DNA from: a virus
DNA: 64,000 bases
Virus record (IMG/VR): IMGVR_UViG_3300025738_000001
Direction: 5' to 3' (one strand)
Shown here: piece by piece, positions 1 to 64,000 of the stretch
Position numbering within the stretch: the stretch's first letter is position 1
How the letters are laid out: each line of letters begins with the position of its first letter
Translations under genes and position numbers: made by a program
Notes under the pieces: model-generated
What the model was told of the DNA's origin: nothing
The model's database searches: none
Seen by the model: only the letters and a program-made list of their open reading frames with translations

Positions 1-1863
1 CTATGGGGCTCTTCTGGGTCATTTTATTCTATCGGTATGACTGATGCATATGACTATGGTGATGTTACTGGCCATGCTACTACCTTTACTATGTCAACTA
101 ATGACGTACAGGGTTGGATATTCCGTAGGAGTGACCATGCTACTCTACAAGCAGCAATGTCATTATCTGGTCGCGGTAAATTAACTGTTGCTAGTAATGT
201 TGAAACTAGAGGGGCTTTCATTAACTACCGTGACGATTCCACCGCTTCACTTATATCTATGACTGGCACTGGTACGCAGCGATATATCAACTGGGGTGGT
301 GGTCATGACCAAATGAAGTTTACCAAGGGTGCAAACTCTGCTGGTACATCTACTCAGTTCTTTGGTTCTGTCAGTGTCGATGGTACTCTGCAAGCAGATG
401 GTAAGATATACTCCGAACAGGGCGTGTATGGTAAAGGTACAGCCAGTAATGTAGTTACTGCTGCCGACGAAGTCAAGATAGATGGTTACGGTATTATGAT
501 GAACCGCTCCACTGCTTATATTACTAATGGGGCTGTTGGAGGTATCCTTACCTTTGGTATAGGTGGCATACATAATAACGGCCCTGTAATGAAGTTGGAT
601 ACAGCTGGCTTATATGCACTGGATAATAAATTCATTTCTGCAGGTAATGACAAAGATTTAATCATGTATCATAATGCCACTGATTCGCATATCAGTAATA
701 GAAAAGGTGACTTGTATATCCGTAACCAGGCAGACGGTAAACACATGTATTTTGGTATTGATTGCACTGATGGAGGTACAGATTACCCTCTAACACTTAC
801 TGCAGGTGCTACTGACGGTACTTCTTATGTACAGTTACGCTATGGCGATACAACCAAATTAAGAACTACTTCGTATGGAGCATATGTTGAAGGTAACGTC
901 GTAGCGGCAGGCGGTAATTATTACGCTGGTGATTCGTCCGCTACCAGTATAGCTATTGGTGATGCCAATGCTTACCACCAAGTTAAGTTAGGTAACCGTG
1001 TAGACAAGTTCCGCTTATGGGGTAATGAGAATTCATACGTTATTGGTATGACTGATGCATATGACTATGGTGATGTTACTGGCCATGCTACTACCTTTAC
1101 TATGTCAACTAATGACGTACAGGGTTGGATATTCCGTAAGTCCGACCATATTACAGGTCAAGCAGCAATGTCCTTATCAGCCCGTGGTAAAATGAAGGTT
1201 GCCGATACAGTTGAGGCTATTGGTTTCAAGGGTACTTCTACCGCTACACTAGTGCCGCAACAAGGTAATGAGATAGGGTTCACTTCGTCTAGTACGCAAC
1301 TGTACTTTAACTACCGACAGAACGGCGGTATTGCTATTAACACCTTCCACTTTGGTAACGGTACTAATGCAGCTGGCGAAGACTCTGGTAACATCGTATG
1401 TGGTGATTTAACGTCTGGTGGTATTGTTGATGCTACAGGGTTCACTGTTAACGGTAGCCCTTTATCTGTTGAGACCTTGACTACTAGGGTCGCTGATTTA
1501 GAGGCTTACCCTACTGCACCTGTAAAAGTCGTAACTGGTATTGGTCCTAATGACTTACTGGATGACTTCATAGAGAGCGGCACCGGTTCAGCAGGTTTGA
1601 GATACTGGTTCCAAGATGAGAAAACACTTCGTGTAGTTGGTCTTATAAGTCATGATAGCACTACCGCTACACAAATGAATCTGTTCGAGCTACCTGCCGC
1701 TATTGCTGCAATAGTAACCGCTACAAGTAGTTTCGGTGTCGCTGTAAGTAACCAAGGAGGCCTGACGTATACCCAAGTGGATAATGGATTTGTAAGAATT
1801 ACCTTACCCCTGGCAACTGTATGGGCTATAATCGACCACACGATTAACTTAACCCCTGTTTAA
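1..1863 (+). CDS. Tail fibre-like structural protein, 5' partial; two tandem ~337-aa modules
   Basis: ORF track 37..1863, but frame 1 has no stop from nt 1 (LWGSSGSFYSIG before the first Met mirrors LWGNENSYVIG before aa 338), so the gene begins left of the window. G/T/S/N-rich fibre-like composition; adjacent to other fibre genes. Confidence 0.7.
   Translation, partial: LWGSSGSFYSIGMTDAYDYGDVTGHATTFTMSTNDVQGWIFRRSDHATLQAAMSLSGRGKLTVASNVETRGAFINYRDDSTASLISMTGTGTQRYINWGGGHDQMKFTKGANSAGTSTQFFGSVSVDGTLQADGKIYSEQGVYGKGTASNVVTAADEVKIDGYGIMMNRSTAYITNGAVGGILTFGIGGIHNNGPVMKLDTAGLYALDNKFISAGNDKDLIMYHNATDSHISNRKGDLYIRNQADGKHMYFGIDCTDGGTDYPLTLTAGATDGTSYVQLRYGDTTKLRTTSYGAYVEGNVVAAGGNYYAGDSSATSIAIGDANAYHQVKLGNRVDKFRLWGNENSYVIGMTDAYDYGDVTGHATTFTMSTNDVQGWIFRKSDHITGQAAMSLSARGKMKVADTVEAIGFKGTSTATLVPQQGNEIGFTSSSTQLYFNYRQNGGIAINTFHFGNGTNAAGEDSGNIVCGDLTSGGIVDATGFTVNGSPLSVETLTTRVADLEAYPTAPVKVVTGIGPNDLLDDFIESGTGSAGLRYWFQDEKTLRVVGLISHDSTTATQMNLFELPAAIAAIVTATSSFGVAVSNQGGLTYTQVDNGFVRITLPLATVWAIIDHTINLTPV
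34..127 (+). repeat. Direct repeat copy A, 94 nt identical to 1045..1138
   Basis: Base-by-base comparison: ggtatgactgatgcatatgactatggtgatg...ggttggatattccgta is identical in both copies. Period 1011 nt = 337 codons. Confidence 0.9.
1045..1138 (+). repeat. Direct repeat copy B, 94 nt identical to 34..127
   Basis: Same comparison. Flanks are only protein-level similar (RSDHATLQAAMSLSGRGK vs KSDHITGQAAMSLSARGK). Confidence 0.9.
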
Positions 1864-1922
1864 CCCCTCATGGTCACCTTATGGGAATGAGGTGACCTAA
1901 CTCACAGAACTAAGGACCTATT

Positions 1923-4535
1923 ATGACAATTCAAGTAACGGGTATTCTTCGGAATCCAATGGGACAGCCAATCCCTAATACAGGTATACGGGTGACTGCT
2001 GTAATAGGCTCACCTACTGTTATGCCACACTCTGTGGCTGAGTACTCGACTGATATAGCAGGCCTGTATAACTTCACATTAGAAGATGGTCAATATGTAA
2101 TTGAAGCCATATACACAGATACCTATGAATTAGCTGGCTCATCTATTGTTAATGCTGGTACTCCTACACCGGTTACATTCCATGAGTTATTTCAGTATAC
2201 GACTCCACTCGACCCTCAACAAGTTGTGGACTTACGTGCTGAGTTCCAGTTAGAGATAGACCAGTTACAGAGTGCCTTTGATACTGAGACACAGGAGATA
2301 CGTACTCAGCTAGTTGATGGTGACGCTACTGTATTACAGACTGCTCAGGTATTCACTAATGACAGGCTTGGCTCACAACTCACTGTACTCACTGATGCTA
2401 TTACTGCTGGTGACGCTGCAGTTACTACTCAGCAACAGGCATATACTGATAGTGCAGGTAACGTACTAGCTGCCGCTACTACTCAGGTTGCTGCTGACCA
2501 AGCCTCTACACAGTTATCGCTTACTGCTACTATCAATGCACAGAACATTGAGAATTCCTCTATCAGGCAAGCAGCTATTACTAGTTCTGCTCAGGCGCAG
2601 TCTAATGCTCAGGCTTACTCTGATACTGCTTTAGGTTTAAGTAGCGCTCAGCTAAATACTAACATTGCCGCAGGTGATGCAGCTATTGTTACTTCTAGCC
2701 AAACTTACTCAGATAATAATACTGATACCTTGGAAGCATCCATGCGTGCCCTCATTACGGTTACTGGTACTAACGGTGCTGCCACAGCGGAGGCTTACAC
2801 TAATGCTGCTTTAGGGTACTTAGATGGCATGACAGGATTATGGGTAGATGGGCCATTGAGCCAATCTTTCCGTACCCATACAGTTACTACTACCGGTGGT
2901 GACGTTGGCAGCATAGAAGAGGTTATGCAGACCTTCGCTACTGCTGGTGGTAATGTAGTTGCTAAAGGTTCCATGATTTCAGATGTTAACGGCAAGATTA
3001 CCGGATACCGCTCAACCAATAACGGGGTAGACACTAACTTTCAGATTATCGCAGATAACTTCGCTGTAGGTCATATGAGTACTGACCCGACTCCGGTGTT
3101 TGTTAATGACATCTCATGGAATGGTATAGACAACTTACTTGAGGTCAGAGGACGTATGATTCTAGGTGATGGGTTCGTAGTTAACAACCAGGCTGATATT
3201 CAGGCATTGGATGGCGATACTATATTCCTTGTCTACCAATACTCGATAGACGGTATAAGCGGGTGGCATACTACTTTAGTCACTGGGGATTACTTCCAAC
3301 GTGTGGCTACATCTACTAATGGAACCATAGGAGCTTACAGTGCGGCTGCTAGGATAGTGGGAGATGCTGTAGGCGAGAAGCACCAATACAGTGTAGATGG
3401 GGCCACTCTATGGCATGACATCTTTACTACCGGTGATGTGTTTAGACGTACTGCTACTGTGACTAATGGCTCAGTAGGTGCCTATGGAGCTGCTGCTCGT
3501 ATAACAGGTGTACAAGGCATTGACGGTAATCATGGTAATGGCTCATTCATAATAGTCTCAGCTATACCGGCTACTGATGCACTTAAGGATGCTGATATAC
3601 TCGCTACGGCTAACCGTGCTGCACAGGAAGGGGATATAGTTACATATACTGATAACATAACTTTCGCTACTAAGTTCATTCGAGGAGCGAGTACATGGGC
3701 AGCCTTCACATTAGTTGTGGACGGTGATGCCATTATAGACGGTACACTGGCTGCGGCTGCTCTCGTTGCTGCATCCATTACAGGTACTGAGATTAGTGCT
3801 ACAGCTAATATAACTGTAGGGACTGGTAATAATGTAGCTATACTGAATGGTAATGGTACTGACCGAATATCTGCTGGTAATGCAGTTATGGCTAACTCTC
3901 CATTTCGTGTAACTCAGACGGGTGCTTTGTTTGCTACTAATGCTACCATTAACGGCGAGATTCGTACTCCTGCCTCAGCTTCAACTACCTCAGGTGTATT
4001 GATTACTGCTGATGGTAAACTGTATGCTGAAGATGGTACTTTCCGTGGTACTATCAGTACAGATAAACTGGATGCAGATGTAGTGTCTATGGTTCGTAAA
4101 TCTGTAGCTGCTCAGTCTTATGGACCTGCTGTAGGAACTAACCTAACCTACGTATTGTATACAGGTAATGTGGGTTCTACTGTGTCTACCGGTACGCGTA
4201 CACTAGTGTTCCCTCAGATAAGCCTGACTACGTTGACCATAGGTAAAATTAACCCCGGTACACATTGTGCCCTATACGCTGATTACCACATAGGCGGGGC
4301 ATGGATTCAATACTTTTCTTACTTAGTAACGACTCCATCTATATTTGAGGTTTCTCCGTTATTTGGTAGTCTTATACCTCAGCACGCTGTTGACATAGAT
4401 ACCAGTGCGCGTTCGTATGGTTTTAGAATTAGAGTAGTAGCGTTTTCGGGTACAGGTCTAGATACACTGACATTCGCTTTGCCTGGTCAAATAGCATTGC
4501 CTCAGGTATTTAGAAGAGGTTCACAAATATCTTAA
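1923..4535 (+). CDS. Tail fibre protein (prophage tail-fibre N-terminal domain + long A/T/Q-rich shaft + C-terminal domain)
   Basis: N-terminus MTIQVTGILRNPMGQPIPNTGIRVTAV...GQYVIEAIY...TPTPVTFHELF fits the prophage tail-fibre N-terminal pattern (PF08400-like, from memory). Two tandem ~45-aa repeats (YQYSIDG..WH..TGDYFQRVATSTNG / HQYSVDG..WH..TGDVFRRTATVTNG). 870 aa. Confidence 0.8.
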   Translation: MTIQVTGILRNPMGQPIPNTGIRVTAVIGSPTVMPHSVAEYSTDIAGLYNFTLEDGQYVIEAIYTDTYELAGSSIVNAGTPTPVTFHELFQYTTPLDPQQVVDLRAEFQLEIDQLQSAFDTETQEIRTQLVDGDATVLQTAQVFTNDRLGSQLTVLTDAITAGDAAVTTQQQAYTDSAGNVLAAATTQVAADQASTQLSLTATINAQNIENSSIRQAAITSSAQAQSNAQAYSDTALGLSSAQLNTNIAAGDAAIVTSSQTYSDNNTDTLEASMRALITVTGTNGAATAEAYTNAALGYLDGMTGLWVDGPLSQSFRTHTVTTTGGDVGSIEEVMQTFATAGGNVVAKGSMISDVNGKITGYRSTNNGVDTNFQIIADNFAVGHMSTDPTPVFVNDISWNGIDNLLEVRGRMILGDGFVVNNQADIQALDGDTIFLVYQYSIDGISGWHTTLVTGDYFQRVATSTNGTIGAYSAAARIVGDAVGEKHQYSVDGATLWHDIFTTGDVFRRTATVTNGSVGAYGAAARITGVQGIDGNHGNGSFIIVSAIPATDALKDADILATANRAAQEGDIVTYTDNITFATKFIRGASTWAAFTLVVDGDAIIDGTLAAAALVAASITGTEISATANITVGTGNNVAILNGNGTDRISAGNAVMANSPFRVTQTGALFATNATINGEIRTPASASTTSGVLITADGKLYAEDGTFRGTISTDKLDADVVSMVRKSVAAQSYGPAVGTNLTYVLYTGNVGSTVSTGTRTLVFPQISLTTLTIGKINPGTHCALYADYHIGGAWIQYFSYLVTTPSIFEVSPLFGSLIPQHAVDIDTSARSYGFRIRVVAFSGTGLDTLTFALPGQIALPQVFRRGSQIS

Positions 4536-4554
4536 ACATTTAAGGAATTAAATT

Positions 4555-4839
4555 ATGTCTATACAAGTAACAGGGGTTCTATTGAATCCTATAGGTCAGG
4601 TATCACCTAAGACTGTGGTACGTATTATATCTACGTCCAATGTTAATGGCGTTCTCTGTGGTTCGCCTGCAGAGGTGGTTACAGGTACTGATGGTTCGTA
4701 TGACTTCCCCTTAGTGGAAGGTACGTTCACATTGGAAGTTCTATACAGCTCTACGTATAAACTAGGAGGCACTGTAACCATTACTGGTGCTACACCTACG
4801 CCTATTACCTTAGAAGCATTATTTGCCTTAGCCGTGTAA
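4555..4839 (+). CDS. Stand-alone tail-fibre N-terminal domain protein (94 aa)
   Basis: MSIQVTGVLLNPIGQVSPKTVVRIIS...GTFTLEVLY...TPTPITLEALF is a paralogue of the first ~90 aa of the 870-aa fibre. RBS aaggaattaaatt before the ATG. Confidence 0.6.
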   Translation: MSIQVTGVLLNPIGQVSPKTVVRIISTSNVNGVLCGSPAEVVTGTDGSYDFPLVEGTFTLEVLYSSTYKLGGTVTITGATPTPITLEALFALAV

Positions 4840-4878
4840 ATTTGGTAAGGTATCTCCTCACGCACAGGAGCAACTATT

Positions 4879-5310
4879 ATGATTAAGTGTATGATGTTAG
4901 TACTTACTATGTTTCTAGCTGGTATGGCTCACTCCTTGGAGCGTACAGCCGACTTTGCTAAGAACGAGTGGATGAGTTCATCAAACCAATGTAGTCATGA
5001 AAGTTCTCACGGTATGCATCCAGAGGTAATGGAGAAAGTCCAACAGTTGAGAGACTTTATGGGACACCCGTTAACTCTGACTTCTGCTTACCGGTGTGTG
5101 AGTCATCCTATAGAGGCTAGGAAGACTAAGCCAGGTCAGCACAGTAAAGGCCTGGCAGTTGATATAGCAGTAGAGGATGAGTACATGGCAGCGAAGGTAA
5201 TCAAGTATGCTCTAACCAGACTTGATGTAGTAGGCTTCGCATATAGTAAAAAAATGAGGTTCGTCCATCTGGACTGGCGCAATGGGGATACTGTAACATG
5301 GAATTATTAA
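4879..5310 (+). CDS. Endolysin, peptidase M15 family (zinc D-Ala-D-Ala carboxypeptidase-like / L-Ala-D-Glu peptidase-like) with N-terminal signal or SAR segment
   Basis: H-x6-D zinc motif (QHSKGLAVD) plus FVHLDWR and TSAYRC, as in Peptidase_M15_3. Hydrophobic N-terminus MIKCMMLVLTMFLAGMAHS. Confidence 0.85.
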   Translation: MIKCMMLVLTMFLAGMAHSLERTADFAKNEWMSSSNQCSHESSHGMHPEVMEKVQQLRDFMGHPLTLTSAYRCVSHPIEARKTKPGQHSKGLAVDIAVEDEYMAAKVIKYALTRLDVVGFAYSKKMRFVHLDWRNGDTVTWNY

Positions 5311-5588
5311 ACTTAAAGAATGGGGTATTAACGGTGTTAGCAGCTATAGGTATATACTTATCGGCTATCGCATTTAACAACGTACAAGAGGATAGTAAGT
5401 CTATCCAAGCGATACTACTCGCACAACAAGCCAATACGATTCAGCTCACTACTCTGGTTACTGACATGAAGAATAGAGCAGATAAAGTTGATGCATTACT
5501 TATTAACCAAAACGACTTAGACCGCAGAGTGTTTAAGTTAGAGGTTCTAGCCGCACGGGATGTGAAAGGTGGTGACCCATCATCATAA
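5298..5588 (+). CDS. Lysis-cassette membrane protein (holin or i-spanin-like)
   Basis: Overlaps the endolysin stop by 13 nt. Single TM (GVLTVLAAIGIYLSAIAF) followed by a coiled-coil-like tail. Confidence 0.5.
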   Translation: MELLNLKNGVLTVLAAIGIYLSAIAFNNVQEDSKSIQAILLAQQANTIQLTTLVTDMKNRADKVDALLINQNDLDRRVFKLEVLAARDVKGGDPSS

Positions 5589-5597
5589 ACTCCAGAT

Positions 5598-5640
5598 AAA
5601 AAGAAAGCCTATCTAAAATTAATTAGATAGGCTTTTTTGT
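5598..5640. terminator. Bidirectional intrinsic terminator
   Basis: Stem of >=11 bp (agcctatctaa / ttagataggct) flanked by an A-run on the left and a T6 run on the right. Lies between convergent genes. Confidence 0.85.
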
Positions 5641-5823
5641 TTATGAAGCTTGGGGTTTTAAGAATCGTGATACACCTTCGGCGCTATCAATCATATTCTG
5701 TTTATTTGCCTTCGCTTCTAAAAGATTCATATGCTGTGTAATCATCCCGATTAGATTAGCACGTTCTACTGGACCACCTGCCTTAGCCAATCGGCTTTGT
5801 AAGTATTGAATAGGATGTTTCAT
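5641..5823 (-). CDS. Hypothetical protein (60 aa), antisense to the late operon
   Basis: ORF track; RBS aaggaa 7 nt before the ATG. Second gene of a two-gene leftward island. Confidence 0.55.
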   Translation of the reverse strand: MKHPIQYLQSRLAKAGGPVERANLIGMITQHMNLLEAKANKQNMIDSAEGVSRFLKPQAS

Positions 5824-5876
5824 ACATGAGGGGTTCCTTCTTAAGTGTTGATGGGATAATTAAGACTACTCTTAAT

Positions 5877-6098
5877 TTAAGGTTCTTGCAACTCTGCGTT
5901 ACTTGTTTCTATATCTAGCTCTATATACTGAATAATCTTAACCAGTAATTTAGGGTGTACTGTAGTTTCAGTTAGGCTATTATCAATTTGTGAGTGCCTA
6001 CTTACTTTTTGTAATTCGATTCCTTCGACACTATCTAAGTATTCTACTTCATACTTCCCTTCGTCCAGTTCTAATGTAATTGTGTGTATTGTGCTCAT
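5877..6098 (-). CDS. Hypothetical acidic protein (73 aa), antisense to the late operon
   Basis: ORF track; RBS gagg before the ATG. First gene of the leftward island. Confidence 0.55.
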   Translation of the reverse strand: MSTIHTITLELDEGKYEVEYLDSVEGIELQKVSRHSQIDNSLTETTVHPKLLVKIIQYIELDIETSNAELQEP

Positions 6099-6161
6099 CT
6101 TGACCTCAATTGTCTGTTATATGCTCATATGAGCAACGGAGTTGCACTTTCTTTACGCTAA

Positions 6162-6190
6162 TTGTCAACTAGGGGTTGCATTAGTATATA
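6162..6190 (+). promoter_or_regulatory. Sigma70-like promoter for the portal/capsid operon
   Basis: TTGTCA - 17 nt - TATATA, about 95 nt upstream of the portal ATG. Confidence 0.5.
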
Positions 6191-6283
6191 AAGGGTGTAT
6201 ATTCCTAATACACAAAAGGAAGGGGATAGTAAGTACCTCTTATAACTGCTAAACTTATTCATTTAATTATGTAGGGGAAATCT

Positions 6284-8401
6284 ATGCCTATTAATGATAT
6301 AGATAAATTTAAAGAAGCAGCTATTGCAGAAAAGCTCCAACCGGAGTGGGAAAACGCACCTACTGTAAGTGAACTTGAGAATGACTTTACCGAGGCTCAA
6401 GCATCGCATAGTTCAATGGTTACTCAGATAAACGGATGGTTAGACCACCTTAATCTGACTGGTTCAGCTAAGTTCAAACCCGCAGTGGGTAGGTCTGGTG
6501 TACAACCAAAGGTTATACGTAAACAAGCGGAATGGCGCTACTCTTCATTGAGTGACCCCTTCCTCAGTACTTCTGACTTGTATGACGTACATGCTATTAG
6601 CCATGAAGACAAAGCGAGAGCTGAGCAGAACTCAACTATACTTAATCATCAATGGAACACAGTACTTAATAAGCAACGGTTTGTAGACGACTACGTCCAC
6701 ACCTCAGTTGATGAAGGTACAGTTATTTGTCGTGTTGGTTGGATGTTAGAAGAGAAGGATGTGGAAGAAGCAATCCAATTGTTTGAATACCATCCTGACC
6801 TGACAGAACGAACCATGTCAATTATGCAACAAGCTTCGCAATTAAAGGCTACTGCACCTGACAGCTTCCGCCAGTTACCCGAAGAGATTCAGGCAGCGTT
6901 AGCGGAGACAGAACGAACCGGTTTACCACATATTGCCATACCGACTGAAAAAGAAGTACGAACAGTTGTTAAGGTAGTGAAGAACCAGCCTACTGTTGAA
7001 GTAGTTAAGTATACTGATGTAGTGATTGACCCTACATGTAATGGTGACTTGGATGCAGCGATGTTTATCATCTACTCATTCAGCACATCACATAGTGCTC
7101 TTAAAGCCCAAGGCAAGTATTCGAACCTTGATGCAATAGTAATGGTAGACGAGGATGTTGACTCAACTGATTCTGAATTCCAAGAAGGGCATAGCTTTAA
7201 GTTTGCAGATAAGCCTCGTGAGAAGTTTACTGCTAAAGAATATTGGGGTTACTGGGACATACATGGCACGGGTGTCGTAGTTCCATTTGTTGCTACTTAC
7301 GTTGGCTCAACAATGATTAGTCTTGAAGAGAGTCCTTACCCTGACGGTAAGCTACCATTCATTGCTGCTCAATACTTGTCTAAACGTAGACAGATTAATG
7401 GTGAACCAGATGGCGAACTGTTGGTTGACAATCAGAAGATTATTGGTGCAACTACACGCGGTATGATAGATATCATGGCTAAGTCGGCTAATGGGCAAGT
7501 AGGACACAGGGTTGATGCTCTGGACGCTACGAACCGTATTAAGTTCAGACGCGGTGATGATTATGAGTACACAAGTGCTGTTGACCCATCTCAAGCATTT
7601 TATGCACATAAGTATCCTGAGATACCTCAGTCGGCTCCACTAATGATTCAATTACAGAATCAGGATGCAGAGTCACTTACTGGTGTTAAAGCGTTCACTT
7701 CAGGTATCACAGGCAATGCGCTAGGTGATACAGTGGGTGGACAGCGTAACGCTTTGGATGCAACTGCTAAACGTGAAGTAAGTATTTTACGTAGGTTAGC
7801 TGATGGTACGGTCCGTATCGGTAAGAAGCTAATGGCTATGAACAATGAATGGCTTAGTGAAGAGGAAGTAACTCGTATCACTAACAAACCATACATTGCA
7901 CCACGGGAAGGTGAGTATGGACAGCAATTTGATTTACGCGTAACTGTCAGCACTGCTGATGAAGATAACGCTAAAGCAAGTGAACTGTCCTTCATGTTAC
8001 AGACTATGGGTAATACAGTAGACTTTGCTATAACTAAGTTAATCCTTGTGGACATAGCTAAGTTACGCAAGATGCCTGCACTAGCTCAATCGTTGATAGA
8101 GTACGAACCTCAGCCAGACCCGATGGCTGTAGAGAAGGCTCAATTAGAAAACCGAGTACTCATGTTACAAGCTGCTAAGCTTGAAGCAGAGATTGCTCAG
8201 ATTGGTTCTAACACTGGACTTAACGGTGCTAAGACTCAACATGAAGTTGCTAAGACTGCTAATACAGAATCGGATACTGACCTCAAAGACCTTGAGTATG
8301 TTGAGACTGAATCAGGTGTTAAACAGGAACGTGAACTTCAGAAGCAAAAGGAAGCTACTAGCTTTAAAGTAGATTCTAATAAGTCTTCAAGTAAAAAGTA
8401 A
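6284..8401 (+). CDS. Portal protein (candidate)
   Basis: 705 aa. First gene after the promoter and followed by scaffold-like and capsid genes, as I recall for N4 gp59-gp57-gp56. Charged C-terminal tail. No motif-level proof. Confidence 0.6.
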   Translation: MPINDIDKFKEAAIAEKLQPEWENAPTVSELENDFTEAQASHSSMVTQINGWLDHLNLTGSAKFKPAVGRSGVQPKVIRKQAEWRYSSLSDPFLSTSDLYDVHAISHEDKARAEQNSTILNHQWNTVLNKQRFVDDYVHTSVDEGTVICRVGWMLEEKDVEEAIQLFEYHPDLTERTMSIMQQASQLKATAPDSFRQLPEEIQAALAETERTGLPHIAIPTEKEVRTVVKVVKNQPTVEVVKYTDVVIDPTCNGDLDAAMFIIYSFSTSHSALKAQGKYSNLDAIVMVDEDVDSTDSEFQEGHSFKFADKPREKFTAKEYWGYWDIHGTGVVVPFVATYVGSTMISLEESPYPDGKLPFIAAQYLSKRRQINGEPDGELLVDNQKIIGATTRGMIDIMAKSANGQVGHRVDALDATNRIKFRRGDDYEYTSAVDPSQAFYAHKYPEIPQSAPLMIQLQNQDAESLTGVKAFTSGITGNALGDTVGGQRNALDATAKREVSILRRLADGTVRIGKKLMAMNNEWLSEEEVTRITNKPYIAPREGEYGQQFDLRVTVSTADEDNAKASELSFMLQTMGNTVDFAITKLILVDIAKLRKMPALAQSLIEYEPQPDPMAVEKAQLENRVLMLQAAKLEAEIAQIGSNTGLNGAKTQHEVAKTANTESDTDLKDLEYVETESGVKQERELQKQKEATSFKVDSNKSSSKK

Positions 8402-8490
8402 GTATGTACTAACATATGGAGGAACAATAATGTTGCCTCCATTAAACTATCCACCACGTAATGGTGCGGGACACAAGTGAGATTATTATT

Positions 8491-8856
8491 ATGAGCATGA
8501 CACAAGATATCCAACAAATTGAAGTAAACATCGCTGAAGCAAAAGAAGCAGTTGCACTAGGTGAATGCCTGGCCCGTTTAAGTAAGAACCGTGACTTCAA
8601 GAAGCTAATTGAAACACGTTATTTCAAAGATGAAGCGCACCGCTTAGTAATGCTTAAAGCAGCACCGTCTATGCAGGATGAAAAGAATCAGGCAGAGATT
8701 GTTAAAGACATGGATGGTATTGGTTCCCTATTCCAGTTCTTCTGCGCTATTCAAGGTGAAGCAGGTCAAATGGCTCACAGTATTAAAGTTGACCAAGCGA
8801 TGATTGATGAACTAGCCGCTTCTGAAGCTGCTGCCGTTAATGCTGAAGGAGAGTAA
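8491..8856 (+). CDS. Hypothetical head-assembly region protein
   Basis: ORF track 8461..8856. Start ambiguous (8461, 8491 or 8497). Tightly followed by the next gene. Confidence 0.55.
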   Translation: MSMTQDIQQIEVNIAEAKEAVALGECLARLSKNRDFKKLIETRYFKDEAHRLVMLKAAPSMQDEKNQAEIVKDMDGIGSLFQFFCAIQGEAGQMAHSIKVDQAMIDELAASEAAAVNAEGE

Positions 8857-8858
8857 TC

Positions 8859-10085
8859 ATGCCTCAATTTAGTGACGATGATATTATAAACATGTCGGAT
8901 GATGACTTCGGTAATCTTCCACTCCCTGAGGATGATAACCTTCAACAAACATTTGAAGATGAAGCGACAGATGCGGGTGCTGAAGAGAAGGCGGAGCTTG
9001 CTCAAGCCGACGATGATGATTTACGTGACCGTGAAGATGGTGGCGAACTAAACAACGAACTTGATAAAGTAGATAATAGTGGTGACTCTGATGACGATAG
9101 TGATACTGAGCTGGACGATACCAATCCTGATGGTTCTGATAGTGATGATGCTACCGATGATGATGAACCAGCATCACTAGATGAAGATGGTAATCCTATT
9201 GAAAAAGACGCCTCAACGGACGCTGAAGACGATAAAGACGTTAAAACCGATGATGACAAGTCTGACCCTTGGGCTGAGCTTACAAAGCCATTCAAAGCGA
9301 ATAATGTTGAAATGTCTGTTGACAATGTTACAGATGCACGTAGACTAATGCAGATGGGCGCTAACTACCACCAGAAGATGACTGATATTAAAGATGACCG
9401 TAAGTTCATTGAGACTCTTCGTGATAATGACTTGTTAGACTCCGATAAAATTAACTTGCTAATTGATGCTAGTAAAGGCAACCAGTCAGCGATTACTAAA
9501 CTACTTAAGGATAGCGGTATTAATCCAATGGATGTGGATGTGGATAAGGCCGATGAGTACGAAGCGACCTCTTACCAAACTACCGATGCTCAACTAGAAT
9601 TACGTGATGTACTCTCTGGAATCAGAGGCACTGACACGTATACTCAGACGATGAGCATTGTTAGTCAGAAGTGGGACGCTAAGAGCCAAGACCTTATTAT
9701 GGGTAAGCCAGATGTTCTCAATACCATCAATGACCACGTTGCAAGTGGTGTATATGATACGATTTCAACTGCTATTGCTCGTCAGCGCATTCTAGGCAAT
9801 CCTAAGCTAGATGGCTTATCAGATATCGAAGCTTACTTGCAGGTTGGCAATGAGTTACAAGATGCCGGAGCGTTCAAAGCTACTCCTGAAAAGGAAGCTG
9901 AGCCTGCTAAGGAAATTGTAAAGCCTAAGCCTAAACCTAAAAAGCAAGTGTCTCCGACTGCTGATGCTAAAAGACGTCAAGCCGCTGCACCACGTCAAGC
10001 TCCACCTGCGAAAGCAGACCTGAGTGATTTGGATGATATGTCCGATGAAGAATTTGCGAAGCATTTCGCTAAACTTAAACATTAA
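8859..10085 (+). CDS. Scaffolding-like protein
   Basis: N-terminal ~140 aa extremely D/E-rich, helical middle, K/P/A-rich basic tail. Located between portal and capsid genes. Confidence 0.55.
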   Translation: MPQFSDDDIINMSDDDFGNLPLPEDDNLQQTFEDEATDAGAEEKAELAQADDDDLRDREDGGELNNELDKVDNSGDSDDDSDTELDDTNPDGSDSDDATDDDEPASLDEDGNPIEKDASTDAEDDKDVKTDDDKSDPWAELTKPFKANNVEMSVDNVTDARRLMQMGANYHQKMTDIKDDRKFIETLRDNDLLDSDKINLLIDASKGNQSAITKLLKDSGINPMDVDVDKADEYEATSYQTTDAQLELRDVLSGIRGTDTYTQTMSIVSQKWDAKSQDLIMGKPDVLNTINDHVASGVYDTISTAIARQRILGNPKLDGLSDIEAYLQVGNELQDAGAFKATPEKEAEPAKEIVKPKPKPKKQVSPTADAKRRQAAAPRQAPPAKADLSDLDDMSDEEFAKHFAKLKH

Positions 10086-10109
10086 ACTTTTATATAAAGG
10101 AATAATATT

Positions 10110-11606
10110 ATGCCTAAACAATATGGTAATGGTAACGGTAATAACCCTTCTAGTATCGGTGAACAGCTAAGTGATTTTCAATACCAACGTAATGCGTTAA
10201 TTGAAGCACGTAAGCAAACAGTGTTCATGCCAATGGCTTCTACTATTGGTATGCCGAAGAACATGGGTAAACGTATTAAGCGTGACCACTATATTCCAAT
10301 CTTAGATGATGCGAATATTAATGACCAGGGTATTGATGCCACTGGTGCTTCTGTAACTCAAAAATTAACAATCCGTGTTACTAACACTGAAGACGGTGTT
10401 ATTGATACACAGCGTTCAACTGGCTTTGCTGAGCTGTTATTTGTTGGTGAAGGTGCGAATGCTGCTGCTGCTCTATTAGCTGCTCAAACTGCTTTCAACA
10501 CATTCTGTGAAACTGCTACTGCATTAGGTGGTCTTGGTCTTACACTAGTTGGTGGTACTGAAGCGCTTAAATACGTAGATGCTGTTAATAATGTAGATGG
10601 TTTAGCTTATGCCTTAGGCTACCGCGTAGCTGGTGACTTAGTAGCTGATGCTGTTCCACAGACTGGTAACTTGTATGGTTCAAGTAAAGATATCGGTGCA
10701 ATCCAAGGTAAGCTTCCTGCGCTTACAGAGAATGGTGGTACGGTTAACCGTGTCGGCATGAAACGTGTGACTATTGAAGGTACGTTCCAGAAGTTCGGCT
10801 TCTACGAATCGTATACTAAAGAGTCAGTGGACTTTGATTCAGACCCTGATTTACGTAAACATGTTAACCGTGAAATGCTTAATGCTGCTCATGAAATGAC
10901 TGAAGCTGCGTTACAGATTGATATCTTGAATGCTGCTGGTGTTGTACGTTACGGCGGTGATGCTACAAATGTTGGTTCAATCACTGGTGAAGGTGGTACT
11001 CCATCTCTAATCAGCTATGAAGACTTCATGCGTTTATCTATCACTCTTGATAATAACCGTACACCGAAAGAAACTAAGATGATTACCGGTTCTAAACAGA
11101 CCGATACTCGTACCATTGATGGTGCTCGTTACATGTTCATCGGTTCTGAATTAGTTCCTTCGATTCGTCGTATGGTTGACCTATTCAACAACCAAGCTTT
11201 CATCCCTGTACATAAGTATGCGGCTGCTGGCGGTAACATCATGAAAGGTGAAATTGGTTCAGTAGACCAGTTCCGTATCGTGGTAGTTCCTGAGATGCTT
11301 CATTGGGCTGGTGTTGGTGCAACTGAAACTGGCGCTAACCCTGGTTATCGTGCAAGTAACGGTAAATACGATGTGTTCCCTATGCTAGTCATTGGTAATG
11401 AATCGTTCACTACTATTGGTTTCCAAACTAACGGTAAAGTCGTTAAGTTTAAAATCAAGCATGTTAAACCTGAATCAGAACAGTCTTACTCTCTTGAGTC
11501 TGACCCGTTCGGTGAGAAAGGCTTCATGTCAATTAAATGGTACTACGGTTTCATGAAATTGCGTGCAGAACGTCTTGCAGTGTTAAAATCAGTTGCAGAA
11601 CTGTAG
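10110..11606 (+). CDS. Major capsid protein (candidate)
   Basis: RBS aaggaataatatt-ATG and strongly biased codon choice (ggt, cgt, ctt, gaa). Immediately followed by a strong terminator. Position after the scaffold gene. Confidence 0.7.
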   Translation: MPKQYGNGNGNNPSSIGEQLSDFQYQRNALIEARKQTVFMPMASTIGMPKNMGKRIKRDHYIPILDDANINDQGIDATGASVTQKLTIRVTNTEDGVIDTQRSTGFAELLFVGEGANAAAALLAAQTAFNTFCETATALGGLGLTLVGGTEALKYVDAVNNVDGLAYALGYRVAGDLVADAVPQTGNLYGSSKDIGAIQGKLPALTENGGTVNRVGMKRVTIEGTFQKFGFYESYTKESVDFDSDPDLRKHVNREMLNAAHEMTEAALQIDILNAAGVVRYGGDATNVGSITGEGGTPSLISYEDFMRLSITLDNNRTPKETKMITGSKQTDTRTIDGARYMFIGSELVPSIRRMVDLFNNQAFIPVHKYAAAGGNIMKGEIGSVDQFRIVVVPEMLHWAGVGATETGANPGYRASNGKYDVFPMLVIGNESFTTIGFQTNGKVVKFKIKHVKPESEQSYSLESDPFGEKGFMSIKWYYGFMKLRAERLAVLKSVAEL

Positions 11607-11625
11607 TAAGCACTAACTAATATAT

Positions 11626-11649
11626 GGGGAGCCTTCGGGTTCCCCTTTT
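11626..11649 (+). terminator. Intrinsic terminator after the capsid gene
   Basis: GGGGAGCC-TTCG-GGTTCCCC followed by TTTT. Confidence 0.85.
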
Positions 11650-11719
11650 AGGTAGGAAACATCCTACAATTAGTCCATACCGGAATCACCCGCTGGACCT
11701 TACACAAGTGAGACATACC

Positions 11720-12292
11720 ATGACACAGCCAACTGAACTTCAAGTACTAAAAGCACGCGCTACTCAACTAAACATCCCATTCTCAGCTAACATTGGTTTA
11801 GATACCTTGAAAGCTAAAGTACATGCATTCCTTAATGATTTGCCTGAACCAGTCGAGAAAGGTGAACCAGCTCCAGTACGTACAGTTAAGACTAACCCTA
11901 ATTTATACGTCCCTACTGAATCACCGCTACAAGCTAAAGCTCGTAAGCGTCGTGAAGCTAACCGCTTAGTACGTGTTCGTGTAATGAATCGTAATCCAGC
12001 AATGAAAGATTACGTAGGTGATTGGTACTGTGTATCCAATTCCGTTGTAGGTGACATTCGTAAGTTTGTTGCATACGATACAGAAGATGGTTTCCATGTA
12101 CCATACATGATTTACCTACATCTTCTTGAGAAAGAGTATCAAGTATTCACTGAAACCAAAGATAGCAAAGGGCGTCCTAAGGTTAACGCTAAGAACGTCA
12201 AAGAGTTATCGGTAGAATTACTTGACCCACTAACAGAAGATGAAATGGCTGACCTTAAGGTACGTCAAATCAACAACAAGAGTATTGATTAA
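11720..12292 (+). CDS. Virion-region protein with N-terminal HeH/SAP-like motif
   Basis: ORF track 11624..12292. Start moved to Met33 because 11626-11649 is the terminator hairpin. TELQVLKARATQLNIPFSANIGLDTLKAKV resembles Rho-N/HeH motifs. Confidence 0.55.
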   Translation: MTQPTELQVLKARATQLNIPFSANIGLDTLKAKVHAFLNDLPEPVEKGEPAPVRTVKTNPNLYVPTESPLQAKARKRREANRLVRVRVMNRNPAMKDYVGDWYCVSNSVVGDIRKFVAYDTEDGFHVPYMIYLHLLEKEYQVFTETKDSKGRPKVNAKNVKELSVELLDPLTEDEMADLKVRQINNKSID

Positions 12293-13122
12293 TGGCTATA
12301 GAGTTTAAGGACTTTACTGGTGGTGAGCACGAAGGTCGAGGGGCTTTCGATGAACTCATGCGTACTGCCAAGTCCCACCTAGTAACAGAGTTTAATGAAC
12401 AACGTATTACCTCTGCTGAATACAGTCAGATGTACTTAAACGTAATGACTGCTGCGATGTCAACGGCATTACAGTATACAATGCAATCCGGTATTGCTTC
12501 TCGCCAAGAGGAGCTGTTACAGGAGCAAACCAACAATGCTATACAACAGACTTTAATATCAGCCCAACAACTACTTAACTTGAAGAAAGAAGAAATCCTC
12601 ATTGATGCTAAGATTCTTCAAGATGCGCAGAACTTGCTTAACTCCCAAGCTGAGTTAGTGTTGGTTAATGCTAAGGTTGCTGAATCTAATGCTACCGTAT
12701 TGATTAGCACTAAACAGTTAGCCGTGATGGATGCACAACTTCTTGGCTCTGCTGCTGATACAGCTATGAAGACTCAACAACGATTAAATGCTATTACGCA
12801 AGAGATTGTTATTGGTCATCAAGGTACTAAGATACTCGGTGAGATTACTCTACTTAATCAGAAACGATTAACTGAGCAAGCACAGATTCTTGACACTGTT
12901 GATGGTAATCCGGTTACTGGTGTTATTGGACGTCAGAAGACGTTGTATCTTGCACAAGAGAATGGTTTTGCACGGGATGCTGAGCAGAAGGTTCTCAAGT
13001 TCATGACAGATAACTGGGGACTACGACTCAACTCAGATGGTTCAACGGTGCTGCCTTCCGGCTTTACCAACGCTGAGATTGACCGGGTACTCAACAAGGC
13101 CAAAGCTGGTATCGGTTTATAA
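12292..13122 (+). CDS. Structural-region protein, Q/L/A-rich coiled coil
   Basis: ORF track; ATGA-type overlap with the upstream gene. Confidence 0.55.
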   Translation: MAIEFKDFTGGEHEGRGAFDELMRTAKSHLVTEFNEQRITSAEYSQMYLNVMTAAMSTALQYTMQSGIASRQEELLQEQTNNAIQQTLISAQQLLNLKKEEILIDAKILQDAQNLLNSQAELVLVNAKVAESNATVLISTKQLAVMDAQLLGSAADTAMKTQQRLNAITQEIVIGHQGTKILGEITLLNQKRLTEQAQILDTVDGNPVTGVIGRQKTLYLAQENGFARDAEQKVLKFMTDNWGLRLNSDGSTVLPSGFTNAEIDRVLNKAKAGIGL

Positions 13123-13134
13123 TTAAAGGAGGGG

Positions 13135-13158
13135 GGGAGCTTAGGCTCCCTTTTTTTT
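13135..13158 (+). terminator. Intrinsic terminator
   Basis: GGGAGC-TTAG-GCTCCC followed by T8. Confidence 0.85.
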
Positions 13159-13162
13159 GCTT

Positions 13163-15205
13163 ATGGGACTATTTGATGAAACGGTACACAGTGTTGCAAG
13201 TACCAAGGTGAAGTTAATTACCGACACTCCTAACGTAGGTAAAGACTCTGTGTTGTTATCAGTATTGACTGATGGCGATATAAGTGCTGACCTGATTAAT
13301 GCGTATGCTAATGGTATTGGTTTGAAGATGCGTAACATGCATGCCAAGGCCAGTGTAGATTACTTCTATGGTTTACCTGATGGACTTCAGAAGGATGGCC
13401 GTACATGGACTCACCTAGTAAAAGCTCATATTGAAACTGAGGTAGGTGCTACTGTTGTTATGATAGGTGTTACCTCAGGCTCTGTGAATACAGATGCATT
13501 GGCTCATGAGTATCTTACTGATAACCGTGCATGGGACTTGGTAGATAACCTCGTACTTATTAAACCTCCTGGAGCTGGTGCAGGTGACGTACAATTTGTG
13601 TCTAGCCGTATATCTACTCCTGGTACATTAGAACTGACCTATACAGGCGCTCCTGTTGAATTGGTAGCAGTCGCTAACTTGCAGCCCTTATCATCATACT
13701 ACCACGCCTCGTACACCATAGATGAAGGTATAACGCAGTTCTGGAACTATGATACAGCTACCGGTACTTACCCTGACTTGGTTAGAGCTGATGTGATAGA
13801 AGCAGATAATCCATACTTCCCTATCATTCCATTCCGTGTCGATAATGTTAATCAAGCTACTGATGGGCCTGCTGGTTATGTCCAGTCAGCACAGAACCTT
13901 ATGCGCTCAGTAGGTATGGACTTTGAGGCTGTATGTGCAACTATTCATGATAGCCCTGATATCGGTGATGTGGACCATGCGTTTATCTATACAGCAGTAC
14001 CGGTAGCCTCGGATGAGCAGAATAGTATTAACTACCTGCATACTCACTTTAAACATCTTGAGCCATTGAGTGCAATCAAGAAGAGTTCATTGGATGCTCA
14101 CCAAGCTACTGAAGCTGATTCGAACGCTGTACAGAATACACCACCACCGTTCAACACCATGCGTATATCTGATAGTACGTTAGTATTAGATTACCATTAT
14201 GCGTACATTGATACAGTCATACATACCGGTACAGTAGGTACGATAGGTGTATCGAATAGAACCATTACTGTCAGGGATAGAATACGTAATACATACGAAT
14301 ACACCTCAGGTAGTAAGGACCAAACACGTACTGCTACAAGGTACTCATATGATACTAGTTTGTTAGTGTTCACTAACCAAATCAATGCCACTCAGTATGA
14401 AGAGACTACGGTATATGGTTTATATGTAATCAATCATATTTATCCAGGCCATACTATTGAAAGCTCGTTAGCTGAGGCCGTAGATATACTAATTCCGCTT
14501 AACGCTAAGTTAGTGGACGCTATGAGTATTAAAGATGGTGACTTACTGTTCTATGATGCATTACATGTAGTGTTTAATAGTTACCAAGCCACTAAGCTTG
14601 AATGGTACGAGACTAGTGTATTTGCAGTCATAGTACAGATTATAGCCATTGTTATTACCATATACTCTTTAGGTACATTGGCTGAGGTGGCTGTAGCTGC
14701 TGCCACCATTGGGCAGGCTGCTGTGAATGTAATTACGCAGATACTCGTCCAGTTGGCAATATCTGCAGCTGTAGACTTTGTTGTGGACAAGCTTGGTATT
14801 GAAGCTGCAATTGTACTAGCTGTTGTGGGCACCCTAGTAGGCCAAGGTGTCGACTCTACCTTTGCTGACAACATCATGGGCTTGATTGATATAATGATAG
14901 CTGAGGTTATGGAAGACTTAGAAGAAAGTATCAGTAGCATACAAGATGAGATGAATGCGTTAGTAAGTACTCAGTCTGATTTAGATAAGGAATTTGAACG
15001 GTTAGAAGCAGAGCTTAGAGGAGATGCTGACATTAACTACTTGGATGTGGTAAGATTGCGGCCTAACATAGATATAAATGAAACTCCTTCTGAGTTTTAC
15101 CATCGTGCCGTACACGCAGGTAACATCGGTATAGCCTCTTTAGATATGCCTCGTAGCTTCGTCGAAGGTAAGTTGGAACTACCAGTTATTACACAAATTA
15201 CATAG
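13163..15205 (+). CDS. Virion structural protein with long hydrophobic C-proximal segment
   Basis: ORF track 13157 (TTG)..15205; first ATG at 13163. ~100-aa A/V/I/G-rich hydrophobic stretch (VFAVIVQIIAIVITIYSLG...AVVGTLVGQG). Confidence 0.6.
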   Translation: MGLFDETVHSVASTKVKLITDTPNVGKDSVLLSVLTDGDISADLINAYANGIGLKMRNMHAKASVDYFYGLPDGLQKDGRTWTHLVKAHIETEVGATVVMIGVTSGSVNTDALAHEYLTDNRAWDLVDNLVLIKPPGAGAGDVQFVSSRISTPGTLELTYTGAPVELVAVANLQPLSSYYHASYTIDEGITQFWNYDTATGTYPDLVRADVIEADNPYFPIIPFRVDNVNQATDGPAGYVQSAQNLMRSVGMDFEAVCATIHDSPDIGDVDHAFIYTAVPVASDEQNSINYLHTHFKHLEPLSAIKKSSLDAHQATEADSNAVQNTPPPFNTMRISDSTLVLDYHYAYIDTVIHTGTVGTIGVSNRTITVRDRIRNTYEYTSGSKDQTRTATRYSYDTSLLVFTNQINATQYEETTVYGLYVINHIYPGHTIESSLAEAVDILIPLNAKLVDAMSIKDGDLLFYDALHVVFNSYQATKLEWYETSVFAVIVQIIAIVITIYSLGTLAEVAVAAATIGQAAVNVITQILVQLAISAAVDFVVDKLGIEAAIVLAVVGTLVGQGVDSTFADNIMGLIDIMIAEVMEDLEESISSIQDEMNALVSTQSDLDKEFERLEAELRGDADINYLDVVRLRPNIDINETPSEFYHRAVHAGNIGIASLDMPRSFVEGKLELPVITQIT

Positions 15206-15214
15206 GAGGCTATT

Positions 15215-15640
15215 ATGCCTAATCATTATAATAATCCCGGTGACGGTAATGTCGCTAGCTTTGCACCACAACTGTTCAATCCAATGGAAGGCCTTAACTT
15301 AGGTTTAGACCCTGCCGCTCAAGCTACTAATGCTGGAGGTATATTTGGTAACATAGACTTGTTCGGCGGTACTGATGCCCAAGGTAATCAATCTGTCGGC
15401 GCACTACAAGGAGGTATCGGTGCATTAACCGGCTTAGGTAACTTGGCTCTAGGTTATCAACAATACGGTTTAGCTAAAGATGAGTTAGGTTTCCAGAAGG
15501 AACAAGCTCGTATTAACAATCAGAATCAGATGACTACCCTTAATAACCTTATTGCTGGTCAAGCTGAGAATCGTCGTATTGCTACCGGTACTGGCCCAAC
15601 AGGGGCTGAGTTCGTAGCTTCTAGCGGTATTCGGATATAG
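15215..15640 (+). CDS. G/Q/N-rich virion-region protein
   Basis: ORF track; RBS aggagg before the ATG. Confidence 0.5.
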   Translation: MPNHYNNPGDGNVASFAPQLFNPMEGLNLGLDPAAQATNAGGIFGNIDLFGGTDAQGNQSVGALQGGIGALTGLGNLALGYQQYGLAKDELGFQKEQARINNQNQMTTLNNLIAGQAENRRIATGTGPTGAEFVASSGIRI

Positions 15641-15651
15641 GAGATAACATT

Positions 15652-16725
15652 ATGCCACCTATCACATGGAGAAACGTAGCTGCACCCACTGCTCAAGGTG
15701 CTTCACGTATATTAGAAGCTGCCGGTAAATCCTTTAATAGAGGTGCTGCTGGCCTAACTGGTTTAGTAAACCAAGTAGGGGATGTCAACTCTGCTAACAT
15801 TGCTAACCAGAATGCTATTAATACACAGTCAGCTCTTAGTCAGATTGCTGGCCTAGACTTGGCTGGTGTCACTGCTGCACAAGAGAGTGGTTTGTTTGGT
15901 GCAGGTAACTTGCCTATTGGTGTTGACCAACAAGCTATTGACAAAGCCTTCACTGCCCGACCTAATGTAATAGCTGACCAGTTGGCTAAGACTAATGCGA
16001 ACCAAGTAGCAGCACAGAACCGTGCAGAAGCTGGACCTAAGGTAGAGTTACAGAACCTTATCAGTTCAGGTGACCTAGCAGGTGCTCAAGCATTACTTGA
16101 TACTGGTGTGGTACAGAACGAGTCACCGTTCAACAAAGCTATTGCAGGAAGCCAAGCTAGTACTGTTGCAGCCCAACGCAAAGAAGCTGAGTTCCAACGT
16201 CAGGAACAGGCGCGTATAGATGCTCCTGCTGCCAAGGTAGCTTCATTACAGACTGAAGCTGCCATAGCCTCTGCTGATGTGAACTTACAACAACAACTTG
16301 CTGAACTACCTGTAGATAAAGCTGTTACTACTAAGCAGCAAGGTATCAGTCAGGGTGATGCATTTAATAGTCTTCGTGCATTTGCCCCTAACAAGACCTT
16401 CTATGACAGTCAAGGGGATTCAGGCGGTACTGAACTTATCGACCGTATCAGTGAGGGAGTTAAAACAATTGAGGATGGTGGTCAGGAAGTGCCTGGGTAT
16501 ATCCTTGATGAGGTTACTAAACTTATCCAAGCTGAATCAGGTGGTGAGCAAGGTGCTTGGTTCTCATTTGACCGTTCAGTAGATGCTGACCGTTATATTG
16601 AACTGGTTAAAGCACGTCTTAGCCAAAGTAAGGTATCTGATGATAACAAGATTAAACGGGCTGCTGCACGTAGAGGTAACATAGCTACCAACCTACAATC
16701 GGAAATCGAGTTGGCTAACAGATGA
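15652..16725 (+). CDS. A/Q-rich virion-region protein
   Basis: ORF track; RBS aggag before the ATG. Confidence 0.55.
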   Translation: MPPITWRNVAAPTAQGASRILEAAGKSFNRGAAGLTGLVNQVGDVNSANIANQNAINTQSALSQIAGLDLAGVTAAQESGLFGAGNLPIGVDQQAIDKAFTARPNVIADQLAKTNANQVAAQNRAEAGPKVELQNLISSGDLAGAQALLDTGVVQNESPFNKAIAGSQASTVAAQRKEAEFQRQEQARIDAPAAKVASLQTEAAIASADVNLQQQLAELPVDKAVTTKQQGISQGDAFNSLRAFAPNKTFYDSQGDSGGTELIDRISEGVKTIEDGGQEVPGYILDEVTKLIQAESGGEQGAWFSFDRSVDADRYIELVKARLSQSKVSDDNKIKRAAARRGNIATNLQSEIELANR

Positions 16726-16793
16726 TGTAAATATAAGGGTATCTTTTTACCCTATAACTCTGTTAATATACAAAACTTGTTAAGATACACAGG

Positions 16794-16820
16794 GGAAGTT
16801 CGACGGAGCTTCCTTTTTCT
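16794..16820 (+). terminator. Intrinsic terminator or attenuator directly upstream of the vRNAP gene
   Basis: 8-bp stem GGAAGTTC / GAGCTTCC (one G-T pair), loop GACG, then TTTTT. 19 nt before the vRNAP ATG. Confidence 0.7.
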
Positions 16821-16838
16821 ATATTAAGGAATCCTTAA

Positions 16839-19800
16839 ATGCCAGAATATACCCCACTAGATTTAGGTACCGGTGTTACCAGTGCCAAGCAAAGTAAGTT
16901 AGCTAATACTACTGAAGTGAAAGCTGAGAAGTTAGCACCTACTATGCTCCCATCATCGTTGGCTGAGTACGCTGCTGACAAACCTAATATCACTCTTGCT
17001 GAGATTGCTGAATACGAACAAGGTTACGCTGTTCAACAAGCACAACTCCAAGAACAAGAGCAAGCACGTATCGGTAACTTCCTTATAGAAGATACTAATA
17101 ATGTGATGGGCAACCTTGCCAACATTGGTGTACAAGCCGGTGCTGGTGTTGCACGAGTTGTTGCACAGATTGCTGCTTCTGTACCTGAGATATCAGCTAT
17201 AGCTGCACAGAAAACCATATCAGAAGAAGAGCGCACACTCTACTCAACTGCTGAGAAGAAGAAAGCCCGACTTGCTGGTGACACCCTTACTGATGCAGAG
17301 CGAGCAGTATATGAACCACAAGTCAATACTATTCAGACACGTAAACAACAAGGTACATTCGGTGACCAGTTCATTACTGAAACACAGGAGTCTACGAATA
17401 CACCTCAGTCTGTATTTTCTACAGCTAACCCTGACTTTGATGCTAGTGAGCCTGCGTTCGTTCCTGAGCAACAAACCACTCAACTTGCTACTGATACTTC
17501 TGCTGCTGATAAGCTTAGCGCCATAGACGACGTACAGAAATATATAACTGACCCTAAAGAGAAGTTCGTTAAGTTTATACGTTCACACGTAAACACTAAT
17601 AAAGAAGACGACCTTATTGCTGACCTTGGAGAAGACTATGACAAAGCTACTGCTAACTTCGAAGCTGGTAACTACGCTGATGGCGCACTCGACCTTGTTG
17701 CTGGCGGTGTTGGTTCCATCCTTAGTAATCCTAGTGCAACTGTTGGGTTCTTAGCAGAATCATTACCACAGATGTTAGCAACTACTATCCGTACTCCTGC
17801 AAACATTGCTTATGCAATTGATACAGCGACTAAGGGTATTGCTAAGTTTACTGAAGATAATGGCCGTGCTCCTACTCGTAATGAGATTAACCAGATTATG
17901 GCTGTATCTGCTTCTGCTGCCGCTGCTGAACAAGTAGGTGCCATCGGTGCTCTTGCTAAAGCTAAGAAAGTGGCTAAGGTTGCTGCTCCTCTTAAAGCTG
18001 CCAAGAATCCGGTTGTATCTAAATCTGTTACTGCACCGGTTAAGAAGATTGCTACTGCTACTGCGGGTGAAGCTGCAACTGAAGGTTTCCAAACTGCTGC
18101 GGAACAAGTAGCCGGAACTCTTGACGTATCTAAAGTAGAGGGTAAAGAAGTGTTCACTTCTGCAGCAATTGGTGGCGGTATCGGTAAAGGTATATCTACA
18201 GCTACTGAGGTAGTTCCTGCTGTTAAGACTTTGGCTCAAACTGCTACGACTAAAGCTGCTAAAGCATATGTTGCAGGCCAGGCTAAAGTAGCTAAGTCTA
18301 AAGAAGTTAAAGCAGCAAAATCAGTAGATGACCTTAAGACTCCTGAAGCTAAAGCTGAGTTCTTACTAACTCCTGATAACACTCCTGAAGATGTTGCTGG
18401 CCGTCAGAAGCAAGTTGCTGACATCCAAGAGCAGATTGATGCTGGAATGGAAGCTGTAAGTAAACTTACTGATGAGAAAGAAATCAATGCTGCGTTCGAC
18501 AAGCTTGATGCATTAGCAGAACAGCAAGAAGGTTTAGCTAATATCTCTGTGGAGACTCCTGCCCAAACTGCTACTGTAGTTGAAGCTATTACTGAAGCTA
18601 CGGAGAAGACTGCTGAATCAGATGGTTCGGTTCAACGTATATTCAACTCTATGGCTACCAGCCCGGGCCGTGTAACACCCGCTCAAGCTTTAGAAGTCGC
18701 TAACAGTGATGTTGTAACCCCTAAGCAGAAAGTCCAACTGGAGCAGTATGCTGCTACGGAAGAGGCTAAGTCAGTACTTGAAGTAGATAACGATATTCTA
18801 GTAGGTGGTAAAGGCTTCTTAGGTATTAAACAGTATCAAGCATCTATCAATGCTGCTAACACTCGCGGTGACAAGGCTGCTGCTACTAAGGCTATTGCTG
18901 GTTTAACCAAGTTTGCTACTGGTCACATTGCTAAAGCCGCTGCCTTCACTAAAGCATACGATGCTGTGATTGCTGGTGACTCTGCTGCTGATGCATTGGT
19001 TATCGGTGTACAAGCTGAATATGGTATCGAGATTCATAAGAACTCTAACCTTGCTAAGAACCCTCTTATCACTAACGTACAGAATGAAGCTGCTGCATTA
19101 ACTGCCGCTGTAACACAGGCTACCGGTACTGAATTCGTTGCTGATACTAATACTATTACTGCCCAGTCAATTGAGGCGCCTCAGAGCATACCTCAAAAGG
19201 GTAAGAAAGTCTCGAGTGAAAGTACTCCAGAAGTGGTAGAGGATTCAAGTGTTGGTATTGCACGTATTGCACAGTATGTTGATGCGATTGAAGCCAAGGG
19301 TGGTATTGAGTTAACTGAGTCATTCACTAGCAAGGTTGCTAAACTTACTTCACAGTCTGCACCGAAGAACGTGCAGTTCATGCTTAATTTGGCTCAGAAG
19401 ATTGCTGACCAGAATGCCGTTAAAGTAGTTGACCGTACTGAGGTCATTACCGAAACTGAAGTAACTGAGGAAGTAGTCACTGACTTGGAAACATCACAAG
19501 AGGTAATTACTGATGAAAACATTGTTGAACAAGTGGTTAACGAAGAAGGGACAGCGGAAGTTGAGACTAGCTCTACTGTTAATAACGAGCTTCATAATAA
19601 TACTTTGCGCAGCCACAAGCTTGGCCTACGTCCTAAGTATAACACTGCCGCTAATGTTGTAGCCAAAGGTATTAATGGTACTCTTGCTGCTAACTTCACT
19701 GGTAAAGTTAATACAGCTAACCTTCTTCATCAAGTAGAGAACTTCTTTACTGACTACGCTAATGATAAGCGTGTTGCTGGACAATTAACTCCTGCACAGT

Positions 19801-22800
19801 CTAAAGGTATGGATGTTATTGCTAAATACAATGGTACGTTCACTGCAAGTGTTCTTGAGTTGTTCGCTCCTATTACAGGCAAGCGTACTGATAAGAAGAC
19901 AGGCGTTGAGTTCAATAATGTAGACCTGTTCAATGATAGCTTCCAATCACTAGCTGCTGAAGATGGTTCATTTGATGGGAACTTACTATCAACTATGGCT
20001 GTTGTTACTGCTAACTGGTTAACTTCAGAAGCGTACAACAACGTGTATAACTCAGTGCAAGATATCAATAAGATTCTTGGTAAACCAAGTGACACGCCTC
20101 TATTAGATGGTGCTATGGCTACGTTACAGAAAGTAGGCTCAGTACGTAATGTTATTGAAGAGTCCCTAGGTAAAGAGATTCTTGCTGCTACTGGTATCCG
20201 TGCTAACAAGAATGCACCCGGTCAGCTTCAAGGCAACCTGGCTTTATCATTAGGTCAAATGGCTGTAGCTGTTATGTTGGACCAAGGTTTCTTGAAAGAG
20301 CACACTGTTCCTTCTGCTCGTATTGCAGTATTTGCCGGTGACACTAAGCCTGCTACAGATGCCCGCGTGTATACTTCATTCCTTCGTGTAGATACACAGG
20401 TTAATGGCAATGAACGTGAGATTCCTTCTAAACAGATTGACGACCTAGTTAACTCTATTCGTGACTCTGAAAATGTATTGGATACTGCGTTCGGTGTTGC
20501 CTCTAAAGAAACTGGCCCAGTATTCGAAGTACCTACTAGTGTAGTACAGAACATTAAAGGTAACTTCCAGAAGGTTAGTAAATCTGTTCAGAAGATTATC
20601 AAGGCTCACCAAGAACGACCACATGCAATCAAACGTGATGTGAGCAATGTGTTTGGCTTCCTACCAGAAGACATGCAACTTGATATGCTTGGTTATAAAT
20701 CAGACGTTGAGAACACTGTTCACAAATATCACCATGCTGGTACTGTTGGCCTAAACAATGAGATTGTTCGTAGTGTGGAAAACAACACTAACTTCCAGTC
20801 TAAGTTACTGGCTCAAGGTTCATTGGATACCAAGTTCTACATGATGCATGAAGTATGGAAGAACCAACGTCTAGGTATGATTTCTAATACAATCAATCTG
20901 CAGGGTGATAAGTTACATCGTCACCTTTATGGTATGGATGTATGGACTACTACTGTTGACCCAATTGCACAACCTGAGTTATTAATCCAAGCTAAACTAG
21001 CTGTAGCGGAAGGTCTTGGTATCTCTGTTGATAAACTAACTGTTGATGCATCACTTGCTCAGTATGAAGCTTTGATTAAGACTCCTGAGATTAAGTTAGC
21101 CATGAAAGCAATCAAAGCTGTTAATGGTAAACGTGCTGTTAACGAAGATAAGATTGACCAGTACCAAGATGCGATACTAGCCGCTGTTAAAATGGGTGGA
21201 GAGAAAGCGTTCACACTGGATGCATTAGTTAACTTGGTTAAGATTAGTAATACTGAGTCGTTCGACTTCAACCTGTTCCGTGAAGTAGATGGTATCACTA
21301 ATGGTGTTGCTATCGGTACATGGCAGTTAGGCGCTGCAGATGATGTTGCAGATATGAATGTACGTCTTACTCGTACTGGTTTATACAATGAAGAGAATGC
21401 GGCTACTCATGGTGAACGCGCTATGAACCCGAACAACAAAGATAGCTACAATGACTTATCTGCTGAGTGGGAAACACATATGGACCTTGAGAGAGCTGGT
21501 TCAAATAATGCCCAACTTGCTGCATTAGATATTCTTATCTTTGGTGCTGACAAGGCTACTGCGATTACCCGTGCAATGTCTAAGAACCCGTTAATGATTA
21601 CTAACTACGGTGCTGCTATTAAAGGTGTTGTGGATGCGTTTGCTGAAGACATCGTTGGTAACATATACACTAAGTTAGCTTCTGCTGATGCGGTTACTCT
21701 TAAGCAGTTACAGGCCCAAATAGAAACTGTATCTGGTAAGAAGTTTGTGATTAAGCCAGGCGAACAATTGAATACTCTTATGTCGCCTGATGCTGATTTA
21801 GCTATTCGTCAGTACATAGCACAGACCTATGGACAAGCATTAGAGAATGCCCTTGAAGCTAAGTACCATGCATTCAGCACTAACCGTACTTCAGTTAATA
21901 CTGCAATGACTGTTATGTTCGAAGCATTCAACATCCGTTATAAGCGTGAACTTGCTCTTGGTGAATCTAAGTTAGGGCATGCAATGTCTGCTGACTCTAA
22001 AGCTGAGTTAGTACAGACGTTGATGGATTCTGTGCCGGTATTTAATAACTACTTCTCTAAACTGTCGGGTAATGCCAATGAGAAAACGCTAGCCATGAAG
22101 TCTAAGAAAGTACGCCAGTATGAGAATAAAGATTACATCCAAGAACAGCGTTACAGTCGTCCAATTAACGGTACTAGTAATCCTAATAAAAATGGAGCTA
22201 ACACCAAGTCTACTACCGGTTACTCATCTATTGATGAATGGCAGGACGCTGGCGTTGCTCCGATGATTCTTGCGATTCACGGTATTGATGCTGCTACTAT
22301 GGTTCTACAGCTTGAGAATAATTCAGGCCTTAACGTACATGATGCTTATGCCTTCTCTATTGATGAAGCGGTTAGCGGTACACAGAACTTTAATGAAGGC
22401 TTCCATAAAGTAATGAGCGAGCTTACTGTTGCTGAAGAAGTATTGAATGAAGTGACTAAAGCGATACGTATACTAGTAGATGAAGATAAGGCTGATGGGA
22501 CAGATAACATCAAACAGTTGAACCAAATCTTAACTGGTAAAAAGATGGGTACTGTTAGTGAGTACTTAGCTACAGCAACTACCGAGCTAAAAGATATTAT
22601 AGCTACTAAGAATGAGACTACGGATTCAATCAAAGTAGTTAGCCAGTATCACACAGAAGGTGGGGCATTCAATGTACCTACGGAGTCTGCTGAGACTTCT
22701 ATTGACGACGATGTTGCAAATATCTCTGAGGACATACGTGGTTCGTCTTCTCAAGGAGTGGACACTAACAACTTCAATGAGCAGTTTAGCGATGACGTTA

Positions 22801-25800
22801 ACAAGGAGAACAGCGTTCAGGTATTTGATGCAATGGTCAACATGGGGAACATTACAGCCTCTATAGCGCATCAAGGGGCATTAAAAGAGACATTAACTAA
22901 CATGGTTAATAAAGTATTACGTCCTATGTCAGTTAAGTTACGTGATGTTCAACAAGGCGAGACTCGTGGTGTTGTACAAGGCCAGAGCATCTATATTGAG
23001 TCTGCTGTTGGTGGCGTGAATAACCAGGTGCAAATGAGTGTACAGGAAGTATATGTGCATGAGCTAGTGCATAGCGTAACTGCTGCCGGTATTGATGGTA
23101 CTTCATGGGCTGCACGCGAACTAAACAAGTTGTTCTTGAAAGCACGTAAAGAGTTGACGTTCGAAGCGTTCCTTACTCCGGGTGAGACCCGTACTTCTGA
23201 GACAGATGCTGCTGCACAGGCTCGCTATGACCATATCTTCAATAACAAAGATGTTTATGTGACGGGTGGTAAATCAGGCTTAACGGATACTACAGCTAAG
23301 CGTAGCGGTCACTTACATGAGTTCATGGCAATTGGTTTGACTAATGAGAACTTCATGAATGCCTTAGGTAAACTGGAATCAAACAAGCCAGAGCGTTTCA
23401 AGGTTCCTACTACTTGGAAAATGTTAGAAGAGTTGTTCACACGTATACTAGATTTCTTTACTGCGCAGATTACACAGACTGGCCGTATGGCTGCTGACGC
23501 TAAACTACGTGCATTAGGTGAACAACTTGCAGGGATTAACCATCGTAAGCAGTCTGCTATTTACACTATGTATGACAAAGCTGCTGATACTTTGGATGAC
23601 GCTTCTAAGCTATTAGTTAAGAAGGTTATAGCACCACTACAGAAACTAACTACTGCTCCTATTGTTAAGAACTCTAAGAAGAAAGTTGTAGGCCAGTTAG
23701 GTCGTATAGGCAGAGCATCTACTAAGTTCACATTTGAACAATGGCAGAATGCTTTACTACTAGCCCGAGGCAATGCACGTTCAGTACGTGATGGTTTCTT
23801 TGCTCAGCTAATCACTGAAGGTAAAGGCCGTACTGCTTCTAATGGTTACATGCATACACTTGGTCGCCATGCTAATAAAGTGATTGACCAAGCTCGTCGT
23901 GAGACTCAGGTAGCAGTTTCTAAGCACTTGTTATCTACGTTCAAGTCTGAGCTTACTAGTGATGACAAGAATGCAATAACACGCGCTCTACTTAAGACAG
24001 ATATTGTTAGCATTACTGGTGAATACGGCATGGACGAGATTGCTGACTTACTTGTTGATGACGCTAAGTTAACCGCTCAGATTGATATAGTTACTAAAAA
24101 ATTAACCGGAGCCAACAAGCACTTCTATATGAAGCAAGCTCGTAACTTAGGTTTGATTATGGCAACTGGTACAAGCCGTGAGCATCTTACTCTACGTAAC
24201 GCTGGTACTATCGCGTTCTATGATAAAGCTAACCAAGATGCGCAGAATGGTGACAACGTAGATGTTATTGATACATTGGCTACACTTTATGCAATGAGTT
24301 ATACACTTGGTTCTGAGAAAGCATTAGCTTCTGCAGTAATCAAAAATGAGTATGCCGCCGATACTAAAGACAACGGTATCATCTTTACTATGCAAGAGCA
24401 TGCGTTCACTAAAGAAGACGCGGCTAAGAATAACTTTGCTGGAAATGAAGCGTTAATCGTTAAGGGCCATACTAAGGAAATCCTTGACCCTAATGTTACT
24501 CTTCAATCTGTAAACGAAGAGGATGTAGCTGACCTATTGCAGGCTGGTTGGAAAGTAGTTGCTAAGCATAAACTTGACCCTACTCAAGACCGTAACCCGC
24601 AAGTATTGATGGTGAACAAGGATGGTTTGACAGCTCGTTATGATTCAGGTGTTGCGTCGTTAACTAGTCTGTCTGCTCAAGGTACTGACTTGATTGCGCA
24701 GAATGTATCCCGTCTTGGCGAGAACTCTATCACTCAGGCTACTGCTGATGCGCGAGCTGACCATGGTATAATTGAAGCCCGTAAAGGTCGTGTTATTGCA
24801 CAGATGTTTAAGGCCGGTGATACCCGTGTAGATGAAGGTACTAACATGCTAGTAGAGATTCATGATAACCAAGGTAACTTAACTGGTTTCCGCTACATGA
24901 TGAATGAGCAAACTAAGATTAATCTTATGAGTAAAGATGATTCATTCGACCAAGTGTTAGGCCACATGGTTGCAAGTGTACAAGATAAGGTTAAGTCTGC
25001 TGAGCTGAATGCACAGGTAGTTAGTTCTTTACATGAGGACTACTTAGGGAACTTCGCTAAGACTCCTGCTCTGTTTACTAAAGTGGGCCCAACTAGTACT
25101 GATGAGTCGCTTAAGGAAATATACGCGATGATGCCTCATGAGATGCGTGAGAGCATTAAGTCTACTTGGGGTGGTAAAGATATGTATGTTCGTCGTGACA
25201 TGATTACATTGGTTTTCGGTCAACGTAAACTATCTGTGTCGTCACTTAAAAAAGTAGATGTGGAGCAGGAGCAAGGCCTTAAGAAGATTGAAGGTTTGTT
25301 CAATAATGCGTTGGTGGCAATGTTCGCTAACCCTAAAGCTAAGTTCATTGAGGATGTATGGAAAGAAGTAGTGGTAGCGGTTAAGGACGCTATTGTTATT
25401 AAATCTATCGTAGTTACCCAAGGTAACATAGGCTCTAATGTGGTATTGCTTAAGACGTTAGGCGTACCTATGAAGAACATCGTTCGTGACCATGCTATTG
25501 CTATACGCTCAACTAAAGACTTCTTGAAAGATAAGTCTGCGTTGTTCGAAGCTGAACGTGATTTAGAACGCGGTCGTGGCAATAAAAAAGAACTTGAATT
25601 CAAGATTGCTCAATTGAATACGAGTATTGCTAATAACCCTGTTAAGTTCTTAATGGATGAAGGTATATATACTGCCATAGTTGAAGACTTAGGTGACACT
25701 GATAAGCAGTTCACTAAAGCAGGTAAATTGGATAAAGCTATTGCACCGTTGAAGTCGAGTAAGGCTGCTAAACCACTAGTTAAAGCTGCTGAGGTTGTGT

Positions 25801-26234
25801 TACTGACCCATGAAACTAAGGCGTATAAGTTCCTACGTGATGCTGCTCAGTTATCTGACTTCGTGGCTCGCTTTACTTTACACCAGAACAACATAGCTAA
25901 AGGTATGACGCCTAAACAGTCTGTGGATATGATTGTTGATATATTTATTAACTATGACTTACCGACTCATAAGGTTATCCAGTATCTGAATGACATTGGT
26001 TTCGTTATGTTCACTAAGTTCTTTATACGTACACAAAAAGTTATCCTCCACATCATGAAGGAGCATCCTGGCAACACGCTTGCTAATGTGTTACTTCAGG
26101 GCCAATTCGGTGATGTGTCGGATATCATGGATTCAAACCTATTGCAGGCAAATCTATACGGTAAAACTAACTTCAATCTTCCGTCGTTAGTACCGTCAAT
26201 TGTAGACTTACCTACATTGAATCTTGTTCGTTAA
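16839..26234 (+). CDS. Virion-encapsidated RNA polymerase (N4 gp50-like vRNAP), 3131 aa
   Basis: Single-subunit RNAP motifs in the central third: motif A REVDGITNG (Asp ~aa 1484), motif B R-AMS-K-NPLMITN-YG (aa 1578-1591, same R-x3-K-x7-YG spacing as T7 RNAP), motif C NVHDAYAF (Asp ~aa 1835). Giant size; last gene of the structural operon, as I recall for N4. Confidence 0.85.
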   Translation: MPEYTPLDLGTGVTSAKQSKLANTTEVKAEKLAPTMLPSSLAEYAADKPNITLAEIAEYEQGYAVQQAQLQEQEQARIGNFLIEDTNNVMGNLANIGVQAGAGVARVVAQIAASVPEISAIAAQKTISEEERTLYSTAEKKKARLAGDTLTDAERAVYEPQVNTIQTRKQQGTFGDQFITETQESTNTPQSVFSTANPDFDASEPAFVPEQQTTQLATDTSAADKLSAIDDVQKYITDPKEKFVKFIRSHVNTNKEDDLIADLGEDYDKATANFEAGNYADGALDLVAGGVGSILSNPSATVGFLAESLPQMLATTIRTPANIAYAIDTATKGIAKFTEDNGRAPTRNEINQIMAVSASAAAAEQVGAIGALAKAKKVAKVAAPLKAAKNPVVSKSVTAPVKKIATATAGEAATEGFQTAAEQVAGTLDVSKVEGKEVFTSAAIGGGIGKGISTATEVVPAVKTLAQTATTKAAKAYVAGQAKVAKSKEVKAAKSVDDLKTPEAKAEFLLTPDNTPEDVAGRQKQVADIQEQIDAGMEAVSKLTDEKEINAAFDKLDALAEQQEGLANISVETPAQTATVVEAITEATEKTAESDGSVQRIFNSMATSPGRVTPAQALEVANSDVVTPKQKVQLEQYAATEEAKSVLEVDNDILVGGKGFLGIKQYQASINAANTRGDKAAATKAIAGLTKFATGHIAKAAAFTKAYDAVIAGDSAADALVIGVQAEYGIEIHKNSNLAKNPLITNVQNEAAALTAAVTQATGTEFVADTNTITAQSIEAPQSIPQKGKKVSSESTPEVVEDSSVGIARIAQYVDAIEAKGGIELTESFTSKVAKLTSQSAPKNVQFMLNLAQKIADQNAVKVVDRTEVITETEVTEEVVTDLETSQEVITDENIVEQVVNEEGTAEVETSSTVNNELHNNTLRSHKLGLRPKYNTAANVVAKGINGTLAANFTGKVNTANLLHQVENFFTDYANDKRVAGQLTPAQSKGMDVIAKYNGTFTASVLELFAPITGKRTDKKTGVEFNNVDLFNDSFQSLAAEDGSFDGNLLSTMAVVTANWLTSEAYNNVYNSVQDINKILGKPSDTPLLDGAMATLQKVGSVRNVIEESLGKEILAATGIRANKNAPGQLQGNLALSLGQMAVAVMLDQGFLKEHTVPSARIAVFAGDTKPATDARVYTSFLRVDTQVNGNEREIPSKQIDDLVNSIRDSENVLDTAFGVASKETGPVFEVPTSVVQNIKGNFQKVSKSVQKIIKAHQERPHAIKRDVSNVFGFLPEDMQLDMLGYKSDVENTVHKYHHAGTVGLNNEIVRSVENNTNFQSKLLAQGSLDTKFYMMHEVWKNQRLGMISNTINLQGDKLHRHLYGMDVWTTTVDPIAQPELLIQAKLAVAEGLGISVDKLTVDASLAQYEALIKTPEIKLAMKAIKAVNGKRAVNEDKIDQYQDAILAAVKMGGEKAFTLDALVNLVKISNTESFDFNLFREVDGITNGVAIGTWQLGAADDVADMNVRLTRTGLYNEENAATHGERAMNPNNKDSYNDLSAEWETHMDLERAGSNNAQLAALDILIFGADKATAITRAMSKNPLMITNYGAAIKGVVDAFAEDIVGNIYTKLASADAVTLKQLQAQIETVSGKKFVIKPGEQLNTLMSPDADLAIRQYIAQTYGQALENALEAKYHAFSTNRTSVNTAMTVMFEAFNIRYKRELALGESKLGHAMSADSKAELVQTLMDSVPVFNNYFSKLSGNANEKTLAMKSKKVRQYENKDYIQEQRYSRPINGTSNPNKNGANTKSTTGYSSIDEWQDAGVAPMILAIHGIDAATMVLQLENNSGLNVHDAYAFSIDEAVSGTQNFNEGFHKVMSELTVAEEVLNEVTKAIRILVDEDKADGTDNIKQLNQILTGKKMGTVSEYLATATTELKDIIATKNETTDSIKVVSQYHTEGGAFNVPTESAETSIDDDVANISEDIRGSSSQGVDTNNFNEQFSDDVNKENSVQVFDAMVNMGNITASIAHQGALKETLTNMVNKVLRPMSVKLRDVQQGETRGVVQGQSIYIESAVGGVNNQVQMSVQEVYVHELVHSVTAAGIDGTSWAARELNKLFLKARKELTFEAFLTPGETRTSETDAAAQARYDHIFNNKDVYVTGGKSGLTDTTAKRSGHLHEFMAIGLTNENFMNALGKLESNKPERFKVPTTWKMLEELFTRILDFFTAQITQTGRMAADAKLRALGEQLAGINHRKQSAIYTMYDKAADTLDDASKLLVKKVIAPLQKLTTAPIVKNSKKKVVGQLGRIGRASTKFTFEQWQNALLLARGNARSVRDGFFAQLITEGKGRTASNGYMHTLGRHANKVIDQARRETQVAVSKHLLSTFKSELTSDDKNAITRALLKTDIVSITGEYGMDEIADLLVDDAKLTAQIDIVTKKLTGANKHFYMKQARNLGLIMATGTSREHLTLRNAGTIAFYDKANQDAQNGDNVDVIDTLATLYAMSYTLGSEKALASAVIKNEYAADTKDNGIIFTMQEHAFTKEDAAKNNFAGNEALIVKGHTKEILDPNVTLQSVNEEDVADLLQAGWKVVAKHKLDPTQDRNPQVLMVNKDGLTARYDSGVASLTSLSAQGTDLIAQNVSRLGENSITQATADARADHGIIEARKGRVIAQMFKAGDTRVDEGTNMLVEIHDNQGNLTGFRYMMNEQTKINLMSKDDSFDQVLGHMVASVQDKVKSAELNAQVVSSLHEDYLGNFAKTPALFTKVGPTSTDESLKEIYAMMPHEMRESIKSTWGGKDMYVRRDMITLVFGQRKLSVSSLKKVDVEQEQGLKKIEGLFNNALVAMFANPKAKFIEDVWKEVVVAVKDAIVIKSIVVTQGNIGSNVVLLKTLGVPMKNIVRDHAIAIRSTKDFLKDKSALFEAERDLERGRGNKKELEFKIAQLNTSIANNPVKFLMDEGIYTAIVEDLGDTDKQFTKAGKLDKAIAPLKSSKAAKPLVKAAEVVLLTHETKAYKFLRDAAQLSDFVARFTLHQNNIAKGMTPKQSVDMIVDIFINYDLPTHKVIQYLNDIGFVMFTKFFIRTQKVILHIMKEHPGNTLANVLLQGQFGDVSDIMDSNLLQANLYGKTNFNLPSLVPSIVDLPTLNLVR

Positions 26235-26302
26235 TCTTTAGTCAATGGGGTGATACGTACAGACGCACTAAGTACTATCTTGCTCACTGCCCTGGCGATG
26301 TT

Positions 26303-26467
26303 CTACGTGTCAGGGGGTTCGATGGCGTCAACAGTTATTGCCCCATAGGCTAGGACGGATAGGAGTATGAACCCCGCGAATATTGCGATAGGTATAGCGA
26401 ATACGAACATCACTATGCCTATTGCTCCCACTACAAAGGCTAATAGCCAATTAAGGAGCGTTTTCAT
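26303..26467 (-). CDS. Small membrane protein (54 aa, two TM segments), below the ORF-track cutoff
   Basis: Hand translation MKTLLNWLLAFVVGAIGIVMFVFAIPIAIFAGFILLSVLAYGAITVDAIEPPDT. The ATG overlaps the upstream stop (TAATG). Confidence 0.5.
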   Translation of the reverse strand: MKTLLNWLLAFVVGAIGIVMFVFAIPIAIFAGFILLSVLAYGAITVDAIEPPDT

Positions 26468-27084
26468 TAAGCTTTCTTACGTTTAGAGAAGATTGATTTC
26501 TTTTCTTTAGGTACAGAACTAGATAATGAACCTTCTTCTTTTTTAGGTTCAGGGTCAGTTGAACCACCATCCTGAGAATCAATCAAAGCTTGACGGTCTA
26601 ACGCAATTTGCGCTTCCATAACAGCTTCTTCTTCTTCAGTAATGTCATCACCACCATCATCTTCCATGTCAGCAATGTTCACAGCTTTCTGCTTTTCAGT
26701 AACAGTAGATGCACCTGAACCGGCTTGAGCTTCAGCTTTAGCTAATGCTTCTGCCTTTTCTTCAGCTTCTTCTTTCGCAATGCGGTCGATGTTACGTTGA
26801 TTGGCTTCTTGCTGTAAGGTTAACTTTTCAGCGCCTTCACCAGAATCAGTGGGTTCTTCGGCTTTTTCAACTACTTCAGGAGTTTTAGTTCTACGGCGGC
26901 GTTTAACAGGAGCCTTCGTAGGAGCTACACCAGAGGTATCAATGCTTAGATTGAGGTCATCATCAAGGCCGTCAATAATCATCTGTTCAGTGACTCCTGC
27001 GACGATATTATTCTTCTTCAAGAAGTCAGTGACTGCTTCAGCAAAGTCACATGGTTCAAGGGTAATGCTTTGTACTATTTTCAT
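26467..27084 (-). CDS. Hypothetical acidic, E/K/A-rich protein
   Basis: ORF track; start overlaps the upstream stop. Confidence 0.55.
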   Translation of the reverse strand: MKIVQSITLEPCDFAEAVTDFLKKNNIVAGVTEQMIIDGLDDDLNLSIDTSGVAPTKAPVKRRRRTKTPEVVEKAEEPTDSGEGAEKLTLQQEANQRNIDRIAKEEAEEKAEALAKAEAQAGSGASTVTEKQKAVNIADMEDDGGDDITEEEEAVMEAQIALDRQALIDSQDGGSTDPEPKKEEGSLSSSVPKEKKSIFSKRKKA

Positions 27085-27632
27085 TATGTATTACTCAAAT
27101 ATAGGCGAACGAATTCAGACCTTCTCACAGTAGCATTTTGAACGCTGGTGGCACCTTCCATAGTAAGCAAGTCTTTCTGCTCAGCTATTTCAGTTTCCTT
27201 ATCCCAAGCTATCCAAGCTTTCTGTGCTTCGGCTTCCTCGTAGGAATAACCGTATTGGTCTGCGTATGATTTTGTGGCGTGGCACTCTATGCACATCATT
27301 TGGAGAGAGCTGAAATTGACTTGCATCAATCCCATAAGCCAAGTTTGACAATCCTCCCAGTTTTGAAAAGCACCGGCAGGATTAATATGGTCAACTTGTG
27401 TATCGCCCTCACGGTATGTTTCACCGCACTGGACGCACACTTGGCATGCAACTATCTTGGGTAAGCCGGTCTTCTTATCAATCAGTTTGCCCATAGGGGC
27501 TTTGACACGCATCTTGCGCTTAAACTCATTCTTGATAGGATGCCGACTCCAAGCTTTACGCATTTGGCCTCTCAGCCAATTGAAGTACTCTGCCTTGGTT
27601 TTCCACACCTTGGGTAATTGTTCCCAAGGCAT
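27084..27632 (-). CDS. HNH endonuclease-like protein
   Basis: CQVCVQCG...VDHINPAG...N...CIECHATK: Cys pairs plus a DH..N..CH..K HNH pattern. Confidence 0.6.
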   Translation of the reverse strand: MPWEQLPKVWKTKAEYFNWLRGQMRKAWSRHPIKNEFKRKMRVKAPMGKLIDKKTGLPKIVACQVCVQCGETYREGDTQVDHINPAGAFQNWEDCQTWLMGLMQVNFSSLQMMCIECHATKSYADQYGYSYEEAEAQKAWIAWDKETEIAEQKDLLTMEGATSVQNATVRRSEFVRLYLSNT

Positions 27633-27643
27633 AAGAGCACTAG

Positions 27644-28408
27644 TTATTTCTTCTTACCGAAGATGCCACCAGCTTTTTTCTTAGACTCTTTTTTGTCACC
27701 AGAGTCAGCGTCACCAGAAGGTGCACCAGATTTACCGTTTTTAGCAGCGCCTTTAGACTTGTTGAAGACTTTGCCTTTATACGCTTCGTTCCATTCTTCC
27801 ATGAAACCAGCTTCGTCTTCTTCCGCTAACATTTCCATTACCGTGCGGTCATCTTCATCAGAGAACACTACGTTAACTTCATTCTGTTCACGAGTTTCGC
27901 CCGTTGGTACATAAACCTTACCTTCCAGTACTGTCTTATCCACAACTTGCTTGAAGATACCAAGCTTGACACGTTGGCCGTCAAGTTCTTCGATAACGTC
28001 GAACTCTTTTGTAACTTCTTTCTTAGCGTCAAAGTCATATACTTTGATACCACGAGTAACCGTGTCTTCCACTAGGTCACCAAGGTCTTCACCAGCACCT
28101 AATAAACAGATGTGGTCAGCAATTACGAAGCCAGGCAGATACTGTTCATCGCCATTTTTATCGACGTAGAAGTTGTTATTACCTTTAGCGTCACCGCCAG
28201 TTAGCCATAGGCTAGTTTTGAATACGCCACCTGTATCATTTTTCAGGTGTAAGGTCATGCAAGCTGCACCCCCTTTAGATTTAGTTAGGTACGCTACTTC
28301 GATTTCGCCTGCGATTACACCAGAATCTAGTGCGCCATTGCCGCCAGTACGAATTACATCTTTTTGTGATTTAATGTTTTCTTTTTTACCTAAGTTTCCG
28401 AAACCCAT
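27644..28408 (-). CDS. Single-stranded DNA-binding protein candidate (position of N4 gp45)
   Basis: Synteny only: follows the ATPase and primase as I recall for N4. 254 aa with a G/K-rich flexible tail. No diagnostic motif. Confidence 0.4.
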   Translation of the reverse strand: MGFGNLGKKENIKSQKDVIRTGGNGALDSGVIAGEIEVAYLTKSKGGAACMTLHLKNDTGGVFKTSLWLTGGDAKGNNNFYVDKNGDEQYLPGFVIADHICLLGAGEDLGDLVEDTVTRGIKVYDFDAKKEVTKEFDVIEELDGQRVKLGIFKQVVDKTVLEGKVYVPTGETREQNEVNVVFSDEDDRTVMEMLAEEDEAGFMEEWNEAYKGKVFNKSKGAAKNGKSGAPSGDADSGDKKESKKKAGGIFGKKK

Positions 28409-28460
28409 GATAATTACTCTCTTATATTAATGAATTTGATTAGTATTAAATTGGTATTGT

Positions 28461-29204
28461 TTAGTCTTCGTAGTAGTCTGCGAAGCGGTCCAATACATGT
28501 TGGATGTTACTGTCAATGAATGTTTCTTGCTGGTCCCACATCTCAAAGGGAGCACGGATACGTTCTATCATAGTCTCTTTAGTGAGCATGGTTTGATAGA
28601 CGTACTTAAACCCAAGAGCTTCTTCAGCTTCTGAGACATTTAACAAGTCATTCTTGAATTTCTTCAATTGCTTGATTTTAACTTTCTTGGCTGCAACTAC
28701 TGTAGTGAAGTATGACTCAATGCCAATCTTCATAATAGAACCTTTGATTTGAACCATGTGGTCTACTACAACACCTTCATCATTTAATTTATCCGAAGTG
28801 TGCGCTAACATAATTACATTCTTCGTGGAGTTCGCTACATACGTTTGCATGAGTTCACGCCAGAAGTTGGCATATTCGCCCCAAGCCTTCATTGTATTGG
28901 CTGAGTTGATTACGTACTGTGTTTCGTACATATCCATCATGTAGGTTGCAGTATCAATAACAATGGAATGTACATCGTCATCTTCTTCTGCCGCCTCAAA
29001 CATCGAAAAGATGTCCAGTGGGTCGGTAATGGTAATACCGGGTTTTTCATCTTCACCTGCTAAAAACTTAGCACGGAAAGGTAACTTTTTGCCATTCTCA
29101 CAGTTGAGATATGCGACACCTTCCGGCATCTCCATATGCCGCAGTGAGGCTGATTTACCTGTAGCGGATGTACCGCAGATTAGAACTAAATTGTCATTAG
29201 ACAT
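28461..29204 (-). CDS. P-loop ATPase (AAA_24 / Sak4-like; position of N4 gp44)
   Basis: Walker A GTSATGKS and Walker B HSIVIDTAT. RBS aaggaaa. Confidence 0.7.
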   Translation of the reverse strand: MSNDNLVLICGTSATGKSASLRHMEMPEGVAYLNCENGKKLPFRAKFLAGEDEKPGITITDPLDIFSMFEAAEEDDDVHSIVIDTATYMMDMYETQYVINSANTMKAWGEYANFWRELMQTYVANSTKNVIMLAHTSDKLNDEGVVVDHMVQIKGSIMKIGIESYFTTVVAAKKVKIKQLKKFKNDLLNVSEAEEALGFKYVYQTMLTKETMIERIRAPFEMWDQQETFIDSNIQHVLDRFADYYED

Positions 29205-29236
29205 TCAGTGTTTCCTTTTTGAATATGACCATTTGA

Positions 29237-29249
29237 CCAGCGGAGCTGG
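29237..29249 (-). promoter_or_regulatory. N4-type promoter-like hairpin CCAGC-GGA-GCTGG
   Basis: Perfect 5-bp stem and 3-nt purine loop on the + (template) strand, in a 54-nt gap 33 nt right of the ATPase ATG. Confidence 0.45.
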
Positions 29250-29258
29250 CCCCATTTA

Positions 29259-31439
29259 TTAAATATCACGCTTCTTGATTGCTTTACTAGCAGACACAAT
29301 GATAGTAGCCATTACTTCAGCTTCTGGCATTGGTGTAGGTAGCTTCTTATTCAAGTCCAATACGGTTTCAGTAACTTCATTAACATTCTTGCCTGCATCC
29401 ACTAACATTAGTGCGTACTTAACAAGTTGGTTACTGCGATTGCCTGTACCAGTACTGCCCATGAACCAGCGTTCCATATTATTAAGACTAGCTTGGTCAA
29501 CGACTGTTTGCTGACGCGCTTCGTTCTTGGTAGTTTTAGGAATGAATGGTAGGGCATCAAATAGCATGCCTTCGTTATCGAACTGTTCACCATCGTTAGT
29601 CAGCCATTTCTTGCAGCGTTGGAACGTGCCTTCATCAATTGCAAACGGTAGTCCTTGCGAGATGTTAACCATAAACTCATGGTAGTCTTCTTCGCTTAGA
29701 TTAAGCTGGTAGTTCAATGGGATTACTACACGGAATCTATCTCCATGTTGAATCTGCGTTTCCGCATCAAAGGTTTGGTGGCGTTTCGTAGTGTAGATGT
29801 GGTAAGTGTAGTCGGCCATCAGTAATTGAACTGTAGCTATATCCACACCTTCATCTACATCCAGGACAAGTAGATTGAACCCTGGGATTACGTTTGCACC
29901 GCAGCGATGGTCATCAAGGAAGTGATGAGTAGTCCAGTGCATATCGTCTAACTTGGTTAATTCCCCTATGTCAGAGAACGCGCACTCTTCATCTAAGCCA
30001 TCAGAGTAGTTATACGCTGCATGGTCAGAGTAGGATAATGTTATGTTATCCAAGTCGGTCTCTCCAAGTTCATCACCTGATAGGAACTCAATCCCATCTA
30101 CATAAGACTTTTTCACAACCTTGTTGTTACGATAGCCCCAAGCGATTGCTAGTGTCAGCATATCTGCTTTAAAGCCTGCGTTACCTTTATAGAACGGTAG
30201 TTGCTCAGTAAGGTCAGCATGAGTAACCTCACGGTCGATAGAGCACACATACTTAGCGAGCTTGACATAGTTCTGCTCTCTGGTAAGAATGGCGTTAAGC
30301 GCCGCTCCAGAGTCCTCAGATAGTCTAACCGCTGCGTAGAAATGGTCTGCTGTGACTTCATGGCTCCCATCCATGAAAGCGTAAGCACCTGCTAACTTCA
30401 GGGATTTGAAATAACGGTGAGTTATCTCTGCCTGTTGTATCTGCTGGTGGTCGGCCATCTTGCGAGCACGGTCCACACAATAGTCCTGATACTCCATTAC
30501 TAGAATACTGGTTTCTTTAGTCATGAGTAACACACGACCATAGTTATCAATATCTGCTAGTTCACCGAAGTCATCAGAGATGCTTTGGAAGAATGCATCA
30601 GTGTTACCATTGGTTAACAAGTCATAGCGTTCTTCAGGAGTAAGTACACTTTGAGAAGGCATGTCTTTAGCAAAGCCAAAGAAGCTACGTCGACCGTAAC
30701 CGGTATCTAACATAGAGACGAGTTCTTGCTCCACTTTGCCACCGTCAAGTAGCTTAGCAGGCGTTCCGTACATCAGACAGTTAGTAGGGGTACGACCTTC
30801 GATTTCCTCACTACGAGTATTCTCGGCAGTGTTCTTAGTAATCTTTTGCTTAATTTTACCAACATCGTACAGTTCCAGCATTGTCTTAAATGCATCTGCA
30901 CCCTCAACGAGATTCGAACCAATCTCATCAATTTCCATGTTGATTGAACCGCAACCCGCCATTAGAAACTTATGGCGTACTTGTTTAATCGCTGCTGGAG
31001 TTGCGCTATCAAATGAGAACACTTGATGGCCCTGAGTGTTGTACTCTTTCTTGATGGCAGCTAGTGCCTCATCTTCAGTACAGTCATTCTGGATTGCACG
31101 TTTAACAGCTAACTTGGCTAATTCTTTCTCAGCAATTAAGCCGAAAGTTTCACCCATGAATCGTTCACGAAATTGATTAATAACGTGGTCTTCAATAATG
31201 TTAGTTGAGTGACCTTTACCATAACCTGATGATGCTAAGTTAATAGCGTACAAGTTAACCGGTAGTACTCCACGGTCATGAGTCTTAACATTAATACGCA
31301 TACACCCTGCCATCTTACATAAGAAGTAGGCTACTGAGATACGGAAGAAGTCACGATTATCGTTCTGAGTCTTTTGGCAAAGAACGTCTACTATTTCTTC
31401 AGAAGTAGGGTTATACGGAACTGTTTTTAAGTCCTTCAT
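29259..31439 (-). CDS. DNA primase / helicase-like replication protein (position of N4 gp43)
   Basis: 726 aa. P-loop-like SGYGKGHS in the N-terminal half. C-terminal primase-polymerase-like LLVLDVDEG...RFRVVIPLN and a PriCT-like tail (NQLVKYALMLVDAGKN). Confidence 0.65.
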   Translation of the reverse strand: MKDLKTVPYNPTSEEIVDVLCQKTQNDNRDFFRISVAYFLCKMAGCMRINVKTHDRGVLPVNLYAINLASSGYGKGHSTNIIEDHVINQFRERFMGETFGLIAEKELAKLAVKRAIQNDCTEDEALAAIKKEYNTQGHQVFSFDSATPAAIKQVRHKFLMAGCGSINMEIDEIGSNLVEGADAFKTMLELYDVGKIKQKITKNTAENTRSEEIEGRTPTNCLMYGTPAKLLDGGKVEQELVSMLDTGYGRRSFFGFAKDMPSQSVLTPEERYDLLTNGNTDAFFQSISDDFGELADIDNYGRVLLMTKETSILVMEYQDYCVDRARKMADHQQIQQAEITHRYFKSLKLAGAYAFMDGSHEVTADHFYAAVRLSEDSGAALNAILTREQNYVKLAKYVCSIDREVTHADLTEQLPFYKGNAGFKADMLTLAIAWGYRNNKVVKKSYVDGIEFLSGDELGETDLDNITLSYSDHAAYNYSDGLDEECAFSDIGELTKLDDMHWTTHHFLDDHRCGANVIPGFNLLVLDVDEGVDIATVQLLMADYTYHIYTTKRHQTFDAETQIQHGDRFRVVIPLNYQLNLSEEDYHEFMVNISQGLPFAIDEGTFQRCKKWLTNDGEQFDNEGMLFDALPFIPKTTKNEARQQTVVDQASLNNMERWFMGSTGTGNRSNQLVKYALMLVDAGKNVNEVTETVLDLNKKLPTPMPEAEVMATIIVSASKAIKKRDI

Positions 31440-31476
31440 AAGTTACCTTTAATTATAGTAGATGTTCTCTACTGGG

Positions 31477-32487
31477 TTAAACGAGGGTGACAAGAATGCC
31501 CTCTTCAATTAATCGGTCACGCTGACCACAGATTGACGCTGCTTTACAATAGTTACAGGCCTTGGCTTCACCGAACACGGTTTTGACCACACCTACACCA
31601 CCATTTTTAGCTTTGATTTGATTGGCTTCTAACAGGGTTTCACAGTTTTTGGTACTACGGCCACCTTTAGCTGCTGTCGCAGGGTTCTTGTAATACTTGT
31701 AGACTGGGTCTTTCTGCCATAGCTCATCAGGGGTGCAATCCGGTAAGAGTTCATCAGGTACGTCTTCAAGTTCTTTAACTTGTTTGAGACGAGCTTTCAC
31801 GTAGTTATCGGTTTGCTTAATTGAGTATAGTTCAATTGGGTATTCCAACACACGGGACTGTGGATACTTCTCATCAGTCTTGGCGCGTAATGCCATCCAA
31901 TCTGTGAAGATGTATTGAATCGCCATGAAGTCTTCAGTAATGATGTCGGGATTAAGCCAACGGTATAAACTACCCTGGAGCTTAAACTTGTCATCATTGG
32001 TTTTGTTGACGTAAGTGAATGTGCTGGTTGATTTAAAGTCTTCAACTCGGCCGCCCATTACAAAGTCATACTTACCTGAGACTGTTGTAGTACCTACTTT
32101 CTTATGGGCACGCTGCTCCATATAGACTGGGATAGCTGAAGGGCTCTCCTCCATATATTCCTTAGTAGGGTTAATGACAATACGGTCACGAACTCGCTTA
32201 ACAATACCCAATTCTTTCAAGGTATCCTTTAGCTTCACGGAGTTCCATGCGTTCTCAATAGAGTCATGGAAAGCTGTACCCATTGAGGATGCAACCATAC
32301 CAATGATTTCCACTGGGTCAGGTTCACCAGAGGCCACTACCCGCTTAGCTAAAACTATCTCACGGACAGGTTTAATTAAGGATGTGACACTAATGGTTTC
32401 AGTATCTGGATTATGGTCATACTCATCATGAGCTAACCAGACCGCCACTGATAGCGGTACATTTGCTATATTGCTATAACGCGACAT
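31477..32487 (-). CDS. PD-(D/E)XK exonuclease with C-terminal Cys cluster (Cas4/RecB-like)
   Basis: GTAFHDSIE, YDFVMGGRVEDFKST (D...E/D-x-K) and C-terminal CNYCKAASICGQ. Confidence 0.65.
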   Translation of the reverse strand: MSRYSNIANVPLSVAVWLAHDEYDHNPDTETISVTSLIKPVREIVLAKRVVASGEPDPVEIIGMVASSMGTAFHDSIENAWNSVKLKDTLKELGIVKRVRDRIVINPTKEYMEESPSAIPVYMEQRAHKKVGTTTVSGKYDFVMGGRVEDFKSTSTFTYVNKTNDDKFKLQGSLYRWLNPDIITEDFMAIQYIFTDWMALRAKTDEKYPQSRVLEYPIELYSIKQTDNYVKARLKQVKELEDVPDELLPDCTPDELWQKDPVYKYYKNPATAAKGGRSTKNCETLLEANQIKAKNGGVGVVKTVFGEAKACNYCKAASICGQRDRLIEEGILVTLV

Positions 32488-32517
32488 TGCTATTCCTTAT
32501 TATGAGAATTCGGACAA

Positions 32518-32530
32518 GCAACGAAGTTGC
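32518..32530 (-). promoter_or_regulatory. N4-type promoter-like hairpin GCAAC-GAA-GTTGC
   Basis: Perfect 5-bp stem and GAA loop on the + strand, in a 55-nt gap 31 nt right of the nuclease ATG. Confidence 0.45.
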
Positions 32531-32542
32531 CTGCCACTAACA

Positions 32543-33724
32543 TTATCTTACTTGCTTGATGTTGATTGTATGGCGTTCAATCTCGCCAAATGATTTGTGT
32601 ACGACTATTGCTTTGCTGTCTTGACGGGCTCGGTAACCCCCCCACGTCGCATAAGCATCTTTAGCCGCAAGAGTTCGAAATGATTCCACGTCACAACCGG
32701 AGTACTCTTTTTTAGTGTCATGGTGAATGTGTCCTGTTAACCATGTACGGAACTCGGTCTTACCCCACAACTCTGCTTGGTCAGTAGCCATTACCATAGG
32801 TAAACGGTCTGCCTTACAAGTATGGCCGTGATGTACACCGAACATAGATGAACCCCAGTTAAAGTAGTGGAACGGAGTTGGATTAGCATTGATGGTTACA
32901 CGCGGCTCATTCTCATATATGTTCTGTAAACATACTGAGAGGAACAGGGAACCGGTATCATCATGATTACCAACGGCGTTGATTACTTCTACTTCTGCAT
33001 GGTGGGCCAATGCGCTGTCAATCATCTGACGGATAATCTTAACACCGACTCGAATCATCTTAGCGTAACGCCCATCCATATCAAGTGAGTGCCCACTACG
33101 GGAAGTAGTACCTTCCATATTATCTGCATGGAAGAAGTCACCAAGGTTCACAATTACGGCCTTAGCCGAAGGAGGCGCAGCCTTAACGAGACGGTGGAAC
33201 ACCGCGCACATTTTACTCTCAGCCACCTTCAAGTCCCAGTTTTCCCCGGTCTCTTCCATCCATGCCATCATTCCGATATGAGGGTCACCTAACGGGTAGA
33301 TGGTCATCAAGTCTTCATCAATGAATATGGGAGTCGGTACTGAGTTAATGGCCGGCATGTCATCACAGAAAGCTTCAATAGCTTCTATCATGAGTTCCTT
33401 CTGGCGCTCTGCATCAATAGCGGTTTTAACCCACTGGATTTTCTTTTCCCCGTCTTTGCCATAGAGTGTTGACACACCTTTGACTAAGAACCCATCGGGA
33501 CAGGTCTTCACCATGTCGTGGTCAGGGGAATAGCCAGCGCGTGTAGCTGCAGTTTCTATGCGAATCATAGCATTACGTATGGCAGAGGTTGTAGCCCCTA
33601 CAGCGCGTGCTGCTGCCGCACAATTACCTTGTGATGCTTGATATGCTGCTAGGTAATCTTCTTGTAGTTCGCTGGTGCAGTACTGACTGTACTGCGGGTC
33701 TAGGTAGTCTAATAAATTACTCAT
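32543..33724 (-). CDS. Metallophosphoesterase (SbcD/Mre11-like) with N-terminal HTH-like region
   Basis: Calcineurin-like motifs GDPHIG, NLGDFFHADN, GNHDD, GHIHHD. Confidence 0.8.
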   Translation of the reverse strand: MSNLLDYLDPQYSQYCTSELQEDYLAAYQASQGNCAAAARAVGATTSAIRNAMIRIETAATRAGYSPDHDMVKTCPDGFLVKGVSTLYGKDGEKKIQWVKTAIDAERQKELMIEAIEAFCDDMPAINSVPTPIFIDEDLMTIYPLGDPHIGMMAWMEETGENWDLKVAESKMCAVFHRLVKAAPPSAKAVIVNLGDFFHADNMEGTTSRSGHSLDMDGRYAKMIRVGVKIIRQMIDSALAHHAEVEVINAVGNHDDTGSLFLSVCLQNIYENEPRVTINANPTPFHYFNWGSSMFGVHHGHTCKADRLPMVMATDQAELWGKTEFRTWLTGHIHHDTKKEYSGCDVESFRTLAAKDAYATWGGYRARQDSKAIVVHKSFGEIERHTINIKQVR

Positions 33725-33800
33725 ATACTTCCTACTTGGTGGTGAAAGGCTAGCCCCTGAATGAGGCTTGCCGAGTGATGAGGGTGCTAGGCCTCACCGC

Positions 33801-33974
33801 CTAGTAACAGTAGTCCCACAAATCCTTCGCCTCTTCAAATCCAAGGTTAAAGATTGTCAGGGCTAACATAACTAATAGTATGGTAACCGTTAACGGTAAT
33901 ATCCATAGACAGCGCCAAACCATAGTGAATGGCTGTTCTTTAAATGCTATTTTTAATTTATCAATAAATGTCAT
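33801..33974 (-). CDS. Small membrane protein (57 aa), below the ORF-track cutoff
   Basis: Hand translation MTFIDKLKIAFKEQPFTMVWRCLWILPLTVTILLVMLALTIFNLGFEEAKDLWDYCY. ATGA overlap with the DNA polymerase stop. Confidence 0.5.
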   Translation of the reverse strand: MTFIDKLKIAFKEQPFTMVWRCLWILPLTVTILLVMLALTIFNLGFEEAKDLWDYCY

Positions 33975-36616
33975 GCTGCTTCCATATATTCATCATAGCC
34001 TGCGATACACTTATCATAGATAGTGTCGATATCATCGGCTGGTTTAAGGGTGATAGCGTTACCCCAGTGCGGTGCAAATACATCTAACTCCGCGCTTAGT
34101 TTAACTTTATCGTGTTTAAGTTCTTCCAGTTCTTGCCAAGCCATACACTCAGTAAGGTTCTGGTTAACCCACTGCGTTACTTCCATTCTGTCTACCCACA
34201 TTAAGTAGATAGCATCATGAATCTGTGCAGCAATCTTAACTTCATTAACGTAATCAGAAGCACGGACTCTACGGAAGAACTCATTAGCCGCTCTACAGTT
34301 AAGTAGGCAGTAACTTTGTCCTAATGCATTACCAGCAGTTCTGGATTCAGACTGGGCTTCATATGGAGTACTGCTGGTTCCAAGACGAGTCTTAGAAAGT
34401 ATAGGAGTACGTACACGAAGGCCAAAGGCAACTGTGATATAACCATCTACACAAGCCTGCTTAATCTTCTCACGTTTCCACTTATCTGAATGCGCATACA
34501 GACGGTGGTAGTTGTCTTCAATGCCACGGGCAACCATCTCTGACATACCCAAGGTACCCATTAGGCCATGATATGTTCCATCGTAGGTCAATAGGAATGT
34601 AGGTACTTTAGATAGTGCGCGTAAATCAGGGTACAGTTTCTTAATGGAGTTAATACTTTCTACTGTGTTAACAATGTCAGGCATTTGTGAGCCAAAGTAA
34701 CTATGTGCCCTGAGGCAATGCCCGTCATAACCATCAAGATAAACCTTAAGTTTATTCGGGTCACGGGTAGTTAACGCTGAAATGTAATCTTCTAATGATG
34801 CAAAGTCAGCACCGCCAAACAACCAGCCATCAGGAGCACTGAAGCATGATTTGATTAGTTTGCCTATCCATCCCGAAGCGGGAAGATTTTGCATATTAGG
34901 ACCACTGCTAGAAAGACGGCCACTGACAGTCCCACCAAGATTAAAGTTCCCGAAGAGGTAATGACGTCCATCTCCACCATCCTGTGCCAGCAAGAATGCC
35001 GGTATAAATGTGTTAAGTATCTTCTCGACTTTACTGTGGGCCATGATAGCTTCCAGTATTACCTTATGCGCAGGATTCTTCACATGGTTCAGCAGTTTCT
35101 TAATAGTACCGGCTCCGCAGGCAGGCTGCTTAGTTGCGGTCTTATCAATTACTGGTAGTCCCATGAAGTCATAGAAGAGGGATTGTAGTTGCTTAGGTGA
35201 GCCTGGATTGAATCTACACTTCTCAGCCGCTTCAGCATAAGTACGCTTCTTCGTCTTAAGTTGCTCATTATCCAATGCAATACGTTCAAGTATAGACTCA
35301 TGAATAAAGCGCTGTAGCTCAGGTTCTGCTGCCATGTCTGAACTGGCTTCATCTGAGATATCCTGGAGTATCGTCTGCACTTCCAGTACCCGTGGCATAT
35401 CAATAGGCAAACCAGTCAATTGCATCTCAATGATGGTCGTGATGGATTCTTTGAATATACCGGTATAGACGTGCTCTTGGTCATCGGCCACCATGATTGG
35501 ATAGTTCTTCTCACGGGTGAAGTGAGTAGTAAGGCAATCCACTAGGTTGTACTCCAGTAGCTGGCCTGGCTTCATCTTACGGATATCTTTGATATCTTCT
35601 TCAGCATAGTTACCAGCAAACATCTGGCCCTGCTCTTTGAGCGATAAGTGATTACCGGCACAAGTGTTAGTAGCAAGATACGATATTAGTTTAGTACAGT
35701 CGAAGTTCTTGAGCATGTGGTGCATGCCCTTAACCAGACCGGGTCTATCCAAGATGTGAGTCATCCATAAGTTAGCGACCGCTATCGTTGCATCAAATGC
35801 TACGTTGTGCCAAATAACCTTACCTTCATACTTCTCAAAGAAGTCACGGATTAACTTACGTACTGCTTTATTTCTACGCTGCTTACCGTAGTTGGTGCCT
35901 ATTTCATCACCCTTATCATTAAAGATAGGAAGCGGTTGTTCGTATTCTTTATAGTCACATAAGAATGCGCCACCGTTATGCTTATCCCAAGCGAACCCAA
36001 CCGTTGCAATACCTGATTCATAATGCTTCAAGCTAAACGCTTCAAAGTCAGAAGTGATTTCAGGGTACTGGTGTAGTGAGTCCAAGAACGCTGCTATTTC
36101 CGTAAGCGTTTTAGGGTATTGAGCACTCTCAATGATATCTTCGCCAGGGGGTTTGTAGAAGCCTCCCACATACGAGTAAAGCGTTTGTAACGAATGTTCC
36201 AGTTTCGGGCCATTGGCGGGATTATGAAACACGCTGCCATAGTTAGTACCAAGCACAATATTAATGTGTTCAAAACCAGCCCAAGCGCATGGTAGTACAT
36301 AACCATAGTGAGCTTCCGCCTGTTTAAGGCCTGTGAGTGATTTAAAATAAGTGGCATCAGCACAGTAAATTACCTGTGTTCCTAGACTATCAAGTGAACG
36401 CAACAGTACTGGCACATAGTCTTTAACTAGTTTCGCAGGTGCTTTGTTGTTCTTGTAGTCTAGGCTGAATGCCACTATCTCGTTTTTGTCCACCCCAAGT
36501 GTTATCAAGGGGTCAACGTAGTGCTTAAGCAAGTCGTCCTTTACCAAGGCCTTCTCTTTTATGACAATTGCTATGTTGCATTTGCCTGCACTATTGTTAA
36601 AGGTTACATGTCTCAT
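33971..36616 (-). CDS. DNA polymerase, family A
   Basis: Motif A GADFASLEDY, motif B RALSKVPTFLLTYDG, motif C AQIHDAIYL, exo motif WHNVAFD. Start set at Met19 (ATGA overlap with the upstream stop; RBS aggag). Confidence 0.9.
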   Translation of the reverse strand: MRHVTFNNSAGKCNIAIVIKEKALVKDDLLKHYVDPLITLGVDKNEIVAFSLDYKNNKAPAKLVKDYVPVLLRSLDSLGTQVIYCADATYFKSLTGLKQAEAHYGYVLPCAWAGFEHINIVLGTNYGSVFHNPANGPKLEHSLQTLYSYVGGFYKPPGEDIIESAQYPKTLTEIAAFLDSLHQYPEITSDFEAFSLKHYESGIATVGFAWDKHNGGAFLCDYKEYEQPLPIFNDKGDEIGTNYGKQRRNKAVRKLIRDFFEKYEGKVIWHNVAFDATIAVANLWMTHILDRPGLVKGMHHMLKNFDCTKLISYLATNTCAGNHLSLKEQGQMFAGNYAEEDIKDIRKMKPGQLLEYNLVDCLTTHFTREKNYPIMVADDQEHVYTGIFKESITTIIEMQLTGLPIDMPRVLEVQTILQDISDEASSDMAAEPELQRFIHESILERIALDNEQLKTKKRTYAEAAEKCRFNPGSPKQLQSLFYDFMGLPVIDKTATKQPACGAGTIKKLLNHVKNPAHKVILEAIMAHSKVEKILNTFIPAFLLAQDGGDGRHYLFGNFNLGGTVSGRLSSSGPNMQNLPASGWIGKLIKSCFSAPDGWLFGGADFASLEDYISALTTRDPNKLKVYLDGYDGHCLRAHSYFGSQMPDIVNTVESINSIKKLYPDLRALSKVPTFLLTYDGTYHGLMGTLGMSEMVARGIEDNYHRLYAHSDKWKREKIKQACVDGYITVAFGLRVRTPILSKTRLGTSSTPYEAQSESRTAGNALGQSYCLLNCRAANEFFRRVRASDYVNEVKIAAQIHDAIYLMWVDRMEVTQWVNQNLTECMAWQELEELKHDKVKLSAELDVFAPHWGNAITLKPADDIDTIYDKCIAGYDEYMEAA

Positions 36617-37134
36617 GCATCTCCTGTAATTATAGGTGTGATTGGTTTGTCGTATAATGAGTGCGCCCACATACCCGCATAGAATTTCTCCTGCTGCCTA
36701 GCCGGTTCTTTCATGGCGAAGAACTCGAAGGTAGGTAACTTCTCTTCAGGTGCCTCAGTGTTAATACTAAACTTCTCGCAGTCGCCTACAGTCTCACGGA
36801 TAGTACCGTTGTTATGGGTCCAAGTAGCGCAGTATTCTTCCGGAGGTAGATTGGCTAATGCTTTCTGAAACAAGAACTCGACTCCTGTAAGCTTAGTGTT
36901 TATAGCGCCCCAAAAGAACAAATGTTTAGTTACCTTAGTTGGTGTCCCCCATTCTTTAGGGATACCGCCATTCATGACTTCCACCATTAGCTTACCTTGC
37001 TTGGTCAATACGACTAAACCTTTGTTAGCAGAGAAAGCAGCCCAAAAGGACTCCTCCATCTTCTTATTCTGGGCAGCAACATGAGCTGAAGTCCCATGCC
37101 CGCCTAATGACGGGTTAGGGTTATAGGTAGCCAT
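36613..37134 (-). CDS. Hypothetical protein (173 aa)
   Basis: ORF track; overlap-coupled on both sides. Confidence 0.6.
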   Translation of the reverse strand: MATYNPNPSLGGHGTSAHVAAQNKKMEESFWAAFSANKGLVVLTKQGKLMVEVMNGGIPKEWGTPTKVTKHLFFWGAINTKLTGVEFLFQKALANLPPEEYCATWTHNNGTIRETVGDCEKFSINTEAPEEKLPTFEFFAMKEPARQQEKFYAGMWAHSLYDKPITPIITGDA

Positions 37135-37634
37135 TAGCTGAATACCTGGTCACGCATGCAACGAACCTTGGCTTCATTGATAAACTTCTCATTCTGTTCA
37201 TGAAGCTCTGCAATTTCCACATCAAGTAAATACACCTTGTCATGGTCTTCAGGTACTTCACTACCAATTTCAGGCACCCACATATAGCGATGCAAGAATA
37301 GAGGAATGACAGCCTTCATATCTGCTAAGGAGTTGCAAGGACGCATAAGTCGTGTAAGAAGAGAACTGAGGGAAGCCATTTCCATTTCAAGCGTACTATA
37401 TACGAGTAAAAACTTATCGAACATTTCATAATGATTCTCATGTAGTGGACGGAAGTTACCGCCAGTAGTGAATGAGTTATGGTAGTTAACGCCCTTGTAA
37501 CTAAAGTTACACACATCAATCTTTTCCATAAAGTTATCTAAGTGTTCCACCTGTTTATCACCGACACAGCTAAAGAAGTTGGTTACAATGGTTTCACGCA
37601 TACAACGCTTATCTTGGGGAGCCAAGCCTTTCAT
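37134..37634 (-). CDS. Hypothetical protein (166 aa)
   Basis: ORF track; tight packing. Confidence 0.6.
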   Translation of the reverse strand: MKGLAPQDKRCMRETIVTNFFSCVGDKQVEHLDNFMEKIDVCNFSYKGVNYHNSFTTGGNFRPLHENHYEMFDKFLLVYSTLEMEMASLSSLLTRLMRPCNSLADMKAVIPLFLHRYMWVPEIGSEVPEDHDKVYLLDVEIAELHEQNEKFINEAKVRCMRDQVFS

Positions 37635-37636
37635 AA

Positions 37637-39001
37637 TTAGCCTCCGTAGTGGGCTGGTAATTCGCCAAAGATTACTAGTCTTTCTTTAGCTCGGGTTATG
37701 CCGGTATTTAACATACGGGCCACAGCATTAGCATCTCTACAAGAGCCAATGTCATTTAGATTTAGGTATACAGTCCCATAGGTACTTCCCTGGGATTTAT
37801 GTACGGTACAAGAGTGTGTAGGGCGTAAATCAACGAATAGTTCTTTAGCGTCTGTATACTCTTGAGTTAGGCGTTGACGGTAATAGTAATCCAGTAATGC
37901 CTTAACATCTTTCATGTCATGGGCTTGGAATACTGTAGCGCGTTTACCCTCTCTTCCCGTTAGAGTAACGTAGTTACCGCTCACTCCTTCTTTAGATTCA
38001 TTACCACTAACTGACTGCACTTGCAGTACCGAATCGGTAGAGGCAAACACTTTCTCACTAATAGTAATAGCTTTGTTAGTGAGCACTGACTCGCCTGATA
38101 CCAACACATCTGACATTGTGAATAAGCTGCGAACATGAGTATTATACTCAAGCACCATAGCATTACGCCAAGCCAGAATCTTCAGGTCTTCAGAGGCGTG
38201 TGGTTCCATGTAATCATGGTTCACCATAGCTTCAAACTCTTCAGCATCTACTTCAATGATAGTGTCGCCATTGGGAACTATCTTAGGGAAGTGGAGCGCA
38301 TTACGAGCATCGTCAATTTCGATTTCCAGTGAACGTGGAATCATTAAATCTTTTTCAATTAAGATACGCTTGTTGTTTATTAGACGGTCGAGGTTGACAG
38401 CCTGATACACAGTCTCACGCATCTCATCACCTAACTGACCAATTGCACCAGCATTACGATGGTTGTGGCTTAGGTTGACAGTTGGGATACCTGCTTCAAA
38501 TACAGGGCAAGCGTACTCTCCAATTGGAGCTGTTTGCGCATCATCACCTACATACAAGACTTTGCAGTGCTTGCAGGCTACACGGATGAATACGAATAAC
38601 TCTGGACCCACTGAGCCAGCTTCGTCAATGATGATTAGCTGTGGAGCCAATACCTTAAAGCGACGAGTCTTAATCAGTTCTTCTTTCCAAGTCTGATAGT
38701 TCATACGAGGAATTAGGCCAAGAGTGGAATGAATGGTTTTGACTTCAGTGCCCAACATTGATTCAGCGACTTCTGCTGCTTTATTTGTTGTGGCCGTAAC
38801 GTCAATGGTTACACCTGAATCACCGAATCCTAAGTTAGATAGCATGTGAGACATATCTCTTGCTTTCTGGATTAGGTACTTAGTAAGGAATGTCTTACCG
38901 CGACCTGGAGGTGCCATAAGAACCATTTCTGGTTGGTTCGGGTTCATTAAGAATTTCAAGAACTCCGTTACGGCGAAGTCCTGGTCGGGCGATAAGTTCA
39001 T
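37637..39001 (-). CDS. SF1 DNA helicase (Dda/RecD-like)
   Basis: Walker A APPGRGKT, Walker B IIIDEAG, TVHKSQGSTY. Start set at Met14, where an upstream micro-ORF ends in an ATGA overlap. Confidence 0.85.
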   Translation of the reverse strand: MNLSPDQDFAVTEFLKFLMNPNQPEMVLMAPPGRGKTFLTKYLIQKARDMSHMLSNLGFGDSGVTIDVTATTNKAAEVAESMLGTEVKTIHSTLGLIPRMNYQTWKEELIKTRRFKVLAPQLIIIDEAGSVGPELFVFIRVACKHCKVLYVGDDAQTAPIGEYACPVFEAGIPTVNLSHNHRNAGAIGQLGDEMRETVYQAVNLDRLINNKRILIEKDLMIPRSLEIEIDDARNALHFPKIVPNGDTIIEVDAEEFEAMVNHDYMEPHASEDLKILAWRNAMVLEYNTHVRSLFTMSDVLVSGESVLTNKAITISEKVFASTDSVLQVQSVSGNESKEGVSGNYVTLTGREGKRATVFQAHDMKDVKALLDYYYRQRLTQEYTDAKELFVDLRPTHSCTVHKSQGSTYGTVYLNLNDIGSCRDANAVARMLNTGITRAKERLVIFGELPAHYGG

Positions 39002-39156
39002 ATTTTTATTATTCCTGTTATGAATACGGTGTGAGGACATACCCCGTTACTTTTGGCAAGGGTAGCCCTAGCGATACTGCTTGCTAATAAACGCGATGTT
39101 GCTTCTATTTCAATGGACTCTTTAATGCCATGAACAACCGCTGTTATTTGATACAT
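38998..39156 (-). CDS. Micro-ORF (52 aa), below the ORF-track cutoff
   Basis: Codon-by-codon hand translation MYQITAVVHGIKESIEIEATSRLLASSIARATLAKSNGVCPHTVFITGIIKI. TAATG overlap upstream and ATGA overlap downstream. Confidence 0.45.
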   Translation of the reverse strand: MYQITAVVHGIKESIEIEATSRLLASSIARATLAKSNGVCPHTVFITGIIKI

Positions 39157-39461
39157 TACCAGTTACTCTTTTTACCATTACGGATAGGTGGTACAGAGCG
39201 CGGACGTTGCTTAACTATTTCAAGCATTACCTGAGTAGTTTCCACTCCAAAGTGTCTTGCTACTTGTTCCTTAGCTTTCTTAAGCAACTGCAATACATCT
39301 AAGTTAAGTCCACGCATATACCATGCGTACTTACGGGTTTGGCCTTCGACTGTACATAGCAAGTCCCAATGGGATTTAGCTAGACAGTTATCGGCTACTA
39401 TCGGTGCCGCCTGTCCATATAACATCAAAAATTCATTATTTTTTCTTTTCGACCGCGTCAT
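39156..39461 (-). CDS. Hypothetical basic protein (101 aa)
   Basis: ORF track; RBS aaggag 8 nt before the ATG. Confidence 0.6.
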   Translation of the reverse strand: MTRSKRKNNEFLMLYGQAAPIVADNCLAKSHWDLLCTVEGQTRKYAWYMRGLNLDVLQLLKKAKEQVARHFGVETTQVMLEIVKQRPRSVPPIRNGKKSNW

Positions 39462-39651
39462 AAGATAATCTCCTTACTTCCACAATACTAACATCTAGTT
39501 CACCAACTTGATGGTCAACCATGATGGCTCGTTTGCCTTGACGGATGGCACGGACATCCATAGTGGCTTCCACCACTACAGATACCATTGGGCCATCCCC
39601 GTATAAGATGGCTGTAACCTTATACTCAAATTCGGGGACGAGTTGCATCAT
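39436..39651 (-). CDS. Hypothetical protein (71 aa)
   Basis: ORF track; tight packing. Confidence 0.55.
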   Translation of the reverse strand: MMQLVPEFEYKVTAILYGDGPMVSVVVEATMDVRAIRQGKRAIMVDHQVGELDVSIVEVRRLSYDAVEKKK

Positions 39652-39652
39652 A

Positions 39653-40348
39653 TTAGAAGTTCACTGAGAAGCCGTAGCTTACTACTGTGCTATCTATTGT
39701 GCCGCTTAAGCCTACGCCTGCACTATGGATATATTTACCATCAGAGTAGCTGCCACGTAATGCTACCGCACCTGTTCCATTATATGATGCAATACCTGCA
39801 CCCATAGTGAAGCCTTCACGGTAAGTTAGTGGAACTGCTGCAAGTGCTGCGTTAGCTGCCATACCTTGGTCAAGACGGTCGATTTCGCTGTACAGGTCTT
39901 GTACTTGGAATTCGAGTGTATCTACACGACGATTGGTCTGAGCTAAGCGCTGGTCTTGTCGATAGTCAACACCGGCTTGAGTAGTCTGGTATTCATCTAA
40001 CTCACCACTCACTTTCTTTAGCTTATACTCATTGGCAGCGATATCTTCTGTGTTAGTATCTACTTGTTCCATATCAGCATCTAATCCATCTAATCCATCT
40101 ACACCGTCCGTGCCATTAAGACCGTCAAGGGCTGTGGTCAATTCATCTCCTGTTACCAAGTCAATAGACTTGCCATGACCACGGCTGAATACCGTACCGT
40201 CATCCATGTCAATATGGATTCCGTCACTTACGCTAATTGCGTTATCGCTTAGGTTACCACCGTGGTCATTGGATGCGGCATTAGCTGCTTGACCTGCTGC
40301 CATTAATACCAATACTGCTGCACATGCACCTGTTATAAATTGTTTCAA
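39653..40348 (-). CDS. Mini trimeric-autotransporter-adhesin-like protein (signal peptide, collagen-like GxD repeats, coiled coil, YadA-type anchor)
   Basis: Signal MKQFITGACAAVLVLMAAGQAANA; GTDGVDGLDGLDA; C-terminus GMAANAALAAVPL...GAGIASYNGTGAVALRGSY...GVGLSG...VSYGFSVNF fits the YadA anchor pattern (PF03895, from memory). Confidence 0.75.
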   Translation of the reverse strand: MKQFITGACAAVLVLMAAGQAANAASNDHGGNLSDNAISVSDGIHIDMDDGTVFSRGHGKSIDLVTGDELTTALDGLNGTDGVDGLDGLDADMEQVDTNTEDIAANEYKLKKVSGELDEYQTTQAGVDYRQDQRLAQTNRRVDTLEFQVQDLYSEIDRLDQGMAANAALAAVPLTYREGFTMGAGIASYNGTGAVALRGSYSDGKYIHSAGVGLSGTIDSTVVSYGFSVNF

Positions 40349-40542
40349 AGTGTTATTCCTTCTGTTACTTGTACTTGGGCCTGGATTATTCCAGTGAGTG
40401 TATGAAGTAGTTCGTTTTGCTTAGTAGTTAGCTGGATACTGCTATCCTCCAGTTTACTTAACATACCAAACAAGGTTTGTACTTCGGTAGGGGATAATCG
40501 CACACTGTACGATATCTCTTGAATTGCGGATATAGTGCTCAT
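40345..40542 (-). CDS. Hypothetical protein (65 aa)
   Basis: ORF track; overlap-coupled on both sides. Confidence 0.5.
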   Translation of the reverse strand: MSTISAIQEISYSVRLSPTEVQTLFGMLSKLEDSSIQLTTKQNELLHTLTGIIQAQVQVTEGITL

Positions 40543-41318
40543 TTCTTATTAGCTTTCTTGAAAGCTTCGAAGCCCATACCCCATGCTTTAGACTCTTCAG
40601 AACGTACATTGTAGTCCCACGAATCAAAGTCAATGAGTGCTAGTTGCAATCCAACACAGTATGGAGCCACGTCAAGCAGATACTGCAAGCCTGAGTATGA
40701 TTTAATATCTTGCTGTGCAATGTCACCAGCGATGACTAGTTTAGAGCGTTGGCCCATACGAGTTACCAATGACTCTGCAACTGGTGAATCTAAATCTTCA
40801 GCTTCATCCACGATGAGGAACGTATCATCCAGGCTTAAGCCCTTAACCTGCTCCAGAGCTAATAACTCAATCTTGCCCATCGCTAGGTAGACTTCGTAGT
40901 TGCCACGGCCTAAGCGCTTCTTAAGAGTGTTGGTTACAGGAGCACACCAGCCTTCAAGCTTTTCGTTCTTGCTGCCTTTGAAGAAGCCAGTAGACTTAGA
41001 CTTACCTTCACAAGGACGCGCCACAATAATACGTTCAATCTTCTTATCACGTAGCATATCTGCTGCAATGATAGTAGGAATGTACGTTTTAGCTGTACCA
41101 AGTTTACCGGTACACATTGTTACTGGGCTAGTGTCAATAGCATGGATGTATTCTTTCTGGCGTTCGTTAAGCGCTTCCAATGGAGTGCGGTCATACTCAG
41201 CTTGGTTCAAGCCTTGAGTCTTGACACCTGAAGCTGCACCGGTTGCCGATGGAGTAAGTTCTAAGTTAGCAACTGCTACTACATTCGCATTAGTTTGAGT
41301 TTTTTGTTTCTTAGACAT
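40539..41318 (-). CDS. phoH: PhoH-like ATPase
   Basis: GKLGTAKT Walker A, FLIVDEAEDL Walker B, VIAGDIAQQD. Confidence 0.8.
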   Translation of the reverse strand: MSKKQKTQTNANVVAVANLELTPSATGAASGVKTQGLNQAEYDRTPLEALNERQKEYIHAIDTSPVTMCTGKLGTAKTYIPTIIAADMLRDKKIERIIVARPCEGKSKSTGFFKGSKNEKLEGWCAPVTNTLKKRLGRGNYEVYLAMGKIELLALEQVKGLSLDDTFLIVDEAEDLDSPVAESLVTRMGQRSKLVIAGDIAQQDIKSYSGLQYLLDVAPYCVGLQLALIDFDSWDYNVRSEESKAWGMGFEAFKKANKK

Positions 41319-41325
41319 GGTTGTC

Positions 41326-42516
41326 TCACTTGGTTGTGTGATGAATAACTTTACCTATATGACATGTAAACTTAGGGTTATCTAAGATAATCCATAGTAG
41401 GTCATATGGTACAGAAGATTGCAGAGGTGGATGGAAGTGCCCGTCAGTAAATACAACTACTAACTTGGGTTCGATTTCGGCTGCATCATCCATTACGTTA
41501 TAGATGTCAGTGCCGCCTCCACCCTCTAATGTGAGGGATGGTATTCTTGCGCTACGTGGGTATTTACCGCCTGGATGTAACAAGTGGTCGAAACTAGCTA
41601 TATGCGTAGTGTGCGGTTTAATACTTGTATGCATGTGACGGACGAAGGCCAAGTACTCATTCAGCTCATTAGGTGTTACTGAACCAGAGCTGTCTAAATA
41701 GACCGCTACGTCATTCATTCCTTTACCTGAGCGACTAGCCATAATCATCTTATGAGGTAACCAACGGCGGTTAGGCTTACGCATGGACATCGTATTGCCT
41801 ATGTGGGCAGTCATGTGCTTGCGGGCCAATGGTAGCCAGTTGATAGCTGGATTAGTCATGGCTTCAATGTACCGTTCTAAGCTACTGCCTGTACCGGTGC
41901 CACCTGGACCTAAACCAGTCTTCTTCTCATGTTGGATAGCTGCTGCAATAACCATCTGGTCAATGTTAGCTGCTAACGCATCAATGTCTTCTTGGGTAAC
42001 TTGGTCACCCGCTGTACCTTCACCGTCAGCCACACCTTCACCGGGTAAAGCTAGTGCAAGTACATCAGGCCCGCCGGGAGGTTCAATGTCTGCCGGTAGT
42101 AAGTGATAGATTTCCATTGAGGACATACCGCGATACTGCTCATCAAATAAGCATTCCTCAGGGTGGTAGCCCATAACATCATCTATCAGTAAGTTAATCA
42201 TGTAATCTTCTGCACAGTTCATGCGCTTCTGGTCCAGATGAGGCATAGCCTTACCGCGACACACATGTTTAAACACAACATGGTATGTCTCATGAATCAG
42301 GATGAACTGTTGGAACTGTTGGCTCCCCTTAAGGAAGAAGTCAGGGTTGGTGTAAATATGACGGCCATCAGTAGCTGCTGTAGGTACTTCATCAGTCCAG
42401 ACGAAGCGCATAGCAAACATAATGTTCATAATGAATGTGTGCTCAGCTTTGGTGATAAGGTTATACTTCGCCTTATCCATTTCCTTCTGAGCTTTCTTAA
42501 CTAGTGCTTCGTCCAT
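41326..42516 (-). CDS. VWA-domain protein with N-terminal HExxH metallopeptidase-like domain (partner of the MoxR-like ATPase)
   Basis: HETYH motif in the N-terminal half. MIDAS-like YLDSSGS (DxSxS) in the C-terminal half. Confidence 0.75.
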   Translation of the reverse strand: MDEALVKKAQKEMDKAKYNLITKAEHTFIMNIMFAMRFVWTDEVPTAATDGRHIYTNPDFFLKGSQQFQQFILIHETYHVVFKHVCRGKAMPHLDQKRMNCAEDYMINLLIDDVMGYHPEECLFDEQYRGMSSMEIYHLLPADIEPPGGPDVLALALPGEGVADGEGTAGDQVTQEDIDALAANIDQMVIAAAIQHEKKTGLGPGGTGTGSSLERYIEAMTNPAINWLPLARKHMTAHIGNTMSMRKPNRRWLPHKMIMASRSGKGMNDVAVYLDSSGSVTPNELNEYLAFVRHMHTSIKPHTTHIASFDHLLHPGGKYPRSARIPSLTLEGGGGTDIYNVMDDAAEIEPKLVVVFTDGHFHPPLQSSVPYDLLWIILDNPKFTCHIGKVIHHTTK

Positions 42517-42524
42517 AAGGACTC

Positions 42525-42788
42525 CTATATAGCTGATAAACCCATTTCCATGCGATTAATCATGGTCATGCGCTGATACATTTCATTGTAATGCATATCG
42601 AGTGTGGCTTTGAGGCGATGGTCATCATCACAGCACACATATAATAATGAGGCTGTCATACAGATTTGTAAGCGGTCACTCTTGGGAGTATCTATACGTC
42701 CCATAGCTTCACGCTGTTCCATCATTTCATCAAGGGCATCTTGCTCTTCCCAAGCATCGAGCGTACCGCTAAACATCTGGAGTACCAA
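42525..42788 (-). CDS. Hypothetical protein (87 aa)
   Basis: ORF track. Confidence 0.5.
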   Translation of the reverse strand: MVLQMFSGTLDAWEEQDALDEMMEQREAMGRIDTPKSDRLQICMTASLLYVCCDDDHRLKATLDMHYNEMYQRMTMINRMEMGLSAI

Positions 42789-42972
42789 AGCGGTTAACGT
42801 GAGTAACCACTAACTCTTCTATGGCCTCACGGATGTATTCATCACCTTCCCAAGGGGCTATGAAGTACTGCTCCTTAAGTCTGTCGATACCCTGAGCGCT
42901 TTTATCTTCGCTAGCTGTGAGTGAAACGCCTTTAAGTTCTGTGATTAGTAGTTGTATTTGTTCTTTATTCAT
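42769..42972 (-). CDS. Hypothetical protein (67 aa)
   Basis: ORF track; start overlaps the upstream stop. Confidence 0.5.
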   Translation of the reverse strand: MNKEQIQLLITELKGVSLTASEDKSAQGIDRLKEQYFIAPWEGDEYIREAIEELVVTHVNRFGTPDV

Positions 42973-44012
42973 TAGTACAATTCCCGTGCATTAGCGACAA
43001 ACCAATCAATAACATTGGCGTCTGTCTGGATGGTAGGATTCACTTGCGCTGCTGAAGTAAGTGCTAACACTTGGAACTCTAATGGAAGTTTCTTAACCAG
43101 CTCCATCATATCTTCTGCATTATCTACAGAGATAGCTTCACCTATTAATGTTGCCAAAGCGAACTTGACATCTGGCTGAGTTGGAATCTGAACGCTTAAT
43201 GGATTAGCTGCCAACTGTTTAATACTAGGCAATGTGCCATAAATCTTACAGTAGCCAAATAACGCATTAGCATGTTTAGGACCAGTTGTGCCTATCATCA
43301 ATGGTAGCTTAGTCGGTGATACTGTAGGCCATAGTTTGAGTAGGTCACTCATGGCTTCATTAGTACGAGGACAAGCAAAGGTATCATCATCATGTGCAGC
43401 ATCAAAGCAATGGATTAGTTCTGGCTTCCAAGTAAGGAAACCACGTAGACGATAATCCATATTAGACTTAACCGCATACTTCATGAACTCTTGCTCATCC
43501 ACATGAACGTGTAGTGTACATAGGCGCGACTGCATAGCCGTACCCATATCCATTACTAAGTTACCGTCATCAATTTCATTACCGGTAGCTACGATGGCAC
43601 AAGCAGGATGTAGTTTATGCTGGCCCACCTTCTTCTCATGGATTAACTTATGAGAGGCTACTTGTACTTCAAGCGCTGCAGAGGTCAACTCATCCAGGTT
43701 TAATAACCAGCCATCATAGCCTTCTGGAATTGGGTCACCCTCAAGAGGGAATAGGATTGGCGGACTAAACGTACTACGCTTAATACCGTTGATTTCACAG
43801 TCCAAGTCAGGGAAGCCTGTTAGGTCTGTTGGTTCACTAGTCGTAAGGTTATGACCAATGAGTTTAAGATTGAATTGATTTGCTACCTGATTAATCATGG
43901 CAGTCTTACCGGTTCCAGGTGGCCCAAGAACTAACGGTACTAGACCAGCTTCAATACAGTCTTCTACAAGTTCGGCTGATTGGCCGATTGAAATACTATT
44001 AGCTTTAGGCAT
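42972..44012 (-). CDS. AAA+ ATPase, MoxR/CobS-like
   Basis: Walker A GPPGTGKT and Walker B LLNLDELT; 346 aa. Confidence 0.8.
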   Translation of the reverse strand: MPKANSISIGQSAELVEDCIEAGLVPLVLGPPGTGKTAMINQVANQFNLKLIGHNLTTSEPTDLTGFPDLDCEINGIKRSTFSPPILFPLEGDPIPEGYDGWLLNLDELTSAALEVQVASHKLIHEKKVGQHKLHPACAIVATGNEIDDGNLVMDMGTAMQSRLCTLHVHVDEQEFMKYAVKSNMDYRLRGFLTWKPELIHCFDAAHDDDTFACPRTNEAMSDLLKLWPTVSPTKLPLMIGTTGPKHANALFGYCKIYGTLPSIKQLAANPLSVQIPTQPDVKFALATLIGEAISVDNAEDMMELVKKLPLEFQVLALTSAAQVNPTIQTDANVIDWFVANARELY

Positions 44013-44020
44013 AGTGGTTC

Positions 44021-44239
44021 CTATTTAGATTTAGTTGCGAAAATTACACATGTAGGGTTATTGCCCATTGCATCATCAAGAGCACAAGCTGCTTCAATTG
44101 GTGATACACCGCGCTGAACCATCTTAGTGATGGAGTTGTTGTGGTGTTTATAGAATGACTGGGTGCTTAACACAATGGTTAGGACGACTGTAGCTATGGT
44201 AGCTGCAATAGTGGCCCAAAATTTACCGTCTTCGTTCAT
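44021..44239 (-). CDS. Small membrane protein (72 aa)
   Basis: ORF track; TM FWATIAATIATVVLTIVL. Confidence 0.55.
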   Translation of the reverse strand: MNEDGKFWATIAATIATVVLTIVLSTQSFYKHHNNSITKMVQRGVSPIEAACALDDAMGNNPTCVIFATKSK

Positions 44240-44241
44240 AG

Positions 44242-44436
44242 TTATACCTTATGGATGCCATCGTTCAATAGCATTTTGTCAATGTGATTTAATATCAGCG
44301 CCATGTTAACTGCCGATACTGGATGGTAGCCGTCCTCACCTTGAGGGTTATTTACTTCTGGAATACCAGTTAAGGTATTCCGTAGTTGGATAAGGTTAGT
44401 TATCCGCTGCTGCTTTTTATTCGCCATCTTTCTCAT
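44242..44436 (-). CDS. Hypothetical protein (64 aa)
   Basis: ORF track. Confidence 0.5.
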   Translation of the reverse strand: MRKMANKKQQRITNLIQLRNTLTGIPEVNNPQGEDGYHPVSAVNMALILNHIDKMLLNDGIHKV

Positions 44437-44977
44437 CCTTTGGACGGTGGATAGTCTGAGGTAGTCTAGCGCCTGAGATATCTAATTTAAGGGGTAGACG
44501 TTCGCGGTCACCTGAATCGAATATAGCGTATATCGCACCCATCTCAGTGAGTTCCAATTGGCTTACATTATCAGCAATGAATGCCCAAGGCACATGAACA
44601 GTTTCATAGGCACGAGAGTATGCTTTGTTGATACAGATGTTAGTCCCACGGCCCATAGGCTTACCTTCGACATTAAGAGGAAGGCCGCGCATCATAGCTA
44701 AGATAGCCATTACTTTATTAGCTTCATCGCCAGTTACTGGGATAAAGTCTGCTGTAGCGTAAGGTACAAATGGGGTGTCTTTTTTAGGCATAGGTTTCTC
44801 AGTTGAAAAGTAGTCATGGAAGAATGGGTAAAGGAATTCGCTTCTCTCGTTAGCATCATCTACTATTGAGAATTCTCTATCCTGCGAGCTGGCAATAGCA
44901 TAAGACTTGCCTTTGGTGATATCTAATACACCGTGGGATGTACACCAGATTCGGGTGCCAACTACCAGTGGTTTCAT
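44417..44977 (-). CDS. Hypothetical protein (186 aa)
   Basis: ORF track; ATGA overlap with the upstream gene. Confidence 0.6.
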   Translation of the reverse strand: MKPLVVGTRIWCTSHGVLDITKGKSYAIASSQDREFSIVDDANERSEFLYPFFHDYFSTEKPMPKKDTPFVPYATADFIPVTGDEANKVMAILAMMRGLPLNVEGKPMGRGTNICINKAYSRAYETVHVPWAFIADNVSQLELTEMGAIYAIFDSGDRERLPLKLDISGARLPQTIHRPKDEKDGE

Positions 44978-45279
44978 AGAACCTCACCTGTATACTTTTC
45001 GTAGTTTGGTTTGATTTTGAACATTAAGGCTAGTTTAACCCAACGGCGCTCAATGAATAATTTACCTATTATATCTAGGACGATGACACCCTCTTTAGCC
45101 TGCTCACAGACCATATTGTTCTGGACTTCAAGTGTGACTTCAGGATTAGGCTCAATGCCTTGTAAGACCGCGTCTTCCCCATCTCGGGCTAATAGGTAAA
45201 CTGTGCGTGGCTTGCTATTGTATACCATGACACCAATCCAAAGGGCTGCTGCCAGTACTGCTAGAATATATAGAACCAT
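44974..45279 (-). CDS. Membrane protein (101 aa)
   Basis: ORF track 44974..45312 starts at a GTG. An internal ATG at 45279 has RBS gaggag at 7 nt. TM VLYILAVLAAALWIGVMV. Confidence 0.6.
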   Translation of the reverse strand: MVLYILAVLAAALWIGVMVYNSKPRTVYLLARDGEDAVLQGIEPNPEVTLEVQNNMVCEQAKEGVIVLDIIGKLFIERRWVKLALMFKIKPNYEKYTGEVL

Positions 45280-45336
45280 TAGGTTGCTCCTCAGCGATAG
45301 CGCGGAAACCACGCATTAAAGTTATTGACCGTATAA

Positions 45337-45349
45337 CCGACGAAGTCGG
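45337..45349 (-). promoter_or_regulatory. N4-type promoter-like hairpin CCGAC-GAA-GTCGG
   Basis: Perfect 5-bp stem and GAA loop on the + strand, followed by CTAC. About 58 nt right of the ATG at 45279. Confidence 0.45.
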
Positions 45350-45352
45350 CTA

Positions 45353-45418
45353 CTACTTATTTTTGTACATTAATGTCACTAAGAATAACACTAACGCTGT
45401 TACTGCAAATGCCGTCAT
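45353..45418 (-). CDS. Micro-ORF (21 aa hydrophobic peptide)
   Basis: Hand translation MTAFAVTALVLFLVTLMYKNK. ATGA overlap with the upstream stop. Very short, so weak. Confidence 0.3.
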   Translation of the reverse strand: MTAFAVTALVLFLVTLMYKNK

Positions 45419-45675
45419 TTCTTTCTCCTGATACGCATTAAGAGCGCTCTGTTTTTAATAAGAAGTAAATTGAGGTGTTTGCAGTGGTCCTGCAAGTTGA
45501 CTATTCTATCCCAACGCATAGTAGACACTTCGCTTACAGCGGAGTACTTATCCCGCCACATCTTAATGGTGCTCTCATTAACTTCTGCTTCTGAGCGTAA
45601 GTTGTTTATAAAGCATCGCTGCCCTATGACTATTACTACTAATATAGCTATAGCCATGCTGTATAATATAATCAT
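45415..45675 (-). CDS. Membrane protein (86 aa, N-terminal TM + helical tail)
   Basis: ORF track. Confidence 0.55.
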   Translation of the reverse strand: MIILYSMAIAILVVIVIGQRCFINNLRSEAEVNESTIKMWRDKYSAVSEVSTMRWDRIVNLQDHCKHLNLLLIKNRALLMRIRRKK

Positions 45676-45752
45676 TCGTCTTCTCCCACTTCGAAGTCAT
45701 GCTCTTCAGCATACCCCATGAGTTTTACTCCTATCTCGCCTAAGGTAATCAT
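45672..45752 (-). CDS. Micro-ORF (26 aa acidic peptide)
   Basis: Hand translation MITLGEIGVKLMGYAEEHDFEVGEDE. ATGA overlaps at both ends. Confidence 0.3.
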   Translation of the reverse strand: MITLGEIGVKLMGYAEEHDFEVGEDE

Positions 45753-46771
45753 AGTTGCTCCAATTGATAATTGTCATACCATTTCTTAATGAAGTACTCA
45801 ATCTTCTTCATATCATACTCAATAGATGTGCCTTCTTTGCCTTTACCTTGAGCGGCTAAGTGAACACGACGCATGGCTTTAAGTACATTTCCCAAGTCGA
45901 AGTCATTATCAACCAGTGCTTTGATTACATCACCAGTTTCAAATTGAACCTTGATAACCTGAGGCGTAACAGTTATACAGTTAGCTGCTGGAACCAACAC
46001 TTCTAGTTGATAGTAAGACGAGCTTCCTCCATCTGACTTAACCTCACCTTTATCACATTCAGGCTTAATCTTGTTAAGCACTATTGGGGCTCCTGGACCA
46101 AAGATACATTCCTTACCAAGAGTATCAGTTTCAGTTTTACCCTCAATGTCGCCGCAGCATTTAGCTATGACCTGTTGATTGGCTTCTTTAACAGCATCAA
46201 CGGCTTGGTTAAATATTCCGACACTATCCAACTTAGACTTCTCGAAGAACTTCTTACGGTCTTCTGCATTGACTAGCCAATTGTCTATACCTTGCTCATG
46301 TACTTTGTTGATGGAGTCTTGCACAGCGACTTTAGCGCCTTGGTCTATAAGCTTAGATATCCTAGCGTTAACTTCCTTGGCTTTCCCCAAGTCAATAGGC
46401 ATAGTTTGCTCCGTAGCAAAGAATCTAGCCTTGTCTTCTTCAAAGTTCTGCTGACGTATTTTATCCAAGTCGGCTAGGTTGCCATAGTACTGAGCTTTCT
46501 CAGCATTAGACATGTTGTGTACGTTAGTTACTGCACCTTCAAGTTGTACCTTACTAACGAATTGCCAGTTAATTTCCTTCAAGTCCAAGTTATTGCCTCC
46601 TACCGCATAAGGGAAGCCTTTGGTTAATGCCTTGTTACGCATTTCATCAATAGTAGGCATTGGGTCATCTTCTGTGAAGTACCATGAATTAGTGCCACTA
46701 CACAGCGCATACTTGCTATGTAGTTTATGAGTATAGAGTTTGTATATTGTAGTCATTAACGGATGCTCCAT
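45749..46771 (-). CDS. Hypothetical protein with C-terminal DUF3310-like domain
   Basis: C-terminus DGGSSSYYQL...GDVIKAL...FDLGNVLKAMRRV...KGKEG...YDMKKIEYFI resembles the DUF3310 pattern (from memory). Confidence 0.6.
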   Translation of the reverse strand: MEHPLMTTIYKLYTHKLHSKYALCSGTNSWYFTEDDPMPTIDEMRNKALTKGFPYAVGGNNLDLKEINWQFVSKVQLEGAVTNVHNMSNAEKAQYYGNLADLDKIRQQNFEEDKARFFATEQTMPIDLGKAKEVNARISKLIDQGAKVAVQDSINKVHEQGIDNWLVNAEDRKKFFEKSKLDSVGIFNQAVDAVKEANQQVIAKCCGDIEGKTETDTLGKECIFGPGAPIVLNKIKPECDKGEVKSDGGSSSYYQLEVLVPAANCITVTPQVIKVQFETGDVIKALVDNDFDLGNVLKAMRRVHLAAQGKGKEGTSIEYDMKKIEYFIKKWYDNYQLEQL

Positions 46772-47370
46772 TGAGTGTGATTCCAGTCCTGCAACATGGC
46801 AGAGATTTCATACCAGTCATGAGCACATATGGCTTCTTGGCGGTACGGACGGTTATGTGGTTGTTTAAGTAAGATACAGCTGTCGTACCCTGCATCCATT
46901 ACATCAGAGATATTCTGGTACTTATCATCAACGAATAAGTCAATGGTATGTGTCATGGCTATCTCTTGAATAGCAGTCACCTTGGATTCATTAAACCCAA
47001 CGAACTTAATCTCTTCAAAGATGTCACCGAACACATGGTATAAGTTAGCCTTGCGTAGTGCATGTACCTGAGGGTCTAAGCCACACGCGGTTACACAGAA
47101 TATGTCATATCCCTGCTGAACTAACTTGGTTAACACTCGACGTGCTCCTGGGAGTCCATCAAGAGCGCCACACTGCCAGCTTCCCATGAAAGCTTCTAGT
47201 ACTTCTCTATCCTGTCCCTTCTCAATGTCGAGCCATTCACACAGGTCCCAGTCCAGTGATTTACCCGTGATTGATTTACCGTGATGATGATTGAAGAATT
47301 CACGAACCCTCGAACCAAAGTCCAAGATAGTGTCATCCACATCAACAACAATTGCTTTACGTAATGTCAT
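46756..47370 (-). CDS. HAD-superfamily phosphatase (5'(3')-deoxyribonucleotidase-like)
   Basis: Motif I VVDVDDT (DxDxT) and motif IV LFVDDK. Start set at Met23 (RBS agaggaa); the longer track ORF adds an unlikely leader. Confidence 0.75.
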   Translation of the reverse strand: MTLRKAIVVDVDDTILDFGSRVREFFNHHHGKSITGKSLDWDLCEWLDIEKGQDREVLEAFMGSWQCGALDGLPGARRVLTKLVQQGYDIFCVTACGLDPQVHALRKANLYHVFGDIFEEIKFVGFNESKVTAIQEIAMTHTIDLFVDDKYQNISDVMDAGYDSCILLKQPHNRPYRQEAICAHDWYEISAMLQDWNHTQWSIR

Positions 47371-47532
47371 AATGCATTCCTCTAAAAGTATATAAAATAT
47401 GCCCATTTTACGCCTGGGCAGGCGACTAGGATTCACACCTAATTCTATTGATTAATCTTAAAGTCCGTCAACTGGGACTATTGACCAAATGACATGCCAC
47501 GAAGGGACTAACAGTGCTGACGATGGTGAATT

Positions 47533-47736
47533 CTATTCAGGACCAGTAATGGTCTTCTTCGGTTTGGTTTTAGACTTAGCCTTAATCTCTACTTCTTCCC
47601 GTGGGGGATTAGCAGTGATTAGAGACTGCGCCTGTGCTAAGGCTAATGCTGCTTGGGCCAACTCTAACGCTTCATGCGGCTTGTTAGATACTGTTGACTT
47701 CTGCGCCAATGTTTCTACTTGCTGTACTAAGTTCAT
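47533..47736 (-). CDS. Small helical, K-rich protein (67 aa)
   Basis: Internal Met64 of track ORF 47533..47925. The upstream part of that ORF overlaps tRNA-Cys. RBS-like aaggg. Confidence 0.45.
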   Translation of the reverse strand: MNLVQQVETLAQKSTVSNKPHEALELAQAALALAQAQSLITANPPREEVEIKAKSKTKPKKTITGPE

Positions 47737-47762
47737 AATGAACCCTTTTGGTAGTGAATGTT

Positions 47763-47837
47763 TGGAGCAGGATGGGAGAATCGAACTCCCGCTTAGATGA
47801 TTTGCAATCAACCCTCTTTCCACTTGAGTAATCCTGC
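47763..47837 (-). tRNA. tRNA-Cys (GCA), CCA encoded
   Basis: Hand fold: acceptor GCAGGAT/ATCCTGC, D-loop with GG, anticodon loop TTGCAAA (one U-U in the stem), T-arm GGGAG-TTCGATT-CTCCC, discriminator U, CCA. Confidence 0.9.
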
Positions 47838-48191
47838 ATAGAATTGCTTTTTGATAAGCCAGAAGCATAGTAGAAAACTGGCATCTAAAACTCCCCGTGT
47901 TGGACATACGGTTCCACCTATTCACGGGCTAGTTAAAATTTGTTCAACACCCTTTGATAAACCAGAGGTGAGAGGAACTGGTACGAGGGTAGCGAACTCC
48001 CTTGTCAGGTGTAACCACCACCATTACGTGCTGAGGTTACGTCCTGAGTTGCGGCTCAGGTATCCTATTAGGATACGTCCAGTCGCGCTTTACTGGAATT
48101 ACCGAGCCATAATATTAGCTTGGGAACAGGTACGTAAGGATGCTTACGTGTTATCTGCAAGCCGCTCTTGCAAGCCTGCCCAAGTCTAAAC
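47838..48191 (-). ncRNA. ORF-free hairpin-rich RNA segment inside the tRNA array
   Basis: Perfect hairpins at 48043-48060, 48060-48076, 48132-48149 and 48156-48172 (6-7 bp each). T-arm-like AGGGA-GTTCGCT-ACCCT followed by CGTACCA ends near 47979. Butt-joined to flanking RNAs. Confidence 0.3.
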
Positions 48192-48273
48192 TGGTCGGAG
48201 TGACGGGGTACTCTCCCGCACGTAGGCAATTAAAGGCCTGCTCTTTGAGGTATCGTATTTGAGCTACACTCCG
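48192..48273 (-). ncRNA. Non-canonical tRNA-like RNA (82 nt, ACCA encoded, 8-nt anticodon-like loop CUUUAAUU)
   Basis: Perfect 7-bp acceptor CGGAGTG/CACTCCG + A + CCA; UA-GCUC...GAGC D-stem with a 17-nt loop lacking GG; 4-bp AGGC/GCCU stem; T-arm GCGGG-AGAGUAC-CCCGU lacks TTC. Confidence 0.45.
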
Positions 48274-48279
48274 TGAATT

Positions 48280-48381
48280 TGGTGACTCGTATCGTGAGCC
48301 TAACGGGATGGACCCATACCTGCGTTTACTACTAGACGGGCTTGATTCGCCATAAGGTTACTAGGGCCTTAAGTAAGTAAC
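48280..48381 (-). ncRNA. Spacer RNA ending in a minihelix + ACCA
   Basis: 3' end GGCTC-ACGATAC-GAGTC-ACCA (5-bp stem, 7-nt loop), directly followed by AAUUCA and the next tRNA-like RNA. Confidence 0.3.
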
Positions 48382-48457
48382 TGGTAGCAATGACTGGGGT
48401 TGAACCAGCGACCTTCCGCGTATGAAGCGGACGCTCTCCCTACTGAGCTACATTGCT
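48382..48457 (-). tRNA. tRNA-Met (CAT) (elongator Met or Ile2 cannot be distinguished), CCA encoded
   Basis: Hand fold, 76 nt: acceptor AGCAATG/CATTGCT, D-arm GCTC-AGTAGGGA-GAGC, anticodon arm TCCGC-TTCATAC-GCGGA, T-arm GCTGG-TTCAACC-CCAGT, ACCA. Confidence 0.9.
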
Positions 48458-48463
48458 ATTGTT

Positions 48464-48575
48464 TGGTAGTCCTTAACGGGGACTAGTCGGGAGGTACGTA
48501 TTGCCTACGGGTCTTAGCTTCTTTACGTCTAGGTTCGAATGTTGCCATCTACTTCGTGCCGCGTCTGCTAGTTAC
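48464..48575 (-). ncRNA. Spacer RNA ending in a minihelix + ACCA
   Basis: 3' end AGTCC-CCGTTAA-GGACT-ACCA (48464-48484), followed by AACAAU and tRNA-Met. Confidence 0.3.
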
Positions 48576-48648
48576 TGGGGGATAGGGTGGAATCGAACCA
48601 CCTTAGTCGACTTCTGCCCAAACTACGATGTTCTCGCGTTGCTATCCC
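48576..48648 (-). ncRNA. Degenerate tRNA-like RNA (73 nt)
   Basis: Acceptor GGGATAG/CTATCCC and canonical T-arm GGTGG-TTCGATT-CCACC. Position 8 is C, the D-stem is 3 bp, and the anticodon region is a bulged 7-bp stem with loop GCAGAAG. No readable anticodon. Confidence 0.45.
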
Positions 48649-48750
48649 ATAATTAGTTCCCTTACATAACATATGAAGGGTAATATGGCCGTTCTTACAA
48701 TTGGTCTTACTCTGCCTTTATAAGAGCTAAAGGTAACCCATCCTGGAGGA

Positions 48751-48942
48751 TTAGATATGCAAGTAGATGCCAACACGGGCAAATAACATGCTAATTTTTG
48801 CACGACCTTTAAACTGAGCATCGGCCTTGTGCTTACGCAACATACGTTTAACCGCAGGGCTACGCTGTGATAATTCTTCAGGTGTTGAACGTACTTCATC
48901 AAAGCCTTCAACTGTTACTGCTTTATTTTTACGAAATTCCAT
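48751..48942 (-). CDS. Small basic protein (63 aa)
   Basis: ORF track; RBS gggagaag 4-5 nt before the ATG. Confidence 0.55.
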   Translation of the reverse strand: MEFRKNKAVTVEGFDEVRSTPEELSQRSPAVKRMLRKHKADAQFKGRAKISMLFARVGIYLHI

Positions 48943-49156
48943 TGTCTTCTCCCGGTATTGGACCGCTTAATAGTTCTACCAGTTTGGTAGCGCGTGTGAA
49001 TACTTCTACGATTTTTTTAGATTCAGGACTGCCTAATTCGGCCTCAGCTACAATGTCCTGATAACGGGCACGGAACAGTACGAACTTGCCTCCGCCATCA
49101 GCACCTGAGAATACATCAAGCATGATTTGGATGTCGTCATCTGTTACTTGGGCCAT
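48929..49156 (-). CDS. Hypothetical acidic protein (75 aa)
   Basis: ORF track; start overlaps the ligase stop by 13 nt. Confidence 0.55.
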   Translation of the reverse strand: MAQVTDDDIQIMLDVFSGADGGGKFVLFRARYQDIVAEAELGSPESKKIVEVFTRATKLVELLSGPIPGEDNGIS

Positions 49157-50538
49157 ACACCCTCCGGTACAGTTAAACCAAAGTCATCTGCTATCTGCTT
49201 CCAATGACGGTCTTGGCTTTCACGCCATTGCACAACTTCACCAGTACAACCATCATGAGACAGTTGTAGTTCACGTAGCATTTTATAAGTGCAATCGTCA
49301 TACTCGATAGGTATATCCGATTTACGTAGAGCCTCTTGTACACCGTGATTAAACAGGCTGTTTCCTTCAATCTCGTCAGAGTACACGTCTTCTTTTATTA
49401 GTACGCCTACTGCACACATGCAGCCTTCATCATTACGATAGACACATTGGCCTTCATCGTCTTGAGCTGGTTTACCTTGCTTACGTAGATGGTTCACAAC
49501 TGTTGAGAATAATTCTTGTAATTCCATACTGACTCCTAAAAAGTCTGGTTCAGATTTGTCCTGACGCTCTTCCCGTACTTTGGGAATACGAATCAAGCCA
49601 TTCTTAGATGAGGGTTGTAAGCCTGCTACATGGTAAATCTTACCGATAGGGCTATCTGCTGTGTTATTAATACCTGCTTGGTATAGAGCCTCACATGAAT
49701 CATGAGTCCATCCTTTACCCGGCATGGCTTTCAGTTCTACACCGTTGGCGTATCGGAAGTATAGATTAGCAACTAAGCCCTTATACTTTCCAGTACCTTC
49801 TTCGAATGAGATACATTCCAAGTCAACATGCATACCCCGAACAATTTTCATTTGATGCCAATCTTTAGCGCCACATAGGTAACCTACGTTCTGCTTAAAC
49901 ACTGCACCTTCTTTACCTGCATTGATATGCTGTTCGGCAAAGTCTTGAGCTTCCACCCAGTTGTTGATAACAACATAAGGTAATATTTTAAAGTAAGCAC
50001 CATCGAACGCATCAATCAAGTCGGAATGACGGTCAGCATAATTAGTAGCACTGAATCCTTCTATGAACTCATTGACAGTAATAGCATCAAAGTGTGAGAT
50101 GTAGAGTCCTGCAGCAATAGCCGGTTGGTCACAAATGGAACCATCCTTCTTATCTACTTTGACTCGTAATGGTTTAACACGAAGAGGATTAATACAGCCA
50201 CCAAGTTCTTCAAGCGAACATTCATGAGTACTAAGTATCTCACCGAAGTATAAGCCTGGTTCTATTTGGGCCTGGAAGTAGCTCTCAGCTACATGATGCG
50301 TATTTGGCATAAGTTTACCGGTACGATTAAAGAGTCTCACCTCGCCATCGTCACGTACAGCCACGGCACAAAATACACCGTCTTCTTTTAACTGACCAAA
50401 CATAGGCCAAGATACTTTCTTGTGAAGAATACCTTGCTCTACTAATGGATTAACATCTTCGAAGTTCTTCACCAGTTGGTAAATCTTCTTCTCTTTACGA
50501 TGGTCTGCTGGCAAACCATAGAATTCAAATATATTCAT
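49144..50538 (-). CDS. ATP-dependent DNA ligase (T7-like core) with ~125-aa Cys-containing C-terminal extension
   Basis: Motif I LKEDG, motif IV KEGAVFK, motif V DWHQMKIV with T7-ligase-like spacing, and an OB-like LIRIPKVREER. Start set at Met26 (ATGA coupling to an upstream micro-ORF). Confidence 0.8.
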   Translation of the reverse strand: MNIFEFYGLPADHRKEKKIYQLVKNFEDVNPLVEQGILHKKVSWPMFGQLKEDGVFCAVAVRDDGEVRLFNRTGKLMPNTHHVAESYFQAQIEPGLYFGEILSTHECSLEELGGCINPLRVKPLRVKVDKKDGSICDQPAIAAGLYISHFDAITVNEFIEGFSATNYADRHSDLIDAFDGAYFKILPYVVINNWVEAQDFAEQHINAGKEGAVFKQNVGYLCGAKDWHQMKIVRGMHVDLECISFEEGTGKYKGLVANLYFRYANGVELKAMPGKGWTHDSCEALYQAGINNTADSPIGKIYHVAGLQPSSKNGLIRIPKVREERQDKSEPDFLGVSMELQELFSTVVNHLRKQGKPAQDDEGQCVYRNDEGCMCAVGVLIKEDVYSDEIEGNSLFNHGVQEALRKSDIPIEYDDCTYKMLRELQLSHDGCTGEVVQWRESQDRHWKQIADDFGLTVPEGVWPK

Positions 50539-50687
50539 CCTGCATATTCCTCGGGTGTGTTGCCGCCTTTGAAAGTTACCCATATGGTTACACAAGGTAG
50601 CGGATTGAAACAAATACGTTTGTTATAAGGTGACCAATGAACGCCTACCCAAAACGACGCTAATCGAAATATCATGCCTGCTTTCAT
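50535..50687 (-). CDS. Micro-ORF (50 aa), below the ORF-track cutoff
   Basis: Hand translation MKAGMIFRLASFWVGVHWSPYNKRICFNPLPCVTIWVTFKGGNTPEEYAG. RBS gaggtga 4 nt before the ATG; ATGA overlap with the ligase start. Confidence 0.55.
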   Translation of the reverse strand: MKAGMIFRLASFWVGVHWSPYNKRICFNPLPCVTIWVTFKGGNTPEEYAG

Positions 50688-51248
50688 AAATCACCTCATA
50701 GTTAATTGGTGACTCGTTTATACTCATAGAGCCATTGAGTTTGCCCACTTTCTTTATATAAGGCACCCGTGAGCTAGGGCTGTCAACTGTTTACGTCTAG
50801 TTCTGGGACGGGGTTTTGTCGCACTTCCAGCGGAATCCAATACTAATTAAGTTTCTGAGGATAACAGCAGCAATACTACGGTTTTTGTCATCGGAGAAGT
50901 TCAAAACCTGTTGAAAAATCGCCCTCAATAAAACCACTAGCGCCATTGGACTTTGCTTAGGTATCCAAAGCTTCACATGGACTAAGCTATCCTGATAGCG
51001 ATACTCGCCAGTGCTTATGCTGGCTTTCTGAACTAATGGGCTTATTGAGTTACCTGGTGACGGGGGTAAGACGGCTGCGTAGATTCATACAGCGTAACAT
51101 TGAAGTAGCTACTCTTTGCGGAGGCATACACACTAGCCCCACTTAACTCATTACCACTCACATCGTTGGTGAGCTGCTTGTATACAGCTTCAAGTACTAG
51201 GTTTTTAGAGAGGTCTGCTTTGCCTCTTATTAGGACGCTGTAAGTGAA

Positions 51249-51500
51249 CTAATCTGGTACTTCAACGACATTACCTGTGACTAAGTCATTAGGTTCTGCA
51301 ACCATCCAGCCTGAGCCGTCTAATGCAGTACTGCCGTTGTAGGTACACTCTTCTGACATGGCGTTTTTGCAACTAACGTCTGCACACAAGAATGAATTAT
51401 CTTTGTTATCAAATACTATGTTGTAGGGAAGCTCTGCGCCCTCTACGAACTTGTAGCGCTTTCCGACTACGAATGTTTGGGATATCGACTTCATCGTCAT
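51249..51500 (-). CDS. Hypothetical protein (83 aa)
   Basis: ORF track; overlaps the upstream ORF by 92 nt. Confidence 0.5.
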   Translation of the reverse strand: MTMKSISQTFVVGKRYKFVEGAELPYNIVFDNKDNSFLCADVSCKNAMSEECTYNGSTALDGSGWMVAEPNDLVTGNVVEVPD

Positions 51501-51966
51501 ACTCTTCTTCCTCTAAGGCTTCAGCCTGTAGTTTACGGAGTTCATCAAACTTCAAGGTAGGTAATGCAGCCTCAACCTCTTCAGTATCTCTTGGTTTAGT
51601 TAACCCACGAAGCTGTTTCTCGTAAGCTTGAGCAAGCATAACCGCTTCCATAACCCAACCGGTAAGGTAAGCAAAATGCTCATTACCTGTGCGTTCTGAG
51701 AGCACTAGGCCCACGTTGTCAGCGATGATGTCACAAGCATGAAAGACTTCATGTGTCATATCAGGAATACTACATAAGCCATCTTCGTCCATTTCTACCC
51801 ATAGGGTGATGAACGGTGACTTACCGTTATAATGTACACAACCACCTGCGCCGTCTGGTAATTTTAATCCAGTGGCTTTCTCGAATGCGCCATGACTAAA
51901 GACTATTAGCATCTCTTGTCGGTACATATCTACGTAGCATTTATGCACTGTATTTTTAAAGTTCAT
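51409..51966 (-). CDS. Putative zinc metallopeptidase (HExxH)
   Basis: MTHEVFHACD motif; acidic tail EEEEYDDEVD. The 3' end is uncertain because of the 92-nt overlap. Confidence 0.55.
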   Translation of the reverse strand: MNFKNTVHKCYVDMYRQEMLIVFSHGAFEKATGLKLPDGAGGCVHYNGKSPFITLWVEMDEDGLCSIPDMTHEVFHACDIIADNVGLVLSERTGNEHFAYLTGWVMEAVMLAQAYEKQLRGLTKPRDTEEVEAALPTLKFDELRKLQAEALEEEEYDDEVDIPNIRSRKALQVRRGRRASLQHSI

Positions 51967-52063
51967 GATGCCTCCTTACGGGTGATTGAGTGAATTGGTG
52001 CCCAGCGTTCCAACTTTTCAGCGTGGTTGGGGAACTAGATTATGACGCAACTCGGCATTGTTA

Positions 52064-52279
52064 GGGACGGCCAGGGGAATCGAACCCCTGTTAGAGACTA
52101 GGACATCAGTCACATGCCGTTAAGGTTAATTAGGCCTATGTGGATAGTTGCAACTACACACTAATCATCTGTTGGGGAATTAAACCCCAATGCTAGTTTC
52201 CTTTGCACCAAGCACCGACATTGTTCGGATTACGGGAAAGCCTACGATAGTAGCGCGCTCTATAAAGTAGCGCCGTCCC
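52064..52279 (-). ncRNA. 216-nt tRNA-like RNA: acceptor stem + T-arm closing a ~140-nt structured insert
   Basis: 8-bp perfect terminal pairing GGGACGGC/GCCGTCCC. T-arm AGGGG-TTCGATT-CCCCT next to the 3' strand. Internal T-arm-like GGGG-TTTAATT-CCCC at 52174-52188. 8 nt downstream of tRNA-Ser. Confidence 0.5.
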
Positions 52280-52287
52280 ATAATTAG

Positions 52288-52376
52288 TGGCGGAGGTAGC
52301 AGGACTTGAACCTGCACACCCTTTCGAGTGAATGAATTAGCAATCCATGACGATACCAATTTCGCTTGATACCTCC
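52288..52376 (-). tRNA. tRNA-Ser (GCT), class II, CCA encoded
   Basis: Hand fold, 89 nt: acceptor GGAGGTA/TACCTCC, anticodon arm ATGGA-TTGCTAA-TTCAT, long variable arm CACTC-GAAA-GGGTG, T-arm GCAGG-TTCAAGT-CCTGC, GCCA. Confidence 0.9.
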
Positions 52377-52736
52377 TAAATTTGGTGAGAATTTACTATT
52401 TAAAGACCGCGATTATCTACTATAACGCTCTGAATCTGAGTGCATCTTCATCATGTATCATAGCGGACTATCCTTATCAGGACTCTCGAACATAGTCTGT
52501 TATACCTATTGAAGGGCTGCACTCTTGCCCCGCTTTAGCTACCTATTGAATTTGTCTTAGTTTTCCTAATCCAGCCCTGTGAAAGAGACTGGGCTATCTT
52601 CTCAGAGATAGTTTGAGAGGTTGCGCTCTCTTACACTTATTTTAAAGTGGTGTGTGACTCAAACCACTGTTACTCCAAGGGCCATCCGCCTACCGAAATA
52701 GGAACTTATGAATCTTACACGCGAGGAGCCAATTAA

Positions 52737-52749
52737 CCAACGAAGTTGG
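52737..52749 (-). promoter_or_regulatory. N4-type promoter-like hairpin CCAAC-GAA-GTTGG
   Basis: Perfect stem and GAA loop on the + strand, followed by CTA. Heads the 360-nt ORF-free leader of the tRNA-Ser array. Confidence 0.45.
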
Positions 52750-52842
52750 CTAAAACTGCCAGACCTTCACCGATACCCAAGCTGCTAATAAGCAACCTGC
52801 ATAGATACCGAAGATGGTTCCAATTTTCTTTAAACTATTCAT
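52750..52842 (-). CDS. Micro-ORF (30 aa hydrophobic peptide)
   Basis: Hand translation MNSLKKIGTIFGIYAGCLLAAWVSVKVWQF. TAATG overlap with the upstream stop. Confidence 0.35.
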   Translation of the reverse strand: MNSLKKIGTIFGIYAGCLLAAWVSVKVWQF

Positions 52843-53192
52843 TAGAATTTCCACTCATATGAAATGCCTACTTCTGTACTGCTTGCAGCTATCTTCCAAG
52901 CGGAATCAGCTAACAGTACGCCTATTGCACAACCGACTGCATCTGCAGCCAGGTCACGAGTATCAAAACCACCGTAAGATATCTCATCGTAAATTTCTTT
53001 ACCGATACCTACGGCCATACACTCTGCAGCAGTCTCCCAATGTGAGCGACCACTATAAGTGTTAATCATGTAGAAGAATGATGCAGCGCCAATAGATGCT
53101 TTAACGTGGAGCTGTTTATCTGGCTCACTAAGTAAGCCAGCACTAACGTACATTGATGAGAACATCAACATTACACCTATGACTAATCGCAT
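52842..53192 (-). CDS. Exported small protein (signal peptide, C-terminal aromatic W-K-F)
   Basis: MRLVIGVMLMFSSMYVSAG signal; DKQLH...GKEIYDE...FDTRDLAADAVG resembles periplasmic-lipoprotein DUF patterns (weak recall). Confidence 0.55.
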   Translation of the reverse strand: MRLVIGVMLMFSSMYVSAGLLSEPDKQLHVKASIGAASFFYMINTYSGRSHWETAAECMAVGIGKEIYDEISYGGFDTRDLAADAVGCAIGVLLADSAWKIAASSTEVGISYEWKF

Positions 53193-53635
53193 TAGAACTC
53201 CTGGGAATCAGGCTTTGCAGCACTGGTTAAAATTGTTGTAGTAAGTAGGCCAATCTCGTCTTTACCGAAAGTTTCTTCCATTTCGACGAGAAGCGCTTGT
53301 TGCTTTTTCTTGGCCTGCATTTTATTGACTTTGCCTAAGACGACTTTTTCCATCTCAACACAGTCGTTATAGTGAGCACGGTCAACCACTGAAACTATCC
53401 ATTTAATACGGAAGGCTGCTTCGTGGTCACATTCGATTGCAGGGGTAACTTCAAATACTTCTACGATTGCAACACCCGTTGGAGAGTCCACCACTACTTG
53501 CTGACCGACTTCTACATCAAGCAGAGTCTTGTACATGTATGGTTTACTTTTGTTGCCATCGTCGTTTGTGAAGCGAACAAGGATGAATTTAAAATCAGGA
53601 TTAGCGTTAGCTATTAGTAAGTTTGCATATGACAT
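53192..53635 (-). CDS. Hypothetical protein (147 aa)
   Basis: ORF track; overlap-coupled. Confidence 0.6.
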   Translation of the reverse strand: MSYANLLIANANPDFKFILVRFTNDDGNKSKPYMYKTLLDVEVGQQVVVDSPTGVAIVEVFEVTPAIECDHEAAFRIKWIVSVVDRAHYNDCVEMEKVVLGKVNKMQAKKKQQALLVEMEETFGKDEIGLLTTTILTSAAKPDSQEF

Positions 53636-54048
53636 TATTCGTGTACCCTCTTTCCAAGTAGGATGGTTGTAATCGCACGTTGACGATAGATGAATAACAG
53701 TGGGATTGTTGCTAACATAATTGCACCAAGAGCCATTAGCCCGTTACCTGCCAATAGGCATGCAAATAGTATAGGAGCACTAACCAACTGCCATGATGGA
53801 ACCATAGCTAAACCAGCCATACGATTAATAGATACTTTGAACTCAGCTACTGTGGATTCCTTTTTAAGTAAAATGATTTTACTATCATCAGCAATGGCTA
53901 AAGATGCTACCGCAGTGATGGCTATTAGCACACCTACGTAGATTTGCAAGCCAAGGATTGCATCAGGGTTAAGAGGTAAGCCAAGGTACATAGAGTACGC
54001 CAGGAACACTAGTACGCATAAGCGCACTATAAAAAATGCTATTCTCAT
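53635..54048 (-). CDS. Integral membrane protein (137 aa, ~4 TM)
   Basis: ORF track; four hydrophobic segments. Confidence 0.65.
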   Translation of the reverse strand: MRIAFFIVRLCVLVFLAYSMYLGLPLNPDAILGLQIYVGVLIAITAVASLAIADDSKIILLKKESTVAEFKVSINRMAGLAMVPSWQLVSAPILFACLLAGNGLMALGAIMLATIPLLFIYRQRAITTILLGKRVHE

Positions 54049-54070
54049 GTTATTACCTTCAGTTAGTTAG

Positions 54071-54137
54071 ATTAAAAGAGGTGGCCCCTGACTGTTAAAT
54101 TAATGCACATTAATGTATAACAATTCTAATGGGGCCA
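54071..54137 (-). terminator. Terminator-like structure closing RNA array 3
   Basis: 7-bp stem UGGCCCC/GGGGCCA (54131-54137 with 54082-54088) enclosing a nested hairpin, followed by CCUCUUUUAAU. The loop is long, so weak. Confidence 0.3.
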
Positions 54138-54205
54138 TAGTTCGACGTCCGACTCACTGTAACCGCCTTAATGGGGAGGATAAACGTGTGAGTCAGATAT
54201 TTGCA

Positions 54206-54266
54206 GTACCGCTCCCGATTCGAACGGGTGACTCTCCACTGGCTTGCGACCAAGTTAGAGCGGTAC
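54206..54266 (-). ncRNA. Truncated tRNA-like RNA (~61 nt, no D-arm)
   Basis: Perfect acceptor GTACCGC/GCGGTAC and T-arm ACCCG-TTCGAAT-CGGGA. Only one internal hairpin, with loop UCGCAAG (GCA as in tRNA-Cys, but C at position 33). Confidence 0.45.
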
Positions 54267-54272
54267 ATTGTT

Positions 54273-54434
54273 TGGGTGCCTTACGGAGGATTCGAACCTC
54301 TTCACAACCTACTTACCCCAATGCTCGTCGTCATGACTCAGACCAAAGGTGTATGTTTCAGAAGTGCCGGATTCCTTATACCACTGTCAACAAGGTAGGA
54401 GCTACCTACTTCTCTAGTGGGGCGGACGTAAGAC
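54273..54434 (-). ncRNA. ~160-nt tRNA-like RNA with large insert
   Basis: T-arm AGAGG-TTCGAAT-CCTCC then GTAAGGC-ACCCA. The only complementary 5' strand within reach is GTCTTAC at 54428-54434 (one G-U pair). Interior folds into a long irregular hairpin CCACU...AGUGG. Confidence 0.35.
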
Positions 54435-54653
54435 GAAATACTGAGCCGTGTTCTATCTTCTTGGGTACGGCAATGGCCCTCAATAAGCCACAGGACTTGT
54501 GTGCAACATTGTATAAAAAATCACACAAAGTGGTAGGCTGGATTCTTTGTAGGAATAACTCCCCGCGTTTAATGTATACAGTTCACGGGGTGCTAGGATA
54601 TTACAGAGGACTGATTACCTCACCGATATTCCACCTACGGAATTAGTTAATAC

Positions 54654-54748
54654 ACTTATAAGAGTGTTCGGCTACGATTACCAAACCATGAATATTGAAG
54701 CAGTCAGGGAACCACACCTTTTACTTCAATCCGAACACTCATATAAGT
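54654..54748 (-). other. 95-nt extended imperfect hairpin in the leader of RNA array 3
   Basis: 18-bp stem with one mismatch (acttataagagtgttcgg / ccgaacactcatataagt) plus an inner 7-bp stem attgaag/cttcaat. Confidence 0.5.
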
Positions 54749-54865
54749 ATATTGTTGAAAGATTCCCATACACAGTTATGAGGTAACACTGCAATCCTAT
54801 GTATGAGATTTAATGACTCTTTCCGCACCATTCTAACCTGACTGCAGTGAGCAATATACATATTA

Positions 54866-54878
54866 CAGCCGGAGGCTG
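54866..54878 (-). promoter_or_regulatory. N4-type promoter-like hairpin CAGCC-GGA-GGCTG
   Basis: Perfect stem and GGA loop on the + strand, abutting the stop of 54880..55503. Heads the 430-nt leader of RNA array 3. Confidence 0.4.
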
Positions 54879-54879
54879 C

Positions 54880-55503
54880 TTATGCTCTCTTCATCTGGAA
54901 GCGAGTTATGTTTAGTGCAGTATCAAAGTAGACTGCTATACCTGAGCAATAACCATCTTCATGGTACAACATTTTTAGTGCCTCTTTAGCAGCACGCTCT
55001 ACAAACTTGAAAGCGTTAGAGGATGTATAAGCACACCCTTTGAACTGTTTGGATTTACGTACATAGCCTAAGCAAAAGTGATGCATGGCAATACGTGCTT
55101 GTGATGGTTCAATACCATAGTCAATAAGGTGACGCATAATATTGGCATCAAGTTCATCTATATTAATGAGATGTTGTAAGGCTATCTTAGAGATGGGTTT
55201 GAGGTCACGGCAAACGTCCGCTGCTTGAGATAACAATTCGCTCCATAAGTCGAAGCCTTCATTGTTACGTACAGCCTGGATAGCTCCTATGGCCTGCATC
55301 TCGTCTTCATAGGTGATACCTACATTGGTTCGGTGTGCGATAGTATGCTCAACAACATCATGTGCAATGAGTACCGGTGTACGATTATCCTCACGTACAC
55401 AGTTGATGATTGAGCCAAGTGTACCAAAGCGGTCTTCGGATAGATTGCCGAAACGTACTTGCTCCCCGTAAGAGCAGTAGTGCAATACAAAACGACCTTT
55501 CAT
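54880..55503 (-). CDS. Hypothetical protein (207 aa)
   Basis: ORF track. Possible HD-like LIAHDVVEH, but unconvincing. Confidence 0.6.
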   Translation of the reverse strand: MKGRFVLHYCSYGEQVRFGNLSEDRFGTLGSIINCVREDNRTPVLIAHDVVEHTIAHRTNVGITYEDEMQAIGAIQAVRNNEGFDLWSELLSQAADVCRDLKPISKIALQHLINIDELDANIMRHLIDYGIEPSQARIAMHHFCLGYVRKSKQFKGCAYTSSNAFKFVERAAKEALKMLYHEDGYCSGIAVYFDTALNITRFQMKRA

Positions 55504-55851
55504 AATTAGTATATCCCCATTTCCAACTCTTGTGATATGTGGTGAGTATTGGTTATTTTGCTCGTATAAGGCATCGCCAAGAGCTTAGGCCACTATAGCC
55601 TTCAGTTGTTAATAGTCTATCTTATGCAGGGTGTTTCACCGGTTCATAGTAGACTCAGTAGATTCGCTTCTTCAGCGTTAGCGTTGAGCACAACGATTTT
55701 GGTACGTCTCGCACCAGTTCTTAATGCACTTACTACGGAGTGTAGCCCGTTACTCTAATGCATAAGCAGCCACCAGTTAGTTGTAGGAAGAAGTTACACC
55801 TTCTTCTATAGAAGATATGTTAGTTATTTACATACACCAATATGCACAATA

Positions 55852-55864
55852 CCAGCGGAGCTGG
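55852..55864 (-). promoter_or_regulatory. N4-type promoter-like hairpin CCAGC-GGA-GCTGG
   Basis: Identical 13-mer to the copy at 29237; followed by CTAC. Abuts the stop of a micro-ORF. Confidence 0.45.
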
Positions 55865-55999
55865 CTACTCGTCTATTTCATCTTCGATAACATCAATAAT
55901 ATCTGTAACATCGTTACGAATACTATCTACTGTCTGGTTACCAAGTTCTGTCCACTCTTCAATAAGCTGTCGAACTTCGTTATAAAAGTCACGTTCCAT
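55865..55999 (-). CDS. Micro-ORF (44 aa, acidic)
   Basis: Hand translation MERDFYNEVRQLIEEWTELGNQTVDSIRNDVTDIIDVIEDEIDE. RBS ggaga 7-8 nt before the ATG. The + ORF 55817..56020 is its antisense shadow. Confidence 0.45.
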   Translation of the reverse strand: MERDFYNEVRQLIEEWTELGNQTVDSIRNDVTDIIDVIEDEIDE

Positions 56000-56104
56000 A
56001 CACATTCTCCGGTAAGTTAGGATATAGCCTATCTATATCCCTAAAGTCCCTCTTTCCCTAATTTAGGTTCAAGGTTTGGTACTAAAAAGTACTATTGGGT
56101 GTGA

Positions 56105-56117
56105 CCAACGCAGTTGG
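56105..56117 (-). promoter_or_regulatory. Promoter-like hairpin variant CCAAC-GCA-GTTGG
   Basis: Same stem as 52737 and the same CTAC tail, but the central loop base is C. Confidence 0.35.
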
Positions 56118-56221
56118 CTACCTCTATATAAGTATATTAAGCAATAAAAGGTATAGCGTTCATGAACTTAGCACTATCACTTAAAAGAGTACGAGTTTAC
56201 GAGTTCATTGCTCTAAATCTC

Positions 56222-56257
56222 TTAAAAAATAAGGCACCACTCCCGAAGGAATGATGC
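56222..56257 (-). terminator. Intrinsic terminator closing the early operon
   Basis: RNA GCAUCAUUCC-UUCG-GGAGUGGUGC (10-bp stem with G-U pairs) followed by CUUAUUUUUU. Starts 7 nt after the stop of 56264..56554. Confidence 0.8.
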
Positions 56258-56263
56258 AGTATT

Positions 56264-56554
56264 CTAGTAAGGTAACAACTTGTATAGTTTACGGTGAATA
56301 GGTATAGGTCTTGAGTTCTGTAGGTTGAATGAATGTAATGGCTCATGGTCGCTGAAGTCAACGATGAAGCCAGATAGACGTAAGCACTTAACTGTATGAG
56401 GATTTAGGTAATCATTGCTTATACGCATGTCCATTCCCTTTTCCATACGAGTACGGATAGTGTGCTGTATAGCAGCCCAGTCTTCCTTAATCTGAGTTAT
56501 TAGTATTGGGTCACGTATTGCATCACGGCGTCTTACTATGTGGTTAGCTTGCAT
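56264..56554 (-). CDS. Early protein (96 aa), paralogue of 59942..60205
   Basis: ISNDYLNPHTVKCLRLSGF vs ISHTYINEHTIKCLRYSGF, and EDWAAIQHTI vs GQWEAIQESI. Confidence 0.6.
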   Translation of the reverse strand: MQANHIVRRRDAIRDPILITQIKEDWAAIQHTIRTRMEKGMDMRISNDYLNPHTVKCLRLSGFIVDFSDHEPLHSFNLQNSRPIPIHRKLYKLLPY

Positions 56555-56562
56555 GGGCGTCC

Positions 56563-56781
56563 TTACATTGGTGGAGGAGTATCAGTTAGTTCTATGTGGC
56601 ATTCGTTGCTACCGCACTCAGGGCAGTAGTCCCCATAAGGTTCTACAGTTTCAGCAGCACAGTCAGGACAACGATACTTGTTAGCCTGCTTCTCTTTAGG
56701 GCGCTGGTCTATTAGCTCATGTGCTATGAATTCCATCAGGGCACGTTGGCTCATATTTTCAATATCGTCATGCTTTATCAT
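56563..56781 (-). CDS. Early zinc-ribbon protein
   Basis: CPDCAAE...YCPECG. Start at Met6 (RBS gaggaa); the track start is 56796. Confidence 0.6.
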   Translation of the reverse strand: MIKHDDIENMSQRALMEFIAHELIDQRPKEKQANKYRCPDCAAETVEPYGDYCPECGSNECHIELTDTPPPM

Positions 56782-56944
56782 TCTTACGTTCCTCATTAAG
56801 TATTAGGCGGAGTTTATGTAGTTTGTTCATAGTCATAGTTAAGTCAAATGATTGGGCATGGGAGATGCGTAGAGTACCTACACTAAGCAGGTACTGCATT
56901 GCCTCATCCAGTGTCTTCAATGCCTCTGTATTAGCTAAGGGCAT
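56768..56944 (-). CDS. Early hypothetical protein (58 aa)
   Basis: ORF track 56768..56950; overlaps the RNAP II stop. Confidence 0.5.
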   Translation of the reverse strand: MPLANTEALKTLDEAMQYLLSVGTLRISHAQSFDLTMTMNKLHKLRLILNEERKNDKA

Positions 56945-58124
56945 ATTCACTCTCTCTGATTAGTTGTGGTAGGTCATAGCTTAACTTCTCGAACAAGTCA
57001 CATTCTTGCATGCTTCCTAACACGCGTGTTAATGCAGGGCAGGCTGCGATTTCAGCCATGATTTCTTTATAGTTGTAGCGTACTTCGTTCATGTTGTTAG
57101 GGTGAGCTTTGAACTCATCATGCACAGTAACTACTGCAAATGGTTTCTTGTCTAACATAAGGTTAAGACGCGCAACCATACGGGTTAAGTCAAATGTATT
57201 CACTAGTTTGATATCAGTTAGCTTCATGTCATGAATGTGAGGCATACAAATCATTTCAGGTTCTCTTGGTACGATAGGAGTATCAGTACGTTGGTCTAAC
57301 TCGTATGTCATAGCAGCATGCTTAAGGCGCACATCTATTAGGTTGTAGTTACAACGAGCTTTCATCTCACGTACAACCAGACCATCGAATGATTGAGTCA
57401 TATTAGCAGGCAATGAGATACCGTTATCACTGGCTCCCACTTCATCCCATACATAGGTGAATGATGAACCAATCTCTTCAACTTCAATGATAGCCTTCTG
57501 TTGAGTCTTAACTTTAACGTGACAGGCCATACCATCAAGCTGAGTCCAGTGCTGTGCGTCTACAGTAGTATCCCAAAAGTTGTTAATGATACGCATACCA
57601 AGCATAGCTCCCAGCAGCTCCTTCTCCATAGTATCCATGAAGCGTAAGTATTCAGGAGTATCATCACCGAATACCTTTTTAGGTTCAGCTTTAGAGTTAT
57701 AGAAGGTAACCATGATAGGGTTCTTGATTATCTTACGGGTGATTCCTAAGCCCATTTGGATTGACATCTTAAGGTATAAGTCTGAGCGTTCACCTGTATC
57801 AATAAGGTTAACTAACTTAGCAGTGGCATGACAACCAGTCATACAGGCCAACATCTGTGGGCCAGACGCAGTAGCATCCAGTCCCATTAGATGACCAGAT
57901 GGCTTACCTTCTTGGCAGTCACGTAATGCATATACAGCCTTGATGAATAGGATTGGTTCATCAGCGTCATACATCATGTTCTCAAGTGATTCAATGTTGT
58001 CATCAACCCAGTCAATGCGGTCTTGCCATAAGGCCTTATCCAGACCTCCCGGATACTGAGCAGTTACACCCATGTTGTTTGCGATATCAATCTTTACGTA
58101 TTGGATTCCAGTAAATGTTTGCAT
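56931..58124 (-). CDS. Phage RNA polymerase II, catalytic subunit (N4 gp16-like, T7-like palm/fingers)
   Basis: Motif A GLDATASG, motif B R-KII-K-NPIMVTF-YN (R-x3-K-x7-Y), motif C VTVHDEF. Confidence 0.85.
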   Translation of the reverse strand: MQTFTGIQYVKIDIANNMGVTAQYPGGLDKALWQDRIDWVDDNIESLENMMYDADEPILFIKAVYALRDCQEGKPSGHLMGLDATASGPQMLACMTGCHATAKLVNLIDTGERSDLYLKMSIQMGLGITRKIIKNPIMVTFYNSKAEPKKVFGDDTPEYLRFMDTMEKELLGAMLGMRIINNFWDTTVDAQHWTQLDGMACHVKVKTQQKAIIEVEEIGSSFTYVWDEVGASDNGISLPANMTQSFDGLVVREMKARCNYNLIDVRLKHAAMTYELDQRTDTPIVPREPEMICMPHIHDMKLTDIKLVNTFDLTRMVARLNLMLDKKPFAVVTVHDEFKAHPNNMNEVRYNYKEIMAEIAACPALTRVLGSMQECDLFEKLSYDLPQLIRESEYALS

Positions 58125-58238
58125 GTGGTTCTTCCTTTAGTTTGGCTTTAAGTGTGCGCAGGTAGCGCAAGTGTACTAGTCGAGGTGTATCAGGGAACTG
58201 GCCGTGTTTGGCTAACCAGTCTAGTTCCCACAGTAGTC

Positions 58239-59192
58239 TTAACAAGTGATTAGTTCCATTTCATTCAGTACGATAGCACCACGTTTATATGCTGAGCCTT
58301 GATGGTTTACATGATAGCCTTGAGTGTATGCTCTAATACGTTCATCAACGCGGTTAGTAAGATAAAAGCAATTACCAGCGTCAAGAAGCATAGTATAAAC
58401 TTCAGTGGATACTCTGCACATTTCACTAAAGGCTTGAGCTTTTCTTTCGACATACGCAGCCTTAGCCCAATCAGGCGTTGCTTCATATTTTTCACCTGAG
58501 TCGAAAGGCTTTTTAGGAGTCTCTGGGAAAGCCAGCATACGACTATCGAGACTAAAAGGAATGCTGTTCTCAGTTTGCAATACAGCAAGAGGGAGTTTGA
58601 ACTCATGGTGACTACCTTTGCCCAACAAGATGGACTTTTGAGTGTTTAGATACCCACTTGAGTTGTTATCAGTGAGTGGCAATGGTTTAACTAGCATAGG
58701 TGGTAAGTACATGGCACGGTTGATAATGTCCTTGGTTTCATCGGACACCTCATATAGATTCTTGATTAAGATTGAACCGGTCTCACTGTCTTGAGGATAG
58801 ATGAATTCATATACTCCAGTGTGAGCCAATACACCAATCATTTCAGCAGCAGTCTTGATGCCATCAATCTTATCAGCATACATGAGACGTGAGCCAATTT
58901 GAGCAGCAATGTTCTGTATTTGTTGTGGATGTTCTACTGTAACGATTGCAGCCAGAATATCAATAGCAACGGAGCGTAGACAGACAGTAGGGCTAAGAGC
59001 AGCAAGCCTTTCATTTTTACCTTCCCAATACTGATTGTGGTTAATGAATGTGGTGAGATATTCCTCACCAGCGTCAACAGCATCAGTCATGTGCTCCTTA
59101 ACCATGTTACGTAGAGTACGCTTGATGGTAGCTGGGTCACACGACTTTTCGATACTTAGTTGTAGTTCTTTTAGTTGGTTTAAGTTTGGCAT
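58239..59192 (-). CDS. Phage RNA polymerase II, N-terminal subunit (N4 gp15-like)
   Basis: Immediately upstream of the catalytic subunit. VDERIRAY resembles the T7 RNAP DWRGRVY (T/DxxGR) element. 317 aa. Confidence 0.7.
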   Translation of the reverse strand: MPNLNQLKELQLSIEKSCDPATIKRTLRNMVKEHMTDAVDAGEEYLTTFINHNQYWEGKNERLAALSPTVCLRSVAIDILAAIVTVEHPQQIQNIAAQIGSRLMYADKIDGIKTAAEMIGVLAHTGVYEFIYPQDSETGSILIKNLYEVSDETKDIINRAMYLPPMLVKPLPLTDNNSSGYLNTQKSILLGKGSHHEFKLPLAVLQTENSIPFSLDSRMLAFPETPKKPFDSGEKYEATPDWAKAAYVERKAQAFSEMCRVSTEVYTMLLDAGNCFYLTNRVDERIRAYTQGYHVNHQGSAYKRGAIVLNEMELITC

Positions 59193-59197
59193 TGTAA

Positions 59198-59530
59198 TTA
59201 TCCTATATGAGCTATAAACATATCATCTTCTTTGTTGTATACAAGTTCGATGTTCATTACAGCTACTTGTACATCAAGTAAGCGCATTGCTTTGGTAGTG
59301 GATACATTCTTATCATGCTTGGCTACTTTGTTACCAGACTTGATTTTGAGGCCAATAGACATGGCTTCTACGTCCACATATACATCAACATGGGTGCGGT
59401 TAGGGTACTTCTTATCAAATATTCTTACTGCGGTTTCACTGAAGGTTGCATGAGAATAGCTGTTGCCTCCATCGTGCTTGAAGCGTATAGATATACATGG
59501 TACATCTGCGTTATTAGCTAGTTTCATCAT
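59198..59530 (-). CDS. Early hypothetical protein (110 aa)
   Basis: The track ORF starts at a TTG (59545). ATG-ATG at 59530 has RBS gagga at 9 nt. Confidence 0.55.
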   Translation of the reverse strand: MMKLANNADVPCISIRFKHDGGNSYSHATFSETAVRIFDKKYPNRTHVDVYVDVEAMSIGLKIKSGNKVAKHDKNVSTTKAMRLLDVQVAVMNIELVYNKEDDMFIAHIG

Positions 59531-59543
59531 AGAGTTAGTCCTC

Positions 59544-59575
59544 AAAAAGAATGCCTATACCAAGAGGCATAGGCA
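59544..59575 (-). terminator. Intrinsic (probably leaky) terminator within the early block
   Basis: RNA UGCCUAU-GCCUCUUGGU-AUAGGCA followed by UUCUUUUU. Confidence 0.55.
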
Positions 59576-59580
59576 GTATG

Positions 59581-59868
59581 TTAACCGAACTTAATGTCTT
59601 CTAAGCCGCTATCATCGACCACAAGTTTAACAGTACAGGTCAATGTTACAGTGAACTCGTCACCCTTTTCAGCCGCAGCTTTAGCAGCATTAATCATAGA
59701 GCGGGTTACACGATTATTTGAATCCATTGGGATACCCTTAGGGATTTTATATTCATTACCGTCAACTTCGAATGAACAGTTGCCGAAAGCTTCAGCCTTT
59801 TGTTGATTACCGTTACGGTTGTTAGTTGCAGATGTTTTTGGAGCGAACGGAGATGATGTATTAGACAT
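59581..59868 (-). CDS. Early hypothetical protein (95 aa)
   Basis: ORF track. Confidence 0.6.
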   Translation of the reverse strand: MSNTSSPFAPKTSATNNRNGNQQKAEAFGNCSFEVDGNEYKIPKGIPMDSNNRVTRSMINAAKAAAEKGDEFTVTLTCTVKLVVDDSGLEDIKFG

Positions 59869-59912
59869 AGTTATATTACCTTAAAGTCAATAGAGGCGGA
59901 TTGCCATTACTA

Positions 59913-59924
59913 GGGCGCTAGCCC
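59913..59924 (-). promoter_or_regulatory. Conserved hairpin GGGC-GCTA-GCCC (copy 1)
   Basis: 12-mer identical to 61625..61636, in a gap 45 nt right of an ATG. Confidence 0.35.
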
Positions 59925-59941
59925 CATGTTTTATAATGTTT

Positions 59942-60205
59942 TCAGTACTGTATTAGTTCTACGAACCGGTGAGGTACGTATTTGTAATTAGACCAGTAGT
60001 CCTCACCTAGTTTGAAACCAGAGTAACGCAAGCACTTGATAGTGTGCTCATTGATATATGTATGACTGATAGTGATTGGTTTGTTGTTTAGTACAGCATG
60101 CTCAATGGACTCTTGAATAGCTTCCCACTGTCCTTCAATCAATGAGATGTCATGGTCATGAGCGTGTCTAGCTGCATGGTTTAATATCGTTTGTGCTTGC
60201 ATCAT
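59942..60205 (-). CDS. Early protein (87 aa), paralogue of 56264..56554
   Basis: Start at Met22 (RBS ctaggag, 8 nt). Confidence 0.6.
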   Translation of the reverse strand: MMQAQTILNHAARHAHDHDISLIEGQWEAIQESIEHAVLNNKPITISHTYINEHTIKCLRYSGFKLGEDYWSNYKYVPHRFVELIQY

Positions 60206-60215
60206 GGTGATACTC

Positions 60216-60536
60216 CTAGTGTTTAGTGGTTCCAGCAGGTACGCCTTCCATATCTTCAGTCGGCTCAACTAGTTCGTTATTAGCATCAGCTAATCCCTTA
60301 ATTGATTTCCTAAGCTCTTGCTTCTCTTGGTAACGGGCAAAGCCTTCAGCATCCTGAGGTTTGATAGTTATCAAGTGGTCAGGTGATGCACACGTAGAGT
60401 CTCCCATTTTAGAGAGTGACGCTACGTTAAGCAGTAGGCCACATGCTATTGAACCAGCATCATGCTCTTCAATGTTGTACTCGTTTAAGATATCCATGAA
60501 CTTCTGCATGATTTCATTATTGATTTCGTGTGACAT
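60216..60536 (-). CDS. Early acidic protein (106 aa)
   Basis: Start at Met39 (RBS ctaggag, 8 nt); the longer track form overlaps the upstream gene. Confidence 0.6.
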   Translation of the reverse strand: MSHEINNEIMQKFMDILNEYNIEEHDAGSIACGLLLNVASLSKMGDSTCASPDHLITIKPQDAEGFARYQEKQELRKSIKGLADANNELVEPTEDMEGVPAGTTKH

Positions 60537-60546
60537 AGCAGTTCTC

Positions 60547-61014
60547 CTAGAACTGGTAAAGTAAGTTGGCCGTAGCCACTGGGTTTGTTGTATACAGGAT
60601 GATGCCTGTTTGTAAGTATAAATCGTTGTATAGTTCGTATGTGAGTGCAAGTAACAGCAATGGTGCTATCTCCATGCCCATTGGAGTGTCCCCATAGCCC
60701 CACACAGCTCCTAAACGTATGGAAGCAGTAAAGATGCCTATGTTACCGCACTTATGGTCGTAGTGAGCCGCTACGGTCGTATTAGAGTATGAGGCTTCGC
60801 TCACTACTACATACCAATCGTTACAGCCATAGCCAAATGAGTTGTGAGTCTCACCGTCTTCATCGTAGGTGCTATCACCTAAATGTGACGACCATCCACC
60901 GAATACGATTGAGTGTTCTGCTGCTTCAGCAGTGCGAGACATTGAGTACATGAGTGTCAGGTAGCCCATGATGTAGGCTACGAGTACTGCAATAAATATA
61001 AATAGAGATTTCAT
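60547..61014 (-). CDS. Putative outer-membrane beta-barrel-like protein (155 aa)
   Basis: N-terminal hydrophobic signal or anchor, alternating beta-strand-like pattern, C-terminal Y-Q-F. Confidence 0.5.
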   Translation of the reverse strand: MKSLFIFIAVLVAYIMGYLTLMYSMSRTAEAAEHSIVFGGWSSHLGDSTYDEDGETHNSFGYGCNDWYVVVSEASYSNTTVAAHYDHKCGNIGIFTASIRLGAVWGYGDTPMGMEIAPLLLLALTYELYNDLYLQTGIILYTTNPVATANLLYQF

Positions 61015-61214
61015 GCTGAAGTATCCTTACGGCATAGGTCAATGAGTTTAGCTTCTAGTCGTTCAATATTAGGTTGGTACACCCAGTAGATGGTTGCAGC
61101 AATGAAGAAGTAGTCTTGAGATTGCCATCCATCTACCAGTAGTCCGGCAGTCGTTAGCAAAGATATTACTAGTGAATGCACACTGTGCAGTCTACGCTTG
61201 CCGGATAGTTTCAT
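61011..61214 (-). CDS. Small membrane protein (67 aa)
   Basis: ORF track; two hydrophobic segments; overlap-coupled. Confidence 0.55.
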   Translation of the reverse strand: MKLSGKRRLHSVHSLVISLLTTAGLLVDGWQSQDYFFIAATIYWVYQPNIERLEAKLIDLCRKDTSA

Positions 61215-61441
61215 TATAGAAGTCCTAAGTACACATGGTACTGGTGATTGAGTTCATCTATTAGCTCAGATGTATGACGCAGTGCTGGCTCTACCTTTTC
61301 AGGTAAAGGAGTATAGCGTGCTATTTGTATCCCACCGTCAACGCATAGGATATCAACTGATAGTTTATTGGTATGAATACATAGGATTGTATCCATGTAT
61401 AAGTACTCACCATGTGGCAGTATTATTTTAAGTCGTGACAT
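61214..61441 (-). CDS. Early hypothetical protein (75 aa)
   Basis: The track ORF starts at a GTG (61486). Met16 has RBS gtgaggt. Confidence 0.55.
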   Translation of the reverse strand: MSRLKIILPHGEYLYMDTILCIHTNKLSVDILCVDGGIQIARYTPLPEKVEPALRHTSELIDELNHQYHVYLGLL

Positions 61442-61505
61442 ACGAACCTCACTTGGGTTAGGTATTTTTAAGGCACCCAAAGGCACCTTAATTAGTAAAT
61501 AGGGA

Positions 61506-61595
61506 CTACTCGTAGTCGCATAAGTCTTCTAGTTCATCCGTAAAGTTATCGAAACCTGTAGAATGTAGAAGAGCGTCAAGATGTTGTTCAGACAT
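61506..61595 (-). CDS. Micro-ORF (29 aa acidic)
   Basis: Hand translation MSEQHLDALLHSTGFDNFTDELEDLCDYE; RBS gagg. Confidence 0.35.
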   Translation of the reverse strand: MSEQHLDALLHSTGFDNFTDELEDLCDYE

Positions 61596-61624
61596 AGTAT
61601 ACCTCGTTGTGGGTTCGGCTTTTC

Positions 61625-61636
61625 GGGCGCTAGCCC
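61625..61636 (-). promoter_or_regulatory. Conserved hairpin GGGC-GCTA-GCCC (copy 2)
   Basis: Identical 12-mer to 59913..59924, 30 nt right of an ATG. Confidence 0.35.
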
Positions 61637-61660
61637 TCTTGACCTTATCAGTTAAAATGT

Positions 61661-61786
61661 TTATAGGTCGTATAGTACAGCGATAGCACGTAGCTCTTGG
61701 TCGGCTAGTATCTTATCGCGTGCTGCTTTACGGGCCTTGAGTTGTTCTTTAGTGGCTTCATCCTTCTTGTTCTTTGAAGTTTCCAT
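61661..61786 (-). CDS. Micro-ORF (41 aa, K/E-rich)
   Basis: Met20 of track ORF 61661..61843; RBS taagga at 8 nt. Confidence 0.45.
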   Translation of the reverse strand: METSKNKKDEATKEQLKARKAARDKILADQELRAIAVLYDL

Positions 61787-61899
61787 ACTACAATCCTTAG
61801 TAGTTATCAGGGTTTGCTGCCTTATCAACAGCACATAGGACATTCATGGTTGTACACCACGACACGGTTACTACAGTCTTGACTAGACACCAAGGCATA

Positions 61900-62025
61900 T
61901 TAGTTATCATCTTGAACATCGTCATTCTCCACTTCGTTTGGTTCAGACTTTTTAGCGGTATGCTTAGCCTGAATATAGATAGATAGAAATAGCACAAACG
62001 CTATAACTAGGTATAGGAAACCCAT
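61900..62025 (-). CDS. Micro-ORF (41 aa, TM + acidic tail)
   Basis: Hand translation MGFLYLVIAFVLFLSIYIQAKHTAKKSEPNEVENDDVQDDN. Strong RBS ggaggtga. Confidence 0.5.
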   Translation of the reverse strand: MGFLYLVIAFVLFLSIYIQAKHTAKKSEPNEVENDDVQDDN

Positions 62026-62043
62026 AGGTCACCTCCTTATTCA

Positions 62044-62472
62044 TTAGATAATCTCCAATGGTATTTGTTTAATGATTGCTTGTCTAACTTCTTTAATCAC
62101 ATGGTCTAACAGTGACACACGTAATGCACCATACTCACCTTCCCACATGTTACCGGTGTTGTTGAACATGTCGTCAGAACTGTGGTCATTTCCCGTAAGA
62201 GTTGCAGGCACAGGATAGTCATAGTCACCTGAGAAGTGTTCCCATGTTGCGAACCACTTGTGATTATTGGTGTCCCATACTCTCTCGATAGGTGGATAAC
62301 CCCAACCGTGGTACCCGTTACCTGAACACATAATCATATTGTCACAGATACCGTCCTCTTCATCAAAGAAGTCTGGATGTTGTTCACGTATCTTTTCTAG
62401 AAAGTACAGTACTCTACGTAGGTTAGACACAGTATACGTATAAGGAATATAGCTTGCGGTGGATATGAACAT
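62044..62472 (-). CDS. Early hypothetical protein (142 aa)
   Basis: ORF track. Confidence 0.6.
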   Translation of the reverse strand: MFISTASYIPYTYTVSNLRRVLYFLEKIREQHPDFFDEEDGICDNMIMCSGNGYHGWGYPPIERVWDTNNHKWFATWEHFSGDYDYPVPATLTGNDHSSDDMFNNTGNMWEGEYGALRVSLLDHVIKEVRQAIIKQIPLEII

Positions 62473-62475
62473 AGT

Positions 62476-62694
62476 CTAACTCCAAGTAATGTTAAGGTTA
62501 AGTAGTTGGTTATAGTGGTCTAACAGTGCGTCACAGTCTTCAAGCTTACCCAAGAGTTCGCCCTCTTCAACTACGAGGCATAACATCTCAGCGCCATCGG
62601 GATTCTTGCATTGAGCCACATGGTTAATTTGTAAGTCGGTAAGCAACTGAGTGCCTAAGTTGTTGAGGTAAATTACTTTATCTAGGTTAAGCAT
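62476..62694 (-). CDS. Early hypothetical protein (72 aa)
   Basis: Met22 of the track ORF; RBS aggag at 6 nt. Confidence 0.55.
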   Translation of the reverse strand: MLNLDKVIYLNNLGTQLLTDLQINHVAQCKNPDGAEMLCLVVEEGELLGKLEDCDALLDHYNQLLNLNITWS

Positions 62695-62778
62695 GAGGAC
62701 TCCTAACTGAATAGTGTTACGAAAGAGATTAATATGATTACTATTAGTACAGCGCACACTGCGTCAAAGGTTGTATAT

Positions 62779-62949
62779 TTAGTCACAAGTAACCTCAATG
62801 ATTGTTTGGTTAGATTTAACAGGGCTGAATGCATCAGCAATGTGGTCAGCAGTTAGAGTAGCCATTAGTATAGCTTTGGCTTGTTGTTGGCGCATTTCTT
62901 CTTGCTTGGCAGCGAATCGGTCGCCCCAGTATTGGTGATTACGAATCAT
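62779..62949 (-). CDS. Micro-ORF (56 aa), below the ORF-track cutoff
   Basis: Hand translation MIRNHQYWGDRFAAKQEEMRQQQAKAILMATLTADHIADAFSPVKSNQTIIEVTCD. ATGA overlap with the upstream stop. Confidence 0.45.
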   Translation of the reverse strand: MIRNHQYWGDRFAAKQEEMRQQQAKAILMATLTADHIADAFSPVKSNQTIIEVTCD

Positions 62950-63389
62950 AATGTACCTCCATAGTACGCTTCAATATGTTTGAGTAATTTCAAGTGGTTA
63001 GTCGAATTGAGTGCTACACGTATATCAGATGATACTACTATGAACACATCGCCTCCATCAGGGTTAAGTATTGCGTTAATGCTTGTTACGTTGACTAGTA
63101 CGTCACGGTTGTAAGTGTTCTTTAATGGGATGAATGGGAGTACTGGTTTAGGTGCGTTACGTAGTAGCTTACTCTTGGCTTCAGCACCAGTAGCGCCTAT
63201 TTGAGCTTTCATTGTACAATCAGAACAGTAGTCATTCTGAGTGCTCACACGATTGAAGCATGAGTTGTCAGCGCACAGTATCTTCTTAACTTTCTTATGA
63301 ACTAGATTGTTGTGGTATACACAGTAGCCTGAAGCAGTTGTTGCATTGCTTACACACCCGACACTCTTACAATAATTATGCATGAGCAA
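62946..63389 (-). CDS. Early Cys-rich (double zinc-motif) protein
   Basis: CKSVGC...GYCVYH and CADNSC...DYCSDC repeats. Confidence 0.6.
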   Translation of the reverse strand: MLMHNYCKSVGCVSNATTASGYCVYHNNLVHKKVKKILCADNSCFNRVSTQNDYCSDCTMKAQIGATGAEAKSKLLRNAPKPVLPFIPLKNTYNRDVLVNVTSINAILNPDGGDVFIVVSSDIRVALNSTNHLKLLKHIEAYYGGTL

Positions 63390-63493
63390 GTCTCTCTTGT
63401 TTGGTTAGATTACGTTGGATTTGAGCCATGATAGCCGGTTGGTCTACTGCATGTGCCCTAGCATAACGCTTGATGAGCACAGTATATTTAAAC

Positions 63494-63781
63494 TTAAGTG
63501 TTTGAATCTGGGTCATATTTGAATGTCCATATGTACCCGTATGCAGTCTTACCTATCCCTCCACATACGTTAGATATGGGTGATGAGTGAGCTGTTATAC
63601 GGTGTTGATTAGCCACGAAACGAGCCGCAGCACTCACTGATACAAAGGTACGAAGATACGTACCATTCAGCATGAATTGTTTAACTGGTTTAGCATTGGG
63701 TCTAATCTTCAAGGTCAGCCTCTGCGATGGTAACCCATGCTTGTTGGTATGATGGAACACACTGGTTCCACATGTATTCAT
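63494..63781 (-). CDS. NUMOD1-like helix-turn-helix protein (stand-alone homing-endonuclease-type DNA-binding module)
   Basis: KPVKQFMLNGTYLRTFVSVSAAARFV...ISNVCGGIGKTAYGYIWTFK fits the NUMOD1 pattern (from memory). Start uncertain (63781 or 63673). Confidence 0.5.
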   Translation of the reverse strand: MNTCGTSVFHHTNKHGLPSQRLTLKIRPNAKPVKQFMLNGTYLRTFVSVSAAARFVANQHRITAHSSPISNVCGGIGKTAYGYIWTFKYDPDSNT

Positions 63782-63968
63782 AGCCTTCTGAATCTATATC
63801 CAAATGCTTATAGTAAAGCTCCTGTGCACGTTTTATGACAGATACAGGTATTGGCTTAACAATCTGTTTGGCTTCACATACATCACAGTGAGTGTGGCCT
63901 TCTCTTACTTGAGTGATACAGTACGTGCTATTACACAGTGCTGATGATAATGGCTGAGTAAACAACAC
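63702..63968 (-). CDS. Early Cys-motif protein (88 aa)
   Basis: CNSTYC...HCDVC motif similar to those in 62946..63389. Overlaps the next ORF by 80 nt. Confidence 0.5.
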   Translation of the reverse strand: MLFTQPLSSALCNSTYCITQVREGHTHCDVCEAKQIVKPIPVSVIKRAQELYYKHLDIDSEGYEYMWNQCVPSYQQAWVTIAEADLED

Positions 63969-64000
63969 AGTATGGTGTAGTTCACAATAGATAGAGCCAC

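Follow-up and report, generated by a model that had tools for sequence, protein, structure and literature searches.

Conserved template-strand DNA hairpins as candidate middle-class promoters in an N4-like phage

What is the role of the short, perfect hairpins that recur in the non-coding gaps of the leftward gene block of this phage, and which RNA polymerase, if any, would read them? The initial annotation listed seven and attributed them in the first place to the virion RNA polymerase (vRNAP), with RNAP II given in brackets as an alternative. All seven 13-nt hairpins were found exactly as annotated in the window (the entire 64,000-nt stretch of DNA analyzed here), each with a perfect 5-bp stem and a 3-nt loop. 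We refer to them as class M, defined as a C-GNA-G triloop hairpin with a 5-bp stem on the template (+) strand of leftward units. Together with an eighth copy described below, they are best read from their sequence and placement as template-strand middle-class promoters of an uncultivated N4-like (Schitoviridae) phage, most likely serving RNAPII, a reading to which we assign a probability of roughly 0.6.

Following the direction of leftward (minus-strand) transcription, the first copy past the RNAPII operon is the promoter candidate CCAAC-GCA-GTTGG (56105..56117), with a 106-nt leader before a 44-aa micro-ORF (55865..55999, ATG at 55999). The second, CCAGC-GGA-GCTGG (55852..55864; candidate transcription start site, TSS, 55845), adjoins the TAG stop of this micro-ORF and is followed by a 349-nt leader without an ORF that leads to gene 54880..55503. 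The third, CAGCC-GGA-GGCTG (54866..54878; candidate TSS 54859), lies 1 nt past the stop of that gene, where the ORF-free stretch 54049..54866 begins. Downstream of CCAAC-GAA-GTTGG (52737..52749; candidate TSS 52730) come a conserved non-coding leader of ~200 nt and a weakly scoring tRNA-Ser(GCT) (52288..52376, minus strand; Rfam 33.8 bits, ARAGORN at relaxed threshold). A long replication operon starts at CCGAC-GAA-GTCGG (45337..45349; candidate TSS 45330), 25 nt from the ORF start at 45312, and comprises 44974..45312 and genes for an ATPase, an HNH protein, a helicase, a DNA polymerase, and an exonuclease. The remaining two are GCAAC-GAA-GTTGC in an exonuclease/exonuclease gap (32518..32530; candidate TSS 32511), 31 nt from the ATG at 32487, and CCAGC-GGA-GCTGG in the primase/Sak4 gap (29237..29249; candidate TSS 29230), 33 nt from the ATG at 29204. 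The distances to the next start given in the initial annotation agree with those measured here, and CTA does directly follow the hairpins at 45337, 52737, 55852, and 56105. Its statement that hairpins abut stop codons holds for 55852 and nearly for 54866; the TAG adjacent to the copies at 52737 and 56105 does not terminate the gene called upstream of them. The “RNA array” that it placed behind two hairpins is partly borne out, at 52737 by the weak tRNA-Ser and the conserved leader; downstream of 54866, T-arm-like strings alone were found.

The class M set exceeds chance. Counting every C-GNA-G hairpin whose stem reaches 5 bp or more gives 10 on the + strand of the window and none on the − strand, against 0.68 ± 0.86 (maximum 4) in 300 dinucleotide-preserving shuffles. 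On the + strand, stems of 1, 2, 3, 4, and 5 bp number 133, 21, 6, 1, and 10, respectively, and none is longer. Comparison of intergenic with coding density, proposed in the initial annotation as a check, places 8 of the 10 copies in non-coding DNA, which makes up 9.7% of the window (binomial P = 3e-7). A point against the promoter reading is that the hairpins have no more than modest generic DNA folding energies (−3.5 to −4.9 kcal/mol).

The second proposed check, conservation at orthologous gaps, also came out in favor of the elements: class M hairpins are conserved in the same gaps of related metagenomic phages with compensatory stem changes. After the RNAPII genes, the CCAAC/GTTGG stem at 56105 is replaced by CTTGC/GCAAG in two relatives (CTTGC-TAC-GCAAG at L005 11686 and CTTGC-TCC-GCAAG at L006 11600), with ACCCNAAAGTAC downstream in common, and the ortholog of the 55852 copy (L005 11928) has an identical downstream tattgtg. 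In the primase/Sak4 gap, CCAGC/GCTGG at 29237 corresponds to CCACC/GGTGG in L090 (CCACC-TCC-GGTGG at 12193), with a further ortholog at L091 12211. Three relatives carry orthologs of the 32518 copy: an identical hairpin (L090 8909), one with loop TCC (L092 3319), and one with 4 bp (L091 8870). Alignment of 25 copies, drawn from six related loci as well as this phage and chosen for perfect stems so that its 100% pairing is partly circular, reveals a T directly past the stem in 25/25, a pyrimidine at +6 in 25/25, and a G at +7 in 20/25 (T-N4-Y-G). At 13 nt from the loop center, the conserved G falls outside the 10–12 nt at which 5′ ends had been predicted. The T-N4-Y-G motif is not class-specific, since other N4-like phages also have it behind 22–30% of their hairpins upstream of RNAPII. 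Because the 21 perfect copies with the motif contain no G·U pairs, a DNA-level structure fits better than an RNA structure.

The eighth class M hairpin, GCAAC-GGA-GTTGC (6133..6145, minus strand; candidate TSS 6126), is a genuine copy absent from the initial annotation. It lies 35 nt from the ATG at 6098 of a two-gene leftward mini-operon (5641..6098; 73 aa and 60 aa, neither protein with a family match) that sits inside the rightward late block and ends at a terminator-like inverted repeat (~5600–5635), which we read as bidirectional. The sole class M copy of the 26-kb late block thus sits exactly at its sole leftward cassette. Orthologs with GCAAC-GAA-GTTGC and T-N4-Y-G are present at L094 3371, L095 3322, and L096 3355, where leftward cassettes also begin; cassette content behind the hairpin varies among relatives, and the hairpin position is kept. 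No leftward gene lies upstream of the copy here or in these three relatives. From this arrangement, we infer that the 6133 hairpin drives a middle-type cassette within the late block. With this copy included, every class M hairpin lies 5′ of a leftward gene or leader, and in four cases the start codon is 25–35 nt away. The two remaining matches lie in coding sequence. GTAAC-GTA-GTTAC (37965..37977, minus strand), inside the helicase gene, is ambiguous: it is followed by T-N4-Y-G and was not found in relatives. TTATC-GCA-GATAA (3046..3058), antisense to the late gene in which it lies and lacking the downstream motif, is probably a chance match.

The RNAPII genes (56931..59192, minus strand; small subunit, N4 gp15-like, 58239..59192; large subunit, gp16-like, 56931..58124) form a boundary between class M and a second class of hairpin. 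All class M copies lie downstream of these genes, and the same holds in four related genomes: in this phage, the 12-kb stretch that comprises the RNAPII genes and the DNA upstream of them is free of copies, as are the 10 kb upstream of RNAPII in L005, L006, and L008, where the downstream side has 3, 3, and 6 copies, respectively. The RNAPII operon is closed by an intrinsic terminator with a 10-bp stem and T-run (56234..56257, minus strand), ~115 nt ahead of the first class M hairpin. The early region instead contains class E hairpins, whose GC stem is 4 bp long and whose template loop reads GCTA; TAGTAAYGGYAAT follows in 3 of 5 copies. One of these (sense GGGC-TAGC-GCCC, template loop GCTA; 59913..59924, minus strand), followed by TAGTAATGGCAAT, lies upstream of a 95-aa early gene (59581..59868), which has an intrinsic terminator directly past it (59552..59575, minus strand), and of the RNAPII genes, making it the positional analogue of N4 P3. 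Another GGGC-TAGC-GCCC copy (61625..61636, minus strand) is without the TAGTAATGG element, and three more (65413, 66823, and 67415) are outside the window. As the class E positions parallel N4 P1, P2, and P3, the contrast drawn in the initial annotation between clustered promoters in N4 and dispersed ones here does not stand.

A precedent for hairpins in the middle region comes from phage LUZ7, in which ONT-cappable-seq (Putzeys et al. 2022, PMC9163698) identified four middle promoters with GC-rich hairpins (stems of at least 6 bp, loops of 3–4 nt), each followed at a distance of about 15 bp by a G at which transcription starts. The middle gaps of LUZ7 contain exactly four fitting hairpins (8238, 9521, 35252, and 39354), which we equate with the published promoters by verbal description and count. 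Like class M, they are on the template strand of the middle genes, downstream of RNAPII, with a 3-nt GGA-type loop and a G 7 nt past the stem, and T-N4-Y-G follows all four; one lies directly after the large RNAPII subunit gene and one (39354) in the primase/Sak4 gap, the same gaps as here. The class M hairpins are real and conserved promoter-like DNA signals, and mapping in LUZ7 had already revealed signals of this kind. The LUZ7 middle stems are 6–7 bp and GC-rich, one of them closing with T:A, whereas class M stems are exactly 5 bp and often contain A:T pairs; in this respect class M is nearer to the LUZ7 early class (4–5 bp), which counts against the middle reading. The strongest early TSSs of LUZ7 are at tandem hairpins upstream of Drc (PMC9163698). 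These share with class E TAATGGCAA past the stem, 11 nt from loop to GG, and a position upstream of early genes, but have a 5-bp stem and a GTA triloop in place of the 4-bp stem and 4-nt loop; the GGCAAT element is absent from class M hairpins. LUZ7 encodes Drc, of which this phage has no detectable homologue, and the LUZ7 promoters rest on TSS data, whereas the candidates described here are known from sequence.

Could class M instead be a set of vRNAP promoters dispersed along the genome, with injected or newly made vRNAP starting at every GNA hairpin and RNAPII using other, unrecognized promoters? The enzyme is encoded here (3131 aa; 16839..26234, plus strand; the homologous gene in L090 and L091 has vRNAP Pfam matches), and the hairpins fit the N4 vRNAP rules almost perfectly. 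N4 P1–P3 likewise have a template-strand stem of 5–7 bp, a 3-nt loop with G and A at its ends (a sheared G:A pair), a C:G closing pair, purines at −11 and −8, and an AT-rich spacer leading to a purine start; in class M, a purine occupies the loop center (−11) in 7 of 8 copies and −8 in 7 of 8. The core AGC-GGA-GCT, matched to N4 P2 in the initial annotation, is indeed that of P2 (AAGAAGC-GGA-GCTTCTT). The two classes are also structurally close, in that the early-class hairpins of L005 are C-GAA-G triloops with 4-bp stems, and in other N4-like phages T-N4-Y-G occurs behind hairpins upstream as well as downstream of RNAPII. Nevertheless, the three N4 copies all lie at the first-injected end, ahead of gp1, gp2, and gp15, with none in the N4 middle region or in the gaps orthologous to those of class M, and the TT(T/A)T spacer and GG 11 nt from the loop center of N4 differ from T-N4-Y-G and 13 nt. 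In four related genomes, class M is absent upstream of the RNAPII subunit genes, which vRNAP must express, and P1/P2/P3-equivalent positions are held by a separate class whose initiation sequence is common with mapped LUZ7 early promoters. The N4 literature further argues that vRNAP promoters are limited to the first-injected end and that many promoters are beyond what a few injected molecules can serve (PMC4496689), and one class M copy lies in the late block, the part that would be the last to enter the cell. We thus regard assignment to vRNAP, the first choice of the initial annotation, as unlikely; a middle class is the better description because the copies lie downstream of RNAPII and a different class occupies the early region. 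The bracketed RNAPII alternative is preferred, and the description of N4-family, template-strand, promoter-like elements heading leftward units, among them replication genes and a leader with tRNA/ncRNA, is retained.

The RNAPII assignment has its own difficulty in that the N4 RNAPII promoters are AT-rich and without hairpins (PMC4496689). These N4 sites, AT-rich from −7 to +2, gp1/gp2-dependent, and with no hairpin described, have the same role as that proposed for class M, with many sites in the left genome half and overlapping middle transcripts. No homologue of gp1 or gp2 was detected in this phage, which speaks for the middle-class reading, as does a survey of 84 N4-like loci. In that survey, template-strand hairpins numbered 126 downstream and 114 upstream of the large RNAPII subunit gene, compared with 53 on the antisense strand for both sides summed; the two loci with gp1/gp2 homologues (N4 and L083) had no downstream hairpins.

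That most copies lie directly past the stop codon of the upstream gene would suit sites at which phage RNAPs terminate or pause, or gene-end hairpins that act in RNA processing or stability, and a polymerase working on a single-stranded template might in principle be stopped by a template-strand hairpin. We consider such roles very improbable: no copy has a U-tract or T-run or was picked up by the terminator scan, although genuine terminators exist nearby; G·U pairs are absent; the conserved T at +1 and Y-G at +6/+7 form an initiation-region pattern; upstream of the 6133 copy and its orthologs there is no leftward gene to terminate; and the sense loop is pyrimidine-rich (TYC), the stable GNA form belonging to the template DNA strand. 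Equally hard to credit is a DNA-level signal apart from transcription (a primase or replication-initiation site, a recombination hotspot, or a one-strand site for an ssDNA-binding protein), which would fit one-strand placement and the GNA mini-hairpins at some ssDNA phage origins but not the position of each copy 5′ of a leftward gene or leader, the single late-block copy kept where cassette content differs, or the homologous LUZ7 elements that fit the description of mapped TSSs.

For the class M hairpins as middle-class promoters, we propose that negative supercoiling, or opening of the DNA by SSB, would let the + strand extrude a 5-bp mini-hairpin that is closed by a C:G pair and carries a GNA triloop with a sheared G:A pair. 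A phage polymerase of the single-subunit type, most likely the RNAPII heterodimer with an ssDNA-binding cofactor, would bind this mini-hairpin and transcribe leftward, starting at the conserved G. Early transcription would be carried out by vRNAP on the separate class E hairpins at the first-entering genome end. The class M hairpins would then split the middle region into units: the micro-ORF, the 207-aa gene, the ORF-free stretch with tRNA T-arm-like strings, the ncRNA with tRNA-Ser, the long replication operon, the exonuclease with the primase, and Sak4 with SSB.

The window covers most of the genome of an uncultivated N4-like (Schitoviridae) phage, in reversed orientation relative to N4. 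The gene for the 3131-aa virion RNA polymerase, vRNAP (16839..26234, + strand), lies with the late genes on the same strand, and the early and middle genes occupy 26467..64000 on the − strand. PHROG matches identify the two subunits of the phage heterodimeric RNA polymerase, RNAPII (58239..59192 and 56931..58124, − strand), as well as a primase, a Sak4-like protein, two exonucleases, a Dda-like helicase, a ligase, an ATPase, and an HNH protein. The DNA polymerase is about 51% identical to that of the nearest deposited phage, a megablast search of INPHARED with 12 kb gave no nucleotide-level match, and a scan of IMG/VR with a single protein found no close relative. Relatives were reached through protein searches (RNAPII large subunit, primase, and portal protein) and look-ups of contigs carrying the exact protein. 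The source contig is JGI 3300025731 Ga0209396_1000197 (77,868 bp); locus L001 adds 4.1 kb to the right of the window, extending it to window coordinate 68124.

Both strands were scanned for C-GNA-G triloops with Watson–Crick stems. Ten with a stem of exactly 5 bp and a single one of 4 bp occur on the + strand, which is the template strand for the leftward genes and where no stem exceeds 5 bp; the − strand has no C-GNA-G hairpin with a stem of at least 5 bp. Eight of the + strand copies, at 56105, 55852, 54866, 52737, 45337, 32518, 29237, and 6133, make up what we call class M; each pairs perfectly over 5 bp and has a 3-nt loop. The seven hairpins of the initial annotation were found exactly as written and are genuine copies, but an eighth, at 6133–6145 (GCAAC-GGA-GTTGC), had been overlooked.

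Read in the sense (leftward) direction, the element runs from (T)AG into the 5-bp stem, through C-TYC-G and back along the stem, to T-N4-Y-G. In a pool of 25 copies, eight from this phage and 17 from six related loci, the T directly after the stem and the pyrimidine at +6 are invariant (25/25 each), and G occupies +7 in 20. The stem sequence is free to vary, with changes on both sides at four of the five pairs across the 25 copies, a count that is partly circular; the case for covariation rests on ortholog-by-ortholog comparison, since the pooled copies were preselected for perfect stems. Among copies with the flanking motif, 21 stems are perfect and none contains a G·U pair, so a DNA hairpin fits better than an RNA hairpin. 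Generic DNA folding parameters, which may under-credit the special stability of GNA triloops, place the hairpin in the minimum-energy structure for seven of the eight copies (−3.5 to −4.9 kcal/mol). Outside class M, the copy at 3046 resembles a chance match. Another, at 37965–37977 (GTAAC-GTA-GTTAC followed by tctaacg), has the full flanking motif and sits within the helicase gene, with about 330 nt between it and the gene that follows; the relatives L090 and L091 do not conserve it, and it is either an internal promoter or a chance occurrence.

The hairpins recur in orthologous gaps of related genomes, as the initial annotation had proposed to check. In the gap between primase and Sak4, the sense sequence CCAGC-TCC-GCTGG is matched by CCACC-TCC-GGTGG in a relative with 86% primase identity and by CCAGC-TCC-GCTGG in one with 65%. 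In the exonuclease gap, GCAAC-TTC-GTTGC is identical in one relative, has a TCC loop in a second, and a 4-bp stem in a third. The first hairpin after RNAPII, CCAAC-TGC-GTTGG, corresponds to CTTGC-TAC-GCAAG and CTTGC-TCC-GCAAG in relatives, with the downstream sequence ACCCNAAAGTAC in common. At the 6133 site, GCAAC-GGA-GTTGC in the template-strand reading is represented in three relatives by GCAAC-GAA-GTTGC with T-N4-Y-G.

Class M is best read as a set of template-strand hairpin promoters of the middle class, with RNAPII as the likeliest polymerase, a reading to which we assign a probability of about 0.6. Every one of the eight copies is found downstream of the RNAPII genes, and the 12 kb made up of those genes and the region upstream of them (window coordinates 56.2–68.1 kb) contain none. 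The same holds in three relatives, which have no copies in the 10 kb upstream of the RNAPII genes and 3, 3, and 6 copies downstream. An intrinsic terminator at 56257–56234 marks the end of the RNAPII operon, about 115 nt ahead of the first class M copy.

The main rival, favored in the initial annotation, is that vRNAP reads class M. Promoters of N4 vRNAP are characterized by a template-strand hairpin with a stem of 5–7 bp and a loop of 3 nt, a C:G closing pair, G..A loop ends, and purines at −11 and −8 (PMC4496689, PMC3715699). All eight class M copies agree with the stem and loop sizes. The closing C:G pair and the G..A loop ends, which form a sheared pair, are present in all eight class M copies; the central loop purine (−11) is present in seven, the exception being C at 56105, and the purine at −8 in seven, the exception being C at 54866. 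The N4 vRNAP promoters, however, are located at the first-entering end of the genome, upstream of the early and RNAPII genes, whereas no class M copy is found upstream of the RNAPII genes, either here or in the three relatives. The spacers also differ: N4 has TT(T/A)T-GG with the start 11 nt from the loop center, whereas the class M spacer is T-N4-Y-G and its conserved G lies 13 nt from the loop center. The vRNAP of this phage aligns with N4 mini-vRNAP at 22% identity over 388 aa (residues 332–702), and the promoter-contact residues W129, D901, and R904 fall outside the alignable part.

A distinct hairpin family also occupies the early region, which speaks further against vRNAP as the reader of class M. 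This family, class E, consists of five hairpins with a 4-bp GC-rich stem and a sense TAGC loop (GCTA on the template). Two lie in the window on the − strand (59913–59924 and 61625–61636), and three lie to its right (65413–65424, 66823–66834, and 67415–67426; L001 coordinates 2701, 1291, and 699). Three of the five are followed by (T/A)AGTAAYGGYAAT / TAGTAAYGGYAAT and the other two by A-rich sequence. Those three precede the first gene, the second gene, and the RNAPII-containing block. In N4, a scan for template-strand GNA hairpins returned only P1 (102, before gp1), P2 (573, before gp2), and P3 (4562, before gp15), and none in the middle region. The three class E sites parallel these positions and can thus be regarded as positional equivalents of the N4 vRNAP promoters, making class E a set of candidate vRNAP early promoters. 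Class E hairpins with TAGTAATGG recur in the early region of the related locus L008, with a GTT loop, and locus L005 has related elements containing GGCAAT. With the RNAPII genes upstream of every class M copy and a separate family in the early region, the attribution of class M to vRNAP is disfavored, and we consider it unlikely.

The reading of class M as RNAPII middle promoters draws on comparison with phage LUZ7. Four LUZ7 middle promoters are described as GC-rich hairpins with a stem of at least 6 bp and a loop of 3–4 nt, with a start at a G about 15 bp downstream, and its early hairpin promoters, mapped by ONT-cappable-seq, have a G start 13–14 nt from the hairpin center; the two strongest early promoters form a tandem pair upstream of Drc with a spacing of 33 nt (PMC9163698). 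In the LUZ7 sequence, we find the tandem pair at 3663 and 3695, directly upstream of ORF14/Drc; the 3695 hairpin reads CAGGC-TAC-GCCTG-TGTAATGGCAAC and has TAATGGCAA in common with class E. The gaps of the LUZ7 middle block contain exactly four GC-rich hairpins with 6–7 bp stems and TCC loops, at 8238, 9521, 35252, and 39354, each followed by T-N4-Y-G. Their agreement with the published description and count is strong but indirect evidence that these are the published middle promoters. The 8238 hairpin directly follows the gene for the RNAPII large subunit (RNAPII-L), and that at 39354 lies in the primase–Sak4 gap, both being gaps that carry hairpins in the phage studied here. Class M resembles the LUZ7 middle class in its loop and in occupying gaps downstream of RNAPII, on the strand that serves as template for the middle genes, but not in its stem, which is exactly 5 bp and never 6 as opposed to GC-rich and at least 6 bp. 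In class M, the conserved G, the seventh nucleotide after the stem, is 13 nt from the center; with the 6–7 bp LUZ7 stems this distance becomes 14–15 nt. If transcription is taken to begin at that G, the spacings reported for both LUZ7 classes are recovered (PMC9163698).

We reject a terminator function for class M because of the missing T-runs and the context of the 6133 copy. A terminator scan that detected strong intrinsic terminators at 59575–59552 and 56257–56234 flagged none of the eight hairpins, and a T-run follows none of them; upstream of the 6133 copy or its orthologs there is no leftward gene to terminate. The flanking positions that are conserved come after the stem, where an initiation region would be expected. 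Together, these observations make a promoter function of class M well supported at the level of sequence. A chance origin is rejected on the strength of 300 dinucleotide-preserving shuffles (0.68 ± 0.86 copies expected, maximum 4) and by the comparison of coding with non-coding density that the initial annotation had called for, in which eight of the ten copies are non-coding while 9.7% of the window is non-coding by a greedy gene map (P = 3e-7).

The units headed by the hairpins are diverse. The 56105 copy precedes a leader of 106 nt and an ORF of 44 aa; the stop of this ORF adjoins the next hairpin, at 55852, which heads a 349-nt ORF-free leader (55504–55851, − strand) without Rfam matches and then a 207-aa gene. 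The 54866 copy is followed by about 800 nt with no sense-strand ORF (54049–54866, − strand) but with tRNA T-arm-like strings, GGTTCGAATCC near 54300 and GTTCGAATC near 54225; ARAGORN and Rfam made no tRNA calls in this region. JGI annotates an opposite-strand ORF within it (54113..54646, 177 aa), for which a family search gave no match. Downstream of 52737, a non-coding leader of about 200 nt, kept in two relatives (window 52535–52730, − strand; L005 13162–13372; L006 12794–12985), precedes a weak tRNA-Ser(GCT) (52288–52376, − strand; 33.8 bits in Rfam, and called by ARAGORN only at a relaxed threshold). This leader reads GCGTGTAAGATT...TGGTTTGAGTCAC...GATTAGGAAAA, and RNAalifold on just the three sequences predicts 34 pairs, 12 of them with compensatory changes. 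It has no Rfam match and is possibly a novel phage ncRNA preceding a tRNA. Across the ORF-free leaders, Rfam returned nothing except tRNAs. In the window, tRNA-Cys(GCA) (47763–47837) and tRNA-Met(CAT) (48382–48457), both on the − strand, are clear calls. The 45337 copy heads about 12 kb of replication genes, that at 32518 the exonuclease and primase genes, and that at 29237 the genes for Sak4, SSB, and two further products. The small genes downstream of class M hairpins have no Pfam matches, and PHROGs gave nothing informative.

Between the lysis genes and the portal gene, the rightward late block is interrupted by a cassette of two leftward genes (5641..6098), and the 6133 copy stands 35 nt ahead of it. 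An inverted repeat resembling a terminator, which we read as bidirectional, closes the cassette. A GCAAC-GRA-GTTGC hairpin is found at its head in four related genomes, with cassette regions at 5641–6145 in the window, 2813–3383 in L094, 1588–3334 in L095, and 3113–3367 in L096. The content varies among genomes (proteins of 74 and 59 aa; thymidylate synthase with proteins of 179 and 70 aa; or a 95-aa protein), and the slot looks like a swappable, middle-expressed one.

We extended the search to 84 loci, 80 from IMG/VR and four from the clade studied, counting C-GNA-G hairpins on the template strand whose stems reach 5 bp or more. There are 114 hairpins upstream and 126 downstream of RNAPII-L, and 53 on the antisense strand of the same loci with both sides combined; downstream copies tend to have 6-bp stems and GGA loops. 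T-N4-Y-G was rejected as a class-specific marker, as it also follows 22–30% of the hairpins upstream of RNAPII. The small split RNAPII of N4-like phages is unable to find promoters alone. Where a locus extends 3 kb or more to either side of RNAPII-L, we compared those with and without homologues of N4 gp1 and gp2 or of Drc. The two with gp1/gp2 homologues, N4 itself (L003) and L083, have no hairpin downstream of RNAPII-L; at least one is present in all three Drc-carrying loci and in 54 of 66 others, although the sample is small and its members are not independent of one another phylogenetically. Homologues of gp2 and of Drc are both missing from most metagenomic N4-like loci, and tblastn found no homologue of gp1, gp2, or Drc in the phage studied here. 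A 95-aa gene (59581..59868) has a class E hairpin on one side and a strong intrinsic terminator on the other (59552–59924, − strand), a layout similar to that of the highly expressed Drc unit of LUZ7. Its product has no Pfam matches and was rejected as a Drc homologue for want of similarity; it could be the RNAPII cofactor of this clade.

N4 (early) and LUZ7 (early and middle) have previously provided hairpin promoters of this kind, to which those described here add another case. Among its variant features are a GNA mini-hairpin with a stem of exactly 5 bp in the middle class and, in the early class, a tetraloop. To our knowledge, LUZ7 is so far the sole phage with mapped hairpin-type middle promoters. 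The eight middle and five early sites provide a testable promoter map for an uncultivated N4-like lineage, with starts predicted at the nucleotide level (for class M at 56098, 55845, 54859, 52730, 45330, 32511, 29230, and 6126), and two short, distinguishable hairpin classes for two small single-subunit-type polymerases could become orthogonal expression parts. The rule of a C-GNA-G hairpin followed by T-N4-Y-G could improve operon annotation in Schitoviridae genomes. Somewhat short of even odds, we put forward the tentative view that this clade has swapped hairpin types relative to N4, with RNAPII reading the C-GNA-G hairpin in the style of N4 vRNAP and vRNAP reading a GCTA tetraloop with GGCAAT, and that hairpin-dependent RNAPII promoters would be the rule in Schitoviridae, the AT-rich, gp1/gp2-dependent middle promoter of N4 being the exception. 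Middle promoters of the hairpin type may be common across the family: homologous hairpins in the same gaps of a distant clade, together with the downstream enrichment in most of the 84 loci, suggest that hairpin recognition is the common mode of middle transcription and that N4 is atypical.

Follow-up and report, generated by a model that had tools for sequence, protein, structure and literature searches.

An ORF-free stretch of an uncultured marine N4-like phage is an RNA locus in which tRNAs are mixed with other conserved structured RNAs

Introduction

The interval 47763-48648 of a 64,000-nt phage sequence (the window) raises the question of what a phage keeps in 0.9 kb of DNA that lacks a coding signal and in which ARAGORN and Rfam support just two modules as tRNAs. 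Phage tRNA genes are usually seen only as codon-usage helpers or as substitutes for tRNAs cleaved by host defences. The tRNA operon of phage T4 also co-transcribes the stable species 1 and 2 RNAs (rnaC, rnaD). The initial annotation of the window had read the interval as an ORF-free RNA locus on the - strand in which tRNAs are mixed with non-tRNA structured RNAs, and that reading was borne out. Its observations in general were partly confirmed, and its interpretation of the locus as a processed RNA operon with possible decoys was partly supported. The 0.9-kb gene-free stretch is a genuine RNA locus and in part a new one, since it contains extra folded elements that are conserved in related phages and that match no known family.

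Results

The array and its canonical tRNAs

The phage is an uncultured, marine, N4-like phage (Schitoviridae); the portal, primase, RNAP2 and virion RNA polymerase were all found. The array is flanked by DNA ligase and a HAD/NT5C gene, all on the same strand. It was placed in the middle-gene (replication) region, with small ORFs at its flanks. The ORFs overlapping the interval had no PHROGs matches. Inside the array, a scan of the - strand for sigma-70-type sites found nothing that resembles a promoter or terminator, which is consistent with co-transcription. The non-tRNA RNAs thus lie within a tRNA cluster, on the same strand and without a sigma-70-type promoter or terminator of their own, which is the T4-type arrangement. 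The canonical tRNAs and the short elements between or beside modules are as follows.

47763..47837, - strand: tRNA-Cys(GCA), CCA encoded (ARAGORN; Rfam, 57.7 bits)
48382..48457, - strand: tRNA(CAU), ACCA encoded (ARAGORN; Rfam, 67.1 bits)
48274..48279, - strand: AAUUCA spacer (sequence)
48458..48463, - strand: AACAAU spacer (sequence)
48648..48664, - strand: SD-like sequence, CTAATT and ATG, the phage's usual translation-start context

With ARAGORN detection or an Infernal score of at least 29 bits (RF00005) as the criterion for a canonical tRNA, these two array modules alone are supported, and both lie where they had been annotated. The tRNA-Cys is 91% identical to L003 5143-5220, and the tRNA(CAU) has a 76% identical orthologue at L144 5380-5455. 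The latter is tRNA-Met, or tRNA-Ile2 if lysidine-modified; its BLAST relatives in N4-like roseophages carry the annotation tRNA-Ile. The two 6-nt spacers are present in the sequence as described. The further claim that no gap between modules exceeds 6 nt is a product of the annotation's own module borders, and so is not independent evidence. The translation-start context at 48648..48664 reads into the first module of the array and yields only ATG GGA TAG. The sequence CTAATTATG is also found upstream of two real gene starts, 55509 and 37640, and upstream of the array-2 element at 52287.

Two tRNA-shaped RNAs without a usable anticodon arm

Two modules had been called degenerate tRNA-like RNAs, and indeed both have tRNA-shaped folds that ARAGORN and Rfam reject. 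Their stems are intact and their CCA is encoded, and neither has a usable anticodon arm or elbow.

48576..48648, - strand: tRNA-shaped RNA 1 (module 1), by folding; 7-bp acceptor GGGAUAG/CUAUCCC
48192..48273, - strand: tRNA-shaped RNA 2 (module 7), a complete cloverleaf fold with ACCA (z = -2.63)

Module 1 has a perfect, canonical T arm (GGUGG-UUCGAUU-CCACC), and its CCA abuts the helix directly, without a discriminator base. It lacks a 7-nt anticodon loop and the GG of the D loop. ARAGORN reported nothing for it, and its top Rfam match was tRNA-Sec, at 20.1 bits where the gathering score is 47, in an alignment that deletes the D and anticodon arms. In module 7 the stems are those of a tRNA (acceptor CGGAGUG/CACUCCG, D GCUC/GAGC, T GCGGG/CCCGU and a 4-bp stem at the anticodon position) and the loops are not: the D loop is 17 nt, the loop at the anticodon position is 8 nt, and the T loop is AGAGUAC. 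No tRNA-clan match to module 7 was obtained at E<=10, even with a 95-nt search. Repeats D1 and D2 connect module 7 to the tRNA(CAU) unit. Judged by the anticodon arm (5-bp stem and 7-nt loop), the D loop (GG), the T loop (UUCRANY) and the gathering score, modules 1 and 7 are not canonical tRNAs. In the whole window, an acceptor stem, a T arm and CCA spaced as in a tRNA occur only in three tRNAs and in these two modules. Both modules were seen in this phage only and in none of the relatives compared, and so could be pseudogenes too young for their stems to have decayed.

The extra modules were not resolved into ordinary tRNAs by ARAGORN and Infernal/Rfam, and none of the non-tRNA modules has an Rfam match. 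ARAGORN found no tmRNA, standard or permuted, and the Rfam alignment to tmRNA covers only a 17-nt T arm. For small ribozymes and pseudoknot riboswitches, among them hammerhead and preQ1-I, Rfam likewise returned no match to the array or to its relatives. GOLLD and ROOL are large ornate phage and prophage RNAs, often found beside tRNA genes, and both are in Rfam; neither was matched at E<=10 over 47300-49100, nor in the relatives.

Spacer RNAs that end in a hairpin and ACCA

Two of the spacers are paralogues.

48464..48575, - strand: spacer RNA X1, 112 nt, paralogue of X2
48280..48381, - strand: spacer RNA X2, 102 nt; 3' end CCAUCCCGUUA, hairpin GGCUC-ACGAUAC-GAGUC and ACCA

The hairpin-ACCA ends that had been described were found at 48484-48464 (AGTCC-CCGTTAA-GGACT-ACCA) and 48300-48280 (GGCTC-ACGATAC-GAGTC-ACCA). 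The conserved part of X1 is its 3' end, 48495-48464, consisting of ACCUCCCGACU, the hairpin AGUCC-CCGUUAA-GGACU and ACCA. Between the X1 and X2 stems three pairs are changed on both sides with pairing kept, and in the X orthologue at about L003 4628-4662 the stem arms are swapped (GGAC/GUCC) and ACCA is kept. The X-like counterpart in L144 has the hairpin but not ACCA. The stems are short, only 4-6 bp, and the loops (CCGUUAA, ACGAUAC and GUGAUAA) lack the T-loop signature. Of the annotated 112-nt and 102-nt RNAs, the 3' hairpins are supported but the whole molecules are no more stable than shuffled sequences (z = +1.59 for X1 and +0.73 for X2). The motif of a 5-bp stem, 7-nt loop and encoded ACCA, taken as unifying the non-tRNA members, describes only the paralogous X1 and X2 and a single orthologue. 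X1, X2, the L003 X and module 7 have a helix followed by RCCA (all ACCA); module 1 has only CCA.

A scan of the - strand for a 5-bp stem and 7-nt loop with CCA within 8 nt gave six matches in the array's 886 nt, against a background of ~0.8 per kb (53 in 64 kb). The Poisson probability of this excess is ~1e-4, or ~6e-3 without the two true tRNAs. X1 and module 7 share a perfect 10-nt complementarity (I3), for which the chance expectation is ~0.5 in 1 kb. We also considered X as a small-peptide gene. The X1 and X2 ORFs, of 21 and 17 codons, have the same TAG end yet encode unrelated peptides, and the conserved ACCTCCCG, as read from the sequences, is in different frames in X1 and L003; this candidate was rejected.

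A three-way-junction RNA

The 354-nt segment upstream of tRNA-Cys had been described as hairpin-rich. Rather than a string of hairpins, it is a set of separate conserved modules, namely a three-way junction, pseudoknots and a 38-mer, and its MFE fold has a z of -2.71.

48115..48189, - strand: three-way-junction RNA 3WJ-1, 75 nt (alignment A5, three phage species)
48053..48108, - strand: predicted second junction (MFE fold; manual comparison with L144 and L145)

3WJ-1 begins 3 nt past the CCA of module 7 and is made up of a bulged 14-bp outer stem and two hairpins, with an invariant junction, AUAAC. Alignment A5 comprises the window, L144 5455-5535 and L145 5636-5720. Its 27 pairs are 97.5% paired, with both sides changed at eight pairs; none of 500 shuffles was as good, and slid controls were 27-48% paired. 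Seven G.U cells are valid on the - strand only. In L145 the second junction hairpin differs in sequence and its loop is 7 nt. Model R1 was made from the three 3WJ-1 sequences, so that their recovery at 84-104 bits is by construction; with R1 no further copy was found in about 119 kb. A second junction, in which GGCUCGG/CUGAGCC would enclose UCCAGU/ACUGGA and GUAUCCU-AAU-AGGAUAC, is weakly suggested by the predicted fold, and only the motif AGUAAAGC..GAC is common to the relatives.

Pseudoknots and a nearly invariant 38-mer

The remainder of the 354-nt segment contains four elements.

47984..48047, - strand: 5' part of the Y module, a hairpin, CCUGACAAGG and hairpin A (GGGAG-UUCGCUA-CCCUC)
47948..47982, - strand: H-type pseudoknot Y-B1, S1 ACCAG/CUGGU, S2 CACCU/GGGUG, A-rich loop UUAUCAAA
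47893..47930, - strand: nearly invariant 38-nt element AGCCCGUGAAUAGGUGGAACCGUAUGUCCAACACGGGG, stem CCCGUG/CACGGG
47845..47882, - strand: second pseudoknot copy Y-B2, GCCAG/CUGGC, UUAUCAAA, UGCUU/AAGCA; direct repeat D3

The Y core TTCGCTRCC and its flanks are common to L003 5043, L144 5245 and L145 5454. The pseudoknot partners were picked by eye, and across four phages Y-B1 shows covariation in both stems: the counterparts are CCAG/CUGG and GCCUAC/GUAGGC in L003, and CGACU/AGUCG and CCCC/GGGG in L144 and L145. These pairings bear on the annotated T-arm-like element followed by a CGTACCA tail. The ACCAG at 47982-47978 is the 5' arm of ACCAG/CUGGU, that is, of Y-B1 S1, and it covaries in the relatives (CGACU/AGUCG or CCAG/CUGG), so CGTACCA is not a 3' end. 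Y-B2 sits 7 nt upstream of tRNA-Cys and is orthologous to an L003 pseudoknot that precedes a tRNA-Cys remnant; its pairing, as read from the sequence, is putative. A hammerhead in the Y module was rejected for want of conservation at the CUGAUGA and GAA core positions and of an Rfam match, and the CUGAUGA-like string of L144 is absent as a conserved feature from the window, L003 and L145. The 38-mer region is 89.6% identical to L145 5579-5626 over 48 nt, with one difference within the 38-nt core, beside flanking genes that are just 41-43% identical at third codon positions.

Conservation among relatives

Between species the modules are 85-95% identical versus 41-56% (about 45%) for third codon positions of the flanking genes. 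Cross-species conservation and covariation indicate that several non-tRNA parts are selected as RNA on the - strand, the covariation resting on few sequences because four lineages were compared and L003-L008 are mutually identical in this region. The strain variants L147-L149 of the same phage have no substitutions within the array and so added no covariation. MAFFT misaligned the Y and X modules, and the pairings were therefore checked by hand and by script. Module order varies between phages, the modules being shuffled among relatives, and the set of tRNAs changes as well (Cys, Ser, Tyr, Asn, Pro). The L145 copies of the junction, pseudoknot and 38-mer lie in a block without a tRNA; these three are therefore not dependent on tRNA punctuation.

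Searches of 50,697 phage records with the array (megablast, blastn) returned tRNA similarity only, and exact and degenerate pattern scans of IMG/VR, JGI metagenomes and GTDB genomes returned the window's own contig or nothing. A loose pattern gave about 120 chance matches (L024-L143), none near tRNAs, and was discarded. Ligase homologues as a route to relatives led to T7-like phages with another gene order, and the cellular HAD homologues L009-L018 were from bacterial chromosomes, not phages.

Discussion

To explain the array we lean, with slightly better than even confidence, towards an RNA island that is transcribed with its flanking small ORFs as one precursor, cut by host tRNA-processing enzymes and punctuated by RNase P. 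Three classes of RNA would be involved. The first is the two decoding tRNAs, Cys-GCA and CAU. The second is tRNA-derived scaffolds, which would have lost the anticodon arm and elbow loops and kept the stems, the acceptor/T coaxial helix and the encoded CCA; the hairpin-ACCA ends of the X spacers would belong to the same class. The third is autonomous structured RNAs, namely the 75-nt three-way junction, the H-type pseudoknots with A-rich loops and the invariant 38-mer. The second class would serve as punctuation, a helix plus RCCA being what bacterial RNase P requires: cleavage by RNase P at the 5' edge of these parts, with 3' exonucleases halting at CCA, would leave neighbouring RNAs with ends that are defined and protected. 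The cargo set free would be the third class, analogous to the T4 species 1 and 2 RNAs. RNase P is known to recognise RCCA, and its substrates include the phage C4 and M3 RNAs, 4.5S RNA and mRNAs (PMC11143913); t-elements are a precedent for punctuation by tRNA-like structures (PMC1920247). Counting against the processing model are the unremarkable stability of whole X1 and X2, the L144 X-like hairpin without ACCA, the restriction of modules 1 and 7 to this phage, and the occurrence of the L145 modules in a tRNA-free block.

The array might instead be a decaying tRNA cluster, in which modules 1 and 7, together with the hairpin-ACCA ends and the remaining parts, are functionless pseudogenes and debris left by duplication, internal deletion and shuffling driven by a homing endonuclease. 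Immediately upstream of its intact tRNA-Cys, L003 has GCAGGGU..UCCCUGC-UCCCA, a remnant reduced to the acceptor, which indicates that tRNA copies here have been internally deleted, and a homing-endonuclease gene adjoins the HAD gene in L019. The differing module order and turnover of tRNA content between phages, and the lineage-specific modules 1 and 7, also fit decay. On the other hand, module 7 keeps ~20 stem pairs despite divergence in every loop, changes in the X hairpins and the junction are compensated, and the modules are much more conserved than synonymous sites of the flanking genes. We therefore regard decay as unlikely, though not negligible, as an account of the whole array.

The hairpins could also work in cis or at the DNA level, with no stable RNA being made: as a replication or recombination site, or as N4-type hairpin promoters or terminators used by the phage's RNA polymerases. 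The middle promoters of the N4-like phage LUZ7 are GC-rich hairpins whose stem is 6 bp or longer and whose loop is 3-4 nt, lying ~15 bp upstream of the start site (PMC9163698). Perfect hairpins with 3-4-nt loops, GTATCCT-AAT-AGGATAC and ACGTAAG-CATC-CTTACGT, are present in the 354-nt segment, and the first of these (~48075-48059) fits the promoter geometry; the junction hairpins have sense-strand G.U pairs and variable loops of 4-7 nt, which speak against it. A covarying hairpin and T-run upstream of the HAD operon is common to L145 and L020, and X lies between two ORFs in L003. Against the DNA-level reading, the seven G.U cells of the junction become C.A mismatches on the template strand, the second junction hairpin of L145 differs in sequence and has a loop of 7 nt, and architectures such as a nested three-way junction and pseudoknots are typical of RNA. 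We judge this explanation clearly improbable.

The island could also be a counter-defence or host-takeover cassette, in which the scaffolds and hairpin-ACCA ends would sequester or mislead acceptor-end enzymes (such as tRNA-targeting defence nucleases, the CCA-adding enzyme or RNase P) and the junction and pseudoknot RNAs would be new trans-acting sRNAs freed from the same precursor; we consider this quite doubtful. Most doubtful is a decoy or anti-defence role, in which the scaffolds and hairpin-ACCA ends would titrate host nucleases that target tRNAs or host enzymes that process them, or a host defence would be neutralised by the junction and pseudoknot RNAs: the scaffolds do keep the acceptor/T helix and CCA and not the anticodon, and phage tRNA loci are described as battlegrounds with tRNA-cleaving defences (PMC13096335), but an anticodon-nuclease decoy would be expected to keep the anticodon loop, which both scaffolds lack, and no defence-related protein partner was identified near the locus.

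In the tRNA island of this phage lineage, non-tRNA sequence exceeds tRNA sequence and is kept by purifying selection. Rfam lacks at least three of the RNA motifs: the three-way junction, the H-type pseudoknot with an A-rich loop and the invariant 38-mer. What the tRNA-shaped scaffolds retain appears to be limited to the parts that processing requires. Should the processing model be true, the island would be the counterpart, in a bacterial virus, of tRNA punctuation, and a natural design by which several small RNAs are freed from a single transcript. Should the RNAs act in trans, they would be new candidate regulatory or anti-defence RNAs of abundant marine N4-like phages.

Among known systems, the array resembles GOLLD and ROOL in being long, ORF-free, structured RNA that adjoins tRNAs in a phage genome, but it is modular, its modules are shuffled between relatives, and it has no single large conserved fold. 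With the N4-like hairpin promoters (PMC9163698) it shares the phage family and the presence of short perfect hairpins in the middle region, whereas its supported structures are multi-helix RNA folds with sense-strand G.U pairs. Like the t-elements of plant mitochondria (PMC1920247), it has non-decoding tRNA-like structures at RNA boundaries, here putative processing signals; t-elements are organellar and flank mRNAs, whereas the present elements are from a phage and their neighbours are mostly non-coding RNAs. The P1/P7 C4 antisense RNA precursor, phi80 M3 RNA and the 4.5S precursor are non-tRNA RNase P substrates with a helix plus RCCA (PMC11143913). X1, X2 and the L003 X have a short helix followed directly by ACCA, and modules 1 and 7 have a 12-bp acceptor/T helix followed by CCA, all as putative cleavage sites; the X stems are just 4-6 bp, and one orthologue lacks ACCA. 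As in the T4 tRNA operon, non-tRNA small RNAs are butt-joined to tRNAs in a phage tRNA cluster. The T4 operon yields multi-unit precursors that need host RNase P and 3' trimming, as the array would under the processing model, and dimeric T4 precursors have been described (PMC11143913). The two have no sequence or Rfam relationship, and, unlike the T4 operon, the present array has non-tRNA modules that outnumber its tRNAs, together with non-decoding scaffolds, a three-way junction and pseudoknots.

Genomic setting of the array

The window encodes a 3131-aa virion RNA polymerase, a small phage RNA polymerase, a portal protein, a primase and a family-A DNA polymerase, and thus derives from an N4-like (Schitoviridae) phage. 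Three JGI metagenomes yielded identical or near-identical contigs of up to 77.9 kb. Because the conserved ATPase is <40% identical to those of the closest cultured phages, the phage represents an uncultured, deeply branching lineage. The array belongs to the middle (replication) gene block and is encoded on the - strand; upstream are DNA ligase (50613-49144) and two small ORFs, downstream a 67-aa ORF and a HAD/NT5C phosphatase gene (47436-46756). The 63-aa ORF immediately preceding the array led to two related phages, L144 (67% identical protein) and L145 (71%); a third, L003, is an 81.8-kb ENA contig whose HAD protein is 60% identical.

The ligase ORF (- strand) is 489 aa long; all relatives are ~305-345 aa, covering only 68% of it. 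Over the C-terminal ~125 residues (362-483) it matches phrog_17693, a separate PHROG of unknown function; the counterpart in L003 is a separate 130-aa ORF, and strain L148 has its ligase in two pieces. The phosphatase (- strand) is 61% identical to a bacterial chromosomal gene from the same metagenome series (L009-L018), whose neighbours are hemN, yihI and polA; this likeness suggests a host-derived gene and offers a hint of the host lineage.

Composition of the array

Features of the array, all on the - strand
48648-48576, module 1, tRNA-shaped RNA
48575-48464, spacer RNA X1
48457-48382, tRNA(CAU)
48381-48280, spacer RNA X2
48273-48192, module 7, tRNA-shaped RNA
48189-48115, three-way junction, 75 nt, beginning 3 nt after the module 7 CCA
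48047-47984, Y module
47982-47948, H-type pseudoknot
47882-47845, second pseudoknot copy, orthologous to the one in L003 and ending 7 nt before tRNA-Cys
47837-47763, tRNA-Cys(GCA)

ARAGORN and Rfam found exactly two tRNAs in the interval, Cys-GCA and CAU, both with encoded CCA, and a check of the sequence found the remaining modules of the initial annotation in place and as described. A 5-bp/7-nt hairpin with CCA within 8 nt occurred six times in the array's 886 nt, compared with ~0.8 per kb for the rest of the - strand. In a whole-window scan, an acceptor stem, T arm and CCA at tRNA spacing were found only in modules 1 and 7 and the window's three tRNAs, the third being Ser-GCU (52374-52293), which Rfam detects but ARAGORN does not. 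The array has a period of ~184-191 nt: module 1 plus X1, tRNA(CAU) plus X2, then module 7 and what follows. A PHROGs search of ORFs overlapping the array gave no matches, and a scan for sigma-70-like promoters or intrinsic terminators inside it on the - strand found none.

tRNA-derived scaffolds

In the module 1 fold the acceptor stem is 7 bp long, the T arm (GGUGG-UUCGAUU-CCACC) is a textbook one and CCA abuts the helix. The interior is made up of a 4-bp/5-nt arm plus a bulged stem with a tetraloop cap and therefore has no anticodon loop; in an 86-nt search the module reached only 20.1 bits, to tRNA-Sec, with the D and anticodon arms scored as deletions. Module 7 gave a clean cloverleaf (z = -2.63) and no match to tRNA-clan models at E<=10. 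About 20 stem pairs are intact and tRNA identity is lost in every loop: the D loop is 17 nt, an 8-nt loop on a 4-bp stem occupies the anticodon-arm position, and the T loop is AGAGUAC. Module 7 and the neighbouring tRNA(CAU) share unit borders (repeats D1 and D2), and three acceptor pairs and one T-stem pair differ between them on both sides with pairing kept. Neither module is therefore resolved by standard tools into an ordinary tRNA. Both are tRNA-derived scaffolds, in which the processing-relevant helix and CCA are kept and the decoding parts are not.

Module 1 starts at the G of CTAATTATG, the usual ribosome-binding context of this phage; a larger tRNA-like element, located in a second RNA region, has the same start. 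This 9-mer has five copies on the - strand (55509, 52287, 50045, 48656 and 37640); two lie at real gene starts after an SD sequence, and two coincide with the 5' edge of a tRNA-like element, at which RNase P would cleave within the AUG.

The second region (51967-52750, -) is ORF-poor. Its tRNA-Ser(GCU) scores 33.8 bits in Rfam. After this tRNA comes a 216-nt element (52278-52063) that has an 8-bp acceptor-like stem (GGGACGGC/GCCGTCCC), a perfect T arm and an insert of ~140 nt but lacks CCA. The first ~70 nt of the element are conserved in L003 (1348-1421) and may encode a small peptide (MGRRYFIERATIVG.. vs MTTRHFIKLATIVG..). Apart from this element, 138 nt of the region (52690-52554) match L145 4055-4192 at 76% identity, a segment lying close upstream of the L145 tRNA-Tyr.

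In cultured N4-like Vibrio phage 1.026.O (NC_049430; L150 5947-6024), a gene annotated 'tRNA-OTHER, anticodon ???' occupies the equivalent genome position, flanked by HNH endonuclease genes. Undecodable tRNA-like genes may be more widespread in the N4-like family.

Spacer RNAs with hairpin-ACCA ends

X1 and X2 are paralogues whose 3' ends align as UCCCG..(stem)-NCGNUAN-(stem)-ACCAAA, with three pairs of the 5-bp stems changed on both sides. The L003 counterpart, CGUUACCUCCCGGCUA...GGAC-GUGAUAA-GUCC-ACCA, lies between two small ORFs and has the same flank, swapped stem arms and the ACCA; in L144, the fourth and weaker counterpart retains flank and hairpin but not ACCA. Outside the 3' hairpins, X1 and X2 are no more stable than shuffled sequence. 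Short ORFs within them were rejected as coding, their reading frame not being conserved, and the hairpins are not T-arm mimics because their loops do not match the T-loop motif. X1 48500-48509 (CGUAGGCAAU) and module 7 48221-48230 (AUUGCCUACG) show perfect 10-nt complementarity; as chance would produce ~0.5 such matches in 1 kb, this is not significant alone.

The 354-nt segment

The 354-nt segment (z = -2.71 for the whole fold) is a set of conserved modules. In L144 the junction comes after tRNA(CAU); the block that contains it in L145 is free of tRNA. Aligned across the three sequences, its 27 pairs are 97.5% paired, with 8 changed on both sides and the junction sequence AUAAC invariant; none of 500 shuffles was as good, and slid partners gave 27-48% pairing. 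The fold belongs to the sense-strand RNA, because its seven G.U cells would be C.A on the other strand. The Y module, with core UUCGCURCC, is common to all four phages, as is an A-rich 8-10-nt loop between the stems of the pseudoknot that follows.

Pseudoknot stems by phage
Window: stem 1 ACCAG/CUGGU, stem 2 CACCU/GGGUG
L003: stem 1 CCAG/CUGG, stem 2 GCCUAC/GUAGGC
L144 and L145: stem 1 CGACU/AGUCG, stem 2 CCCC/GGGG

Because both stems covary among phages, the CGTACCA noted initially is stem 1 of this pseudoknot rather than a 3' tail. A 38-nt element between the two pseudoknot copies has one difference from L145.

In N4-like phages, middle promoters take the form of DNA hairpins whose loops are 3-4 nt long (PMC9163698), a possible reading of one or two simple array hairpins but not of the junction or pseudoknots. 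A conserved hairpin just upstream of the HAD operon (L145 5862-5900 and L020 222-258), with a compensated change (GTCCGG-CC-CGGAC vs CTCCGG-CC-CGGAG) and followed by TCTAAACGGGCAATTTTTTT, is a candidate N4-type hairpin promoter or terminator.

Constraint and rearrangement

Flanking genes are 55-73% identical in protein, by gene and relative, and 41-56% at third codon positions. Identity is 85% over 87 nt between the junction and L144, ~90% between the 38-mer region and L145 and 91% between tRNA-Cys and L003, so the non-coding modules are more constrained than their protein-coding neighbours. Since tRNA content and module order vary among phages, and L003 has a tRNA-Cys remnant with its interior deleted, rapid rearrangement also takes place in the island.

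At L003 5100-5143, 3 nt upstream of intact tRNA-Cys, an acceptor-only mini-helix (GCAGGGU-(21 nt)-UCCCUGC-UCCCA) looks like a tRNA-Cys copy minus the interior. In the relative L019 (160-669), a homing-endonuclease-like gene (I-HmuI NUMOD-like) lies immediately upstream of a shortened HAD gene and overlaps it, an arrangement that fits a hotspot of endonuclease-driven mosaicism.

Interpretation and known analogues

The array is genuine, and it is no ordinary tRNA cluster. The best-supported reading, in which we infer transcription, processing and function alike, is a co-transcribed RNA island. The tRNA-derived scaffolds and hairpin-ACCA ends would be punctuation for RNase P and 3' trimming, and the cargo of the punctuated transcript would be several conserved structured RNAs. 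The initial suggestion that the non-tRNA members are decoys for tRNA-processing, CCA-adding or tRNA-targeting defence enzymes was neither supported nor ruled against.

Rfam 15 gave no match to the non-tRNA modules of the window and relatives even at E<=5-10, and in ~119 kb of related sequence a junction covariance model found no further copy. When IMG/VR, JGI metagenomes and GTDB genomes were scanned for patterns, and cultured phages were searched with BLAST, only the window's own contig was recovered. Among the closest functional analogues of the island is the T4 tRNA operon, which carries extra stable RNAs. Also among them are the RNase P substrates composed of a helix plus RCCA, which include phage C4 and M3 RNAs (PMC11143913), and plant mitochondrial t-elements (PMC1920247).

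Follow-up and report, generated by a model that had tools for sequence, protein, structure and literature searches.

An 82-nt RNA gene located in the tRNA array of an uncultured marine phage is probably a tRNA-derived, non-decoding RNA of that array. The gene was found in a 64,000-nt stretch of viral DNA (IMG/VR record IMGVR_UViG_3300025738_000001, hereafter the window), where the initial annotation had described a tRNA-like RNA whose D, anticodon, and T loops are noncanonical. Our analysis bears this description out and places the gene in a phage tRNA cluster. That selection on its shape has maintained the element, rather than its being a neutral relic, is a tentative proposition to which we give slightly less than an even chance.

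The source phage is an uncultured marine N4-like (Schitoviridae-type) podovirus. The window encodes a 3131-aa ORF of the size of a virion RNA polymerase (16839-26234), an N4-type portal, major head protein and primase, and two N4-like RNA polymerase II subunits (56931-59192). Judged by the primase, the nearest cultured phages are Vibrio N4-likes, with an identity of only ~52%, and sampling of the lineage is sparse. IMG/VR also contains a 33.4-kb twin contig (100%), in which the 82-nt element is likewise 100% identical. Beyond ~26.4 kb the genes are oriented leftward, and the element is encoded on the same (minus) strand. With default settings, ARAGORN reported tRNA-Cys and tRNA-Met only, both on the minus strand, while Rfam additionally called a tRNA-Ser(GCU) at 52293-52374; with the Rfam tRNA model the tRNAs neighboring the element scored 67.1 and 57.7 bits. 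The element lies in a phage tRNA cluster, between tRNA-Met and tRNA-Cys and on their strand, and ends in a tRNA-like acceptor (7-bp stem plus ACCA). The 11-mer at its 5' junction also precedes tRNA-Ser, with one pyrimidine change, at 52377-52387, and the corresponding motif, CACCA-AAUUYA, occurs exactly twice, ahead of the 82-nt element and ahead of tRNA-Ser. Of the neighboring genes, the adjacent ligase gene encodes a DNA ligase of the T7 type, and the one after it an NT5C-type nucleotidase. A tRNA-repair context was considered and rejected, given the type of this ligase and a 'PNK-like' PHROG hit that had no Pfam support.

Table 1. Coordinates of the 82-nt element, its parts, and its neighbors in the window
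Feature	Position	Strand	Evidence
Whole 82-nt tRNA-shaped RNA gene, including encoded ACCA	48192..48273	-	MFE cloverleaf, strict scan, identical twin
Acceptor stem, 5' strand CGGAGUG; C1-G72 as in tRNA-Pro	48267..48273	-	
D arm: GCUC/GAGC stem, 17-nt loop AAAUACGAUACCUCAAA without GG	48240..48264	-	
Anticodon-type arm: AGGC/GCCU stem, 8-nt loop CUUUAAUU (48228-48235), without nucleotide 26	48224..48239	-	
Variable region ACGU, 4 nt; G46-like and U48-like positions kept	48220..48223	-	
T arm: GCGGG/CCCGU stem, noncanonical loop AGAGUAC	48203..48219	-	
Acceptor stem, 3' strand CACUCCG, discriminator A, encoded CCA	48192..48202	-	
5' junction CACCA-AAUUCA: ACCA end of the preceding 102-nt hairpin RNA and 6-nt spacer	48274..48284	-	
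tRNA-Met(CAU), canonical, encoded CCA, upstream array neighbor	48382..48457	-	ARAGORN and Rfam, 67.1 bits
tRNA-Cys(GCA), canonical, encoded CCA, downstream array neighbor	47763..47837	-	ARAGORN and Rfam

On the minus strand the element reads CGGAGUG UA GCUC AAAUACGAUACCUCAAA GAGC AGGC CUUUAAUU GCCU ACGU GCGGG AGAGUAC CCCGU CACUCCG A CCA, which gives a cloverleaf with acceptor, D, anticodon-type, and T stems of 7, 4, 4, and 5 bp, respectively. All 20 stem pairs are intact (19 Watson-Crick and one G-U) and are followed by A73 and the encoded CCA. The individual features listed in the initial annotation were each recovered from the sequence: a perfect 7-bp acceptor stem with discriminator A and encoded CCA, the UA-GCUC...GAGC frame of the D arm around a 17-nt loop devoid of GG, the T-loop AGAGUAC, and four Watson-Crick anticodon-stem pairs closing an 8-nt loop at the coordinates given in Table 1. 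Nucleotides of the tRNA core are present, including U8, A14, A21, A15/U48, C13-G22 with G46, and G53-C61, the last of these being one of the T-stem pairs, along with G49-U65, C50-G64, and G51-C63. The nucleotides of the elbow, namely G18 and G19 in the D-loop and U54, U55, C56, and A58 in the T-loop, are missing. Compared with the UUCGAAU of phage tRNAs, the T-loop differs at five of seven positions, and the D-loop is expanded to the length given above. The anticodon stem consists of four pairs and a C.U mismatch, versus 5 bp in canonical tRNAs, and nucleotide 26 is missing. The sequence thus preserves both the core of a tRNA and its acceptor/T-stem helix, and the changes are confined to the elbow and the anticodon loop.

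Both the MFE and the centroid fold of the element are exactly this cloverleaf (-25.8 kcal/mol, z = -2.63), and 4 of 200 shuffled sequences folded equally well. The cloverleaf was retained on folding with 241 nt of context, for which z was only -1.07. In that fold the segment 48317-48335 pairs with the post-CCA trailer 48176-48191 (minus strand), enclosing both the 102-nt hairpin RNA and the element; with so weak a z score, the enclosing pairing of the two modules may be due to chance. The initial annotation had named a re-fold with a canonical 7-nt loop as a finding that would overturn the 8-nt loop, and the 8-nt-loop fold survived this check. Only one such fold was obtained, a 'Leu CAG' reported by ARAGORN at a threshold of <=75%, and it did not displace the cloverleaf, having no U33 and a weak two-pair D arm and reaching -16.4 kcal/mol when evaluated without the D arm, i.e., 9.4 kcal/mol weaker. 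Complementarity between the D-loop and the T-loop as a replacement for the elbow was not significant, being equaled in 576 of 5000 shuffles. The heptamer ACGAUAC appears both in the D-loop and in the loop of the preceding hairpin, a coincidence that is at chance level within the window and was dismissed.

To gauge chance, we applied a custom-written, strict cloverleaf scan to both strands of the window, and it returned only tRNA-Met and the 82-nt element. In dinucleotide-shuffled 64-kb strands the scan gave 17 hits in 237 strands when CCA was not required. Scaling ~0.07 per strand by ~1/64 for CCA and by two strands, we expect ~0.002 chance cloverleaves with CCA per window, both strands included, a figure that depends on our own scaling. 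Models of tRNA did not recover the element. The Rfam tRNA model RF00005 yielded no match to it at E<=10 in searches of 7 kb and of 126 nt, no other family matched it in the Rfam searches, and ARAGORN missed it with default settings. Taking the RF00005 gathering threshold of 29 bits as the criterion for a canonical tRNA, the element scores below it and, by this measure, is not a canonical tRNA.

Its sequence nevertheless appears clearly tRNA-derived. In having C1-G72 and A73, the acceptor stem follows the tRNA-Pro type, and acceptor stem and discriminator are identical at 13 of 15 positions to the tRNA-Pro of Vibrio phage K479 and to that of an actinobacterial genome. The D-arm sequence, UAGCUCA...AGAGC, is of a common tRNA type and recurs in the neighboring tRNA-Met, and the 8-nt loop is similar to two anticodon loops, CUUUGAU of the Gln(UUG) tRNA of phage SBP1 and CUUUUAA of Lys(UUU). 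R1, a covariance model for which the 82-nt element was the sole input sequence, recovered one foreign sequence only, the tRNA-Gln(UUG) of the Vibrio N4-like phage SBP1 (24.9 bits, E ~6e-5). Origin from a single isoacceptor could not be assigned, the acceptor being Pro-type and the loop Gln/Lys-like. No paralogous copies of the element were found within the window. A fragment of an attP or integration site is a poor fit, since the element is a whole cloverleaf, and no integrase was found among the 27 window proteins scanned. In the Moritellaceae, the candidate host family, R1 found neither a homologue of the element nor, therefore, any resemblance to a host tRNA in 13 genomes (Moritella PE36 and 12 others).

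The occurrence of the element beyond the window was then searched for in several collections. A blastn search against a GenBank phage collection gave no match, and scanning IMG/VR with exact and degenerate patterns of the D arm, of the loops with ACCA, and of the tRNA-Cys of the lineage retrieved the twin contig only. Searches anchored on the ligase and the ATPase returned the twin contig and otherwise relatives that were <=48% identical. The closest relative of the ATPase, P0122, is 87% identical and lies on a 50.8-kb contig, and a ligase homologue (P0008) and an NT5C homologue (P0198) apparently lie together on one 81.7-kb contig, this being the length given for the longest contig of each. 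R1 found no homologue of the element in 79 IMG/VR N4-like loci or in metagenome and genome loci around NT5C homologues, nothing in the record of phage K479, and only the tRNA-Gln in SBP1. The 82-nt element is thus most likely lineage-specific, being confined, within the collections searched, to one phage lineage. With no homologue found, the argument for selection on the fold is made from one sequence.

The closest relative inspected is a sister N4-like phage represented by fragments in genome bin G002, which shares with the window phage a primase 77% identical in amino acids, an NT5C 61% identical, and a tRNA-Cys 91% identical in nucleotides. It is spread over several short contigs, L101 (G002:C126), L103 (G002:C75), and L112 (G002:C29), in an Ilumatobacteraceae MAG, into which they look to have been mis-binned. 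A 4.6-kb contig of this phage carries small ORFs and a tRNA-Cys leader homologous to those of the window, and just 208 nt separate its last ORF from tRNA-Cys. This syntenic site lacks the element, tRNA-Met, and the remaining RNAs of the same array, and R1, run with filters off, found no copy in the three fragments inspected. Array content differs strongly between the two phages, tRNA-Cys being the sole array member conserved in the sister phage, which has a canonical tRNA-Pro(UGG) elsewhere. The initial annotation had named a lack of conservation in relatives as a finding that would refute its reading; the element is unconserved in the one relative inspected, which lowers any claim of a conserved function. 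The tRNA-Cys leader is conserved in both phages (window ~47975-48010, minus strand; L101 ~3090-3150, plus strand) and includes the motif CUGGUUUA as well as a hairpin whose loop, UUCGCUA, is T-loop-like; the conservation does not extend to the ~800 nt of array on its upstream side.

We propose that the element is one module of a polycistronic RNA-gene array within the leftward block and that this array would be transcribed as a single precursor. Host RNase P would cleave 5' of C1, the same cut releasing the ACCA end of the preceding hairpin RNA, and exonucleases would trim the 3' trailer to the encoded CCA, giving the 82-nt RNA. The shared ACCA junction and the encoded ACCA fit the usual way in which RNase P and 3' exonucleases process tRNA operons, and the features of a processing substrate are present, with the acceptor stem (7 bp) stacked on the T stem (5 bp) and ACCA following. 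Recognition by RNase P also uses the elbow formed by the T-loop and D-loop, and processing of the elbow-less element may be inefficient. Once released, we infer that the RNA would act as a tRNA mimic for tRNA-binding factors and not as a ribosomal adaptor; at a minimum, it would serve as a processing unit of the array.

Decoding is the function that a cloverleaf would suggest, and the element could be taken for a working tRNA, either an ochre/amber suppressor (anticodon UUA, A37) or a +1 frameshift or quadruplet reader, through which certain phage genes would undergo programmed read-through. The most tRNA-like register of its loop is C32 U33 U34 U35 A36 A37, with anticodon UUA, in agreement with the initial annotation, and the acceptor stem and CCA are perfect. 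Moreover, G49-U65, C50-G64, and G51-C63 form a T-stem combination that has been reported as tight, with high affinity for EF-Tu (PMC7826273). These pairs fit the proposed tRNA ancestry of the element and would be no proof of translational use. Enlarged loops are known from the tRNA-Pro-derived frameshift suppressors sufA6 and sufB2, which also counts for decoding. The enlarged loop of the element is present, but in a noncanonical tRNA body: the 8-nt sequence does not provide a canonical 7-nt loop with U33 and purine 37, the anticodon stem is 1 bp short, nucleotide 26 and every elbow signature are absent, and the element stays below the report threshold of the tRNA covariance model. No synthetase identity set fits it; ProRS requires G35 and G36, and GlnRS favors G36, G73, and a weak 1-72 pair. 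Lacking an elbow and having an 8-nt loop, the 82-nt RNA is unlikely, from its sequence features, to function on the bacterial ribosome. Nor do the genes in the window call for such a tRNA. TAA is the commonest stop, ending 39 of the 65 coding-strand ORFs of at least 80 aa, no coding-strand TAA in the window has an open in-frame or +1 continuation of at least 80 codons, and none of the 14 TAAA stops continues in +1 for at least 80 codons. The caution in the initial annotation that genome-wide stop recoding is not indicated is upheld by these counts, while its suggested suppressor or frameshift-suppressor role loses ground, no gene having been found that needs read-through of UAA/UAG or a +1 shift at TAAA. 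A scan of 27 window proteins brought up no tRNA-dependent transferase (Fem-type, L/F-type, or other), and the neighboring genes scanned included no tRNA-repair enzyme, RNA ligase, or other partner gene. A true UAA/UAG-reading tRNA for low-level programmed read-through is a bold reading, less likely than that of a purpose-built mimic (see below), and we hold any decoding role for this RNA to be very improbable.

Of the readings in which the RNA does not decode, a shape-kept RNA has to be weighed against a neutral relic, that is, a recently inactivated or patchwork pseudo-tRNA that is co-transcribed and perhaps processed but functionless, and that is heading for loss in a fast-changing array. 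Such a relic would be expected to be missing from the syntenic site of the sister phage, whose array differs so strongly, and from every collection searched, as is the case; it would also account for the failure of ARAGORN at default settings and of the Rfam tRNA model to report the element and for its chimeric look, with a Pro-type acceptor joined to a Gln/Lys-like loop. Yet decay should strike stems too, and here all 20 pairs and the core nucleotides are intact, nearly all consensus loop nucleotides have been replaced while the helices stay whole, and the encoded ACCA and the shared junction motif are undamaged. This pattern is not that of neutral decay and therefore favors an RNA kept for its shape. 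We rate a neutral relic as somewhat unlikely, and a plain decayed pseudogene, one of the roles put forward in the initial annotation, as less likely than was allowed there. That the cloverleaf arose by chance, or is a piece of an unrelated structured RNA or mRNA leader, would agree with the absence of an Rfam tRNA match and with the weak z score of the 241-nt context. However, the expected number of chance cloverleaves with CCA is far below one per window, the element is flanked by canonical tRNAs on its own strand, it has U8, A14, A21, and G53-C61, its tRNA-type D arm is common to tRNA-Met, and R1 specifically retrieves a phage tRNA-Gln, all of which leave an origin unrelated to tRNA extremely improbable.

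If the shape of the RNA is what is kept, one conceivable benefit lies in defense, recent work having shown that phage tRNAs are able to defeat tRNA-targeting defenses. A decoy for a host tRNA-directed defense enzyme is a role that we infer and regard as improbable. For phage tRNAs with altered anticodon loops, an escape from host anticodon nucleases has been predicted (PMC10264068). Such tRNAs are canonical, decode, and carry point changes. The element likewise departs from the host-type loop but, being an improbable decoder, would be at most a decoy, not a replacement tRNA. A decoy role, although conjectural in itself, fits this literature on phage tRNAs and defense (PMC10264068). In its strongest form, the element would be a purpose-built mimic in which the core, the Pro-type acceptor, and ACCA were kept, the elbow was replaced, and a Lys/Gln-like loop was enlarged, so as to titrate an enzyme that attacks tRNA. 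Such a mimic would avoid the ribosome, its targets would be a PrrC- or PARIS-type anticodon nuclease or a CCA-end-modifying toxin, and together with the neighboring hairpin-ACCA modules it would make up an RNA 'sponge' array. We consider this elaboration decidedly unlikely.

Phage tRNA clusters have long been known to contain extra tRNA-like RNAs. RNA C and RNA D (species 1 and 2) of phage T4 and the 'stable RNAs' of the T5 tRNA region are, like the element, small RNAs encoded inside the tRNA cluster of a lytic phage and on the same strand, and they have tRNA-like ends and are released by the host tRNA-processing machinery. These RNAs are ~120-140 nt long and have no full cloverleaf, whereas the element is a complete 82-nt cloverleaf with only the elbow and the anticodon loop altered. 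An 8-nt anticodon loop is shared with the +1 suppressors sufA6 and sufB2 (tRNA-Pro) and sufD (tRNA-Gly), which are otherwise canonical and have one extra loop nucleotide matching the codon family. The Pro-type acceptor of the element recalls the suppressors derived from tRNA-Pro, but its body is noncanonical. Elbow signatures have also been lost in the staphylococcal non-proteogenic tRNA-Gly. These are cloverleaf tRNAs that are off the ribosome and still functional (PMC7826273). They have weak EF-Tu T-stem pairs, are charged by GlyRS, and feed Fem transferases; the element, in contrast, has the 'tight' pairs, fits no synthetase identity set, and has no transferase gene in sight nearby. A further case is tRNA-Other of Bacillus cereus, a pseudo-tRNA that is poorly or not used in translation and has been recruited outside decoding (PMC3399842). 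This tRNA-shaped RNA is encoded on a bacterial chromosome, has a Trp anticodon, and acts via the T-box system, whereas the element is a phage gene.

Within this class, the element is a clean natural case in which the part of a tRNA that serves the ribosome (the elbow) and the part that serves normal decoding (the 7-nt loop) have been lost and the rest kept. Should it prove to be made and to be of use, the element would qualify as a candidate RNA decoy and offer a way into the function of the whole class of RNAs. The weight of the case is limited by its being one copy, in one sparsely sampled lineage, and unconserved in the relative inspected.

Several other features of the window and its relatives were recorded. 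The NT5C/HAD-type nucleotidase (46756-47436, minus strand) shares 59-60% identity with genes on the chromosomes of several Moritella genomes, and the sister phage and a Moritella genome bin come from the same study; the match and the shared origin are hints of a Moritella-like host. The 489-aa DNA ligase of the window (49144-50613, minus strand) is a fusion whose C-terminal ~125 aa resemble a separate ORF of the sister phage, being 39% identical (E 1e-26) to a 132-aa ORF that follows its 330-aa ligase (L101:639-1631 for the ligase and L101:1641-2039 for the ORF). Two ORFs ending in TAG, 13157-15205 (plus strand) and 62476-62757 (minus strand), are followed in frame by 144 and 143 open codons, respectively, and both continuations are probably just adjacent genes in the same frame. 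The GenBank record of Vibrio phage K479 annotates a 126-nt 'tRNA' (L086:1398-1523).

Degenerate tRNA-like pieces with perfect GGUUCGAUUCC-type T arms occur at 48579-48648 and 52073-52090 (both minus strand). One, a 70-nt RNA, combines an acceptor stem with a T arm but has no normal D or anticodon arm, and the other is an isolated T arm within a longer RNA. Hairpins running directly into ACCA ('minihelix-ACCA'), followed by a short A/U-rich spacer, were observed in the window at 48284-48310 and 48466-48495 (minus strand), and such hairpin-ACCA modules also occur in noncoding gaps of the sister phage, at L101 ~2712-2735 (plus strand) and L112 ~615-640 (minus strand).
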